A stretch of DNA of 42,504 nucleotides from contig CAYJJH010000002.1 of NCBI GenBank assembly GCA_964370495.1, positions 1-42,504 on the forward strand, in the 5' to 3' direction. This document shows, piece by piece, positions 1 to 42,504 of this stretch; position 1 is the stretch's first letter; each line of letters begins with the position of its first letter. The stretch comes from an uncultured Prevotella sp. GTDB lineage: Bacteria; Bacillota; Clostridia; Christensenellales; UBA1242. Under the pieces are notes generated by a model. That model saw nothing but the letters and a program-made list of their open reading frames with translations. It was not told where the DNA came from and searched no databases. The position numbers and the translations under genes are program-made.

Positions 1-57
1 CGACAAAATCGTCCAAATGTTTGAAGACTGCATCAATGAAAGTAAATAAAATTTATA

Positions 58-816
58 TTATCTGTTTTTATAGTAAACTATAATATCTTCATCTGCTGGT
101 TCGGTTTTAACGTCTTCATACATTTCATCAAATGTACTCCATTTAACAGATCCAGCAACACGAAAAGAGGTATCAAAACCTTTTAATACTTCGTCATAAC
201 TTTCACTTATATACTTATCATTATCAATTGTCATTTTTGCGAAATCATTAAAAAAATTCAAGACGCCCACATGAAAATGCCCAACACTGTTTGAAAAATG
301 TACTTTTTCTAGATTTGTAAAATCTGCTGAATTAAAAACCCCGTCTTGCAAAGATATATTTTTATATACATTATCTTTATCTCCATCTATTACAACAACA
401 CTTTCATTTATAGCAGGCCCAGTATAATCATTGTACTGATACAATCTATCCCAATATGAATATTCATATTCTACATAATCAAAATCCTCACTTGTTAAAA
501 CTTTTGCATATTGAGCATATAATTCCACATCCTCTGTTACCTTAAATGGGAAAGTAACAGGTTCTGTGCTGAAATCTTTTGATAAATAATATGCAAATAT
601 AATTACATCTTCTTCAATATAAGAATTTAATTTTGCATCTTCTTTTGTAATACTCATGCCACTTTCTATGGTTTCAGAGAACATAACACTTGATGCCTCA
701 TCATAAAATTTAACAGTTGCTTCATTTTTTATAAGCATAATCGGCAAGATAATTGCAAGCGCTAGCGCCACTACTACTCCGCCAATAATCAATGAAAGTT
801 TTAATGTTTTTGTCAT
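58..816 (-). CDS. membrane-anchored hypothetical protein (N-terminal TM helix, extracytoplasmic body)
   Basis: 252-aa ORF with one N-terminal hydrophobic helix (LSLIIGGVVVALALAIILPIMLI). An AAGGGA SD-like element lies upstream of the ATG. The first soluble module (TVKFYDE...VELYAQYA) faintly resembles a Listeria-Bacteroides / InlB B-type repeat. No confident family assignment. Confidence 0.55.
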   Translation of the reverse strand: MTKTLKLSLIIGGVVVALALAIILPIMLIKNEATVKFYDEASSVMFSETIESGMSITKEDAKLNSYIEEDVIIFAYYLSKDFSTEPVTFPFKVTEDVELYAQYAKVLTSEDFDYVEYEYSYWDRLYQYNDYTGPAINESVVVIDGDKDNVYKNISLQDGVFNSADFTNLEKVHFSNSVGHFHVGVLNFFNDFAKMTIDNDKYISESYDEVLKGFDTSFRVAGSVKWSTFDEMYEDVKTEPADEDIIVYYKNR

Positions 817-839
817 AATAATTTTTCCCTTTTATATTC

Positions 840-1337
840 TTATTGCAGTTTAGTTCCACATTTTTTACAGAAGTTATCTTTTGAATCATTTAGATGATTA
901 CATTTTTTGCATTTAATTAAAAGCTTAGTTCCACAGTTGCCACAAAACTCTTCATCTTTTTCAATTTTATTTTTACAGTTTGGACAATTGTTTCCGACAA
1001 CTTCATCTGCTAAATTTGCAGCATAACCTGATATTAAAATTTTAAATCCTAAACTTGAAATTGAAGATCCGATTCCTGTAATCAAAGCAAATGGAATAAT
1101 TAACACAAACGGCACAATTAATCTTGCAGAAAATCCAAAACCAGTACTTGAAAATCCATCAGCTCCAGCCGTTGCAAATAAAACAAAACATGTAAAGAGG
1201 CCTATGCCACCAATAATAGCAATAGGCAATCCAATTGATAATAATTTTTTTCTTAATTTTTTAGCCCTTTCACTGTTCGCAATATTACTTACATCTTTAT
1301 TAAGGCTTACTATTTCATTTCTTAAGTTATTAAACAT
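840..1337 (-). CDS. double zinc-ribbon membrane protein
   Basis: 165-aa ORF with an AGGAG SD upstream. It has three central hydrophobic helices. The C-terminus carries two CxxC...CxxC zinc ribbons (CPNCKNK..CGNCGTKL and CKKCNH..CKKCGTKL). Confidence 0.7.
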   Translation of the reverse strand: MFNNLRNEIVSLNKDVSNIANSERAKKLRKKLLSIGLPIAIIGGIGLFTCFVLFATAGADGFSSTGFGFSARLIVPFVLIIPFALITGIGSSISSLGFKILISGYAANLADEVVGNNCPNCKNKIEKDEEFCGNCGTKLLIKCKKCNHLNDSKDNFCKKCGTKLQ

Positions 1338-1387
1338 TATTAATCTCCTATTCTAAATTAACTGTACCATAGAAATACGAATTATGC

Positions 1388-1422
1388 AAAATAATAAAAA
1401 TGTTACGGACCTGACCGTAACA
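1388..1422 (-). terminator. intrinsic terminator downstream of tRNA-Arg
   Basis: Perfect 8-bp stem TGTTACGG / CCGTAACA (1401-1408 and 1415-1422) with a 6-nt loop. On the minus strand it is followed by TTTTTATTATTTT. Confidence 0.6.
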
Positions 1423-1430
1423 TAGTTTTT

Positions 1431-1507
1431 TGGTGCACCCCGTAGGATTTGAACCTACAACCGACTGGTTCGAAGCCAGTTACTCTATCCAGTTGAGCCA
1501 GGGGTGC
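1431..1507 (-). tRNA. tRNA-Arg, anticodon UCG, CCA encoded
   Basis: The reverse complement folds as a cloverleaf: acceptor GCACCCC/GGGGTGC, D-stem GCTC/GAGT, anticodon stem ACTGG/CCAGT, anticodon loop CTTCGAA (anticodon TCG), T-arm GTAGG-TTCAAAT-CCTAC, discriminator A, then CCA. Length 77 nt. Confidence 0.9.
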
Positions 1508-1515
1508 GTATCACA

Positions 1516-1544
1516 ATTATACAAAAAACACCCTGCAATCGCAA
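1516..1544 (-). promoter_or_regulatory. sigma-A-like promoter for tRNA-Arg, embedded in the upstream terminator hairpin
   Basis: Minus strand: TTGCGA (1544-1539), 17-nt spacer, TATAAT (1521-1516), then 8 nt to the mature tRNA 5' end at 1507. Confidence 0.45.
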
Positions 1545-1550
1545 GGTGTT
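1519..1550 (-). terminator. intrinsic terminator of the DUF378 gene
   Basis: Minus-strand hairpin AACACCTTGC-GATT-GCAGGGTGTT (10 bp with one mismatch) followed by TTTTTTGT. It lies 26 nt after the stop codon at 1576. Confidence 0.55.
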
Positions 1551-1575
1551 TTAATATTATATACTAAATTTAAAA

Positions 1576-1803
1576 CTATGCTTCTTTATTTTTCATCATA
1601 GTTCGGGCCATTACTGTAATTATCAATACTAATGCAGATACACCGATAATTGAATACATAATTCTACCAAACGCACTTATTGGATCACCAAACATCATAA
1701 GCATAAGGTCCATTCCGAATAAACCCGCAATAAGATAGTTTAATCCACCTATCAATAAAATCACAAAAGCTATTGCATTTATCCACTTCATACTATTTTT
1801 CAT
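1576..1803 (-). CDS. DUF378-family small membrane protein
   Basis: 75 aa with two TM helices and the pattern LLIGGLNYLIAGLFGMDL typical of DUF378 (YuzA-like). A strong SD (AAGGGGGG) precedes the ATG. Confidence 0.75.
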   Translation of the reverse strand: MKNSMKWINAIAFVILLIGGLNYLIAGLFGMDLMLMMFGDPISAFGRIMYSIIGVSALVLIITVMARTMMKNKEA

Positions 1804-1841
1804 ATTCCCCCCTTGATTTATATTGTGCAGAATATAATAAA

Positions 1842-2954
1842 TTATTCAATTCTATCTCTTAGCTTCCTGTGATAGGTAATTCCAAATCGATGTGCCTCGT
1901 CCCGTATTCTTTGTAATAATCTAAGCGCATAGCTTCGCACTGGCAGAACAATGGGTTCATCTTGGTCCGTAGTATAAATAAGTTCAAACTTCTTAGCCAA
2001 ACTTATAAACTTAATATCGCCGCTTTTTTCAACAGCCGAAAGTTGCCCTTTACCACCGTCAATAATAATAAGATCGGGTTTTCCCCACTCTGTATGTTTT
2101 AACCTGCGCCTCAACACTTCGTTTAACGAAAGAAAGTCATTATTTCCTTCTCCGTGTTTTATTCTAAATTTACGATAAAATTTTTTATCTGGTGCTCCAT
2201 CAATAAAAACGGACATAGATCCAACCATCTTTTCCCCATCAGTATGTGAGATATCAAAACATTCTATTCGTCTTGGCACTTTTTGCATACCCAAAATTTC
2301 ACCCAACTCCCTGCACGCACCCAGCGTGAATGCATCTGCTTCCTCGGCTGTGGCTTGAACTCTTTGTCTTGTTTTCAATCTTTGAATCATATACAAGGTA
2401 TTACGATAAGCAATAGCTAATTCGAATTGTTGCATCTCGCTGGCTTTGTTCATTCTGTTTGTCATTATCTCTATTACTTCGGGGTAACGCTTGCCCTTCA
2501 AAAATTCTTCGGCTTTGATTGGGTCGTTAGCATAAACGCTTCGAATTATATCCATTAACGGCCCCGCAAATATACCATTAAAATATGGGCCATAATGCCT
2601 ACCCTTCTTTTTGGTATCTCTTACTATCTCTATTATATTTTCATCAATTCTTATATAAGGAAATTTTTTATCATCTCTTAATTGTATATTGTACTTAGGT
2701 TTATGTTTATTTACTAAATTAGCTTCTAAAAATAAAGCATCATTTTCAGAATTAAGAACAAACCATTCAAAATCAGATATCATTGATATCATAGCCGTAG
2801 TCTTATCATCATGTGCACCTTTGAAATATGAAGACACACGGTTCTTTAAATTCTTGGCTTTTCCGATGTAAATAATATTGCCGCCAATGTCTTTCATTAC
2901 ATAGACGCCAGGCGATGAAGGTAGGTTTTTTATCTTATCTATAATATTATTCAT
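1842..2954 (-). CDS. uvrC: excinuclease ABC subunit C, short form lacking the C-terminal (HhH)2 domain
   Basis: GIY-YIG motifs are present (PGVYVMKD..IIYIGKAKNLKNRVSSYF, E..N). A UVR-like helix (MQQFELAIAYRNTLYMIQRL) follows. The RNase H-like endonuclease motifs are also present (FDISH, IIDGGKGQL, RDEAHRF). Only 370 aa. Confidence 0.85.
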   Translation of the reverse strand: MNNIIDKIKNLPSSPGVYVMKDIGGNIIYIGKAKNLKNRVSSYFKGAHDDKTTAMISMISDFEWFVLNSENDALFLEANLVNKHKPKYNIQLRDDKKFPYIRIDENIIEIVRDTKKKGRHYGPYFNGIFAGPLMDIIRSVYANDPIKAEEFLKGKRYPEVIEIMTNRMNKASEMQQFELAIAYRNTLYMIQRLKTRQRVQATAEEADAFTLGACRELGEILGMQKVPRRIECFDISHTDGEKMVGSMSVFIDGAPDKKFYRKFRIKHGEGNNDFLSLNEVLRRRLKHTEWGKPDLIIIDGGKGQLSAVEKSGDIKFISLAKKFELIYTTDQDEPIVLPVRSYALRLLQRIRDEAHRFGITYHRKLRDRIE

Positions 2955-2982
2955 TGTCAGTTGGGTATAAATAGTATATCCT
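2954..2982 (+). promoter_or_regulatory. sigma-A-like promoter positioned for a leaderless ftsH transcript
   Basis: TTGTCA (2954-2959), 17 nt, TATCCT (2977-2982), 7 nt, ATG at 2990. No SD lies between. The -35 overlaps the uvrC start codon. Confidence 0.4.
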
Positions 2983-5282
2983 ATAAAGTATGAATAAACA
3001 ACAAAATAAAAAGAAGAGTAATAATATTGTATGGATAATTTTAGCAGCTATCCTTATTATTTTTCTTGTACAAATTGGTATGGCACCAGCAGCAAAACCA
3101 ACAATAAGTTTGGATACTTTCTATGAAAAAATTGGAGCAGACGCCAGAGATACAGATGGCAATATCACCTTTGACCCTGCAAACAACCAAATCCAAGGTA
3201 TATATGGACAAGGGTCAACTTTCTATATTATATATGAAGCAGATTTCACAAAACTTACATTAGAGCAACAACAAGCAATAAATGAAAATCCAGGATTAAT
3301 TAAAACTTATGCATCTGTAACTTTATATGATTCAACAAACATCGTTCCAAACATAGTCGCTGAATATCTTTTAGTTGATAATACATTAATTTATGTCTCT
3401 GCACCACTACCTGTGTCTTGGACAGATTATGTTATTCAATTTATTTATCTAATATTAATTCTTGGTGTTTTATTTATGGTATGGCGTGGCTTATCCGGAA
3501 GAAATGGATTATCTGCCATGACACAAAACCGTGCTACCGTAGTATTTAATGGACCAACACGATTTACAGATGTTGCAGGTATCGAAGAAGAAAAAGAACA
3601 AGTCGCTGAAATCGTAGATTTTCTTAAATCACCAAAAAAATATATTGATATGGGTGCAAGAATACCAAAGGGTGTATTACTTGTAGGTGCTCCTGGAACG
3701 GGTAAAACATTACTTGCAAAAGCTATTGCGGGCGAAGCCGGCGTTCCATTCTTCTCTTTATCCGGAAGTGATTTCTCTGAAATGATTGTTGGTGTAGGGC
3801 CAGCAAGAATGCGTGATTTATTTGAACAAGCAAAAGCTAATGCGCCTGCTATTATATTCCTTGATGAAATTGATTCCATAGCAAGAATGCGTGGGGTTGG
3901 GACATCAGGGGTTGCAGAAGAAAACGAACAAACACTTAACCAGCTTCTTGTTCAAATGGATGGATTTTCTAAATCCGAAGGTGTTATAGTTTTCGCCGCA
4001 ACCAACAGACCAGATATACTAGATCCAGCAATTTTACGTCCAGGCAGATTTGACCGTCAAATCGTTGTTCAGATGCCAGATGTAAAAGGAAGAGAGCAAA
4101 TATTACGTGTACATGCAAAAAACAAACCATTGAGTGATGATGTAGATCTTAACCGTGTTGCAAAAATCACAAGTGGTTTCTCTGGTGCTGATCTTGAAAA
4201 CCTTCTTAACGAGGGCGCAATTATATCAGCAAAAGACAATAGAAACAAAATCTCAATGCAAGACCTACTGGAAGCATTAAATAAAGTCCTTCTTGGTCCA
4301 CAAAAGAAATCAAGAATTATTACAGATAAAGACAAAAAGATTACTGCCTATCATGAAGCGGGTCACGCTATTATATCCAAGGTATTAATGCCAGATCAAA
4401 CCGTACAAGAAATATCAATAATCCCAAGAGGCATGGCGGCTGGTTATACCCTTACAAATGATCAAGATAATGAACATCACCACCAAAGCCTAAGTCTACT
4501 TAAAAATAAAATTGTTATGCTACTTGGTGGACGATGCGCAGAGGAATTATTCCTTGGTGATATATGCACCGGTGCATCTAATGATATAAAGGTAGCAACA
4601 AACCTTGCTGAAAGTATGGTTACAAAATGGGGAATGAGCGAAAAGCTTGGACCACTGTTCTATGGTAAAGAAGACGAAATGGCACTTAGATTATATAATA
4701 GTAAACAAGTAAGTGAATCATTACAATCTGTTATTGACTCTGAAATAAAAACATTGGTTACAGATGCATTAGCAAAATGTAAAAAAGTACTTTCAGAGCA
4801 TTCAGCTAAAGTAAAAGTTATGGCTAATGTATTATTATCAAATGAAACAATTTACGCTGACGATATCGAACTTATTATGAGAGGCGACAAAGAACAAGAC
4901 ATAATCAACAAGATAACAGAAAGACAACAAACCGAAATAAAAATGGCAAACGACAACCGAGCAAATGCACTTGTGGAAAAGTTAACTCCTATACTTGAGC
5001 GCTCTATGGAAATAGCGCTTCTACATAAAGAAGAAAAACTTGTAACACAAGAGCATATTACAAAGTTAGAAGAAAATATTAAGCTTGCTAAAGACTATGC
5101 TCAAAAAACGATGGAGATGCCACCTATCCCTACTATCGACTTCAAATCACTTGAAGAATACCCCGCTATGATCAAAACTAAATTAGGCACAGAAGATAAA
5201 CCAAAAGAAACAGAAAAGGCAACTAAGCCTCAACCTAAGACAAGAAAGAAAACAACCAAGTCCAAGGATAAGGAAGAAAAAA

Positions 5283-6633
<1,351 letters not shown>

Positions 6634-7575
6634 TTAATTTTTATTTAATATTGATTTAATCTCGTATATAATATCGCCAGCTTGATAATTTATATTCCCC
6701 ACCCGTTTAAGTAATAGCGAACGCATATAAAACATCCAAGCTATCATAAATAAAACACCAGTTAATACAAACATTATAGTAGTATATATTGCAAGTCTCC
6801 AAGAAATGGTAACTATTGATATAACCAACGACATAGCCGCAAACAACAAAAACAACATAGCATAGACTTTTGAACCTGAATTTTCTCTGCCGTGATCTCT
6901 TGGGGCTACATAATTTTCTTGTCTTCTTTTTAATGTAGCTTCTCTTTGCTTTTGTTCTTCAACCGAATATTCACTGCTATACCAAAGTTCTTTAACTTCC
7001 CAACCTACCCAATTGTTCATTGTGCGCATATATTTATTTTTTGCAGGATTAGACTTTAATACATCAACCACATCAGATGTATAAAGTTCTGCATTTACAA
7101 TACCATTAAAGTATCCATCAAGTAAGAACATTTCAGATGCAAATCTTGTCATTCTGTCTGACATTAATGCTTTCTTTTTCTTCCATCCTGTAAATTCTCT
7201 AAACCCATAAATTATTGGAGCCTTGCTTTCTTTCTGCTCTTTTACCATACGTTCAAATAATCCAGCAGGATTAAATAAATCGATATCTGCTGTCATTACA
7301 ATATTACCCGTAGCAACCGAGAAACCAGCGGTAACAGCAGCATGTTTCCCAAATCTTCCGTTAAGTGTTACAACTCTAAGATTTCTATATTTCTTTGCAT
7401 AATTAATTAAAATCAATCTTGATTCATCTGTACTACCATCATCAACAGCAATAATTTCCCAATCCATATTCATCTTGGTACGGATATTTTCAAGATCATC
7501 TATATATTTAATAAGAACATCTTTAAGATATAATTGCTCATTATATATCGGCAAAATTAATGATACGGTCCCCAT
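6634..7575 (-). CDS. family 2 glycosyltransferase with C-terminal TM helices (GtrB/CsbB-like polyprenyl-phosphate glycosyltransferase)
   Basis: LPIYNE...AVDDGSTDES...TADIDL GT2 motifs plus two C-terminal hydrophobic helices. Confidence 0.8.
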   Translation of the reverse strand: MGTVSLILPIYNEQLYLKDVLIKYIDDLENIRTKMNMDWEIIAVDDGSTDESRLILINYAKKYRNLRVVTLNGRFGKHAAVTAGFSVATGNIVMTADIDLFNPAGLFERMVKEQKESKAPIIYGFREFTGWKKKKALMSDRMTRFASEMFLLDGYFNGIVNAELYTSDVVDVLKSNPAKNKYMRTMNNWVGWEVKELWYSSEYSVEEQKQREATLKRRQENYVAPRDHGRENSGSKVYAMLFLLFAAMSLVISIVTISWRLAIYTTIMFVLTGVLFMIAWMFYMRSLLLKRVGNINYQAGDIIYEIKSILNKN

Positions 7576-7581
7576 ACCTAT

Positions 7582-7611
7582 ATAATACCCCTACAAGCCA
7601 AATTAACGCAA
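7582..7611 (-). promoter_or_regulatory. sigma-A-like promoter positioned for a leaderless GT2-gap transcript
   Basis: Minus strand: TTGCGT (7611-7606), 18 nt, TATTAT (7587-7582), 6 nt, ATG at 7575. Confidence 0.35.
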
Positions 7612-7618
7612 ATTGTTT

Positions 7619-7646
7619 TTGCATAATATATTTTAGTATGTATAAT
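7619..7646 (+). promoter_or_regulatory. sigma-A-like promoter positioned for a leaderless fba transcript
   Basis: TTGCAT (7619-7624), 16 nt, TATAAT (7641-7646), 6 nt (AATTTT), ATG at 7653. No SD. Confidence 0.5.
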
Positions 7647-7652
7647 AATTTT

Positions 7653-8576
7653 ATGGACAAAAACACCGCAAAAGAGCTTTTTGATTGGGCGGAGAAAAAC
7701 AAAAGAGCAATAATAGCATTTAATATTTCAAATATGGAAACCATCAAAGGAATTACAAACGCACTTGAAAATTTGCAATGCCCTGCAATTTTACAGGTTT
7801 CAGCAGGTGCCAGAAAATATACTGGTACAAAATACTTGCGCGCCTTATTTGATACAGCAAAGGAAATGTCAACTGTGCCACTGGTTTTACATTTAGACCA
7901 CGGAGATACATTTGAATTATGTAAGGACTGCATAGACAATGGGTTTGATTCTGTTATGATAGATGGCAGTCATTTAGATTTCGAAGACAATATCGCACTT
8001 ACAAAAAAGGTCGTTGATTATGCACATAAACATAATGTTTTGGTAGAAGGCGAGCTTGGTCAAATATGCGGAATAGAAGATGATATAAATGTAACAGACA
8101 GTAAATATACAGACCCAGAAATGGCAAAAGAATTCGTAGAAAGAACAGGCGTAGACAGTTTAGCTATTTCTATTGGAACCTGCCATGGTGCATATAAATA
8201 CGCAGTTGGCAGTACCCCAGTTTTACGAATGGATATATTAGAAGAAATTCATAAACTTATTCCTAATACCCCACTGGTTTTACATGGTGCATCTTCGGTT
8301 ACACCGGAATATGTATCACGCATAAATGAATTTGGTGGAAAAATAGAAAACGCTCTTGGCATCCATGAAAGTGCAATTGCAAAAACTATTGATTTTGGCG
8401 TAAGAAAAATAAACATAGACAGCGATGTACGGCTGGCCGTTACATCTACTATAAGAAAATATTTCCATGATAATACTTCTGTATTTGATCCACGCAGTTA
8501 TCTTAAAGAGGCAATGAAAGAAGTAACCAAACTGGCCGAAGAAAAATTAAAATTTTATACAGTTCCAAGAGAATAA
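7653..8576 (+). CDS. fba: class II fructose-1,6-bisphosphate aldolase
   Basis: MDKNTAKELF..AIIAFN, LHLDHG and GTCHGAYK motifs. I trimmed the start from the track ORF (7560) to the ATG at 7653, because the upstream extension overlaps the GT2 start and the promoter. Confidence 0.9.
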   Translation: MDKNTAKELFDWAEKNKRAIIAFNISNMETIKGITNALENLQCPAILQVSAGARKYTGTKYLRALFDTAKEMSTVPLVLHLDHGDTFELCKDCIDNGFDSVMIDGSHLDFEDNIALTKKVVDYAHKHNVLVEGELGQICGIEDDINVTDSKYTDPEMAKEFVERTGVDSLAISIGTCHGAYKYAVGSTPVLRMDILEEIHKLIPNTPLVLHGASSVTPEYVSRINEFGGKIENALGIHESAIAKTIDFGVRKINIDSDVRLAVTSTIRKYFHDNTSVFDPRSYLKEAMKEVTKLAEEKLKFYTVPRE

Positions 8577-8592
8577 ACTTTAAAATTATTGT

Positions 8593-8621
8593 TTGATTAA
8601 AAACAAGCATAGTTTTATACT
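8593..8621 (+). promoter_or_regulatory. sigma-A-like promoter positioned for a leaderless small-ORF transcript
   Basis: TTGATT (8593-8598), 17 nt, TATACT (8616-8621), 7 nt, ATG at 8629. Confidence 0.45.
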
Positions 8622-8628
8622 GCATAGT

Positions 8629-8817
8629 ATGGAACAAATGATGGAGAAAAGACGATGTCTTAATGCCGAATTGTTTATACAAGAAAATTATAAAGTAGAT
8701 TTTGATAAAGGATTTTTTGAATTTTGCAAAGAGAAAGAATCTTTTGATGAAATATCAAGAACTATGTTAGAAAGAAAAGGATGTTACCAATTTAATGATG
8801 AAAAAGTTATGGGCTAA
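8629..8817 (+). CDS. hypothetical small protein (62 aa from ATG 8629; the track ORF starts at TTG 8593)
   Basis: Open frame only; no recognisable family. The start was chosen because the promoter geometry points at ATG 8629. Confidence 0.35.
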   Translation: MEQMMEKRRCLNAELFIQENYKVDFDKGFFEFCKEKESFDEISRTMLERKGCYQFNDEKVMG

Positions 8818-9046
8818 AATTATTATTGATTACAAAGTTGTACGCAGTTTGGTAATTGAAATAGATGATGAAAAATTCGACAGCGAACTTATACGTATAT
8901 GCGAAGGGTTACAAATTCCTACGCCCATAATAACAGCTTGTCAAAAACAAAGTTTTTTCGAATACAACATATTAAAATTAAAGCAGCGTGATTTCGTAGA
9001 AACTATACACTTTGATATATTGGAATTTAATGTTATTATAGACTAG
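8795..9046 (+). CDS. hypothetical small protein (83 aa), overlapping the previous ORF by 23 nt in the +1 frame
   Basis: Open frame whose stop abuts the mnmE start (TAG ATG). A weak AAAGGA lies 12-13 nt upstream. No recognisable family. Confidence 0.45.
   Translation: MMKKLWAKIIIDYKVVRSLVIEIDDEKFDSELIRICEGLQIPTPIITACQKQSFFEYNILKLKQRDFVETIHFDILEFNVIID
9012..9039 (+). promoter_or_regulatory. extended -10 sigma-A-like promoter positioned for a leaderless mnmE-mnmG transcript
   Basis: TTGATA (9012-9017), 16 nt, TGtTATTAT (9031-9039), 7 nt, ATG at 9047. Confidence 0.45.
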
Positions 9047-10324
9047 ATGAAAACTATTGTTGGGATCGCAACCCCACAGGGTGCAGGAGGCATAGGAATA
9101 ATAAGAATATCCGGCGAAGATGCGCTTGATATTACATCTAAAATGTTTTCAGAAAAATTGATTCCAAGGCATGCAACATTAGGGCAAATAAACGGCAAAG
9201 GTTTTAAAGACACGGGCATAGCGATTTATTTCCAAGCACCAAACAGCTATACGGGCGAAGATGTTGTAGAAATTCAATCTCATGGCGGATATCATCTTGT
9301 AAATAAAATACTTGAAACCGCTATCTCTTGCGGAGCTACACTTGCAGAACCCGGGGAATTTACAAAGACTGCTCTGCTTAATGGCAAGATGACACTTAGC
9401 GAAGCAGAAAATATTATAGACATAATCAATGCAGAATCTGATCTTGAATTAACCAACAGCACAAAGGTAATGTCGGGTGAGCTTCATAATTTGTTATCTA
9501 AAATTCAAGAAGAACTTATTTCAATTCGGGCAGAGATCTATGCATATCTTGATTACCCCGAAGATTTAGAATCCCCAGACATTCCCGTTGCCAGAGTGCA
9601 TACAATAATCAAACAAATTGAAAACTTATTATCCACGGCGTCCAGGGGACAAATAATAAAAAATGGAATAAAGGTAGCCTTTCTTGGGGAACCAAATGCC
9701 GGCAAAAGCAGTATCTTTAATGCCCTGCTTGGAGACAATCGAAGCATAGTAACAAACATAGCGGGCACAACAACAGACATAATAACTGAAACGATATTAC
9801 ATAAAGGAATAAAAATAAACTTCATAGACACAGCAGGACTTAGAAAAGGTGATCTATCCGTAATTGAACAACACGGAATAGATAGAACAAAAACCGTAAT
9901 GAATTCGGCTGATATATTGTTAATTATAATTGATGCAACCACAATGAATACTGTATCTTTCCCAAACCACAAAAAACATATCAAGGTCTATAATAAATCT
10001 GATCTTGTTAAGACAAAGCAAAAAGATGGCATATGCGTCTCTGCAAAAACAAAAGCTAATCTAGATAAAATCTTAGATGAAGTTGTCCATTTAGCAATGG
10101 ACACAACGGTATCAAGTGATGTTTTAATGCTAACAAACAAACGACATATAACAGAGCTTGAAAAAGCTTTGAATGTATTATCACAAATTACACAATCAAT
10201 GGAACTGGACAAAATGAGTGCAGATATAACAACTGCACTTGAACATATTGGAAAAATAACAGGGGCAGATATAGATGAAAGAACGCTAGACGAAATTTTT
10301 TCTAAATTCTGTTTGGGGAAATAA
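9047..10324 (+). CDS. mnmE: tRNA modification GTPase MnmE
   Basis: N-terminal IATPQGAGGIGIIRISG, G1 GEPNAGKSS, G3 DTAG, G4 NKSD and the C-terminal FCLGK motif. 425 aa. Confidence 0.95.
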   Translation: MKTIVGIATPQGAGGIGIIRISGEDALDITSKMFSEKLIPRHATLGQINGKGFKDTGIAIYFQAPNSYTGEDVVEIQSHGGYHLVNKILETAISCGATLAEPGEFTKTALLNGKMTLSEAENIIDIINAESDLELTNSTKVMSGELHNLLSKIQEELISIRAEIYAYLDYPEDLESPDIPVARVHTIIKQIENLLSTASRGQIIKNGIKVAFLGEPNAGKSSIFNALLGDNRSIVTNIAGTTTDIITETILHKGIKINFIDTAGLRKGDLSVIEQHGIDRTKTVMNSADILLIIIDATTMNTVSFPNHKKHIKVYNKSDLVKTKQKDGICVSAKTKANLDKILDEVVHLAMDTTVSSDVLMLTNKRHITELEKALNVLSQITQSMELDKMSADITTALEHIGKITGADIDERTLDEIFSKFCLGK

Positions 10325-10325
10325 T

Positions 10326-12089
10326 ATGAATAAATATGATGTTATTGTTATTGGTGGCGGACACGCTGGATGTGAAGCGGCCGTAATTTCTGCTAAACTA
10401 GGTAAGTCTACATTGCTTGCTACATTAAATATTAAAAGCATTGGACTACTTCCCTGCAACCCTTCTATTGGAGGAACTGCCAAAGGTCACCTGGTTTGTG
10501 AAATTGACGCACTGGGCGGAATAATGGGACAGGTTACAGACAAAGCCGCAATACAGATTCGTATGTTAAACGAAGGAAAAGGCGCAGCAGTAAGAAGCCT
10601 TCGCGCACAGGTGGATAAATCGAAATATCATACCGAGATGATGAAGGTACTTAAATCCACGCCTAACCTTACTATATTAGAGGGCGAATGTACAAAACTA
10701 TTAAAAGACGGGGACAAGATTACAGGCGTAGTTATAAATGATAATGAGATACAATGTAAATCCGTTGTATTGGCTACTGGTACATATTTAGACAGTAAAA
10801 TATTTATTGGCGATAGCGTTACATCTTCTGGCCCTGCTGGACTTAAAAATGCTATGCACTTAACAAAGTCATTGGTAGATATGGGGATAGAGGTTCGTAG
10901 ATTCAAAACAGGAACACCAGCAAGATTGGATATAGAATCAATTGATTTTGATAAAACCGAAGTGCAGCACGGAAATGACAACATAAGACCGTTTTCATTT
11001 ATGTCTAAGCAATCAATTAAAAACTTATTACCTTGTCATTTAACCTATACCAATCCAACCACACATCAAATCATTAAAGATAATATAAAAACTTCTGCTA
11101 TGTACAGCGGACTTATTTCTGGCGTTGGCCCAAGATACTGCCCAAGTATTGAAGATAAAATAATGCGCTTTCCCGACAGAACCAGACATCAGGTTTTTCT
11201 TGAACCCGAAACACTGGACGGAAAAGAAATATATTTACAGGGTATGTCTACTTCAATGCCAGAAGAAATTCAAAACAAATTTATTCACTCTGTAAATGGA
11301 CTTGAAAATGCAAAAATAATTCGCCCAGGTTATGCAATCGAATATGACTGTATTAACCCACTTGAATTACTTCCTACGCTTAAACACAAAAAATATAATG
11401 GGCTTTATTTTGCGGGTCAAATAAACGGAACCAGTGGATACGAAGAAGCAGCGGCCCAAGGGTTACTTGCCGGGATTAATGCCAGCAGATACATTGATGG
11501 CAAAGAGCATTTAACACTATCCCGAACAAATTCATATATCGGCGTATTAACCAGCGATCTTACAACAGACGGCACAATAGAACCTTACCGAATGTTTACG
11601 GCAAGAGCCGAATATCGTTTGTCTTTACGTCAAGATAATGCGGATGAAAGATTAACTCCAATCGGAAATTCTTTTGGTACAATAGACAATAAGAGATTTA
11701 CGGCCTTTACAAAAAAACAAGACCAACTTAATAAGATACGAAACAGATTAACGCAAAATATAATCACCCAGGTTCGAAGGCCAGATAAAACACTTTCGGA
11801 CTTCATAAAAGACGAACCCTTAGATTTATTAGAACAAATCAGTACGGAAATAAAATACTCTGGCTACATAGCCAGGGAGCAAAGTGCAATCGCAGAGATT
11901 AAAAGACAAGAGGCCACTGCTCTGTCCCCAAATCAAGATTACACCAAAATACTTGGACTAAGAAAAGAAGCCCAAATAAAATTGCAAAATGTTAAACCTA
12001 TAAATGTTGGACAAGCAAGTAGAATTTCCGGGGTTACACCCGCGGATATTACAGTTCTGCTTATATATTTAAGAAAGAAAAAATTATAA
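10326..12089 (+). CDS. mnmG: tRNA uridine 5-carboxymethylaminomethyl modification enzyme MnmG (GidA)
   Basis: FAD motif VIVIGGGHAGCEAA, then GPRYCPSIEDK and FFAGQINGTSGYEEAAAQG. 587 aa. A GGGGAA SD is present. Confidence 0.95.
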   Translation: MNKYDVIVIGGGHAGCEAAVISAKLGKSTLLATLNIKSIGLLPCNPSIGGTAKGHLVCEIDALGGIMGQVTDKAAIQIRMLNEGKGAAVRSLRAQVDKSKYHTEMMKVLKSTPNLTILEGECTKLLKDGDKITGVVINDNEIQCKSVVLATGTYLDSKIFIGDSVTSSGPAGLKNAMHLTKSLVDMGIEVRRFKTGTPARLDIESIDFDKTEVQHGNDNIRPFSFMSKQSIKNLLPCHLTYTNPTTHQIIKDNIKTSAMYSGLISGVGPRYCPSIEDKIMRFPDRTRHQVFLEPETLDGKEIYLQGMSTSMPEEIQNKFIHSVNGLENAKIIRPGYAIEYDCINPLELLPTLKHKKYNGLYFAGQINGTSGYEEAAAQGLLAGINASRYIDGKEHLTLSRTNSYIGVLTSDLTTDGTIEPYRMFTARAEYRLSLRQDNADERLTPIGNSFGTIDNKRFTAFTKKQDQLNKIRNRLTQNIITQVRRPDKTLSDFIKDEPLDLLEQISTEIKYSGYIAREQSAIAEIKRQEATALSPNQDYTKILGLRKEAQIKLQNVKPINVGQASRISGVTPADITVLLIYLRKKKL

Positions 12090-12629
12090 TTCTTTAAGAC
12101 GTTGTGTTAAAAGATTTTTAGTAGCACCTGACTTCATTTTAGAAACAAAATCGAAAAGTAATATGGTTTGTTTATGGTTAAGTGTAGCTTTCTTTGTACC
12201 TGTTTTACCCATAGAAAGTTCGAATACTTTATCTACGATAGCCTTCATTCTTTCAGCAAAATCACCTGTTTGATTATTTTTTATAACTCTAAGCAATTCT
12301 TCCGCTTCATTGATTTTTGAACCAACTATAAGTGAAGCAACAAACACTAAATTAGCGCCTGTACAACTTTCAGGGCTTACACCGTAAACCAACTTAGACA
12401 ATAATGCACTTGATAAAATGCTGGCTTTTAATTTACTTTCAGAAACTTTTTCAAGCATAGCAAATACATCGCTTCCAGAGAAAGAATTTGTGTCCGCATT
12501 CAATTTATATTCCCATACATCAACAGCAGTAGCAAAATCTATGCCAGCAAGTTCACGTAATGCATCCAAATTGTTTGTATTTGCAACATTTATTATAAGT
12601 TCATATTTTCTTAATTCTTTATTATTCAT
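12084..12629 (-). CDS. hypothetical soluble protein (181 aa, apparently all-helical)
   Basis: Long clean ORF with its own promoter-like element. No family recognised. Its stop overlaps the mnmG stop within the palindrome TTATAA. Confidence 0.6.
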   Translation of the reverse strand: MNNKELRKYELIINVANTNNLDALRELAGIDFATAVDVWEYKLNADTNSFSGSDVFAMLEKVSESKLKASILSSALLSKLVYGVSPESCTGANLVFVASLIVGSKINEAEELLRVIKNNQTGDFAERMKAIVDKVFELSMGKTGTKKATLNHKQTILLFDFVSKMKSGATKNLLTQRLKEL

Positions 12630-12636
12630 AGTAGTT

Positions 12637-12665
12637 ATTATATTATAAAGCTCTTATTTTGACAA
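12637..12665 (-). promoter_or_regulatory. sigma-A-like promoter positioned for a leaderless transcript of the 181-aa ORF
   Basis: Minus strand: TTGTCA (12665-12660, inside the lysK 3' end), 17 nt, TATAAT (12642-12637), 7 nt, ATG at 12629. Confidence 0.5.
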
Positions 12666-14219
12666 CAATTTAAGATAAAATTCTTTATCAGAAGCAGATA
12701 AAAATAGATATAATCTTGGACCATCATCACGTCCAAATAGCATTTGATAAAATACCTTAAATGCTTTTTGTTGGCGAAGTTGATTTTCTTTTTTGCTTGC
12801 ATTAGGATCATTTATTATTTGATATAAAAATTCCTGTATTTCTTTCTCTGTATGTTTGTCATTAAGAAAAGCACTTAGTTTTTTCAAAATTTCTTTTTCT
12901 TCATCATTTAATGTTTTGTAAACTTCTTCATTAAATTCTGTAAGTGGTTTATAAATTCTTTCAGGCATATAATTTTCAAGCCAAAATTTTACACTTTCAA
13001 AACGATTATCAAAATTATTAAGACTGGTAACACCGGCTTGCTTTAACATTTTTTTGGTTAGTTCTTTATTAAACCCTGATAACGGAGCCACAGTAGCAAG
13101 CGCACCGAAACTTACCCTGTCGCCTTTGCTTCCCTTCATTAAACATAAATCAAAAACAGTTTTATTATATTCTCCAATACTTTCATCTCCAGCAAGATAT
13201 TTATCCAAGTATCTGTCAAATTCCATATAATGCCTTACGATAGTATCATCAAAACCAAAATCAAAAGCATCACCCACGGGATATTTTGCATACAGATATC
13301 TTAGAATTTCTGGTTCATAAACCTTTAATAATTGATTTGGGGTAATATTGATTCCACTACTGCTGTGCATATCACCCACCCCACGAATACCAACCCAAGC
13401 ATAACAAGCAGAAACTGGTGGATTACTTTTCCATATTTCACGAGAGATTTTGGAACCCACATCAAAACTTCCGCCTTCGCTGTGGTGATCAATACCCGCT
13501 GCTTCAAAACATACATTCTCGGCTTTCCAACGCATTGGCCAATCTACCTTCCAAACCAACTTAATATTATCAGCGACTTTAACATCTACTTTATGTTTCT
13601 CTCCGCAAGCACATTGATATTCAAGCTCATCTGTTTTTTCATTAAAGCCCAAAACTTTTACGCTGTCCTTTCCACATTTTTTACAATATATTGAAACAGG
13701 ATAATAGCTTTCACGCTCTCCTTCACTTCCGTCCTGTGTCTTGAATGACATTATTACATCATATATTTCTTTTCTTTTTTTAATTGCAAAAGCAATTTCC
13801 TTACCGTATCGTCCACTTCTATATTCATCTGCTTGGTATATCATTTGGACTGGGATCTCGTTCATGCCAAGTCTTTCTAATGCATTTTCAAATTCTCTTT
13901 CGAAATACTTTGCACTGCTTTCATTTTCGCTGTATGGAGATGGAATATCTACATATGGCTTCCCGATATGCACAGAGTAATCCGCAGGAAAATTTTTAGG
14001 CACCTTACGGAATCTATCAAACTCATCCCAAGAGAAAATTTCTCTGGCATTTTTCCCCATACTTTTTAATGCTTTAGCAACATAATACTGCGTAACAAAC
14101 TCTCTGTAATTTCCAATGTGTACACTGCCTGACGGGGATATCCCACTGGCTACCACATATTCTTTTTGATTTGGATATTTTTTTAATATCTCATTCGCTA
14201 TTTCTATACTCCAATGCAT
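12654..14219 (-). CDS. lysK: class I lysyl-tRNA synthetase (archaeal-type LysRS)
   Basis: MHW..IA..I then SGISPSGSVHIGNYREF (HIGH-type motif), WDEFDRFRKVP, KVDWPMRWK and C-terminal GPRLYLFL all fit class I LysRS. It does not resemble class II LysS. 521 aa. Confidence 0.88.
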   Translation of the reverse strand: MHWSIEIANEILKKYPNQKEYVVASGISPSGSVHIGNYREFVTQYYVAKALKSMGKNAREIFSWDEFDRFRKVPKNFPADYSVHIGKPYVDIPSPYSENESSAKYFEREFENALERLGMNEIPVQMIYQADEYRSGRYGKEIAFAIKKRKEIYDVIMSFKTQDGSEGERESYYPVSIYCKKCGKDSVKVLGFNEKTDELEYQCACGEKHKVDVKVADNIKLVWKVDWPMRWKAENVCFEAAGIDHHSEGGSFDVGSKISREIWKSNPPVSACYAWVGIRGVGDMHSSSGINITPNQLLKVYEPEILRYLYAKYPVGDAFDFGFDDTIVRHYMEFDRYLDKYLAGDESIGEYNKTVFDLCLMKGSKGDRVSFGALATVAPLSGFNKELTKKMLKQAGVTSLNNFDNRFESVKFWLENYMPERIYKPLTEFNEEVYKTLNDEEKEILKKLSAFLNDKHTEKEIQEFLYQIINDPNASKKENQLRQQKAFKVFYQMLFGRDDGPRLYLFLSASDKEFYLKLLSK

Positions 14220-14226
14220 AACTTAT

Positions 14227-14255
14227 ATTTTATAATTTTTTATGCAAAAAAGCAA
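14227..14255 (-). promoter_or_regulatory. sigma-A-like promoter positioned for a leaderless lysK transcript
   Basis: Minus strand: TTGCTT (14255-14250), 17 nt, TAAAAT (14232-14227), 7 nt, ATG at 14219. Confidence 0.45.
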
Positions 14256-14266
14256 ATAATAACTCT

Positions 14267-15394
14267 ATGCCGAAAAAACAACAACCAGTCCCAAAGCGCG
14301 GGGTCGCAGAACCACCAACCAGCCAGGTTCTTATTGGACCCAGGGAAGGCTTTATCGAAGACATAAATAGCAATGTAGATTTTCTAAAAAAAAGAATCAA
14401 ACATAGCGCGCTTAAATTCAAAAGTTTCACAGTAGGTAGATATACACAAACACAAATTCAAATTGCTTACATAGAAGGAATTGCCGAAAAAGAAGTTTTA
14501 GCTGAAGTAATAGATAAAGTTAGCAACATTGATATAGATGGAATTATTGACTCCTCCTACATAGCTGATTTTCTTGAACCTAAAAATTCACTATTATATA
14601 AAGTAGCCAGCATGGAAGAGAAACCTGACATAGTGTCTGCAAAATTATTAGAAGGTCGAATAGCAATTCTTGTAGACGGAAGCCCAATTGTGCTTTGCAT
14701 ACCTCACCTGTTTTTAGAAAACATACAAAACAGCAATGATTATTATGGTTCGGCATCTGGCGTTTCATTTAAGAGGATGATACGTTTGTTGGGTGGCTTT
14801 ATTGCTATTTTTTTACCTGGCTTTTATCTGGCACTTGCATTGTATCATTTACCTATTATTCCGTTTGATACCCTTTCATCTATCGCAAACAGTGGCGGAA
14901 ACAATCTTTTCCCACCCATACTTGAAATGCTTTTCGTACTGCTTTTATTTGACATCATAAGCGAAGCCACGGTTATTATGCCAAAGCAACTGGGCTCTAC
15001 TATCAGTATTGTTGCGATATTCGTGCTTGGCGATGTCGCAGCCAGCGTAGGATTGGTTTCTGCACCAACTATTCTTGTTGTAGCTATATCTATAATTACG
15101 GCTTATATATTGCCTAATCTTATTTCTCAAATAAGCTTGGTTCGTTTTATTCTCTGTATTGTTGGGGGACTTCTGGGGTTATTTGGACTTGTAATTTGTT
15201 TAGTTCTTTTATTAATTTATACGGCTGGAATTGATAATTTCGGGTCGCCATATCTTGCGCCTTTTGCACCATACATACCCGCAGATCAAAAGGATGCAAT
15301 TTCTAAGGTCCCTTTACCCGATATGACAACCAGACCACGCAGCATTCCCAATATAAACCCAACACGATCCAAAAAACCAAAGGAGGCTAAATGA
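14267..15394 (+). CDS. GerA-family spore germination protein, A-subunit type, lacking the usual N-terminal domain
   Basis: EPPTSQVLIGPREGFIEDINSNVDFLKKRI aligns with the TEP..VIRGP..F.E region that begins around residue 130 of B. subtilis GerAA. The C-terminal multi-TM region is present. 375 aa. Confidence 0.8.
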   Translation: MPKKQQPVPKRGVAEPPTSQVLIGPREGFIEDINSNVDFLKKRIKHSALKFKSFTVGRYTQTQIQIAYIEGIAEKEVLAEVIDKVSNIDIDGIIDSSYIADFLEPKNSLLYKVASMEEKPDIVSAKLLEGRIAILVDGSPIVLCIPHLFLENIQNSNDYYGSASGVSFKRMIRLLGGFIAIFLPGFYLALALYHLPIIPFDTLSSIANSGGNNLFPPILEMLFVLLLFDIISEATVIMPKQLGSTISIVAIFVLGDVAASVGLVSAPTILVVAISIITAYILPNLISQISLVRFILCIVGGLLGLFGLVICLVLLLIYTAGIDNFGSPYLAPFAPYIPADQKDAISKVPLPDMTTRPRSIPNINPTRSKKPKEAK

Positions 15395-16260
15395 AACATA
15401 GTAAAGAAAAAATAAATATTCGGCAGCTTTGTATATTTTATTTTATATATTCATTATCCATAAAGTTATTGTCATTGCCCTCTATACTTGCACAAGGCTC
15501 TGGCAATCTGGCTTGGATGTCGGCCTTGATTGGAATTTCTTTTGAAATCATAACTGTATTTATTGCCACTCTACTATTGCGCTTATTAAAAAACAAGAGC
15601 TTAAGTATGAAAATAATTTGTATATTACTTATACCACCGCTTGCATATGGTATTTGGATTACATGTCTTGAACTGAAAAAAATTGCATATGACAATTTAA
15701 CCACACAAATAAATATGACAGTTTTTGTATTGATTTTAGTTTTCATTGCTTTTTTCTTTGCTACCAGAAAAGCCAGATCGTGTTTTAGATCTGCTGAAAT
15801 ATTATGGACACTTGGGATTTTAGGCGTTATCATTGCGGTTATCCCCGCTCTTTATGATTTGAACCCAGACTTTAATTCGCTGCTTAACGGTGATTACTCT
15901 ACCGTGCTTACTGCTGCTCTACCCACTCTTATTTATTTTGAATCTGCAAGTTTTATATTAATCTTTGGATTGGACAGTTCCAGAAGCAAAAAAGATTTAA
16001 TCAAAATTAATATTACCAGCATTATTTCCGGCTTTGCCTTTGTGATTTTTATTATATTATTTATCTTACTATTTGGCTCAGTTGCTGGATATAAAACATC
16101 TGCGCTGGTTGACTTCACCACAGCAAGCAGTTTTATTACAAATACAGGGTCTTTGGATTGGTTTATTACATCTTCTATCTTAGCAATGCTTGTATTAAGA
16201 CTTAGTGCTTGCGTAACAGCAATCACCACAGTAATAAAAAATATGGGAGGCAAGCAATGA
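15391..16260 (+). CDS. GerAB-type spore germination permease-like protein (short, about 8 TM helices)
   Basis: A GGAGG SD precedes a start that overlaps the previous stop by 4 nt. The N-terminus INIRQLCIFYF..SLPSILAQGSGNLAWMSALIG matches the GerAB/APC-like start. I count 8 hydrophobic helices by eye. 289 aa. Confidence 0.7.
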   Translation: MKHSKEKINIRQLCIFYFIYSLSIKLLSLPSILAQGSGNLAWMSALIGISFEIITVFIATLLLRLLKNKSLSMKIICILLIPPLAYGIWITCLELKKIAYDNLTTQINMTVFVLILVFIAFFFATRKARSCFRSAEILWTLGILGVIIAVIPALYDLNPDFNSLLNGDYSTVLTAALPTLIYFESASFILIFGLDSSRSKKDLIKINITSIISGFAFVIFIILFILLFGSVAGYKTSALVDFTTASSFITNTGSLDWFITSSILAMLVLRLSACVTAITTVIKNMGGKQ

Positions 16261-16688
16261 TAAAAAACGCTATTCAATATATTTGGGGCAGAAAGTTCGG
16301 ATTAATACTTATTATTCTTTTAATTGTACTTTTACCAAATGGTTTCACGCGAGAGCTGCAAGTTTATACAACACAAGTAATAACCCAAATGAACATTGAC
16401 ATAAATAATAATGTTATTGATATTTCAGCAAAGCAACTTAAACCTTCACCAGATGAAAAGACCACACAATACGAAGAGGTAACATTCAACGGAACAGATA
16501 TAAAGCAAATATTATCCGATGTATCTTTATCACATTGCAACAGTATAGAATTTCAACAAGTGCCCAATATAGAACTTCTTAAAATGCTTTACGATTATAA
16601 TGGACTAAGGTCTAATACTTTAATAAATAATAAATGGACACTGGATGAACTGATTAAAAATCCTGATTATCGTTATCAATTATTCTAG
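16257..16688 (+). CDS. possible remnant GerAC-type subunit (143 aa, TM anchor instead of lipobox)
   Basis: A GGGAGG SD precedes an ATGA start/stop overlap with the B subunit. The position is that of a C subunit. The N-terminal helix is followed by TRELQVYTTQVITQMNIDI, which is reminiscent of the CWDRRELxDLAIV..GID start of GerAC. There is no Cys lipobox. Confidence 0.4.
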   Translation: MIKNAIQYIWGRKFGLILIILLIVLLPNGFTRELQVYTTQVITQMNIDINNNVIDISAKQLKPSPDEKTTQYEEVTFNGTDIKQILSDVSLSHCNSIEFQQVPNIELLKMLYDYNGLRSNTLINNKWTLDELIKNPDYRYQLF

Positions 16689-17109
16689 GCGTAAGCAACA
16701 TAATCAAGCCTGCAAAAATTAATATTATGCTAGGCAATAATAAATTCGTCATATTTGTAAAAAATGAACGCCATATAAATATACCTAAAATTGCTACAAA
16801 AAATAATTTATATGTAATAAACAAACTGTCAGGTTTCCAGCATTCTTTGTTTTCTATTCTTATTATAAGTACTGCAATATAATAACAAATAAAGGATACG
16901 CTAAAAATAAATACAATCACAAAAAGAACATTCCACCATGGGTTATTTGCACTGCCAAGTGGATTGGATTGGTCTAAACCAAAGTCCGTTTTAAATCTAT
17001 CCATATCTGTAAAGAAGAATAAACAGCATGCAAAAAATAATAAAAACGCAGACACCAATTTCATAATGGTAATGCCTTTATTAGATAATAGCCTTTTCTT
17101 CCCTGCCAT
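16654..17109 (-). CDS. hypothetical integral membrane protein (about 4 TM helices)
   Basis: I trimmed the ORF to ATG 17109, which lies 4 nt after the addA stop. The longer track ORF would overlap addA. The sequence is hydrophobic throughout. Confidence 0.5.
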   Translation of the reverse strand: MAGKKRLLSNKGITIMKLVSAFLLFFACCLFFFTDMDRFKTDFGLDQSNPLGSANNPWWNVLFVIVFIFSVSFICYYIAVLIIRIENKECWKPDSLFITYKLFFVAILGIFIWRSFFTNMTNLLLPSIILIFAGLIMLLTPRIIDNDNQDF

Positions 17110-17113
17110 AATA

Positions 17114-19924
17114 TTATGATACGACAATAAGTTTTTCGTGTATAGTAGAATATATATAAGTTTTAACATTATATCCAGAAACCGCATTAGCATACATAGC
17201 TAACTGCGCGCTATATCTTCGCTTTAATTCATCCTCTGTGGCTCTTGTGGTTTTATAGTCAATTATTATTGCATCATTACCATTAACGGCAAGCAAGTCA
17301 ATTATACCTTGTACAATGGTTTTATCTTGCATATAAAGAAATGGAAACTCTTTATATACTGTATAACCTTTAATTAAGTCAGTAATTATTTCTGGCAACT
17401 CTCCATATTGCATTTTCTTATGAAACATTGTTCCGTACTCTTTGCCTCCGTCTTTGCCAAATTTTGACGAAGCCACATAATCTTGATATTCTTCAGACTG
17501 ACTGGATAAGGCAGTTACGCTTTGTTTTACAAGTGTTTCATATTCCCCATTATAATCAAGTTTAATTTCTTCTTGGTTTTGACTTTGCATATTATCTTGC
17601 TTAATTTCGCTAGCTTCAACATCTTCCAGATATTCAGCATTTACAGGGTTAATTAAGTCCAGCATACATTTATCCATTCTAATACCTGTTTGTTTTTTCC
17701 ACTGCCCAACAATATATAAACTATCCTCGGCTCTGGTAAGTGCGACATACAGCAATCTTATTTTTTCTTCTCTCTCGATCTTTTTCATTTTTTTGTCTAT
17801 GCCGGCTCTTAATATATTATTTCGTTTAACATAATTTTCTGTATCAGCAGATAATACGCAAATACCCATTTTACGATGAATAGATATTTGAGCCCTACCA
17901 CCTTTTCTTGACCATAGATCGCCCATATTAAATAAAATTACAGCAGGGAATTCAAGCCCCTTTGAATGATGTATAGTCATAAGTTTAACCGCATTACCCG
18001 ACTTAGAAGATGTATTAATTTCTATTTTAACCATATCGTGCAGTATCAAATATAAATACCTGGCTACACTGTCAAAAGCGTTTATATTTTTTATTGCGGA
18101 CAAAAAGCAATCAACAACAGGATTATCTAGGTATCCAAATTCAGTAGCTATCATAGTAAGTATTTCAAAAACAGATAGACTTCTGGATAGCTCTGTATAT
18201 TTTTTAATTACTTCTTCCCTGTTATCTGGCTTTTTTAGGCCAAGATTGATTTTGGCAATATCATCATTTGAATACCCGAATAATGCCTTTCTGGTAATAA
18301 ACATAGCCATCTCGTTCGTAGGGTTAGCAGCCGCAAATAAAAAGTTATTAAGCACAACAATTTCCGGTTCCTGCAAGGCATCAACCGATCTATCCACAGC
18401 GCAAGGGATTCCACGCTCTGATAAATAATTTTTAAGATCAGCAAAATGCGTAGTGGATTCAGATAATATCGCTATGTCTTTATACTCACCATTATATTTT
18501 TTTATTTGTCTATAAACTAACTCCATTTGCTCTGGCACACTGTTTGTTAATTCTATTTTAACTTTATCTTCCTTGGGTTCTTCTTCCACAATAAATTTAT
18601 GTTTCTGTTGATAATCTTTTATCAATGGATTACAAACCGAATTTACAAAACCTAAGATAGTAGAATTAGACCTAAAATTTTTATTAAATGGAATAACCTG
18701 CATAAGTTCTTCCATTCCTACGTCTTCAAATATATCAGGTTCACAACCACGGAAACCATAAATACTTTGTTTAATATCGCCTACAATATAAAAGAATTTA
18801 TCTTCACCACGCAAGATATTTATAATTTCAAATTGCACGGGATTTGTATCTTGCCCCTCGTCCACAAAAATGTATTTATATTTTGCGCGTATACCTTCTC
18901 TGGCTTCTTTGTTGGATAATATTTTCAAGGTATAGCGTTCAAGATCCGAGAAGTCTAATTTCTTCAATTCTTGTTTTTTCTCTTTATATCGCTGCATAAA
19001 ATCTTTGGCCAACAAAACAAGCTGCCTTGCAATTTCGCTGTCCTCTGTTATATTTTTTTTCACATCATCAATTGGCTCTGCAAAATATTTTTGAAGTTCA
19101 TAAAATAAATCTTTGAAGTCATTACGCAGTTTATGAAATTCTTCATAAAGGATAAAATCTTTTTCTTTTTTAATATCCGGGAATTTTGGCATTTGTGATA
19201 ATAGATGCAAATCTTGATATGTTTTTGCATTTATAATTTTATTTGCTAGATCTATGACAAAATCCACCTGAGCCGATTTATGATTAAAATCAATAAACTC
19301 TTTTCTGTACTGCTCTGCACTTTCTTTGTAATAATTTATAAGCTCATTTATGGCTTGGTTGCTGTTTATATTTTTGTCGTAACAAAGTAATGCTGTTTTA
19401 TCAAGCCATAGATCTGCATCTTTACGCGTTTCAAGAAAGTCACATAGTTTGTATACAACATCGCAAAGACCATCAGTTTTTCTGGCAGAGCAAAATAAAT
19501 CAATAACCTGTTTTGCATCTTTATACCTTTCCAATATTGTTTCATTTATTAAAATATCTGCTTTTATTTTTTTGCTTTCTATTTCATCAAGAACAGCAAA
19601 GCTTGGGCTTACATCTGCTACGGAAAACCAGCTGCGTATTACATTAGCGCAAAAACCGTGAAAAGTTCCAATTGATGCTGCTTGTAAATCTGTATTTGAA
19701 ATTTTATCCCCTAAGCCTTTTTTTAATTTTCTTTTCATATCCTTAGCAGATTCTTCGGTAAATGTAAGCACCAAAAGTTCTTCCAATGTCGCACTTTTCT
19801 TTTCCAGTATCTGAATAATACGCATTATCATGGTGGTCGTCTTCCCACTGCCTGCGCTTGCTGATATCAATAACTTATTAGATTTAGAATCTATTGCCTG
19901 TTGTTGTGATTTAGTATTTATCAT
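17114..19924 (-). CDS. addA: helicase-nuclease AddA (UvrD-like helicase plus PD-(D/E)xK nuclease), short form
   Basis: Walker A ASAGSGKTTTM, VDEGQDTNPVQ, and the C-terminal nuclease motif GIIDLL..IIIDYKT. A GGGGGTGA SD is present. Its start overlaps the addB stop by 4 nt. 936 aa. Confidence 0.9.
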   Translation of the reverse strand: MINTKSQQQAIDSKSNKLLISASAGSGKTTTMIMRIIQILEKKSATLEELLVLTFTEESAKDMKRKLKKGLGDKISNTDLQAASIGTFHGFCANVIRSWFSVADVSPSFAVLDEIESKKIKADILINETILERYKDAKQVIDLFCSARKTDGLCDVVYKLCDFLETRKDADLWLDKTALLCYDKNINSNQAINELINYYKESAEQYRKEFIDFNHKSAQVDFVIDLANKIINAKTYQDLHLLSQMPKFPDIKKEKDFILYEEFHKLRNDFKDLFYELQKYFAEPIDDVKKNITEDSEIARQLVLLAKDFMQRYKEKKQELKKLDFSDLERYTLKILSNKEAREGIRAKYKYIFVDEGQDTNPVQFEIINILRGEDKFFYIVGDIKQSIYGFRGCEPDIFEDVGMEELMQVIPFNKNFRSNSTILGFVNSVCNPLIKDYQQKHKFIVEEEPKEDKVKIELTNSVPEQMELVYRQIKKYNGEYKDIAILSESTTHFADLKNYLSERGIPCAVDRSVDALQEPEIVVLNNFLFAAANPTNEMAMFITRKALFGYSNDDIAKINLGLKKPDNREEVIKKYTELSRSLSVFEILTMIATEFGYLDNPVVDCFLSAIKNINAFDSVARYLYLILHDMVKIEINTSSKSGNAVKLMTIHHSKGLEFPAVILFNMGDLWSRKGGRAQISIHRKMGICVLSADTENYVKRNNILRAGIDKKMKKIEREEKIRLLYVALTRAEDSLYIVGQWKKQTGIRMDKCMLDLINPVNAEYLEDVEASEIKQDNMQSQNQEEIKLDYNGEYETLVKQSVTALSSQSEEYQDYVASSKFGKDGGKEYGTMFHKKMQYGELPEIITDLIKGYTVYKEFPFLYMQDKTIVQGIIDLLAVNGNDAIIIDYKTTRATEDELKRRYSAQLAMYANAVSGYNVKTYIYSTIHEKLIVVS

Positions 19925-22446
19925 TTCTTATCACCCCCAAAGCTTTTGAATGTTATTCTTTCTTTATCATCGCTTTTGGCATTTTTTGATTTGTCACATA
20001 TAAATTTAACCGGACAATACTCACACACATTTTTATTAACTGGATTTGCTTTTACGATTCCAGAAAGAATTTTATCTACGGCTTCATCCACCATTTTATC
20101 TGCATATTTTCTAATATTAAATATGACTTCGCTATCTAATAATTGCCTAGATTTTGGGTTAACCATTTCAGATGAAAACAGTCCCGCCATAGATTTATCT
20201 ACGAACCCTTTAAGCTCTATACTTTTTTTATCTTCCGCAAAGCCACTGGCAAGTGAGATATAACCTGCGCCTGCTATCTTACCCTTATCTGCTAATGCGC
20301 TTGCATAAATTGGCAATTGCAATTTTTGCCCTGTGTAAATTTCACCCGGCACAGAACCCACTCTGCCCGTTTTATAATCAAGAATAGCAAGACATGTTTC
20401 ACCTTCGTCATTTATGGCTTTATCCACCCTGTCTATACGTCCCACAAGATCCAGGCCATTTTTAAGTTTTCTTTTTACATTATATTCCATTAAGTAAATA
20501 TCAAATGCACTACTCTTCAAATCTTGTTCCAGTTTGGATATTATGAATTTAATTTCTTTCTTCAAATTATCTACAATAGGTTTATAGTCATAGAACATTT
20601 CCTTAAATGCTATTTCTATTGCTTTGTCGACGGATTTAATTTTGAAATATTCTTCAATAGCTTTATGAATTATATTTCCAATATCAGCCGAACCCAATGA
20701 ATATACTTCCCTGGGCTTGATTCTAAGTCCATTATCAATAAAGTTCAAATATGGACATGAATAAAACTTTTCTATCATGGTGGTTCGAACGCTTTTTTTA
20801 TCAAAAAATAATTTGTCTGATACGCTAATATTATCTTGGTTATCAAAGATTTTTATTTTATTTTGTTTAACTATTACGGCTGTTTCAAAATCTTCTCTTT
20901 CCCCAGACAATAGAATATTTTTACCAGCAGATAAAACTAAGTCACTGTGATATTTATTTCTTTCTCTTTGCAGTTTCGGTGTAGGCGTAATTTTGGTTCC
21001 TATTAAATCAATTTCTTGCAATATGTCATTATCATCCTGACCTTTTGGAAAATTCTCTTCTGTTACATTTGCTATAAATAAATGCTTAACATTCACTGGC
21101 ACCCATTCATCGGGCGAGATTATTAAAACTCTGTCTACGTATAGTGGAATATTAGAAACCTTAGTGGCTGAACATAGTGTCCAAAATAATGAAATAAATT
21201 CTCTTAATTTTATTTCTTCCGTACTCATAATAGATCCAATTTTATCCAAAATATTTTTCAACTTCTCATTCTCTACAAGAGCGGATAATTCGGTACATAA
21301 CTTAGAAACATTTTTCGTGTTTTTTAATGGCTTAACTTCTGGCACTTTGCTTGCACGTAAATCTTGCTTTATTATTTTGTTTTCTATTTCAAAGATTTCA
21401 TCACCCAAACCACTGCATTGATTAAAAAGAACGGACAGAGTATTTTCAGCATTATTATTTATAGCAAGTTCTAATAAATCCCTTAAATACTTTGCTTCGG
21501 CTAGATCGCTTAATCTTTTGTCGACATCTATATTCATTGGAATATTATATTTAGAAAAAACAACATTCCAAACGGGTGCAGCATTTTCAAAATCCGAAAG
21601 TAATACCATAATATCCTCTGGCTTATTTCCATCATTTATAAGTTTGATTATTTTTTCAGCAACCACTTCTGCTTCTTGACGATAGGTTTCACACTTTGCT
21701 GTTTTAATATTATTTTGAATTTTAACATCTGGTATATTTATAAACGGTAATCCCGATAATTGAGATTTTATTTCTTTCCCACTTACCCCAATTGTGGTGC
21801 TTTTGGCATTGTTGGTAATTTCAGACAGCACACCCAATCTTGCTGGAGAAAAGTTTTCAAATCCGCATACAAAAATATCGGCTTGTTTAATAATATTACT
21901 TTGCTTAATGTTTTGTATTAAATATGAAAGCATTCCCGCACTGTCTATGTTTTCGCCAATTATTTCAAGATATTTTTTATAAATAATGCTTATGTCATAA
22001 AATTTCTTTTTTGCTACATTGGACTTAGCCGTCTTTTGTACTTCATCGAAGTCTACAAATGAACTTTTCATTTGGTTGATTGTATTGAATATTTTTTCGG
22101 CAAAGTCATAATGTGACACGCTCTTTTGGAACCAACCCAACTGCCCCTGAACAGACTTAATAGCTTTCCATAGATATAGAACAGCTGAAGTTTTATCTAT
22201 AACATTTGCTGGCATATCGCCCATATTTAATTCTTCCGCTATGATATTATAAAGCATTGAAAAAGTAACTACGCGTGTATTAAGCAATCTTGGATTATTT
22301 CTAAGAAGCATTCGCTCAGCCTGCAATGTAAATCTGTCAGGTACCAAAACAAATGCAGGGGACAATCCCTTTTTATTACTTACCAAGTCTAAAATATGTT
22401 GGTTAGTATTAATATAATCATTACCTACCTTGACAACCACATTCAT
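19921..22446 (-). CDS. addB: helicase-nuclease AddB, short form without an N-terminal Walker A
   Basis: VLVPDRFTLQAERML at the N-terminus. Nuclease motif GRIDRVD..AILDYKTG. Fe-S cysteines are present (FYSCPY and CEYCPVKFIC). The position directly upstream of addA fits. 841 aa. Confidence 0.85.
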   Translation of the reverse strand: MNVVVKVGNDYINTNQHILDLVSNKKGLSPAFVLVPDRFTLQAERMLLRNNPRLLNTRVVTFSMLYNIIAEELNMGDMPANVIDKTSAVLYLWKAIKSVQGQLGWFQKSVSHYDFAEKIFNTINQMKSSFVDFDEVQKTAKSNVAKKKFYDISIIYKKYLEIIGENIDSAGMLSYLIQNIKQSNIIKQADIFVCGFENFSPARLGVLSEITNNAKSTTIGVSGKEIKSQLSGLPFINIPDVKIQNNIKTAKCETYRQEAEVVAEKIIKLINDGNKPEDIMVLLSDFENAAPVWNVVFSKYNIPMNIDVDKRLSDLAEAKYLRDLLELAINNNAENTLSVLFNQCSGLGDEIFEIENKIIKQDLRASKVPEVKPLKNTKNVSKLCTELSALVENEKLKNILDKIGSIMSTEEIKLREFISLFWTLCSATKVSNIPLYVDRVLIISPDEWVPVNVKHLFIANVTEENFPKGQDDNDILQEIDLIGTKITPTPKLQRERNKYHSDLVLSAGKNILLSGEREDFETAVIVKQNKIKIFDNQDNISVSDKLFFDKKSVRTTMIEKFYSCPYLNFIDNGLRIKPREVYSLGSADIGNIIHKAIEEYFKIKSVDKAIEIAFKEMFYDYKPIVDNLKKEIKFIISKLEQDLKSSAFDIYLMEYNVKRKLKNGLDLVGRIDRVDKAINDEGETCLAILDYKTGRVGSVPGEIYTGQKLQLPIYASALADKGKIAGAGYISLASGFAEDKKSIELKGFVDKSMAGLFSSEMVNPKSRQLLDSEVIFNIRKYADKMVDEAVDKILSGIVKANPVNKNVCEYCPVKFICDKSKNAKSDDKERITFKSFGGDKK

Positions 22447-22459
22447 AAAATATTATAAC
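22430..22459 (+). promoter_or_regulatory. sigma-A-like promoter positioned for a leaderless trmR transcript
   Basis: Perfect TTGACA (22430-22435, inside addB codons 4-6), 18 nt, TATAAC (22454-22459), 7 nt, ATG at 22467. The 20-bp intergenic region contains no G. Confidence 0.45.
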
Positions 22460-22460
22460 A
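22452..22460 (-). promoter_or_regulatory. extended -10 element (TGtTATAAT) positioned for a leaderless addBA transcript
   Basis: The minus strand reads TGTTATAAT (22460-22452), then 5 nt (ATTTT), then ATG at 22446. No SD. Confidence 0.5.
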
Positions 22461-22466
22461 TATAAT

Positions 22467-23054
22467 ATGTATTCATTGGAAGAAATTAAAAATCAAAGTT
22501 TGGACAACGAAGTGCCAATTATTTTTGATGACACAGCCAAAGTTTTAACCCAAACAATAAAAGATGTGCTTCCAACAAATATATTGGAAATCGGCGGAGG
22601 CATGGGATTTAGCGGCAAAGTAATGCTGGCTGCTTCGGACGGACATACAAAATTAACCAGCATTGAAAAAGACCCCGAGCGCTACCCTTATCTTAAAAAA
22701 CATATTCACCCACATACAGCCTTGCACGGAGATGCTTATGAAGTAATGCAGGATCTTATAAGCCAAGGACAGCAATTTGATTTCGTATTTCTAGATGGCC
22801 CCAAGGGTCAATACGCAAAATATTTTGATTTGATTGAACAACTTCTTAAAGAAGGCGGTACGGTGTTTGCCGACAATATGAACTTTCACGGTATGGTAGA
22901 TGGCAGCATCCCAACCACAAAGGGTGCGCGAACAATTGTAAATGGTTTAAAAAATTATGTTAGCAAAATAATGCATAAAGGCTACCCAATGAAAAACCTA
23001 GATGACGGGGACGGAATTATTATTTATACTAAGACTAATGAAACAAACGATTGA
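22467..23054 (+). CDS. trmR: class I SAM-dependent O-methyltransferase, YrrM/TrmR-like (tRNA ho5U methyltransferase)
   Basis: SAM motif ILEIGGGMGFS, and the DFVFLDGPKGQY / FADN pattern of family 3 O-methyltransferases. It lies immediately upstream of a U32 peptidase gene, as in the B. subtilis yrrMNO cluster. Confidence 0.7.
   Translation: MYSLEEIKNQSLDNEVPIIFDDTAKVLTQTIKDVLPTNILEIGGGMGFSGKVMLAASDGHTKLTSIEKDPERYPYLKKHIHPHTALHGDAYEVMQDLISQGQQFDFVFLDGPKGQYAKYFDLIEQLLKEGGTVFADNMNFHGMVDGSIPTTKGARTIVNGLKNYVSKIMHKGYPMKNLDDGDGIIIYTKTNETND
23002..23030 (+). promoter_or_regulatory. possible internal promoter positioned for a leaderless U32 transcript
   Basis: ATGACG (23002-23007), 17 nt, TATACT (23025-23030), 7 nt, ATG at 23038. 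No SD upstream of 23038. Confidence 0.3.
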
Positions 23055-24189
23055 ACTATTAGCACCAGCAGGAGATTTAAGCAGACTTAAAACTGCTTTA
23101 TATTATGGTGCAGATGCAGTATATTTAGGCGGAAAACAATTTGGACTAAGAGCTAGGTCATCAAACTTTACACAGGAGCAAATGAAAGAAGCCGTTGACT
23201 TAGTGCACTCTATGGGCAAAAAGATATATGTAACAGTAAATATTTTTGCACGAAATAGCGATCTCAATGAACTTAAAACCTATGCGAAAAATCTTGAAAA
23301 AATTGGCGTAGATGCCGTCATCGTATCCGATCTTGGGATTATGAAAGTATTCAAAGAAAATACAAATATTGATATTCATATTTCTACACAAGCAAATATA
23401 TGTAATAAATATACAGCAATGCAATATGTAGAATTAGGAGCAACAAGAGTAATCCTTGCCAGAGAATTATCAATAAAAGATATCAAGGAGATTTGTGAGC
23501 ATCTTAAAGGCAAAGCCGAAGTTGAGGTTTTTGTACATGGTGCAATGTGCATCTCATACAGCGGAAGATGTTTGCTTTCAAATTATTTAACCGGCAGAGA
23601 ATCCAACCGTGGTGACTGCTCGCAGCCTTGCAGATATGCTTATGCTCTGCAAGAAGAAAAACGCCCAGGTGAATTTTATCCAATAGAAGAAGATAGCCAC
23701 GGAACATACATAATGAACAGCAAGGACCTATGCTTGATTGAACACATAGACGAACTTAAAGAAGCAGGCGTAGTAAGTTTTAAAATCGAAGGAAGAATGA
23801 AAAGCGAATATTATGTAGCTTGTGTTGTAAACGCATACAAGGAAGCGCTAGCCGGTATAAAGAAAAACTTTATATCAGAACTTGAAAAAACAGCGCACCG
23901 CCCTTTCACAACCGGTTTTACATTCAGAAAAGACAGCACGGAATTTACATGCTCTGCGAAGTCTAAACAGACATATGAATTTGTAGCCTTAATGAAATCA
24001 AATACGCAAGGACTTATAAAAAATAAAGTTTTGCCCGGCGATGAAATAGAGATACTATCACCAACAGATACTAATGGCAAAAAATTCAATTGGGAAAATG
24101 ATATGTGTAATACGCCCGAAACGCTTGTAGAAATTAAGTGCCCTTACAAACTTAATGCTAATGACATATTACGGAAGAAAGTGCATTGA
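23038..24189 (+). CDS. peptidase U32 family protein (TrhP/YrrN-YrrO-like, tRNA ho5U synthesis)
   Basis: IELLAPAGDLSRLKTALYYGADAVYLGG and SFKIEGRMKS are U32 hallmarks. I trimmed the start to ATG 23038 (MKQTIELLAP). Confidence 0.85.
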   Translation: MKQTIELLAPAGDLSRLKTALYYGADAVYLGGKQFGLRARSSNFTQEQMKEAVDLVHSMGKKIYVTVNIFARNSDLNELKTYAKNLEKIGVDAVIVSDLGIMKVFKENTNIDIHISTQANICNKYTAMQYVELGATRVILARELSIKDIKEICEHLKGKAEVEVFVHGAMCISYSGRCLLSNYLTGRESNRGDCSQPCRYAYALQEEKRPGEFYPIEEDSHGTYIMNSKDLCLIEHIDELKEAGVVSFKIEGRMKSEYYVACVVNAYKEALAGIKKNFISELEKTAHRPFTTGFTFRKDSTEFTCSAKSKQTYEFVALMKSNTQGLIKNKVLPGDEIEILSPTDTNGKKFNWENDMCNTPETLVEIKCPYKLNANDILRKKVH

Positions 24190-25075
24190 TTACGCCTATC
24201 TGCCCAGATTTAACCATAAATTCTATATCTAATATTTCTTTGTATTTGTTTTTAATAAAAAGCTTTTTCCCCATAAAATCTCGTCTCGCATATTTTACAG
24301 CATAGGGGGAACAACCCAAAACCTTGCCTACAGATTCAATACTGCTATCTGTTGCGACAGAATAATATATTCGCCTGAATTGTGAAACCAAACCACCCAG
24401 TATCATATATTCTGGAACATCGCTTGCTAATATTTGCGCAAGTATATCATTTGCTTTTTGATACTGCCCAAATAATATTGCAGAACCCAATTCATAGATT
24501 TGATAGTCTACGGTTTTTGTTACAAATTCATTAAGATGCACAGTGTCTAATAATTTTACATCATTATAATAAGATACAATTTTATTTAACTCGTTATTTA
24601 TAACAGAGTAATTTCCACCAGTAGCCTCAACAAGAAACTCGGCTGCGTTTTTTGTAATGGTTTTAGGTGCGATTTGATTGGCTATTAACTTCATCAAAAT
24701 CTCGGGTGCCATTGGATTACAATTTACCTCTGTTGCACCTTTAATACTGTAACTATTTTTCTCGCTATCCCCCATAAGAATAAGAACACTTTCGCTTTCG
24801 GGTGATTTGATATACTCATTTATAACCTTAGAATTTGGTTTATCATTTAATTTATAAACTGCGACTCTTTTACCCCCAAAGAAAGATGGAGTGCGAAGAG
24901 CAGATACTACTTCTTCCGCGGATACACTTTCATCAAAATCGCTTACATCGGAATTTGGCATAACATCTTTTATAAGTGAAATAGATTTATATAATAAAAA
25001 AATATCTACACCATAAAGCAGATAAACATTATCTACTTTGGTTTTAAGACTGCTTTTCAAATTCGCAAAATCCAT
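24158..25075 (-). CDS. holA: DNA polymerase III delta subunit
   Basis: VYLLYGVDIFLL..., SAEEVVSALRTPSFFGGKRVAVYK, and a position directly after comEC as in many Firmicutes. 305 aa. Confidence 0.8.
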   Translation of the reverse strand: MDFANLKSSLKTKVDNVYLLYGVDIFLLYKSISLIKDVMPNSDVSDFDESVSAEEVVSALRTPSFFGGKRVAVYKLNDKPNSKVINEYIKSPESESVLILMGDSEKNSYSIKGATEVNCNPMAPEILMKLIANQIAPKTITKNAAEFLVEATGGNYSVINNELNKIVSYYNDVKLLDTVHLNEFVTKTVDYQIYELGSAILFGQYQKANDILAQILASDVPEYMILGGLVSQFRRIYYSVATDSSIESVGKVLGCSPYAVKYARRDFMGKKLFIKNKYKEILDIEFMVKSGQIGVINALSSVICH

Positions 25076-25082
25076 TAATAAA

Positions 25083-26246
25083 TTAAAACATAATACTTAT
25101 AAAATAACAAGTAAACAGCACCAGACAAATTGGTAGTTTTATGTTTGATTTAATAAAAATAAATCTAGACGCTATGATAATTCCAAGCAAATAAAATATT
25201 ATTCCAGAATGCGAGCCATTTATTTCTATTGTAGAAAATGGCAAGGCTACAATTGCCGAGGTTACATCACGCACAAATAACAGTAATGGTTCAAGTATCC
25301 ATAGCACTGCTCCGAATACAAATGTTAATACAGAGAACATACCAACATAAAAAGAGAAAGACAATATGGGTAATAAAATCACAGAAGAAAGCAATCCAAA
25401 AACCGGAATGTTGCCAAAGTAATATACTAGCAGCGGAAACGTGCCTATGGTTACAGATACATACATTGCAATTGAACTAACGTATAATTTTCTTTTGAAA
25501 AAGTCATAAAAGAAGACGATACCTAGCATACAAAAATAAGATAATAGAAATGAGGCAGACGCCAAAGAATATGGGAACAATAGCAAAATAATTATTGCAG
25601 ATAAAGATAATGTTGAAATAGAGTCCGCCGTATGCAAAAAGCATTTAGCAAATACCACAATTAAAAACATAATAGTAGCTCGTAATATTGGATATTGCCA
25701 TCCACATAAATAAGCATAGAACAATAATATCGGCGTAAGTATATAAAGCCTATGCTTCTTTTGGACTTTACAAATTTTCAATATCCAAAATATTACACTG
25801 GCAAGCAAAACCACATTCATACCCGAAACTACCAATACATGCGCAAGGCCAGCTACTGTAAAATTTGATCTTGTAACAAAGCCTAGTCCACTTGTATCGC
25901 CAAACATCATAGACACCAAAAGATCGGCATTCTCCTGACTTAAAAATAAATTCAAATACCAATTCACATATTCAAGTATAGTTCCGCGTAATCCACTGTT
26001 TGGATCATATGTTCTGTAATATGGGTTTGGATTATATTCAGTGGTTAAAATAAAACTTACCAGAGCCAAGGCAAATAATACAAGTGCTGCAATTTTAAAA
26101 GACTTTGGCACACGAATAAAATACAAAGTTATTACCAAAGCAATTGCCACGGCCAGCGTAAGATAATACGAAACAAAGCACGAACCTATGCAAGCAATAA
26201 CGATCAATGCTAAGAAAGCCAGCGGGCGGAAGTTACACAGTTTCAT
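25083..26246 (-). CDS. comEC: ComEC/Rec2-family competence channel protein, membrane core only
   Basis: 387 aa, almost entirely TM helices. The competence-domain pattern is present (GLAHVLVVSGMNVVLL). No metallo-beta-lactamase motif is present at the C-terminus. Confidence 0.75.
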   Translation of the reverse strand: MKLCNFRPLAFLALIVIACIGSCFVSYYLTLAVAIALVITLYFIRVPKSFKIAALVLFALALVSFILTTEYNPNPYYRTYDPNSGLRGTILEYVNWYLNLFLSQENADLLVSMMFGDTSGLGFVTRSNFTVAGLAHVLVVSGMNVVLLASVIFWILKICKVQKKHRLYILTPILLFYAYLCGWQYPILRATIMFLIVVFAKCFLHTADSISTLSLSAIIILLLFPYSLASASFLLSYFCMLGIVFFYDFFKRKLYVSSIAMYVSVTIGTFPLLVYYFGNIPVFGLLSSVILLPILSFSFYVGMFSVLTFVFGAVLWILEPLLLFVRDVTSAIVALPFSTIEINGSHSGIIFYLLGIIIASRFIFIKSNIKLPICLVLFTCYFISIMF

Positions 26247-26248
26247 AA

Positions 26249-27184
26249 CTACCTCGAAATTTCATTATCTTTTGTAATATCAAACTTCTTTTTAAGATGT
26301 TCAATGGAGGCTTTTCTTATTGTCCTTTTCTTTTCCACTTCGCGTACTTCTTCTGCTACTTGATCTTCTTTATTATTTTCATATATAATCTGGGGCTGAG
26401 CTGGTAATTTAGCGGCTACTTCTTCTTCACTGGTTAAATATGGCAATACTTGAAGACTGCGTTCACTGTAATATTTTTCAAATTCTTGCCTGCGTTTAGG
26501 ATCAATTTTACCAATATCTTCTCTTGGTTTATCTGAAACCCTGTCCTTACTTGATTTAGGTTTAGAGAGCTTCAAGGGTTCATTCACCCACTTCTCGTTT
26601 TTTTCCTGTATCTTTGTATTATACTCTACAATAATTTTAGCGGCTGTTTCATCTTTGCATTCTAAATTAGACAATATGTCCATTTGAGATTGATAGTAAT
26701 CTTCGCTACCTAACTTTACAAATCTTTTAGCTTCTTCAATTGCACTTTTCCAACTGTTCATTAAGTCAGTATTTTTAACCGTTTTATTTATTTGATTTAT
26801 TGCCCATAAAGCAATGCGTTCATTTTCCCGAAGTTGCTTTTCCCTTTGCTTGGCTCTTGCATCTTTGATTCTGGCAATATGACTTAAATCTGGGTTAGCG
26901 TCATCTATTCCTTGGGTGAATTCGCCAAGTGGCAATAATACGGTATCTACAACCAGACCGCCCACGGAATGCACGCTTTCACGCAAAAACATCTCGCCAT
27001 CTTTAACGGCATATCTAAAAGCTTTACCATCTAACTTTACTAAGCTTATATATTCTTTTATGCCGGTATCTACCAGCTGATATTCATTTTTAATCTCTAT
27101 TTTTTTAAGATTACGAATAATCTCTCTTGCTTCTTTATCATCATAAACAATTAACTGTGGTATAAATTTGGCATTAACTTTCAT
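26249..27184 (-). CDS. hypothetical soluble protein (compact N-terminal domain plus Lys/Glu/Arg-rich helical tail)
   Basis: 311-aa ORF with an AGAGGT SD. It is packed between recR and comEC with gaps of 5 and 2 nt. No TM helix, no signal peptide and no family recognised. Confidence 0.6.
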   Translation of the reverse strand: MKVNAKFIPQLIVYDDKEAREIIRNLKKIEIKNEYQLVDTGIKEYISLVKLDGKAFRYAVKDGEMFLRESVHSVGGLVVDTVLLPLGEFTQGIDDANPDLSHIARIKDARAKQREKQLRENERIALWAINQINKTVKNTDLMNSWKSAIEEAKRFVKLGSEDYYQSQMDILSNLECKDETAAKIIVEYNTKIQEKNEKWVNEPLKLSKPKSSKDRVSDKPREDIGKIDPKRRQEFEKYYSERSLQVLPYLTSEEEVAAKLPAQPQIIYENNKEDQVAEEVREVEKKRTIRKASIEHLKKKFDITKDNEISR

Positions 27185-27189
27185 AGGGC

Positions 27190-27783
27190 TTATACCTCTG
27201 TCCTGTTTTTTATTGCTGTGCCTATTGTCATTTCATCGGCATATTCCAAAGATACACCCATAGCAATTCCAGTAGCAAGACGCGAAACCTTTACACCACT
27301 TGGCTTAATTAATCCCGCCAAATAATTTGCTGTAACTTCACCCTCTACATCAGATGGTAACGCCATTATAACTTCTTTAATCTCATTAGACGCTAATCTT
27401 CTTATCAAAGACTTTATATTTAATTGTTCTACGCCTTTTTTATTAAGAGGAGACAACACACCATGTAACACATGATACGCTCCATTAAATGCGTTACATC
27501 TTTCAATGACTGATATATCCTTTGGATGCGCAACCACACAGATTGTATCGCTGTTTCGTTTTTCACAAATTATACACTTTTGATCCGCGGTAAAATTACC
27601 ACAGACTTCACAAAATTTTACATTATCTTTTACTTTAATCAATGCATCACTAAACTTGCTTACATCTTCCTTGCTCATCTCTATGATACGATAAGCATAA
27701 CGCTCGGCAGTCTTAAAACCTACACCGGGCAATTTGGTGAAGCAATTTATTAAGGAGTTAATACAATCAAGATTCTGCATCAT
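27190..27783 (-). CDS. recR: recombination protein RecR
   Basis: KLPGVGFKTAERYAY (HhH), a C4 zinc finger (CEVCGNF...CIIC), and a Toprim region. 197 aa. The second ATG at 27780 may be the true start. Confidence 0.95.
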   Translation of the reverse strand: MMQNLDCINSLINCFTKLPGVGFKTAERYAYRIIEMSKEDVSKFSDALIKVKDNVKFCEVCGNFTADQKCIICEKRNSDTICVVAHPKDISVIERCNAFNGAYHVLHGVLSPLNKKGVEQLNIKSLIRRLASNEIKEVIMALPSDVEGEVTANYLAGLIKPSGVKVSRLATGIAMGVSLEYADEMTIGTAIKNRTEV

Positions 27784-27817
27784 TAAAATATATCACTTTT
27801 CACCCAAATAGGGCAAA

Positions 27818-30106
27818 TCAAACTAATAACAATTTTGCTACTGTAACCGTGCAATCGTCCGCGGTAAACTTGCTGGATCTACGCATAACTTCGGCGATGA
27901 CCTTGTCCGCGACTTCTTGCGGATTAAAAGAATCTAAATTATTTATAAAGCCTGCAAGTGCTACCCGTTCCCCACCAAAAGCATCCAGCACCCCATCACT
28001 TACCAGCACAACCATATCCCCACCCGTAAGTATGGCTTTGGTAATCTTAGGCTCTATTTCATCTAATATCCCCAGGGGCAAGGACCCAGCTTCCACGACT
28101 TCGACTTCTCTTCCCCTTTTTATAAATCCGTCCGCTGCACCTACCTTTACAAAATTAACGTCGCCCGTAGCCAAATCAAATATACAAATATCCAGAGCCG
28201 AGAAAATATCTTGTCCCGTAAAGCTAAGCAATTGATTAACAGAGTACATAATTATTTCATCTGGAAAGCCTGCCTTGTAAAAATTTTCTACCAAGGTTAG
28301 CGCCAAAGTGCTGGCACGCGCGGCCCTTTCACCTGCGCCCATTCCATCACATAAGGCCATCAATGTTTTGTCATTTGTAATTCGAAGGAAAGAAAATGTA
28401 TCGCCGCTTTTTTCATTAACGCCTTTTGTAACCCCAGCCATTCCGAATAATACACTATATTTTGGTGCCGATCTAACCGAAACAATAGAAAAGCCTTTTG
28501 TATCCGCATCCACTATTTCATCTATTATCATTTTATGCCCACATACGCTGCTTACTATTTTTTCTATTCTTCGGCTTTTTGTTTCACCACGAGGTATCAA
28601 TACAGACACAACAAATTCATTTTTTCCCGTCTTGGTTATAAGGCAATCTTCCGCGAATATATTACTGTATAATAATTCTTCTTTGACCAATTCGGCTCTT
28701 TCATTATCGAATACTACGGTTCTGCATATATCGCTGGCAAACTTTCCACATAATTGCGAAACCCCAGATAGCAAATTAGCCATTAATATTTTACCGCTAT
28801 CTAAACCCGCTATAATTTGTTGCTTATTTTTATTTACAATAATGGCTTTATTTATAGCATTAAGCAATGTGTTTATTCGTGTACATTTTATAGACAAAGT
28901 ATTACTTACATCAAGTAAGGAAACCTGCCCCCGCTTCAACGCAGTTCTGGCAATATCTGTTATACCTTCATCTATGTCTTTGGAAGAAGATGTCGTCTTA
29001 CGGCAGACTTCCTTATTTGGGCAATTAGCACAGATATTGGAATTTATTTCACCACATATCATAAGAGCGGTTTCATTTGGCGGAAGCGCAGTATGTGTTA
29101 GGTTTCTGTATGTATTTTGCATCTCGTTAAATACATTAGACAAAGAACGCATTTTTGTTGATATACCCGCAGTATTTCTGTTTATCGTATTTTTAGATAC
29201 CAGAAACCCACCTATACCACCCGAGCCAAATGTAAAGAATCTGGATACCGACATAGGCAAGCACAAGAAAACCAGCACGGCTACCAATATTGGAAGAAGA
29301 CTGTATCCCGAGTATCCACCATAAGCATTAAAATAAAACCCAATTACAAAGTCGGTAAATAATAAAGCGACAATACTGTATGTTCGGTTTCTATGCTTAA
29401 AAGCAAGACAAGCTATGCAAAGTAAAACTGCTGTAGCCACGAAAACCAAATTATTTGATGCAAACGATTTCCCAAGACCTAACGCAGCAGCAACCATAAC
29501 AGTAGCTTTGGAATCAGCATAAAATACACCAAAGAAAATTACCAGCACCACGAAAAATTTATGTATATCAAAATAAATATTTTCAAATCCAGCAAGCCCC
29601 AAGGCAAATATTATAACTATACTCATAAGACAAACAATTTGATCAATTGTCCATGGCAAAAGAAATTTTTTCTGTCTTATGGTTCTTATGGTTACATATA
29701 GGGTTTGTAAAAAAATAATACCAACAAGAACAGAAACCAAAGTCTTAGCCAAACTCAAATTGTCACCTACGGAGATATAAATATTATACGCTTGAGAAAT
29801 AGCAAAGAAAATTATAAGCAAAGGCAAATATAATCTTTTTCTCTCTCCTATGCTTTTGAATAAAAAAGCCGCAAATAAAAAGACGCCACAAACGAACAAA
29901 GTAGATATAGCATTTATTTGAGCAGAGTCTTTAAATAAAGAAGCCGTTATAAAAACAATCATAGGAAATATCTTGGACATAGGCACCAAAACCAATGAAA
30001 ATAAAAATGCACCGGCAAATGGACTTATACCCTTTTCAATATCTGAAAAAACCAGTACCAGCATTACAATTGCAATAAATAAATGTAATAATATTTTTTT
30101 TGCCAC
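27818..30106 (-). CDS. spoIIE: stage II sporulation protein E (membrane PP2C phosphatase)
   Basis: About 10 N-terminal TM helices, a central regulatory region, and a C-terminal PP2C domain (SGDTFSF, ALCDGMGAGERAARAS, VLVSDGV). GTG start. 762 aa. Confidence 0.9.
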   Translation of the reverse strand: MAKKILLHLFIAIVMLVLVFSDIEKGISPFAGAFLFSLVLVPMSKIFPMIVFITASLFKDSAQINAISTLFVCGVFLFAAFLFKSIGERKRLYLPLLIIFFAISQAYNIYISVGDNLSLAKTLVSVLVGIIFLQTLYVTIRTIRQKKFLLPWTIDQIVCLMSIVIIFALGLAGFENIYFDIHKFFVVLVIFFGVFYADSKATVMVAAALGLGKSFASNNLVFVATAVLLCIACLAFKHRNRTYSIVALLFTDFVIGFYFNAYGGYSGYSLLPILVAVLVFLCLPMSVSRFFTFGSGGIGGFLVSKNTINRNTAGISTKMRSLSNVFNEMQNTYRNLTHTALPPNETALMICGEINSNICANCPNKEVCRKTTSSSKDIDEGITDIARTALKRGQVSLLDVSNTLSIKCTRINTLLNAINKAIIVNKNKQQIIAGLDSGKILMANLLSGVSQLCGKFASDICRTVVFDNERAELVKEELLYSNIFAEDCLITKTGKNEFVVSVLIPRGETKSRRIEKIVSSVCGHKMIIDEIVDADTKGFSIVSVRSAPKYSVLFGMAGVTKGVNEKSGDTFSFLRITNDKTLMALCDGMGAGERAARASTLALTLVENFYKAGFPDEIIMYSVNQLLSFTGQDIFSALDICIFDLATGDVNFVKVGAADGFIKRGREVEVVEAGSLPLGILDEIEPKITKAILTGGDMVVLVSDGVLDAFGGERVALAGFINNLDSFNPQEVADKVIAEVMRRSSKFTADDCTVTVAKLLLV

Positions 30107-30115
30107 TGCATATAG

Positions 30116-30122
30116 TTTGACA
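30116..30122 (-). promoter_or_regulatory. near-consensus Spo0A box (TGTCAAA)
   Basis: The minus strand reads TGTCAAA, one mismatch from TGTCGAA. It lies 10-16 nt upstream of the spoIIE GTG. Confidence 0.25.
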
Positions 30123-30151
30123 AAAATTTACATTAACGCCGTAGCAAAAAC

Positions 30152-30158
30152 TGTCGAA
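30152..30158 (+). promoter_or_regulatory. consensus Spo0A box (TGTCGAA) in the spoIIE-secA divergent region
   Basis: Exact TGTCGAA heptamer, 46-52 nt upstream of the spoIIE start. In B. subtilis spoIIE is a Spo0A-activated gene. Confidence 0.35.
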
Positions 30159-30167
30159 ATATAGTTA

Positions 30168-30196
30168 TTGTTGTCTATACTTTTTTTGTATATAAT
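30168..30196 (+). promoter_or_regulatory. sigma-A-like promoter positioned for a leaderless secA transcript
   Basis: TTGTTG (30168-30173), 17 nt, TATAAT (30191-30196), 6 nt (GTGTTT), ATG at 30203. Confidence 0.5.
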
Positions 30197-30202
30197 GTGT
30201 TT

Positions 30203-32845
30203 ATGGGTTTATTTTCAAGTGACAATACAAGAGCATTAAAAAAGATAGGAAGAATAGCAGATTTAGTTATAGCCTTAGAAGAAGACTATGCTAACTTAAC
30301 GGATGCAGAACTTATTGCAAAAACCGAGGAGTTCAAGCAAAGATTAAACAATGGCGAAACAATGGATGATATCCTGCCAGAAGCTTTTGCAACGGTTCGT
30401 GAAGCAGGTTATCGTGTACTTGGGCAAAAGGCATACTATGTGCAAATCCTGGGCGCTATAGCATTACACCAAGGACGAATAGCAGAAATGAAAACGGGTG
30501 AAGGTAAAACTCTTGTTTCTACAATGCCCTGCTACCTTAACGCACTTCAAGGCAAAGGCGTACATATTATAGAAGTCAATGAATATCTTGCAAAAAGAAA
30601 TAGCGAATGGATGGGTAAGGTTCACAGATTCCTTGGGCTTTCTGTTGGACTAAGTCTTTCCAGAGTAGACGCAAGTGAAAAAAGATCAGCTTATGCTCAT
30701 GACATAACCTATGTAACAAGCAGCGAAGTCGGTTTTGATTATCTTCGTGATAATGTTGCACACACCAAAGAAGCCCGTGTTTTACGCGGTCTTAACTTTG
30801 CAATAATAGATGAAATAGACAGTATTTTAATTGATGAAAGCCGTACCCCACTTATTATGTCGGCACCAACAAAAGACAACAGCGATCTTTACAAAGTAGC
30901 TGACAAATTTGCAAGAACATTATCCGAAGGCGATTTTGAAATTGATCTTAAAGAACGCGCAGTTCGTCTTACCGAAGATGGAATAACCAAAGCCGAGCGT
31001 GCATTTAATATTGAAAACATAAGTGACGCGGACAATATGGAACTTAATCACTTTATAGACAATGCATTAAAAGCTCATTATTTATTTGCAAGAGATGATA
31101 ATTACATAATCAATCAAAACAAAGAAGTAATTATAATTGACCAAAATACAGGGCGTGCTATGATAGGCAGAAGATACAGCGATGGACTTCACCAAGCAAT
31201 AGAAGCCAAGGAAAATGTGCCAATAAAAAATGAAGACAAGACCGTTGCTACGGTTACTATACAAAATTTATTTAAACTGTTCAGAAAGTTAGCAGGTATG
31301 ACGGGAACAGCCAAAACCGAAGAAGATGAATTCAAAAAAATCTACGGTGTGGATGTTGTATCTATACCCACAAATAATCCTATTCAAAGAGAAGATGCAC
31401 CCGATGTTGTCTTCCAAAAAGCATTAACAAAACTTAATGCTATTTATGAAGATGTTTTATATAGATACGAACAAAAGCAACCCGTGCTTATTGGTACCAC
31501 TACCATTGATAAAAGTGAGGAGATTTCAAAATTCCTTAAAACAAAAAAAATTCCACATGTTGTGCTTAATGCAAAGAACCACGAAAAAGAAGCGGATATA
31601 ATCGCAAGCGCAGGAAGATTAGGTAGCGTTACAATCGCAACAAATATGGCGGGTCGTGGAACAGATATATTGCTTGGCGGAAACCCAGAACATATGGCTA
31701 CAATAAGACTTGAAAGAGAAGGCTTCACAGAACAAGACATCTATAATGCTACTGCTTATTTTGAAACCAAAGATGAAACAATATTAGAACACAGAAAACT
31801 GTTCAAACAATATCTTGAAGAATACAAACAAGAAACATCAAAAGAGAAAGAAGAAATAATCAAGCTGGGTGGTCTACATATAATTGGTACAGAAAGACAC
31901 GACAGTCGTCGTATAGACAACCAATTACGCGGAAGATCAGGCAGACAAGGAGACCCAGGAAGTTCTATCTTCTATATTTCTTGTGAAGATGAAATTATGA
32001 AGCGCTTTGGAAAAGATGTTATAGGCGGAACTATGCGCCTGTTTAACATAGACGATGTGCAATCTAAAATGATTACCAGATTATTTGAACGCGTACAAAA
32101 AAGAATTGAGGGCTTCTATTTTGACGCAAGACGAGCTACATTTGAATTTGATAATGTATTAAATGATCAAAGAGAACTTATTTATGAAGAACGAAATAAA
32201 ATTTTAGATGGCGAAGATGTACACGAACAAATACTTAAATCCTTCCCGGATATAGTACATAACCTTGTTAGTCTTGCAATAGATCAAACACAATATTATA
32301 CAGAATGGGATCTGGAAAAAGCCAACTCTGTTTTATCTGATAAATTATTTGGAACGGAAACACAATATCTGGACGAGGAAAATACCAGGGGTGCAACATG
32401 GACAGAAATATATGAAATGGTACTTGAAGCTGTAACTGATACATATGAAGAGAAAATTAAAAAACTTAAAGAAGACGGTTTCGACTTCTCTGCTTTTGAA
32501 AGAGATGTCTTGCTTTCAATAGTAGACAGAAAATGGGTAGAACATATTGACGCAATGGTCAATTTAAGAAACGGCATCTCGCTTCGTGGATACAGCGGCA
32601 AAGATCCACTTATGGAATATCGACGTGAAGCCATTGGTATGTTTAATGAAATGATAGAAAACATCAGCCACGACAGTTCAATCTTTTTATTCAAAGTAAA
32701 GGTTGAAGCAAGAAAACGCGTTGAACCACAATCTAAACCAATTAAAGTAAATAAAATAAATCTTAATACAAAACCCGTAGGCAGAAATGATGCATGTCCG
32801 TGCGGTAGCGGTAAGAAATATAAATCTTGCTGTGGCAAAGCTTAA
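30203..32845 (+). CDS. secA: preprotein translocase ATPase SecA
   Basis: MKTGEGKT Walker A, IIDEIDSILIDE, TNMAGRGTDI, and the C-terminal zinc motif CPCGSGKKYKSCCG. I placed the start at ATG 30203 (MGLFSS), not the GTG at 30197 that abuts the -10. Confidence 0.95.
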   Translation: MGLFSSDNTRALKKIGRIADLVIALEEDYANLTDAELIAKTEEFKQRLNNGETMDDILPEAFATVREAGYRVLGQKAYYVQILGAIALHQGRIAEMKTGEGKTLVSTMPCYLNALQGKGVHIIEVNEYLAKRNSEWMGKVHRFLGLSVGLSLSRVDASEKRSAYAHDITYVTSSEVGFDYLRDNVAHTKEARVLRGLNFAIIDEIDSILIDESRTPLIMSAPTKDNSDLYKVADKFARTLSEGDFEIDLKERAVRLTEDGITKAERAFNIENISDADNMELNHFIDNALKAHYLFARDDNYIINQNKEVIIIDQNTGRAMIGRRYSDGLHQAIEAKENVPIKNEDKTVATVTIQNLFKLFRKLAGMTGTAKTEEDEFKKIYGVDVVSIPTNNPIQREDAPDVVFQKALTKLNAIYEDVLYRYEQKQPVLIGTTTIDKSEEISKFLKTKKIPHVVLNAKNHEKEADIIASAGRLGSVTIATNMAGRGTDILLGGNPEHMATIRLEREGFTEQDIYNATAYFETKDETILEHRKLFKQYLEEYKQETSKEKEEIIKLGGLHIIGTERHDSRRIDNQLRGRSGRQGDPGSSIFYISCEDEIMKRFGKDVIGGTMRLFNIDDVQSKMITRLFERVQKRIEGFYFDARRATFEFDNVLNDQRELIYEERNKILDGEDVHEQILKSFPDIVHNLVSLAIDQTQYYTEWDLEKANSVLSDKLFGTETQYLDEENTRGATWTEIYEMVLEAVTDTYEEKIKKLKEDGFDFSAFERDVLLSIVDRKWVEHIDAMVNLRNGISLRGYSGKDPLMEYRREAIGMFNEMIENISHDSSIFLFKVKVEARKRVEPQSKPIKVNKINLNTKPVGRNDACPCGSGKKYKSCCGKA

Positions 32846-34530
32846 TTTTTACTTAAAGAATAATATAAGCCTTTTTTATCCATAAGCTCTTGATGAGTTC
32901 CACTTTCCACTATGCGACCTGCTCTGCATACAAAAATTTGGTCTACATTTTTAACAGACGGAATACGTTTTGTTACAAAGATTCTGGTTCTCTTTTTTAT
33001 CTTTTTAATAATAATATCATTATAATCACGCTCGGATAATATATCATAATGGCAAAGCGCATTATTCAAAATCAACACATCTGGGGCTTGTAATATTGTT
33101 CTTGATAAAGTTATTGCTTGCTGTTCAGGTGATGTAAGTAATACCGTATTTTCGGTAAGTTGCGTTTCATAACTATGTGGTAATGATTTAATAAATGTAT
33201 CAAAACCAAACATACTGGTTACTTCTATTACATTTTCCGGCAATGTTTTACTTACCCCATACATTATATTTTCCGCAACAGATCCAGTGAAAATAAATGG
33301 ATGTTCAAATGCCACACCAATACGCTTATAATAGCTCTTACTTTTTATTCTAGCCAGATCATATTTACCAATATAAATTTGCCCAGATTTTGGTAACGAA
33401 AGTTTAGAGATAAGATCCGCGATTTCTGAACCTGTATCAGTGTCGCCAACAAAAGCAACACTTGATCCAAATGGTATAGTAAGTGAAACTTCTTTAACGC
33501 TATCTGTGCTTATATTTTCTAATATGATATCTCCATCAATTTTTTTGATATTGGTATCTTCATCTGCTGTTACATCTTCTTTATAGTCCATAATTTCAAA
33601 AAATGTACCTGCCCTACTTTTAACTCTTTGCATAACATTTGTGGCTGCTGTAACCACGGTAGCATTTGATAAAAATCTTTGACTGTAAATCAAGAAGGCC
33701 GGTAATATCATAAACTCTGCTGCTGAAATAGAGCCATTTATCATAAGCATACCAAATACTACGGTTATAGCTAGATACATAAAGTTCTGTATAAACGTAA
33801 TATAAATCGTATTAAATGTTATTGCTGTTTCTTCGCCTACCCCGCCCTTTGGATCATTGGCCTTTGCAAATTCCTCTTTGCCGTCAATTCCATTTGCAAC
33901 AAACAATCCGTGACTTGTTGTATGTTCCTCTACAAAGTTATAAACCTCTTTCTCTGCTTTAAGATTACGTTGATAATATTTTTGTGTTTTACTTGCAACA
34001 AATCTTGCGGTGAGTATTGCAAGCGGCAAAGACATAAATACCAAGAAGGCTAATGTAACATTCATATTAAGCATTGCAATTAAACTGGTTACAAAAAAGA
34101 AAGTGGCCTGCGCAATGTTATATATTACAAATAATGATTCTTTGAATACTTCGGGCACCAAAGATATACGCCGACTTAGTTCACCAACTTCGAATTTATC
34201 AAGGAAAGAAATTGGCACAACATCAAGTTTAGTTTTAAGTGCGGAAATTTGATTTGATGTATTTTTATATTCATATTTAATAATTAAAAAGCCAGCTATG
34301 ATATAAAAAACTTCGTTTATAAGAGCAAGGGATAAATATATAATTATCTGCTCTATTACAAATGCTAATCCTTTGTTGTTCTCTATTCCGTCTATACTCT
34401 CGGCCACATAGCCCGGCATCATAGAAAACAATACTACCCCAATTATACCTAAAATAAGTACGGCAACTATTCTCCACATTAATGGACGGAAGAAGGATAT
34501 TACTCTTAAAAACAATGGTGGTTTTTTCAT
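32842..34530 (-). CDS. ABC exporter half-transporter (TMD-NBD) with a fully degenerate nucleotide-binding domain
   Basis: Six-helix exporter-type TMD followed by an NBD fold. Walker A reads GDTDTGSE (no Lys). The signature is LTSPE. Walker B is VLILNN. The H-loop is VTKR. A GGAGGA SD is present, and the start overlaps the upstream stop by 4 nt. Confidence 0.8.
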   Translation of the reverse strand: MKKPPLFLRVISFFRPLMWRIVAVLILGIIGVVLFSMMPGYVAESIDGIENNKGLAFVIEQIIIYLSLALINEVFYIIAGFLIIKYEYKNTSNQISALKTKLDVVPISFLDKFEVGELSRRISLVPEVFKESLFVIYNIAQATFFFVTSLIAMLNMNVTLAFLVFMSLPLAILTARFVASKTQKYYQRNLKAEKEVYNFVEEHTTSHGLFVANGIDGKEEFAKANDPKGGVGEETAITFNTIYITFIQNFMYLAITVVFGMLMINGSISAAEFMILPAFLIYSQRFLSNATVVTAATNVMQRVKSRAGTFFEIMDYKEDVTADEDTNIKKIDGDIILENISTDSVKEVSLTIPFGSSVAFVGDTDTGSEIADLISKLSLPKSGQIYIGKYDLARIKSKSYYKRIGVAFEHPFIFTGSVAENIMYGVSKTLPENVIEVTSMFGFDTFIKSLPHSYETQLTENTVLLTSPEQQAITLSRTILQAPDVLILNNALCHYDILSERDYNDIIIKKIKKRTRIFVTKRIPSVKNVDQIFVCRAGRIVESGTHQELMDKKGLYYSLSKN

Positions 34531-36269
34531 AATGTATCCTCCATTGCATCTGTTTCATTAAAGAACTTTGCATAATCAGGATTAGACTTCACAAGTTCTT
34601 TATGTGTGCCTTTTACATAAATGTTGTTACCACGTGAAAAATACACTTCATCTGCTGTTTTACATACTATGGGGTTGAATGTTATAAACAATGCTGTTTT
34701 TCCTTCCGTCCTTAATCTTTTGATTGTGTTATCAATTATGTCCGAAGACAAATGCAAAAAGCATCTGTTGAAAATATAAAACTGTGCTGGTTTTAATATA
34801 CAACGAACAATGTTAATAATACTCTTTATATTTTGTGCAGTTTTAGATCTGTTAGATATTTTAGAATCTAAAAACAAAGGTACGGAAGCCAGATGCACGG
34901 CACCAATATCATTAAATGCAGAAAGAATTTGTTCATCTGTTAAATCTGGATTAAACATTTTAATGTTATCACGCACGGTACCATTAACAAAGTGCGGATA
35001 TGCTTGTGATATTGACATTATCTTGGAACGGAAATATTTTTTGTTTATATCTTTTATATTTACACCATTAAGTAATATTGAGCCTTCGCTGGCATCGATG
35101 TAACGAAGCAGTATTTTCATAAGTGTGGTTTTACCGCCACCAGCTCCACCAGAAATCACAACTAATTTACCCGGACTTAATTCCAAAGAAAACTTAGATA
35201 GTGTACGCCTGCCGTTCCAGAAAGTATGACCAAGCTCATGAAATATCAGAGTCGAACCAAACTCTGTCGGTATATTTGTTACGCCGCTTTCTACGTCTTC
35301 TTCGGGCAATTCCATAAACTCACAAACAGAATCACAATATGCTGTACCTAATGTTCTTGCGCTACACGAAGACTTATAAAGAACATTACACGCATTCCAC
35401 ATATAATTTACATATTGTATAACGGTAGACAGGATAACCAACTGCTCGGCTTTTGCTGCGTTTTCAATTGATGTAGCACCAAATAAAATTATAGCCGCTG
35501 TTACAAAAGCAAAAATAATAGCATTTAGTTCCACAGATAAATATCTTGCTCTGTCGATTGAATTACCTTGCTTACTATAAATTTCACTTTGCTTGACACT
35601 CTCTACTCTGCGCTCGCCCGCTTTACCCAGCATCCTAATATCTCTGGCGCCTACGATACCTTCCCTGACCGTCTCAAAGAAAGAGTCATACGCCTTTATA
35701 GTTTTCGGCATAATTTTTTTAACAATATATGTAGATATAAAAAAGTAAGCCAGCACAAAAGGAATCGCACATAACGTTATTAAAAAGTAATCAAATGATA
35801 AAAACAAGATAAATGCCAAACTACCTAGAATAGATATTGGAACAACTACCATAAGTTTAATGTTTTCTCTGCTTACTAATCTTATTGCATTTGTACCTGT
35901 GGTTAGTGTTGCAAGCGCTTTACCTGTACCATATTGACTTAGTTTATCTGTTGGAATTCTTGTAATTTTTTCAAATAGCGACATTCTAGCATTTGTTCTA
36001 ACTTTGCCTACATATACCGCAACCCTGTATTCATTATACATAGTAACTAGCATAATTAATATTATAAAGCCCAAAACTATGCCGGCATTAAGCAAGAAGT
36101 CATTCATAGTTGGTAATGTACCAGCATCATTTTTAATAAGATCAGTAGTGCCTTTTAAGATAAGCGGATAAACAAGCAATAATATTTCTTGTATGACAGT
36201 AAAAATTATACAAACCCAAAATAATTTGTTTGTATCCTTATAAAAGCCATATTTCCGTATTTTGCTCAT
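34527..36269 (-). CDS. ABC exporter half-transporter (TMD-NBD) with an intact Walker A but degenerate Walker B, signature and H-loop
   Basis: Exporter-type TMD. Walker A GGAGGGKTT and a Q-loop (ISQ) are present. At the signature position it reads TAQNI, Walker B is FYIFNR, and the H-loop is ITFN. Confidence 0.8.
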   Translation of the reverse strand: MSKIRKYGFYKDTNKLFWVCIIFTVIQEILLLVYPLILKGTTDLIKNDAGTLPTMNDFLLNAGIVLGFIILIMLVTMYNEYRVAVYVGKVRTNARMSLFEKITRIPTDKLSQYGTGKALATLTTGTNAIRLVSRENIKLMVVVPISILGSLAFILFLSFDYFLITLCAIPFVLAYFFISTYIVKKIMPKTIKAYDSFFETVREGIVGARDIRMLGKAGERRVESVKQSEIYSKQGNSIDRARYLSVELNAIIFAFVTAAIILFGATSIENAAKAEQLVILSTVIQYVNYMWNACNVLYKSSCSARTLGTAYCDSVCEFMELPEEDVESGVTNIPTEFGSTLIFHELGHTFWNGRRTLSKFSLELSPGKLVVISGGAGGGKTTLMKILLRYIDASEGSILLNGVNIKDINKKYFRSKIMSISQAYPHFVNGTVRDNIKMFNPDLTDEQILSAFNDIGAVHLASVPLFLDSKISNRSKTAQNIKSIINIVRCILKPAQFYIFNRCFLHLSSDIIDNTIKRLRTEGKTALFITFNPIVCKTADEVYFSRGNNIYVKGTHKELVKSNPDYAKFFNETDAMEDTL

Positions 36270-36277
36270 TCCTTTAT

Positions 36278-36306
36278 AATATATATTGATGTGCGTTATT
36301 TAGCAA
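36278..36306 (-). promoter_or_regulatory. sigma-A-like promoter positioned for a (near-)leaderless ABC-pair transcript
   Basis: Minus strand: TTGCTA (36306-36301, inside cwlD), 17 nt, TATATT (36283-36278), 8 nt, ATG at 36269. Confidence 0.4.
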
Positions 36307-36962
36307 TATGTTTATGTGTAATGCTATCAATCTTTGTGTCTATAACAGATAATTTAAGCGTAAATAGCATAGATACAGCAGATAAATTTCATATTGTCTT
36401 AGATGCTGGCCATGGTGGAAGAGATGGCGGAGCATTCATTGATGGGGCAATCGAAGCCGTAATAAATCTTGAAATTGTATATGCGCTGGAAAAAGAATTA
36501 ACATCCCAAGGTTTTGTTGTTTCACTTACCCGTGAAACCAGCGAAAGTCTAAGTTCGCCATATGCCAGTAATAAAAAAGTAGATGATATGAATAAGCGTA
36601 GAGAAAAAATAAAATCTTTATCTCCCGATCTTGTAATATCAATTCATCAAAATACTAATCCTTTAACATCGGTAAATGGTCTTATGTGTTATTATGCAAA
36701 TGAAACCCAAGGCAGCAAAGAGTATGCCGAAGTAATTCAAAACCAATTTAACAATAGCGGATTCCCATTTTATAAAAGCATAAAGGCTACTGACTTTAAT
36801 CTTGTCGAGCATTCCCCCTGCCCCGCGATATTAATCGAATGCGGGTTTTTATCAAATGAAAAAGAACGAAAATTGCTTCAGAGCCAAGAATACCAACAGA
36901 TTCTAGCATTTAACATTTCACAAGCCATTATGAGTATAATGAACCAAGGAGGTAACAAATGA
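36291..36962 (+). CDS. cwlD: N-acetylmuramoyl-L-alanine amidase, CwlD-like (spore cortex muramic lactam formation)
   Basis: Amidase_3 motifs VLDAGHGGRDGGA, ...E..., and DLVISIHQN. An N-terminal hydrophobic anchor and a size of 223 aa are typical of CwlD. GTG start. Confidence 0.8.
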   Translation: MRYLAICLCVMLSIFVSITDNLSVNSIDTADKFHIVLDAGHGGRDGGAFIDGAIEAVINLEIVYALEKELTSQGFVVSLTRETSESLSSPYASNKKVDDMNKRREKIKSLSPDLVISIHQNTNPLTSVNGLMCYYANETQGSKEYAEVIQNQFNNSGFPFYKSIKATDFNLVEHSPCPAILIECGFLSNEKERKLLQSQEYQQILAFNISQAIMSIMNQGGNK

Positions 36963-37141
36963 TATGTAATTGTCCAAGCCTAGGCGGGTTACTTAATGCA
37001 TTTTTTAATTTATTTAGATGTCCCTGCCATTGCTATCAAAATGTAGTGCCACAAATTCCACTTGAACCAGCACTGCCTACATCTACTACACCTACATGTA
37101 TTTGGGCTTATGAAACACCATGCCCATCACAACCTTGCTAA
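36959..37141 (+). CDS. cysteine-rich small protein (60 aa, 9 Cys), translationally coupled to cwlD
   Basis: GGAGGT lies 6 nt upstream of an ATG that overlaps the cwlD stop (ATGA). Sequence: MICNCPSLGGLLNAFFNLFRCPCHCYQNVVPQIPLEPALPTSTTPTCIWAYETPCPSQPC. No family recognised. Confidence 0.55.
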   Translation: MICNCPSLGGLLNAFFNLFRCPCHCYQNVVPQIPLEPALPTSTTPTCIWAYETPCPSQPC

Positions 37142-37210
37142 TATAATAAATTTCTTTTTTGTATAGTACAATTATTTCTGCACATAATATTTTCAAGTGG
37201 AGGAATAAAA

Positions 37211-38062
37211 ATGGAAAATTTTACAACAGAACAACACAAAAGAGATTCATCAGGCAAGGCAATAGTCGAAAGTCCCGACAAGACAATAGCAAACCTTCGT
37301 GAGAAACAACGAAACCAAAACTTTATAAATGGTGTAGTAATTTCTGCGATGGCGTTGACTGTGGTTTTGACCGGGACTTTACTTGGTGCTACGGCTTCGG
37401 CAAATAGCGATCTTAAGTCCCAAGTTGAAACATTAAAAGAACAAAATGTCGCAATGGTAAATTCTCAAAAGGTTAGTGATGCAAATAATTACACTGGAAC
37501 ATCTACCATTTCTAATACAAGCAACAGAGATTATAATTATGATAATCGTTACGACTACGCAAATAATACTGCGGATAGAAATTATACAGATAGATATTAT
37601 ACATCCCCAGACAGAAACAGAAATACAAGTTACAACAATACAACAAACAATGCTAGCAACATTAATGAAAGAAATTCAAATTATACACCAAGAAGAACCA
37701 GGGATTACACATCAAATTATAACAGAGGTAATTATAGAAGAAACAGAACACAAACATCAAGCAATGAAAATAATTACACAGAGACGCCTACACCAGTGTC
37801 ATATACACCATCAACAAATGATGTGAATAAAATTAATGATAAAATGGTAAACAGCTATACTTCAAAGCCAACTTCTGCTACATACCCAAATAAAAAAGAA
37901 CCCTCAGAAAATACAAACGTTGTAAATCTACCAAGATTATCCAGTTATATTTCGGATATAACCGGACAAAAAACAAAAGATTATAAAAGAGATACATATA
38001 CCAGTTCAGCAGATATAAGTAAAACTAATGATAAATACAAACCTACTATAAAAAATTTATAA
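37211..38062 (+). CDS. bitopic membrane protein with a short coiled coil and a long Asn/Tyr/Thr/Arg-rich low-complexity ectodomain
   Basis: Strong GGAGGA SD. One TM helix (FINGVVISAMALTVVLTGTLLGA), then SDLKSQVETLKEQN (a topology like FtsB/DivIC), then about 200 aa of N/Y/T/R/S-rich sequence. Confidence 0.65.
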   Translation: MENFTTEQHKRDSSGKAIVESPDKTIANLREKQRNQNFINGVVISAMALTVVLTGTLLGATASANSDLKSQVETLKEQNVAMVNSQKVSDANNYTGTSTISNTSNRDYNYDNRYDYANNTADRNYTDRYYTSPDRNRNTSYNNTTNNASNINERNSNYTPRRTRDYTSNYNRGNYRRNRTQTSSNENNYTETPTPVSYTPSTNDVNKINDKMVNSYTSKPTSATYPNKKEPSENTNVVNLPRLSSYISDITGQKTKDYKRDTYTSSADISKTNDKYKPTIKNL

Positions 38063-38067
38063 TCTAA

Positions 38068-39618
38068 TTAAAATGTCATCGCCTTATCGGTCATGGCATT
38101 TTCTTTTATTTCGATTACTCTGGTTGCTACTGTTTCAATTATTGTTTCATCGCTTGTATAAAACAATAGTACGCCTTTATATTTTTTCATACCCTCGTTA
38201 AGAGCAGTAATACTTTCCAAATCCAAGTGGTTTGTAGGCTCACTCATTACCAACATGTTGCCTTGATGCAGCATAGTTTTAGCAAGCATACATCTAACCT
38301 TCTCACCACCAGATAATACATTAGCGGTTTTTAGTGCCTCTTCGCCCGAGAATAACATACGTCCAAGCCAACTTCTTATAAAGGTTTCATTTGTATCTTT
38401 TGAATATTGTTTAAGCCAATCTAAAAGATTTAATTTAATCCCTTCAAAAAATTCTCTGTAATCGCCAGGCAAATATGATGCTTTAATCGTCTTACCAACT
38501 GTTACTGTACCACTGTCTGCTTTTTCTTTACCCATTATACAGTTAAATAATTTATCCACACGAATGCTTTTGTCTGTTAAGAAAGCGACTTTCTCGTCTT
38601 TGTTTATTCTGAAACTTACATTTTTGAAATAACCTTCCATAGTTAAATTTTCTACTGCCAATATTTCATTACCTGGCTCACGTTCACATTCAAAATTTAT
38701 GTAAGGATATTTACGTGAAGATGGTTTTAAATCTTCTATCGTAAGCTTTTCAAGTTCTTTCTTACGACTTGTGGCTTGTCTGGATTTACTTGCATTAGCC
38801 GAGAATCTAGCGATAAATTCTTTTAATTCTTCTGCTCTGGATTCTGCTTTTTTATTTGCTTCTTTTTGTTGGCGAAGTAAAAGCTGACTGGTTTCATACC
38901 AGAAATCATAATTTCCAATAAACATATTTATTTGGCCAAAGTCCACGTCACAAATGTGTGTACATACTTTATTAAGGAAATGTCTGTTGTGAGATACGAT
39001 AATCGTTGTATTTTTGAAATCAAGCAAGAAGTCTTCAAGCCATCTTGTTCCAGCAAGATCAAGGTTATTTGTAGGCTCGTCCAAGATAAGCACATCTGGA
39101 TTACCAAACAATGCACGTGCAAGCAATACTTTAATTTTAATTTTAGCATCAAGATCCTTCATTTTAAGATCATGGTATTCTTCCCCAACCCCAAGACCCG
39201 AAAGCATAATCCTTGCGTTACTATCCGCATCCCAACCATCAAGCTCGGCAAACTCGCCTTCTAACTCTGCCAATCTATTACCTTGCTCTTCTGTAAATTC
39301 TGTTAATTCATATAGCTTTTCTTTTTCATCCATAATTTCAGCCAATCTTGAATGCCCACCAACAACAGTATTAACCGCCAAAAGATCATCAAAAGCATTT
39401 TGATTTTGCGCCAGTGTAGAAATTCGTTCTCCTCTGCCGGTTACAACTTCACCTTTGTTTGGTGAAATTTCGCCAGACAAAATTTTAAGAAAGGTAGACT
39501 TACCCGCCCCATTTGCGCCAATAATACCATAGCATTCGCCCGGTAAAAATTTAAGATTTACATCTTTAAAGAGCACTCTCTTGCCAAATTGTAATGAAAT
39601 GTTAATTGCTTGAATCAT
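38068..39618 (-). CDS. ABC-F family ATPase (YbiT-like) with a degenerate second ATP site
   Basis: Two tandem NBDs without a TMD. NBD1 has GANGAGKST, VLILDEPTNNLD and VSHNRHF. The inter-domain linker carries FIARFSANASKSRQATSRKKELEK. NBD2 keeps the signature LSGGEKVR, but its Walker A position reads LTDKSIRVDK. Confidence 0.88.
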   Translation of the reverse strand: MIQAINISLQFGKRVLFKDVNLKFLPGECYGIIGANGAGKSTFLKILSGEISPNKGEVVTGRGERISTLAQNQNAFDDLLAVNTVVGGHSRLAEIMDEKEKLYELTEFTEEQGNRLAELEGEFAELDGWDADSNARIMLSGLGVGEEYHDLKMKDLDAKIKIKVLLARALFGNPDVLILDEPTNNLDLAGTRWLEDFLLDFKNTTIIVSHNRHFLNKVCTHICDVDFGQINMFIGNYDFWYETSQLLLRQQKEANKKAESRAEELKEFIARFSANASKSRQATSRKKELEKLTIEDLKPSSRKYPYINFECEREPGNEILAVENLTMEGYFKNVSFRINKDEKVAFLTDKSIRVDKLFNCIMGKEKADSGTVTVGKTIKASYLPGDYREFFEGIKLNLLDWLKQYSKDTNETFIRSWLGRMLFSGEEALKTANVLSGGEKVRCMLAKTMLHQGNMLVMSEPTNHLDLESITALNEGMKKYKGVLLFYTSDETIIETVATRVIEIKENAMTDKAMTF

Positions 39619-39626
39619 AATATTTA

Positions 39627-39635
39627 ATTATAACA
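39627..39635 (-). promoter_or_regulatory. extended -10 element (TGtTATAAT) upstream of the ABC-F gene
   Basis: The minus strand reads TGTTATAAT (39635-39627), then 8 nt, then ATG at 39618. No SD. The element starts 1 nt after the stop of the upstream gene. Confidence 0.45.
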
Positions 39636-39636
39636 T

Positions 39637-41838
39637 TTATGAGCGTTTTTGGTAAACTTTAATTATAATAGTAATTATACAAAAGAATCCTATGATCGCT
39701 ATGGCTATCAATATAAAATTTATTGTTTCCTGTGTAAAGATATCTAAGAAGCCAAACATATTTGTTAAATTGAAATTTGATATTTTAATTTCTTGCTTAA
39801 CCACTCCGCCTTCTACCTGGTAATACTGTTTATTTTCATCTGCTATGTTTAATCTTATATAAACATTATATATACCTTCTTCAAGCTCCCCTACAGTAGG
39901 AATAACTGTTGAATAATCTTCTTCGCTTGCTTCATTTCCGTAAGGAACAATTGCGTATTCAAACTCACCAACACCTATAGGATTAGTTTTAATAGATTCA
40001 AATAGTTCTCTGCTTGATTCCCCCACACTAAGAAATGATGCTACTTTTGGTTCGATACTAACTTTGAAGGCAGTGGTAAATTTCTCTATTTCTATTCTAG
40101 TGCTAACAACTTCTGAATCTGCATAAATATGCTTGTTTTCTGGGGCTATAAAAAGTTTTGCATAAATAGTATATGTAGCCGCTGCACGACCTTCTGAGGT
40201 TGGGAATACGGTCGTGTAGTCAGTATCTATTGGCTGGCTGCTACCCGGCATAACAGCATACTTAATCTCACCCATATCTTGATTTTCCGAGGTGGTTGGT
40301 GCCTGTAATAATTGTACATTACTACCTGCTATTATGTTTTCATTTGCAGATATTTCAGATATCAGACTTCTTTCTCTTATTTCTATATCTACACTATGCC
40401 CTGTATTATTAAAGTATGGTGCATTATTTACATTTATAAAATACTTTACATAAACCGTATAGTCACCTGCTGTAAGATTTCCCACAACGGCTTCTTCTAT
40501 ATAATCTATATCTTCTGGAGCGGCTTCGCCTCTGGTTACTACTGCATATTTAAAATCACCTATACCACTTGGACTTACTGTAGCCGTAGAGATTAATGAA
40601 TTATTTATATCCCCTACAAAGAAGTTAATATCACTTCCAATAGTAATAGTCGGCGTAACCATTGTGCCAGGCGCTAAAATATTAATATTTATGCTGGCAG
40701 TTGGCGAATCTGTATATCTATCTATATACATATCATCAACAAATAACTTTGCATAAACTGTGTAAGTCCCAGCTGTAAGATTTCCAACCACAGGAAGAAT
40801 CTCACTAAAATCATCATTTGCAGGTACAGCTGCTCCACTTTGTGTAATAGCATATTTTATTTCACCTATACCAGAATAATAAGAGTATGCGGGTTCTACC
40901 AATGGCATATCCGCTCCTTCAATTAAATTAGTATTAGCCGTCATATCTTCTACGGCAGTATTTTGTTTAATAGCAAGCGTAACTGCGGGTCTAATTCCAT
41001 ATTCTTCTGTAATGTAATTTGTAAATAAAGATTGATCATTTATAAGTTCTTTACCTTCTGCATCCACAAAGTTGCCACCAGGTACTTTATTATTTCCAAC
41101 TAATATAGCTTTATGACTATACAAGGTTGGTGTTCTAAGCCAAGCTGCGTTAGATATACTTGTATCTGTCCAGTTTCTGAAACTATTCCCATTACTTTCT
41201 GTAAACCCCCATGTTCCTCCATCCTTGACCTGTGTCATTGAAGGAATCCAAAGCATTTCATCTTCTATACTAAAATAAGAACTCAATGTCGTGCCATAGT
41301 CATCTTTGTAACGATCAGCTGCAGTATCGCGATAATAAACAGTAGTAACATTTGTTACGCCTCTGCTATCTGATACTGGGATTACTTTATCCCAACCTGG
41401 TTGAGTGCTGAAATAATTTGTTATATCTTGGCTTAAAACTTGCTTAAGATTAGATTCAGCAATTTCTTCACCTTTATATATAGCTTTACTGTAACCGTTG
41501 CTCCATATTGTATCAACGCCAGCATCACCATATATATTATTGCCTATGTTAAATGCAGTATTTTTGTATGGACTGCTCATCCAAAATGTAATTGTGTTTG
41601 ACTGGCTTTGTACTACTTTCCAATCATACCCAAAAAAATTATATAGCTCACCAATTTGTATGTCGCTTTTATTCACAATGAAAGCGCCTTCTGCATTAAA
41701 TAAACTTTGACCTGATCCAGCAGCTTTAATTTCTAAAGGTGCTTCGTTTGAATTTTTATTAAAATTAAGTAACGAGAATAATGGGGAAACAGAAAAAAAC
41801 AATAATATCCCCGTTATCAATATTATTATCTTTTTCAT
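39637..41838 (-). CDS. cell-surface protein: signal peptide, WLRTP-motif N-terminal domain, four ~100-aa tandem repeats, C-terminal TM anchor
   Basis: 733 aa. Signal-like N-terminus MKKIIILITGILLFFSVSPLFS. The N-terminal domain carries LWIPS..GGTWGF..NAAWLRTPTL..GIRPAV, shared with the next gene. The C-terminal helix is FILIAIAIIGFFCIITIII. Confidence 0.8.
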   Translation of the reverse strand: MKKIIILITGILLFFSVSPLFSLLNFNKNSNEAPLEIKAAGSGQSLFNAEGAFIVNKSDIQIGELYNFFGYDWKVVQSQSNTITFWMSSPYKNTAFNIGNNIYGDAGVDTIWSNGYSKAIYKGEEIAESNLKQVLSQDITNYFSTQPGWDKVIPVSDSRGVTNVTTVYYRDTAADRYKDDYGTTLSSYFSIEDEMLWIPSMTQVKDGGTWGFTESNGNSFRNWTDTSISNAAWLRTPTLYSHKAILVGNNKVPGGNFVDAEGKELINDQSLFTNYITEEYGIRPAVTLAIKQNTAVEDMTANTNLIEGADMPLVEPAYSYYSGIGEIKYAITQSGAAVPANDDFSEILPVVGNLTAGTYTVYAKLFVDDMYIDRYTDSPTASININILAPGTMVTPTITIGSDINFFVGDINNSLISTATVSPSGIGDFKYAVVTRGEAAPEDIDYIEEAVVGNLTAGDYTVYVKYFINVNNAPYFNNTGHSVDIEIRERSLISEISANENIIAGSNVQLLQAPTTSENQDMGEIKYAVMPGSSQPIDTDYTTVFPTSEGRAAATYTIYAKLFIAPENKHIYADSEVVSTRIEIEKFTTAFKVSIEPKVASFLSVGESSRELFESIKTNPIGVGEFEYAIVPYGNEASEEDYSTVIPTVGELEEGIYNVYIRLNIADENKQYYQVEGGVVKQEIKISNFNLTNMFGFLDIFTQETINFILIAIAIIGFFCIITIIIKVYQKRS
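39778..40953 (-). repeat. four in-frame tandem protein repeats (units of about 96-102 aa)
   Basis: The core G(E/D)(I/F)(K/E)YA...(D/E)(F/Y)..(I/V).P.(V/S).G.L.AG.YT(V/I)Y(A/V)K(L/Y)F(V/I) recurs, with its first residue at codon start positions 40866, 40560, 40272 and 39969. The spacings are 306, 288 and 303 nt. Confidence 0.7.
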
Positions 41839-41842
41839 ATTT

Positions 41843-42504
41843 TTACACCATCTCTTTTCTTGATTTAGAAATAACAGCTATCACAACAAATATAATACCA
41901 AGAACACCAAGCGAACACATAGCCACAAAGAATATTTTCAACATTTCATTATTATCATCAACTGGATTATTTGTATTTGTACCTTCATAAGATTCGCCAG
42001 TTGCATCCGCAATATTCATATGTATAGCTGGACGAACGCCATAGTCTTTATCTATATAATCATAAAATAATGACTGGCTGTTAGTTAATGAATTAAAATC
42101 ACCACCTGGCGCTGTACTTACACCTACAACTTGTGCTCTGTTGCTTTTCAATGTTGGTGTTCTAAGCCAAGCAGCATTTGAAACCGTTGTATCATCCCAA
42201 TTTCTAAAACCATTCCCGTTAGCAGATGTAAAGCCCCAAATTCCGCCATCTTCTATTTCCTCAGCCGAAGGCAACCACAATCTGTCACCAGCTAAACCAT
42301 AATGAACACTCATTGTTTGAGTACTGCTTACAAAATCATTAAGACTATCTTTAGCATAGTATACACCAGTTTTTACTTCTGACCCGTCTGTTGAATATTC
42401 AATAGTTACAACACGATTAGTTTCGTTTGACCCTTCAATATAACCAGACACAACCTTATCCGCATAACTGCTATATATTGACTTGTCTATTATATTAGCA
42501 GCTT
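41843..42504 (-). CDS. paralogous surface protein, 5' end outside the window (partial)
   Basis: The frame stays open from 42451 to the window edge, so the GTG at 42451 is probably not the start. It contains LWLPS..GGIWGF..NAAWLRTPTL..GVRPAI, homologous to the downstream gene, and ends in a TM anchor (VAMCSLGVLGIIFVVIAVI). Confidence 0.7.
   Translation of the reverse strand, partial: AANIIDKSIYSSYADKVVSGYIEGSNETNRVVTIEYSTDGSEVKTGVYYAKDSLNDFVSSTQTMSVHYGLAGDRLWLPSAEEIEDGGIWGFTSANGNGFRNWDDTTVSNAAWLRTPTLKSNRAQVVGVSTAPGGDFNSLTNSQSLFYDYIDKDYGVRPAIHMNIADATGESYEGTNTNNPVDDNNEMLKIFFVAMCSLGVLGIIFVVIAVISKSRKEMV

Follow-up and report, generated by a model that had tools for sequence, protein, structure and literature searches.

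The window analysed here (the whole stretch of 42,504 nt; GC content 34%) comes from an uncultured, spore-forming gut lineage of the Clostridia, in which the mRNAs of most genes that start a transcript are predicted to begin at the start codon, given an ordinary promoter close to the ATG. It raises the question of how genes with promoter-like hexamers directly before the ATG and no Shine-Dalgarno (SD) sequence are transcribed and translated. We consider it likely (probability about 0.8) that SigA-type promoters start transcription at the ATG and would give leaderless mRNAs, and that the operon-internal genes are SD-led. This reading had been proposed earlier from the letters of the window, and it is upheld as a prediction by the positional enrichment of the −10, the split in SD usage, the conservation of the arrangement and its absence in other AT-rich Clostridia. 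Each computational test suggested with that reading gave a result in its favour.

Promoter-like arrangements adjoining the start codons

The sequence-only reading had listed 14 genes with a −35/−10 pair close to the start codon, and all 14 arrangements were recovered in place by a script that re-reads hexamers, spacers, gaps and start codons (Table 1). Spacers were 16–18 nt, gaps between the −10 and the start codon 5–8 nt, and the start codon was ATG in 14/14. An independent promoter scan found the same sites for ftsH, fba, the small ORF, mnmE, the 181-aa ORF, U32, the ABC pair and ABC-F. TTG was present at the −35 position in 11 of the 14 listed genes, compared to 7.2% of random −10-like hexamers (p = 8e-11); in those lacking it, either a TG extended the −10 or 4/6 positions matched at −35. 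Weak −10 boxes occur at ftsH (TATCCT), trmR (TATAAC, without the final T) and holA (TTTAAT, without A2), and a gap of 5 or 8 nt means either a somewhat unusual choice of start site or a leader of 1–2 nt. The signature was found at ∼40% of the genes of the window and at about two thirds or more of its predicted transcription-unit heads. Four SD-less genes do not fit neatly: the uvrC-like gene (−10 at gap 18), gerA, hyp179 and spoIIE (GTG).

Table 1. Start-adjoining promoter-like arrangements and SD-led contrast genes (−35 /spacer/ −10 /gap/ start codon; L numbers are our labels for loci carrying orthologs)
Gene	Position	Strand	Arrangement	Context and orthologs
ftsH	2954..2992	+	TTGTCA /17/ TATCCT /7/ ATG; SD absent	Divergent from uvrC-like gene (ATG at 2954, just 35 nt away)
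GT2 glycosyltransferase	7573..7611	-	TTGCGT /18/ TATTAT /6/ ATG	L081 and L084: TTGCCT ... TATCAT /6/ ATG
fba	7619..7655	+	TTGCAT /16/ TATAAT /6/ ATG	
Small ORF, 62-aa	8593..8631	+	TTGATT /17/ TATACT /7/ ATG	
mnmE	9012..9049	+	TTGATA /16/ TGtTATTAT /7/ ATG	Within preceding 83-aa ORF, whose stop TAG adjoins the mnmE ATG; kept in L081 and L084
181-aa ORF	12627..12665	-	TTGTCA /17/ TATAAT /7/ ATG	Overlaps lysK 3′ end; four relatives: TTGCAA ... TATAAT /7-8/ ATG
lysK, class-I	14217..14255	-	TTGCTT /17/ TAAAAT /7/ ATG	Four relatives: −35, −10, ATG blocks invariant, spacer and discriminator variable
addB	22444..22460	-	Extended −10 TGtTATAAT /5/ ATG	Orthologs: TGcTACACT /6/ GTG
trmR	22430..22469	+	TTGACA /18/ TATAAC /7/ ATG	−35 within first addB codons; −10 overlaps opposite-strand addB −10
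U32 peptidase	23002..23040	+	ATGACG /17/ TATACT /7/ ATG	Within trmR; canonical N-terminus MKQTIELLAPAG
recR	27778..27816	-	TTGCCC /18/ TGaTATATT /6/ ATG (second ATG)	L001: TGaTATATT /5/ ATG
secA	30168..30205	+	TTGTTG /17/ TGtaTATAAT /6/ ATG	−35, extended −10, ATG invariant in L001 and L161; L021: SD-led, same MG(L/F) start
ABC exporter pair, first gene	36267..36306	-	TTGCTA /17/ TATATT /8/ ATG	L161 and L162: TATATT /8/ ATG before aligned M(R/S)K(M/I)R start
ABC-F	39616..39635	-	TGtTATAAT /8/ ATG	Within upstream 733-aa ORF; L161: TGgTATAAT /7/ ATG; L162: TGgTACACT /8/ ATG
holA (further candidate beyond the earlier list)	25073..25110	-	TTGTTA /17/ TTTAAT /6/ ATG; SD absent	Within comEC 3′ end; L001: identical arrangement
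Amidase (further candidate)	36277..36293	+	TAATAT /8/ GTG; SD absent	Additional TATAAT at gap 10; L162: TAATAT /8/ ATG at aligned MRY(F/L)A start
spoIIE (further candidate)	30104..30122	-	TGtCAAACT /7/ GTG; SD absent	Orthologs: (TGt)CATAAT /6/ ATG; Spo0A box TGTCGAA at 30152-30158
Operon-internal contrast gene (15391)	15372..15393	+	Canonical SD AAAGGAGG, dG -11.8	Same SD class before 16257, 19924 (-), 26246 (-), 34530 (-), 36959
Leadered contrast gene	37170..37213	+	Own upstream promoter, GGAGG SD, dG -9.3	Same class before 1803 (-) and 1337 (-)

Positional enrichment and choice of start codons

Promoter-like hexamers are frequent by chance at 34% GC, so any individual site may be fortuitous. 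The totals of promoter-like sites in the window were at the shuffled level (89 versus 90.7 expected; 86 versus 85.8), and consensus matches alone are therefore uninformative in AT-rich DNA. The gap histogram peaked at 6–7 nt. Nine of the 12 two-hexamer sites lying ≤60 nt from the 36 starts were at a gap of 6–8 nt, where 0.3 were expected (Poisson p = 5e-11). A strong −10 at gap 5–8 preceded 13/36 starts, compared to 3.06 ± 1.6 in dinucleotide shuffles (0/2000 reached 13) and to 4.9% of 1502 non-start ATGs (p = 8e-9). A start-agnostic histogram, which counted every ATG within codons 1–40 of long ORFs, also peaked at gap 5–8 (3.4×, p = 2e-4). The TATAAT-like motif is enriched by position at this gap against both shuffled and AT-matched controls, and the start-adjoining −10 signal is not an artefact of AT-richness.

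The choice of start codons is consistent with the protein data. Pfam domains start at residues 1–5 (lysK, mnmE, GT2, fba), and orthologs, SD-led ones included, use the same ATG (lysK, secA). No SD-led in-frame alternative starts were found near the candidate ATGs. A longer fba ORF starting at 7560 was excluded, since the Pfam aldolase domain begins at residue 5.

SD sequences and start-adjoining −10 elements exclude each other

SD strength was scored in 36 genes as the energy of the duplex that positions −20 to −3 form with the anti-SD ACCUCCUUU. The energies were bimodal, with 17 genes at ≤ −5.4 kcal/mol and 19 at ≥ −1.8. The listed promoters had been described as SD-less, and 13/14 of their genes indeed fell in the no-SD class. 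GT2, the exception by score (−6.5), owes its value solely to an AGGGG upstream of its −10, which is thus outside the predicted transcript. Genes cited earlier as examples with an SD (15391, 16257, 34530, 36959, addA and comEC) scored −7 to −12.5, and the leadered genes 1803, 1337 and 37211 were within the same range. Fifteen of the 16 genes with a −10 signal were SD-less and 16/20 without it were SD-bearing (Fisher p = 9.5e-6). SD presence divides cleanly by the presence or absence of the TATAAT-like motif; a strong SD and a start-adjoining −10 are mutually exclusive.

Conservation and restriction to the lineage

The arrangement is kept on related metagenomic contigs at the orthologs of GT2, mnmE, the 181-aa ORF, lysK, recR, holA, secA, ABC2, ABC-F and spoIIE. 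In the lysK and secA alignments the −35, the −10 and the ATG appear as invariant footprints, with varying spacer and discriminator. A strict signature was present at 33/112 ORFs of the window and its close relatives versus 4/320 of other Clostridia with GC <46% (p = 2e-17). In AT-rich control Clostridia the −10 motif was depleted at the start-adjoining position (0.39×), and the control loci showed the signature at a level of 0–2%.

Orthologs of lysK that use the same ATG divide by lineage, some having a canonical SD and others a −10 at gap 6–7. The 83-aa ORF, which is internal and has an SD-like site in the window, is a unit head in L081 and L084 with TATACT/TATAAT at gap 7, and is by these comparisons the same gene changing its predicted initiation mode with context. 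Start-adjoining putative promoters are, on this evidence, a real lineage-wide feature. Leaderless mRNAs had been predicted to be pervasive; this word is an extrapolation, as the scope is ∼42 kb of genome and ∼100 kb of close relatives.

Alternative explanations

The sequence-only reading took the listed genes as transcription-unit heads. By position this does not stand for six of the 14 (mnmE, the 181-aa ORF, U32, recR, ABC-F and the small ORF), which have a same-strand gene upstream at −17 to +52 nt, their promoters lying partly or wholly within it. It is conceivable, though we consider it unlikely, that mnmE, the 181-aa ORF, U32, holA, recR and ABC-F are mainly expressed from read-through polycistronic mRNA by termination–reinitiation coupling or 70S scanning, the internal promoters being incidental or minor. 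In several pairs stop and start adjoin or lie near each other (TAG directly followed by ATG at mnmE; holA 7 nt past comEC; ABC-F 18 nt past the upstream ORF; the 181-aa ORF 24 nt past lysK), and few convincing intrinsic terminators separate the six genes from their predecessors. However, relatives keep the −35/−10 pairs of mnmE, the 181-aa ORF, holA, recR and ABC-F in the same register despite their coding location. The 17-nt overlap of U32 with trmR is unfavourable for reinitiation, and the U32 genes of L081 and L084, two loci that lack trmR, are preceded by a TAAAAT /8/ ATG of their own. SD-less coupling is also not the local norm, since other internal genes of the same operons are SD-bearing, and read-through is inapplicable to the divergent unit heads.

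Improbable in our view is the proposal that promoters lie further upstream and that the genes have SD-less AU-rich leaders, in which the TATAAT-like element is not a promoter but an RNA-level enhancer of translation, unstructured and acting in S1-type or Bacteroidetes-like non-SD initiation. Upstream regions are AT-rich, further −10-like hexamers occur 10–45 nt upstream of several genes, and AU-rich leaders are known to support initiation independent of an SD in Bacteroidetes (group B; PMC6028130) and Mycoplasma pneumoniae (PMC10568206). An RNA enhancer, however, would not need a TTG exactly 17 ± 1 nt upstream or a TG at −15/−14, nor would it be expected in a sharp register of 6–7 nt. The motif is missing before internal genes, where an SD is found, whereas group B motifs precede all genes, and the signal is missing in the AT-rich control Clostridia. 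Space is a further difficulty: divergent start codons in the window are 20–96 nt apart with an ORF coverage of 97% (median 216 nt and 87% in the AT-rich controls), and pairs with starts 20–35 nt apart have zero non-coding room for leaders.

An artefact of chance and annotation, with AT-rich hexamers paired to fitted start codons and true starts elsewhere, would fit the shuffled-level site total and the five genes whose start in the sequence-only reading is not that of the longest ORF (fba, the small ORF, U32, recR and secA), but is refuted, and hardly credible, given the shuffles, the non-start ATGs, the start-agnostic peak, the Pfam and ortholog starts and the depletion in AT-matched loci of other Clostridia.

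Proposed mode of initiation

Where transcription starts and how ribosomes are recruited we infer as follows. The promoters would be of the housekeeping SigA/sigma-70 type (−35 TTGnnn, spacer 17 ± 1 nt, −10 TAnnnT, frequently with an extended TG), with a discriminator of 6–7 (range 5–8) nt to the start codon. As RNA polymerase normally starts 7–8 nt past the −10, preferring a purine, the transcript 5′ end would coincide with the A of the ATG, or lie at most 1–2 nt from it. The resulting mRNA would have neither a 5′ UTR nor an SD, and a ribosome with initiator tRNA would bind the 5′-terminal AUG directly and start translation by the 70S/IF2-dependent leaderless pathway that is established for E. 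coli, mycobacteria and Deinococcus. Any gene reached by read-through alone would keep a canonical SD, so that two initiation modes would operate in one organism.

Comparison with known leaderless and non-SD systems

A promoter directly adjoining the ATG is a familiar layout in Actinobacteria and Deinococcus but rare in Clostridia. Leaderless initiation had been regarded as exceptional in Firmicutes, which is right for cultured Clostridia with TSS maps; as a prediction, it has precedent (PMC6028130, PMC3160421). Leaderless mRNAs amount to 6/1,646 TSS, or 15 genes, in C. difficile (PMC8237595, PMC7438776) and to ∼4% in C. phytofermentans, in which these keep the RBS (PMC5171806). Both species share with the present lineage the class, the SigA consensus and canonical anti-SD use on leadered genes, but leaderless mRNAs are almost absent from them. 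GeneMarkS-2 placed 36/1064 Firmicutes genomes (3.4%) in its 'group C' of leaderless organisation (PMC6028130). In the analysis of Zheng et al. 2011, leaderless 'TA-led' genes made up as much as 16.6% of a Firmicutes genome (PMC3160421). These genomes show the same signal in the same phylum, likewise by computational prediction. They are, however, cultured RefSeq genomes, whereas the present lineage is known from metagenomic contigs and MAGs only, and the local fraction of ∼30–40% of genes is above the Firmicutes maximum of 2011.

Group C as a whole (Mycobacterium, Streptomyces, Corynebacterium, Deinococcus) has a Pribnow box 6–8 nt from first-gene starts, with 25–50% of transcripts predicted leaderless (PMC6028130), and in mycobacteria a 5′-end ATG or GTG is necessary and sufficient (PMC4633059). 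The same −10/start geometry is seen here, together with the same dual model of SDs on internal and leadered genes. Unlike the group C Actinobacteria (high-GC) and Deinococcus, the present lineage is low-GC (34%) and endospore-forming, with a full TATAAT and a clear −35 TTG in place of the bare TAnnnT of the high-GC groups (PMC3160421). A further difference from group C is that the predicted leaderless organisation goes with extreme compaction: promoters stand back to back, and their start codons lie 20–35 nt apart.

M. pneumoniae is likewise low in GC and compact, and ∼16% of its transcripts are leaderless-like, with a translation efficiency equal to that of leadered ones (PMC10568206). It has largely abandoned the SD (8% of genes, the remaining sites mostly operon-internal), whereas the lineage described here has kept strong SDs on its internal and leadered genes. 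The Bacteroidetes of group B share SD-less starts with an A/T-rich motif upstream, but their motif precedes all genes, internal ones included, and lies inside the transcribed leader (PMC6028130); the motif described here has a −35 partner and is confined to SD-less genes, the internal genes having GGAGG.

Promoter elements and SD sites at the gene starts

We analysed 36 gene starts in the window. The sequence-only reading had proposed that the genes heading transcription units (ftsH, GT2, fba, a small ORF, mnmE, a 181-aa ORF, lysK, addB, trmR, U32, recR, secA, the first gene of an ABC exporter pair (ABC2) and ABC-F) carry a promoter that ends just before the start codon. On re-reading, the hexamers, the coordinates, the spacers of 16–18 nt, the gaps of 5–8 nt (counted between the end of the -10 hexamer and the start codon) and the ATG were exact for all the 14 entries, and a promoter scan, run independently, reported the same sites for 8 of them. 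All the 14 sites are of the SigA type (spacer of 16–18 nt or extended TG). TTG was present at -35 in 11 of them (rate among random -10-like hexamers, 7.2%; p = 8e-11); each of the remaining three has either an extended TG or a -35 matching at 4/6 positions. Pooled over the window and the close relatives (n = 33), the -10 sequence was T30 A33 T28 A29 A21 T33. The start codon is ATG in each of the 14 genes; GTG was found in three probable extra cases, the amidase and spoIIE of the window and the addB orthologs.

We scored Shine-Dalgarno (SD) sites as the duplex energy with the anti-SD over positions -20 to -3. The distribution was sharply bimodal, with 17 genes at or below -5.4 kcal/mol and 19 at or above -1.8 kcal/mol. 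The listed genes had been described as devoid of SD, and 13 of the 14 belong to the latter class; the score of GT2 (-6.5) arises solely from an AGGGG located upstream of its -10 box. The genes named as examples of SD-led initiation (those at 15391, 16257, 34530, 36959, 1803, 1337 and 37211, addA and comEC) all scored between -7 and -12.5; those at 1803, 1337 and 37211 are leadered genes with an SD. SD presence also splits along the -10 signal: an SD is lacking in 15 of the 16 genes having a -10 and present in 16 of the 20 without (Fisher p = 9.5e-6). GGAGG-type SDs precede the internal genes, and the AT motif occurs only at SD-less genes, where it has a -35 partner.

Position relative to real start codons

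Promoter-like sites were not enriched over the whole window (89 and 86, versus 90.7 and 85.8 in the shuffles), and a loose composite pattern was barely above its Markov expectation in the window (21 versus 15.4), with 11 of the 21 matches located at annotated starts. A TATAAT near an ATG is no evidence by itself in this DNA; only its position relative to the real starts is significant.

Strong -10 hexamers upstream of the 36 starts concentrate at gaps 6 and 7. Among the two-hexamer sites within 60 nt upstream of the starts, 9 of 12 have a gap of 6–8, where 0.3 were expected (p = 5e-11). A strong -10 at gap 5–8 was found at 13 of the 36 starts, compared to 3.06 ± 1.6 in dinucleotide shuffles of the same upstream regions (none of the 2000 reached 13) and to 4.9% of the other ATGs of the window (n = 1502; p = 8e-9). 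The positional enrichment of TATAAT-like hexamers, on which the sequence-only reading had hinged, was recovered in the window, with a peak at 6–7 nt; at gap 5–8 the signal exceeds both the shuffled and the non-start-ATG controls.

We also validated the start codons, since in five cases the start is not that of the longest ORF. In lysK, mnmE, GT2 and fba the Pfam domain starts within residues 1–5, and the N-termini of MnmE (MKTIVGIATP...), U32 (...ELLAPAG) and ABC-F (MIQAINISLQFG) are canonical. No SD-led in-frame alternative start was present within ±40 codons of the checked starts. ATG-CAT/CAC-TGG opens all of about 30 lysK orthologs at one and the same codon, and many have a canonical GGAGG or GAGGTG 6–9 nt upstream; as these SD-led orthologs share the ATG, the start is fixed independently of the promoter argument. 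The secA ortholog at the locus L021 is SD-led and starts with MGF at the aligned codon.

Deposited gene calls misplace two starts in the related contig L161. Its ABC-F gene is called 3 codons too long (too far upstream), such that the called ATG lies within the TATAAT and forms its last two bases, and its ABC2 gene is called 3 codons too short (too far downstream). The homolog lengths of 515–518 versus 522–527 aa found in the database probably reflect such misplaced calls. In this lineage, standard gene callers put starts at wrong codons, and the MAG proteomes are expected to carry systematic N-terminal errors unless a dual leaderless/SD model is used.

The organism and its relatives

The window (42.5 kb) has ∼34% GC and an ORF coverage of 97%. 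Pfam scans bore out the gene names proposed earlier, confirming ftsH, GT2, fba, mnmE/mnmG, class-I lysK, gerA, addA/addB, trmR, the U32 peptidase, holA, comEC, recR, spoIIE, secA, the ABC exporter pair, the amidase and ABC-F. The presence of SpoIIE and GerA indicates an endospore former. In a scan of species-representative genomes, SecA matched uncultured Clostridia only, with 78% identity to one MAG (L001) and at most 54% to all the others. The closest named relatives are Christensenellaceae-like (∼50–75% identity).

Relatives were gathered by a LysRS-based metagenome scan and by an ABC-F homolog search with contig look-ups. Those syntenic with the window (L081, L084, L082, L083, L085, L161, L162 and L163, plus L001 of the SecA scan) have 72–85% protein identity and 37–45% GC. 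LysRS orthologs at ∼50% identity occur on many uncultured metagenomic contigs and, in their upstream regions, provide a natural series in which SD-led and leaderless-type arrangements can be compared.

Conservation of the arrangement

The arrangement is kept gene by gene in the orthologous upstream regions.

Upstream elements of orthologs, written as -35 /spacer/ -10 /gap/ start
Gene	Elements	Found in
GT2	TATCAT /6/ ATG	relatives
mnmE	TGcTATTAT /6/	relatives
181-aa ORF	TTGCAA ... TATAAT /7-8/	relatives
lysK	TTGCAT /17/ TATATT /6-7/	relatives
recR	TGaTATATT /5/	relatives
secA	TGtaTATA(A/C)T /5-6/	relatives
ABC2	TATATT /8/	relatives
ABC-F	TGgTATAAT /7/ and TGgTACACT /8/	relatives
holA	TTGTTA /17/ TTTAAT /6/	identical in L001
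spoIIE	(TGt)CATAAT /6/ ATG	orthologs

When the non-coding sequences upstream of lysK and secA are aligned, the -35, -10 and ATG blocks are invariant, while the spacer and the discriminator vary. The amidase and spoIIE start with GTG in the window and with ATG in the relatives, and their promoter register is unchanged. An 83-aa ORF serves as an internal control. Located behind the small ORF in the window, it has an SD-like AAAGGATG; in L081 and L084, where fba and the small ORF are missing, it becomes the first gene of the unit and carries TATACT or TATAAT at gap 7. Upstream regions of the leaderless type and of the SD type alternate between lineages among the lysK orthologs, which indicates repeated transitions between the two.

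Lineage specificity

For a start-agnostic histogram, we took all ATGs lying in codons 1–40 of long ORFs. At gap 5–8 the enrichment was 3.4-fold in the window, 4.1-fold in the close relatives and 2.6-fold in the looser group of ∼50% LysRS identity, compared to 0.39-fold in 15 loci of other Clostridia that are just as AT-rich (<40% GC) and 0.54-fold in loci of 40–50% GC. A strict class was also defined: SD-less ORFs with a -10 at gap 5–8 that is accompanied by a TTG at -35 or by an extended TG. It comprised 33 of 112 ORFs in the window and close relatives versus 4 of 320 in other Clostridia of <46% GC (odds ratio 33, p = 2e-17), amounting to 30% of the window ORFs and 29% when the close relatives are included (∼140 kb of the lineage). 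ORFs having only an SD make up 41–45% in the lineage versus ∼80% in the controls. L021 appeared as an enriched locus in the first histogram (3 versus 0.36), but the stricter classification did not bear this out, and its secA is SD-led. The feature is real, conserved and lineage-specific.

Alternative explanations for the upstream signals

Read-through with translational coupling may contribute at six candidates located close behind a same-strand gene: the ATG of mnmE directly abuts the upstream stop codon (TAG|ATG), and holA, ABC-F and the 181-aa ORF start near the preceding stop. However, the promoters of the candidates, these four included, lie in coding sequence and keep their register in relatives, U32 has gained an equivalent promoter in relatives where trmR is missing, and coupling is not applicable to divergent heads.

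It is highly improbable that the motif acts at the RNA level, as an AU-rich enhancer on longer leaders. Such an enhancer would account neither for the -35 and TG partners and the sharp register nor for the lack of the motif before internal genes and of the signal in other AT-rich Clostridia. Chance or an annotation artefact is refuted by the shuffle, non-start-ATG, start-codon and other-Clostridia controls.

Predicted leaderless initiation and genome compaction

The distance from a -10 to the transcription start is usually 6–7 nt, and the start prefers a purine. The -35 and -10 elements constitute standard SigA-type promoters. Since the -10-to-ATG distance of 6–7 nt equals this usual distance, the A of the ATG is expected to be the +1, or transcription would start within 1–2 nt of it. 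The resulting mRNA would have no room for an SD, and its translation would presumably begin by direct recognition of the 5'-terminal AUG. As genes reached only by read-through keep strong SDs, an intact anti-SD is presumed. Read in this way, the leaderless interpretation put forward earlier is supported as a prediction. Leaderless initiation is an established pathway (reviewed in PMC10568206; for the mycobacterial requirements, see PMC4633059).

The start codons of the divergent pairs are 20, 21, 35, 47, 77 and 96 nt apart, with each promoter partly inside the coding region of the partner; the divergent median in AT-rich control Clostridia is 216 nt. Such close starts, with promoters in the partner genes, leave no space for leaders. 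In addB/trmR and uvrC-like/ftsH the -10 box of one gene overlaps that of the other on the opposite strand, and at least in addB/trmR the -35 of one gene lies within the first codons of the other. This overlap of back-to-back promoters implies that polymerase binding is predicted to be mutually exclusive. The link with compaction and overlapping divergent promoters suggests that 5' UTR loss is one route to genome streamlining.

We estimate a probability of about 0.6 that one clade of uncultured, endospore-forming Clostridia from the gut, of family or order rank, has turned independently to leaderless mRNA as the default form of its primary transcripts. This clade would comprise the window organism, the MAG JAZSQY01, GCA_948695535.1 and several metagenomic contigs and, loosely, the set of ∼50% LysRS identity. 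If so, at least two thirds of the transcription units would be leaderless, including the Spo0A-controlled spoIIE and possibly a tRNA, and SDs would be kept only for operon-internal genes. The trait would be tied to extreme compaction (97% coding, divergent starts 20–90 nt apart, overlapping back-to-back promoters), and ortholog series of the lysK type would record how the start codon stayed in place while initiation changed repeatedly from SD to leaderless. In the lysK, secA and 83-aa-ORF series the same start codon is served either by an SD or by an abutting promoter, which offers a natural system for studying the switching of initiation mode.

The same geometry, with a Pribnow box 6–8 nt from the start and a dual SD/leaderless model, defines group C of GeneMarkS-2 (PMC6028130); here it is recognized from sequence alone. 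In group C, 25–50% of the transcripts are predicted to be leaderless, and the group includes 90% of Actinobacteria, 97% of Deinococcus-Thermus and 36 of 1064 Firmicutes (PMC6028130). Bacteroidetes of group B, on the other hand, have one non-SD motif in a transcribed leader before first and internal genes alike, which is not the case in the window. Leaderless genes account for 4.2% on average and 16.6% at most in Firmicutes genomes (Zheng et al., PMC3160421). Leaderless transcripts are very rare in the transcription start maps of cultured Clostridia: C. difficile gave 6 or 15 (PMC8237595, PMC7438776) and C. phytofermentans ∼4%, the latter keeping the RBS (PMC5171806). In M. pneumoniae, 16% of the transcripts are leaderless-like (PMC10568206). 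We found no literature on leaderless organisation in Clostridia or Christensenellales MAGs or in an uncultured Clostridia lineage; the identities of the 36 group C Firmicutes were not compared. If leaderless initiation is the default, a low-GC, spore-forming Firmicutes lineage would join the bacteria in which it is a main mode, and the trait would then not be bound to high GC, Actinobacteria or Deinococcus. The feature is surprising for Clostridia, of use in annotating these MAGs and well suited to work on SD/leaderless transitions and genome compaction; it is a known mechanism in a new lineage, not a new mechanism.

Exceptions and further observations

Coordinates of features in the window and in the related contig L161
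Feature	Position (strand)	Description
Hairpin	1400-1423	perfect, 9 bp, T-runs on both strands; between Zn-ribbon gene and tRNA-Arg
tRNA-Arg(TCG) promoter	1507-1544 (-)	TTGCGA /17/ TATAAT, ending 8 nt before mature 5' G (1507)
UvrC-like gene	1842-2954 (-)	start 2954; 370 aa
uvrC-like/ftsH	2954-2992	back-to-back, starts 35 nt apart
LysRS	12654-14219 (-)	class-I archaeal-type enzyme (PF01921)
GerA-family protein and the two ORFs behind it	14267-16688 (+)	GerA: Pfam match only from profile position 112 (375 aa)
AddA and AddB	17114-22446 (-)	936 aa and 841 aa
addB/trmR	22430-22470	back-to-back, starts 20 nt apart
ComEC	25083-26246 (-)	387 aa, Competence domain only
One-mismatch Spo0A copy	30104-30160 region (-)	TGTCAAA, overlaps spoIIE extended -10
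Spo0A box	30152-30158	TGTCGAA, perfect; in 96-nt spoIIE/secA spacer
ABC2/amidase	36267-36306	back-to-back, starts 21 nt apart
L161 misplaced starts	10001-10012, 12979-12990	

Some genes depart from the -10/SD pattern. At the uvrC-like gene no SD is present and gap 5–8 holds no -10; the best -10 of this gene (TATACT at gap 18) predicts a leader of ∼11 nt without an SD, and distant orthologs (locus L097) have a GGGGAAG SD. The gerA gene lacks both an SD and a SigA-type -35, and has a conserved AT-rich hexamer at gap 4–6 in the window, L081, L082 and L084. Its transcription may depend on a sporulation sigma factor; a search upstream of it for a sigma-G promoter gave a -10-like heptamer with a 5/7 match and no -35 GnATA partner. 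Two ORFs without a Pfam match follow gerA in place of recognisable GerAB/GerAC. A further exception is hyp179.

The UvrC-like protein, AddA, AddB and ComEC are unusually short against the typical lengths of their families, which fits a streamlined genome. FtsH (774 aa) has a long lysine-rich tail that is overlapped by the next gene. The spoIIE gene has no SD at its GTG start.

From the position of the -10 of tRNA-Arg, the precursor is predicted to have a 5' leader of only 0–2 nt, the tRNA equivalent of the leaderless layout; no further tRNAs were found in the close relatives to test this layout. The upstream DUF378 gene ends in a terminator hairpin (AACACC...GGTGTT followed by a T-run) whose loop holds the -35 of this promoter. 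Terminator-like sites elsewhere in the window were not above the shuffled expectation, and the hairpin between the Zn-ribbon gene and tRNA-Arg looks, by its sequence, like a bidirectional intrinsic terminator.
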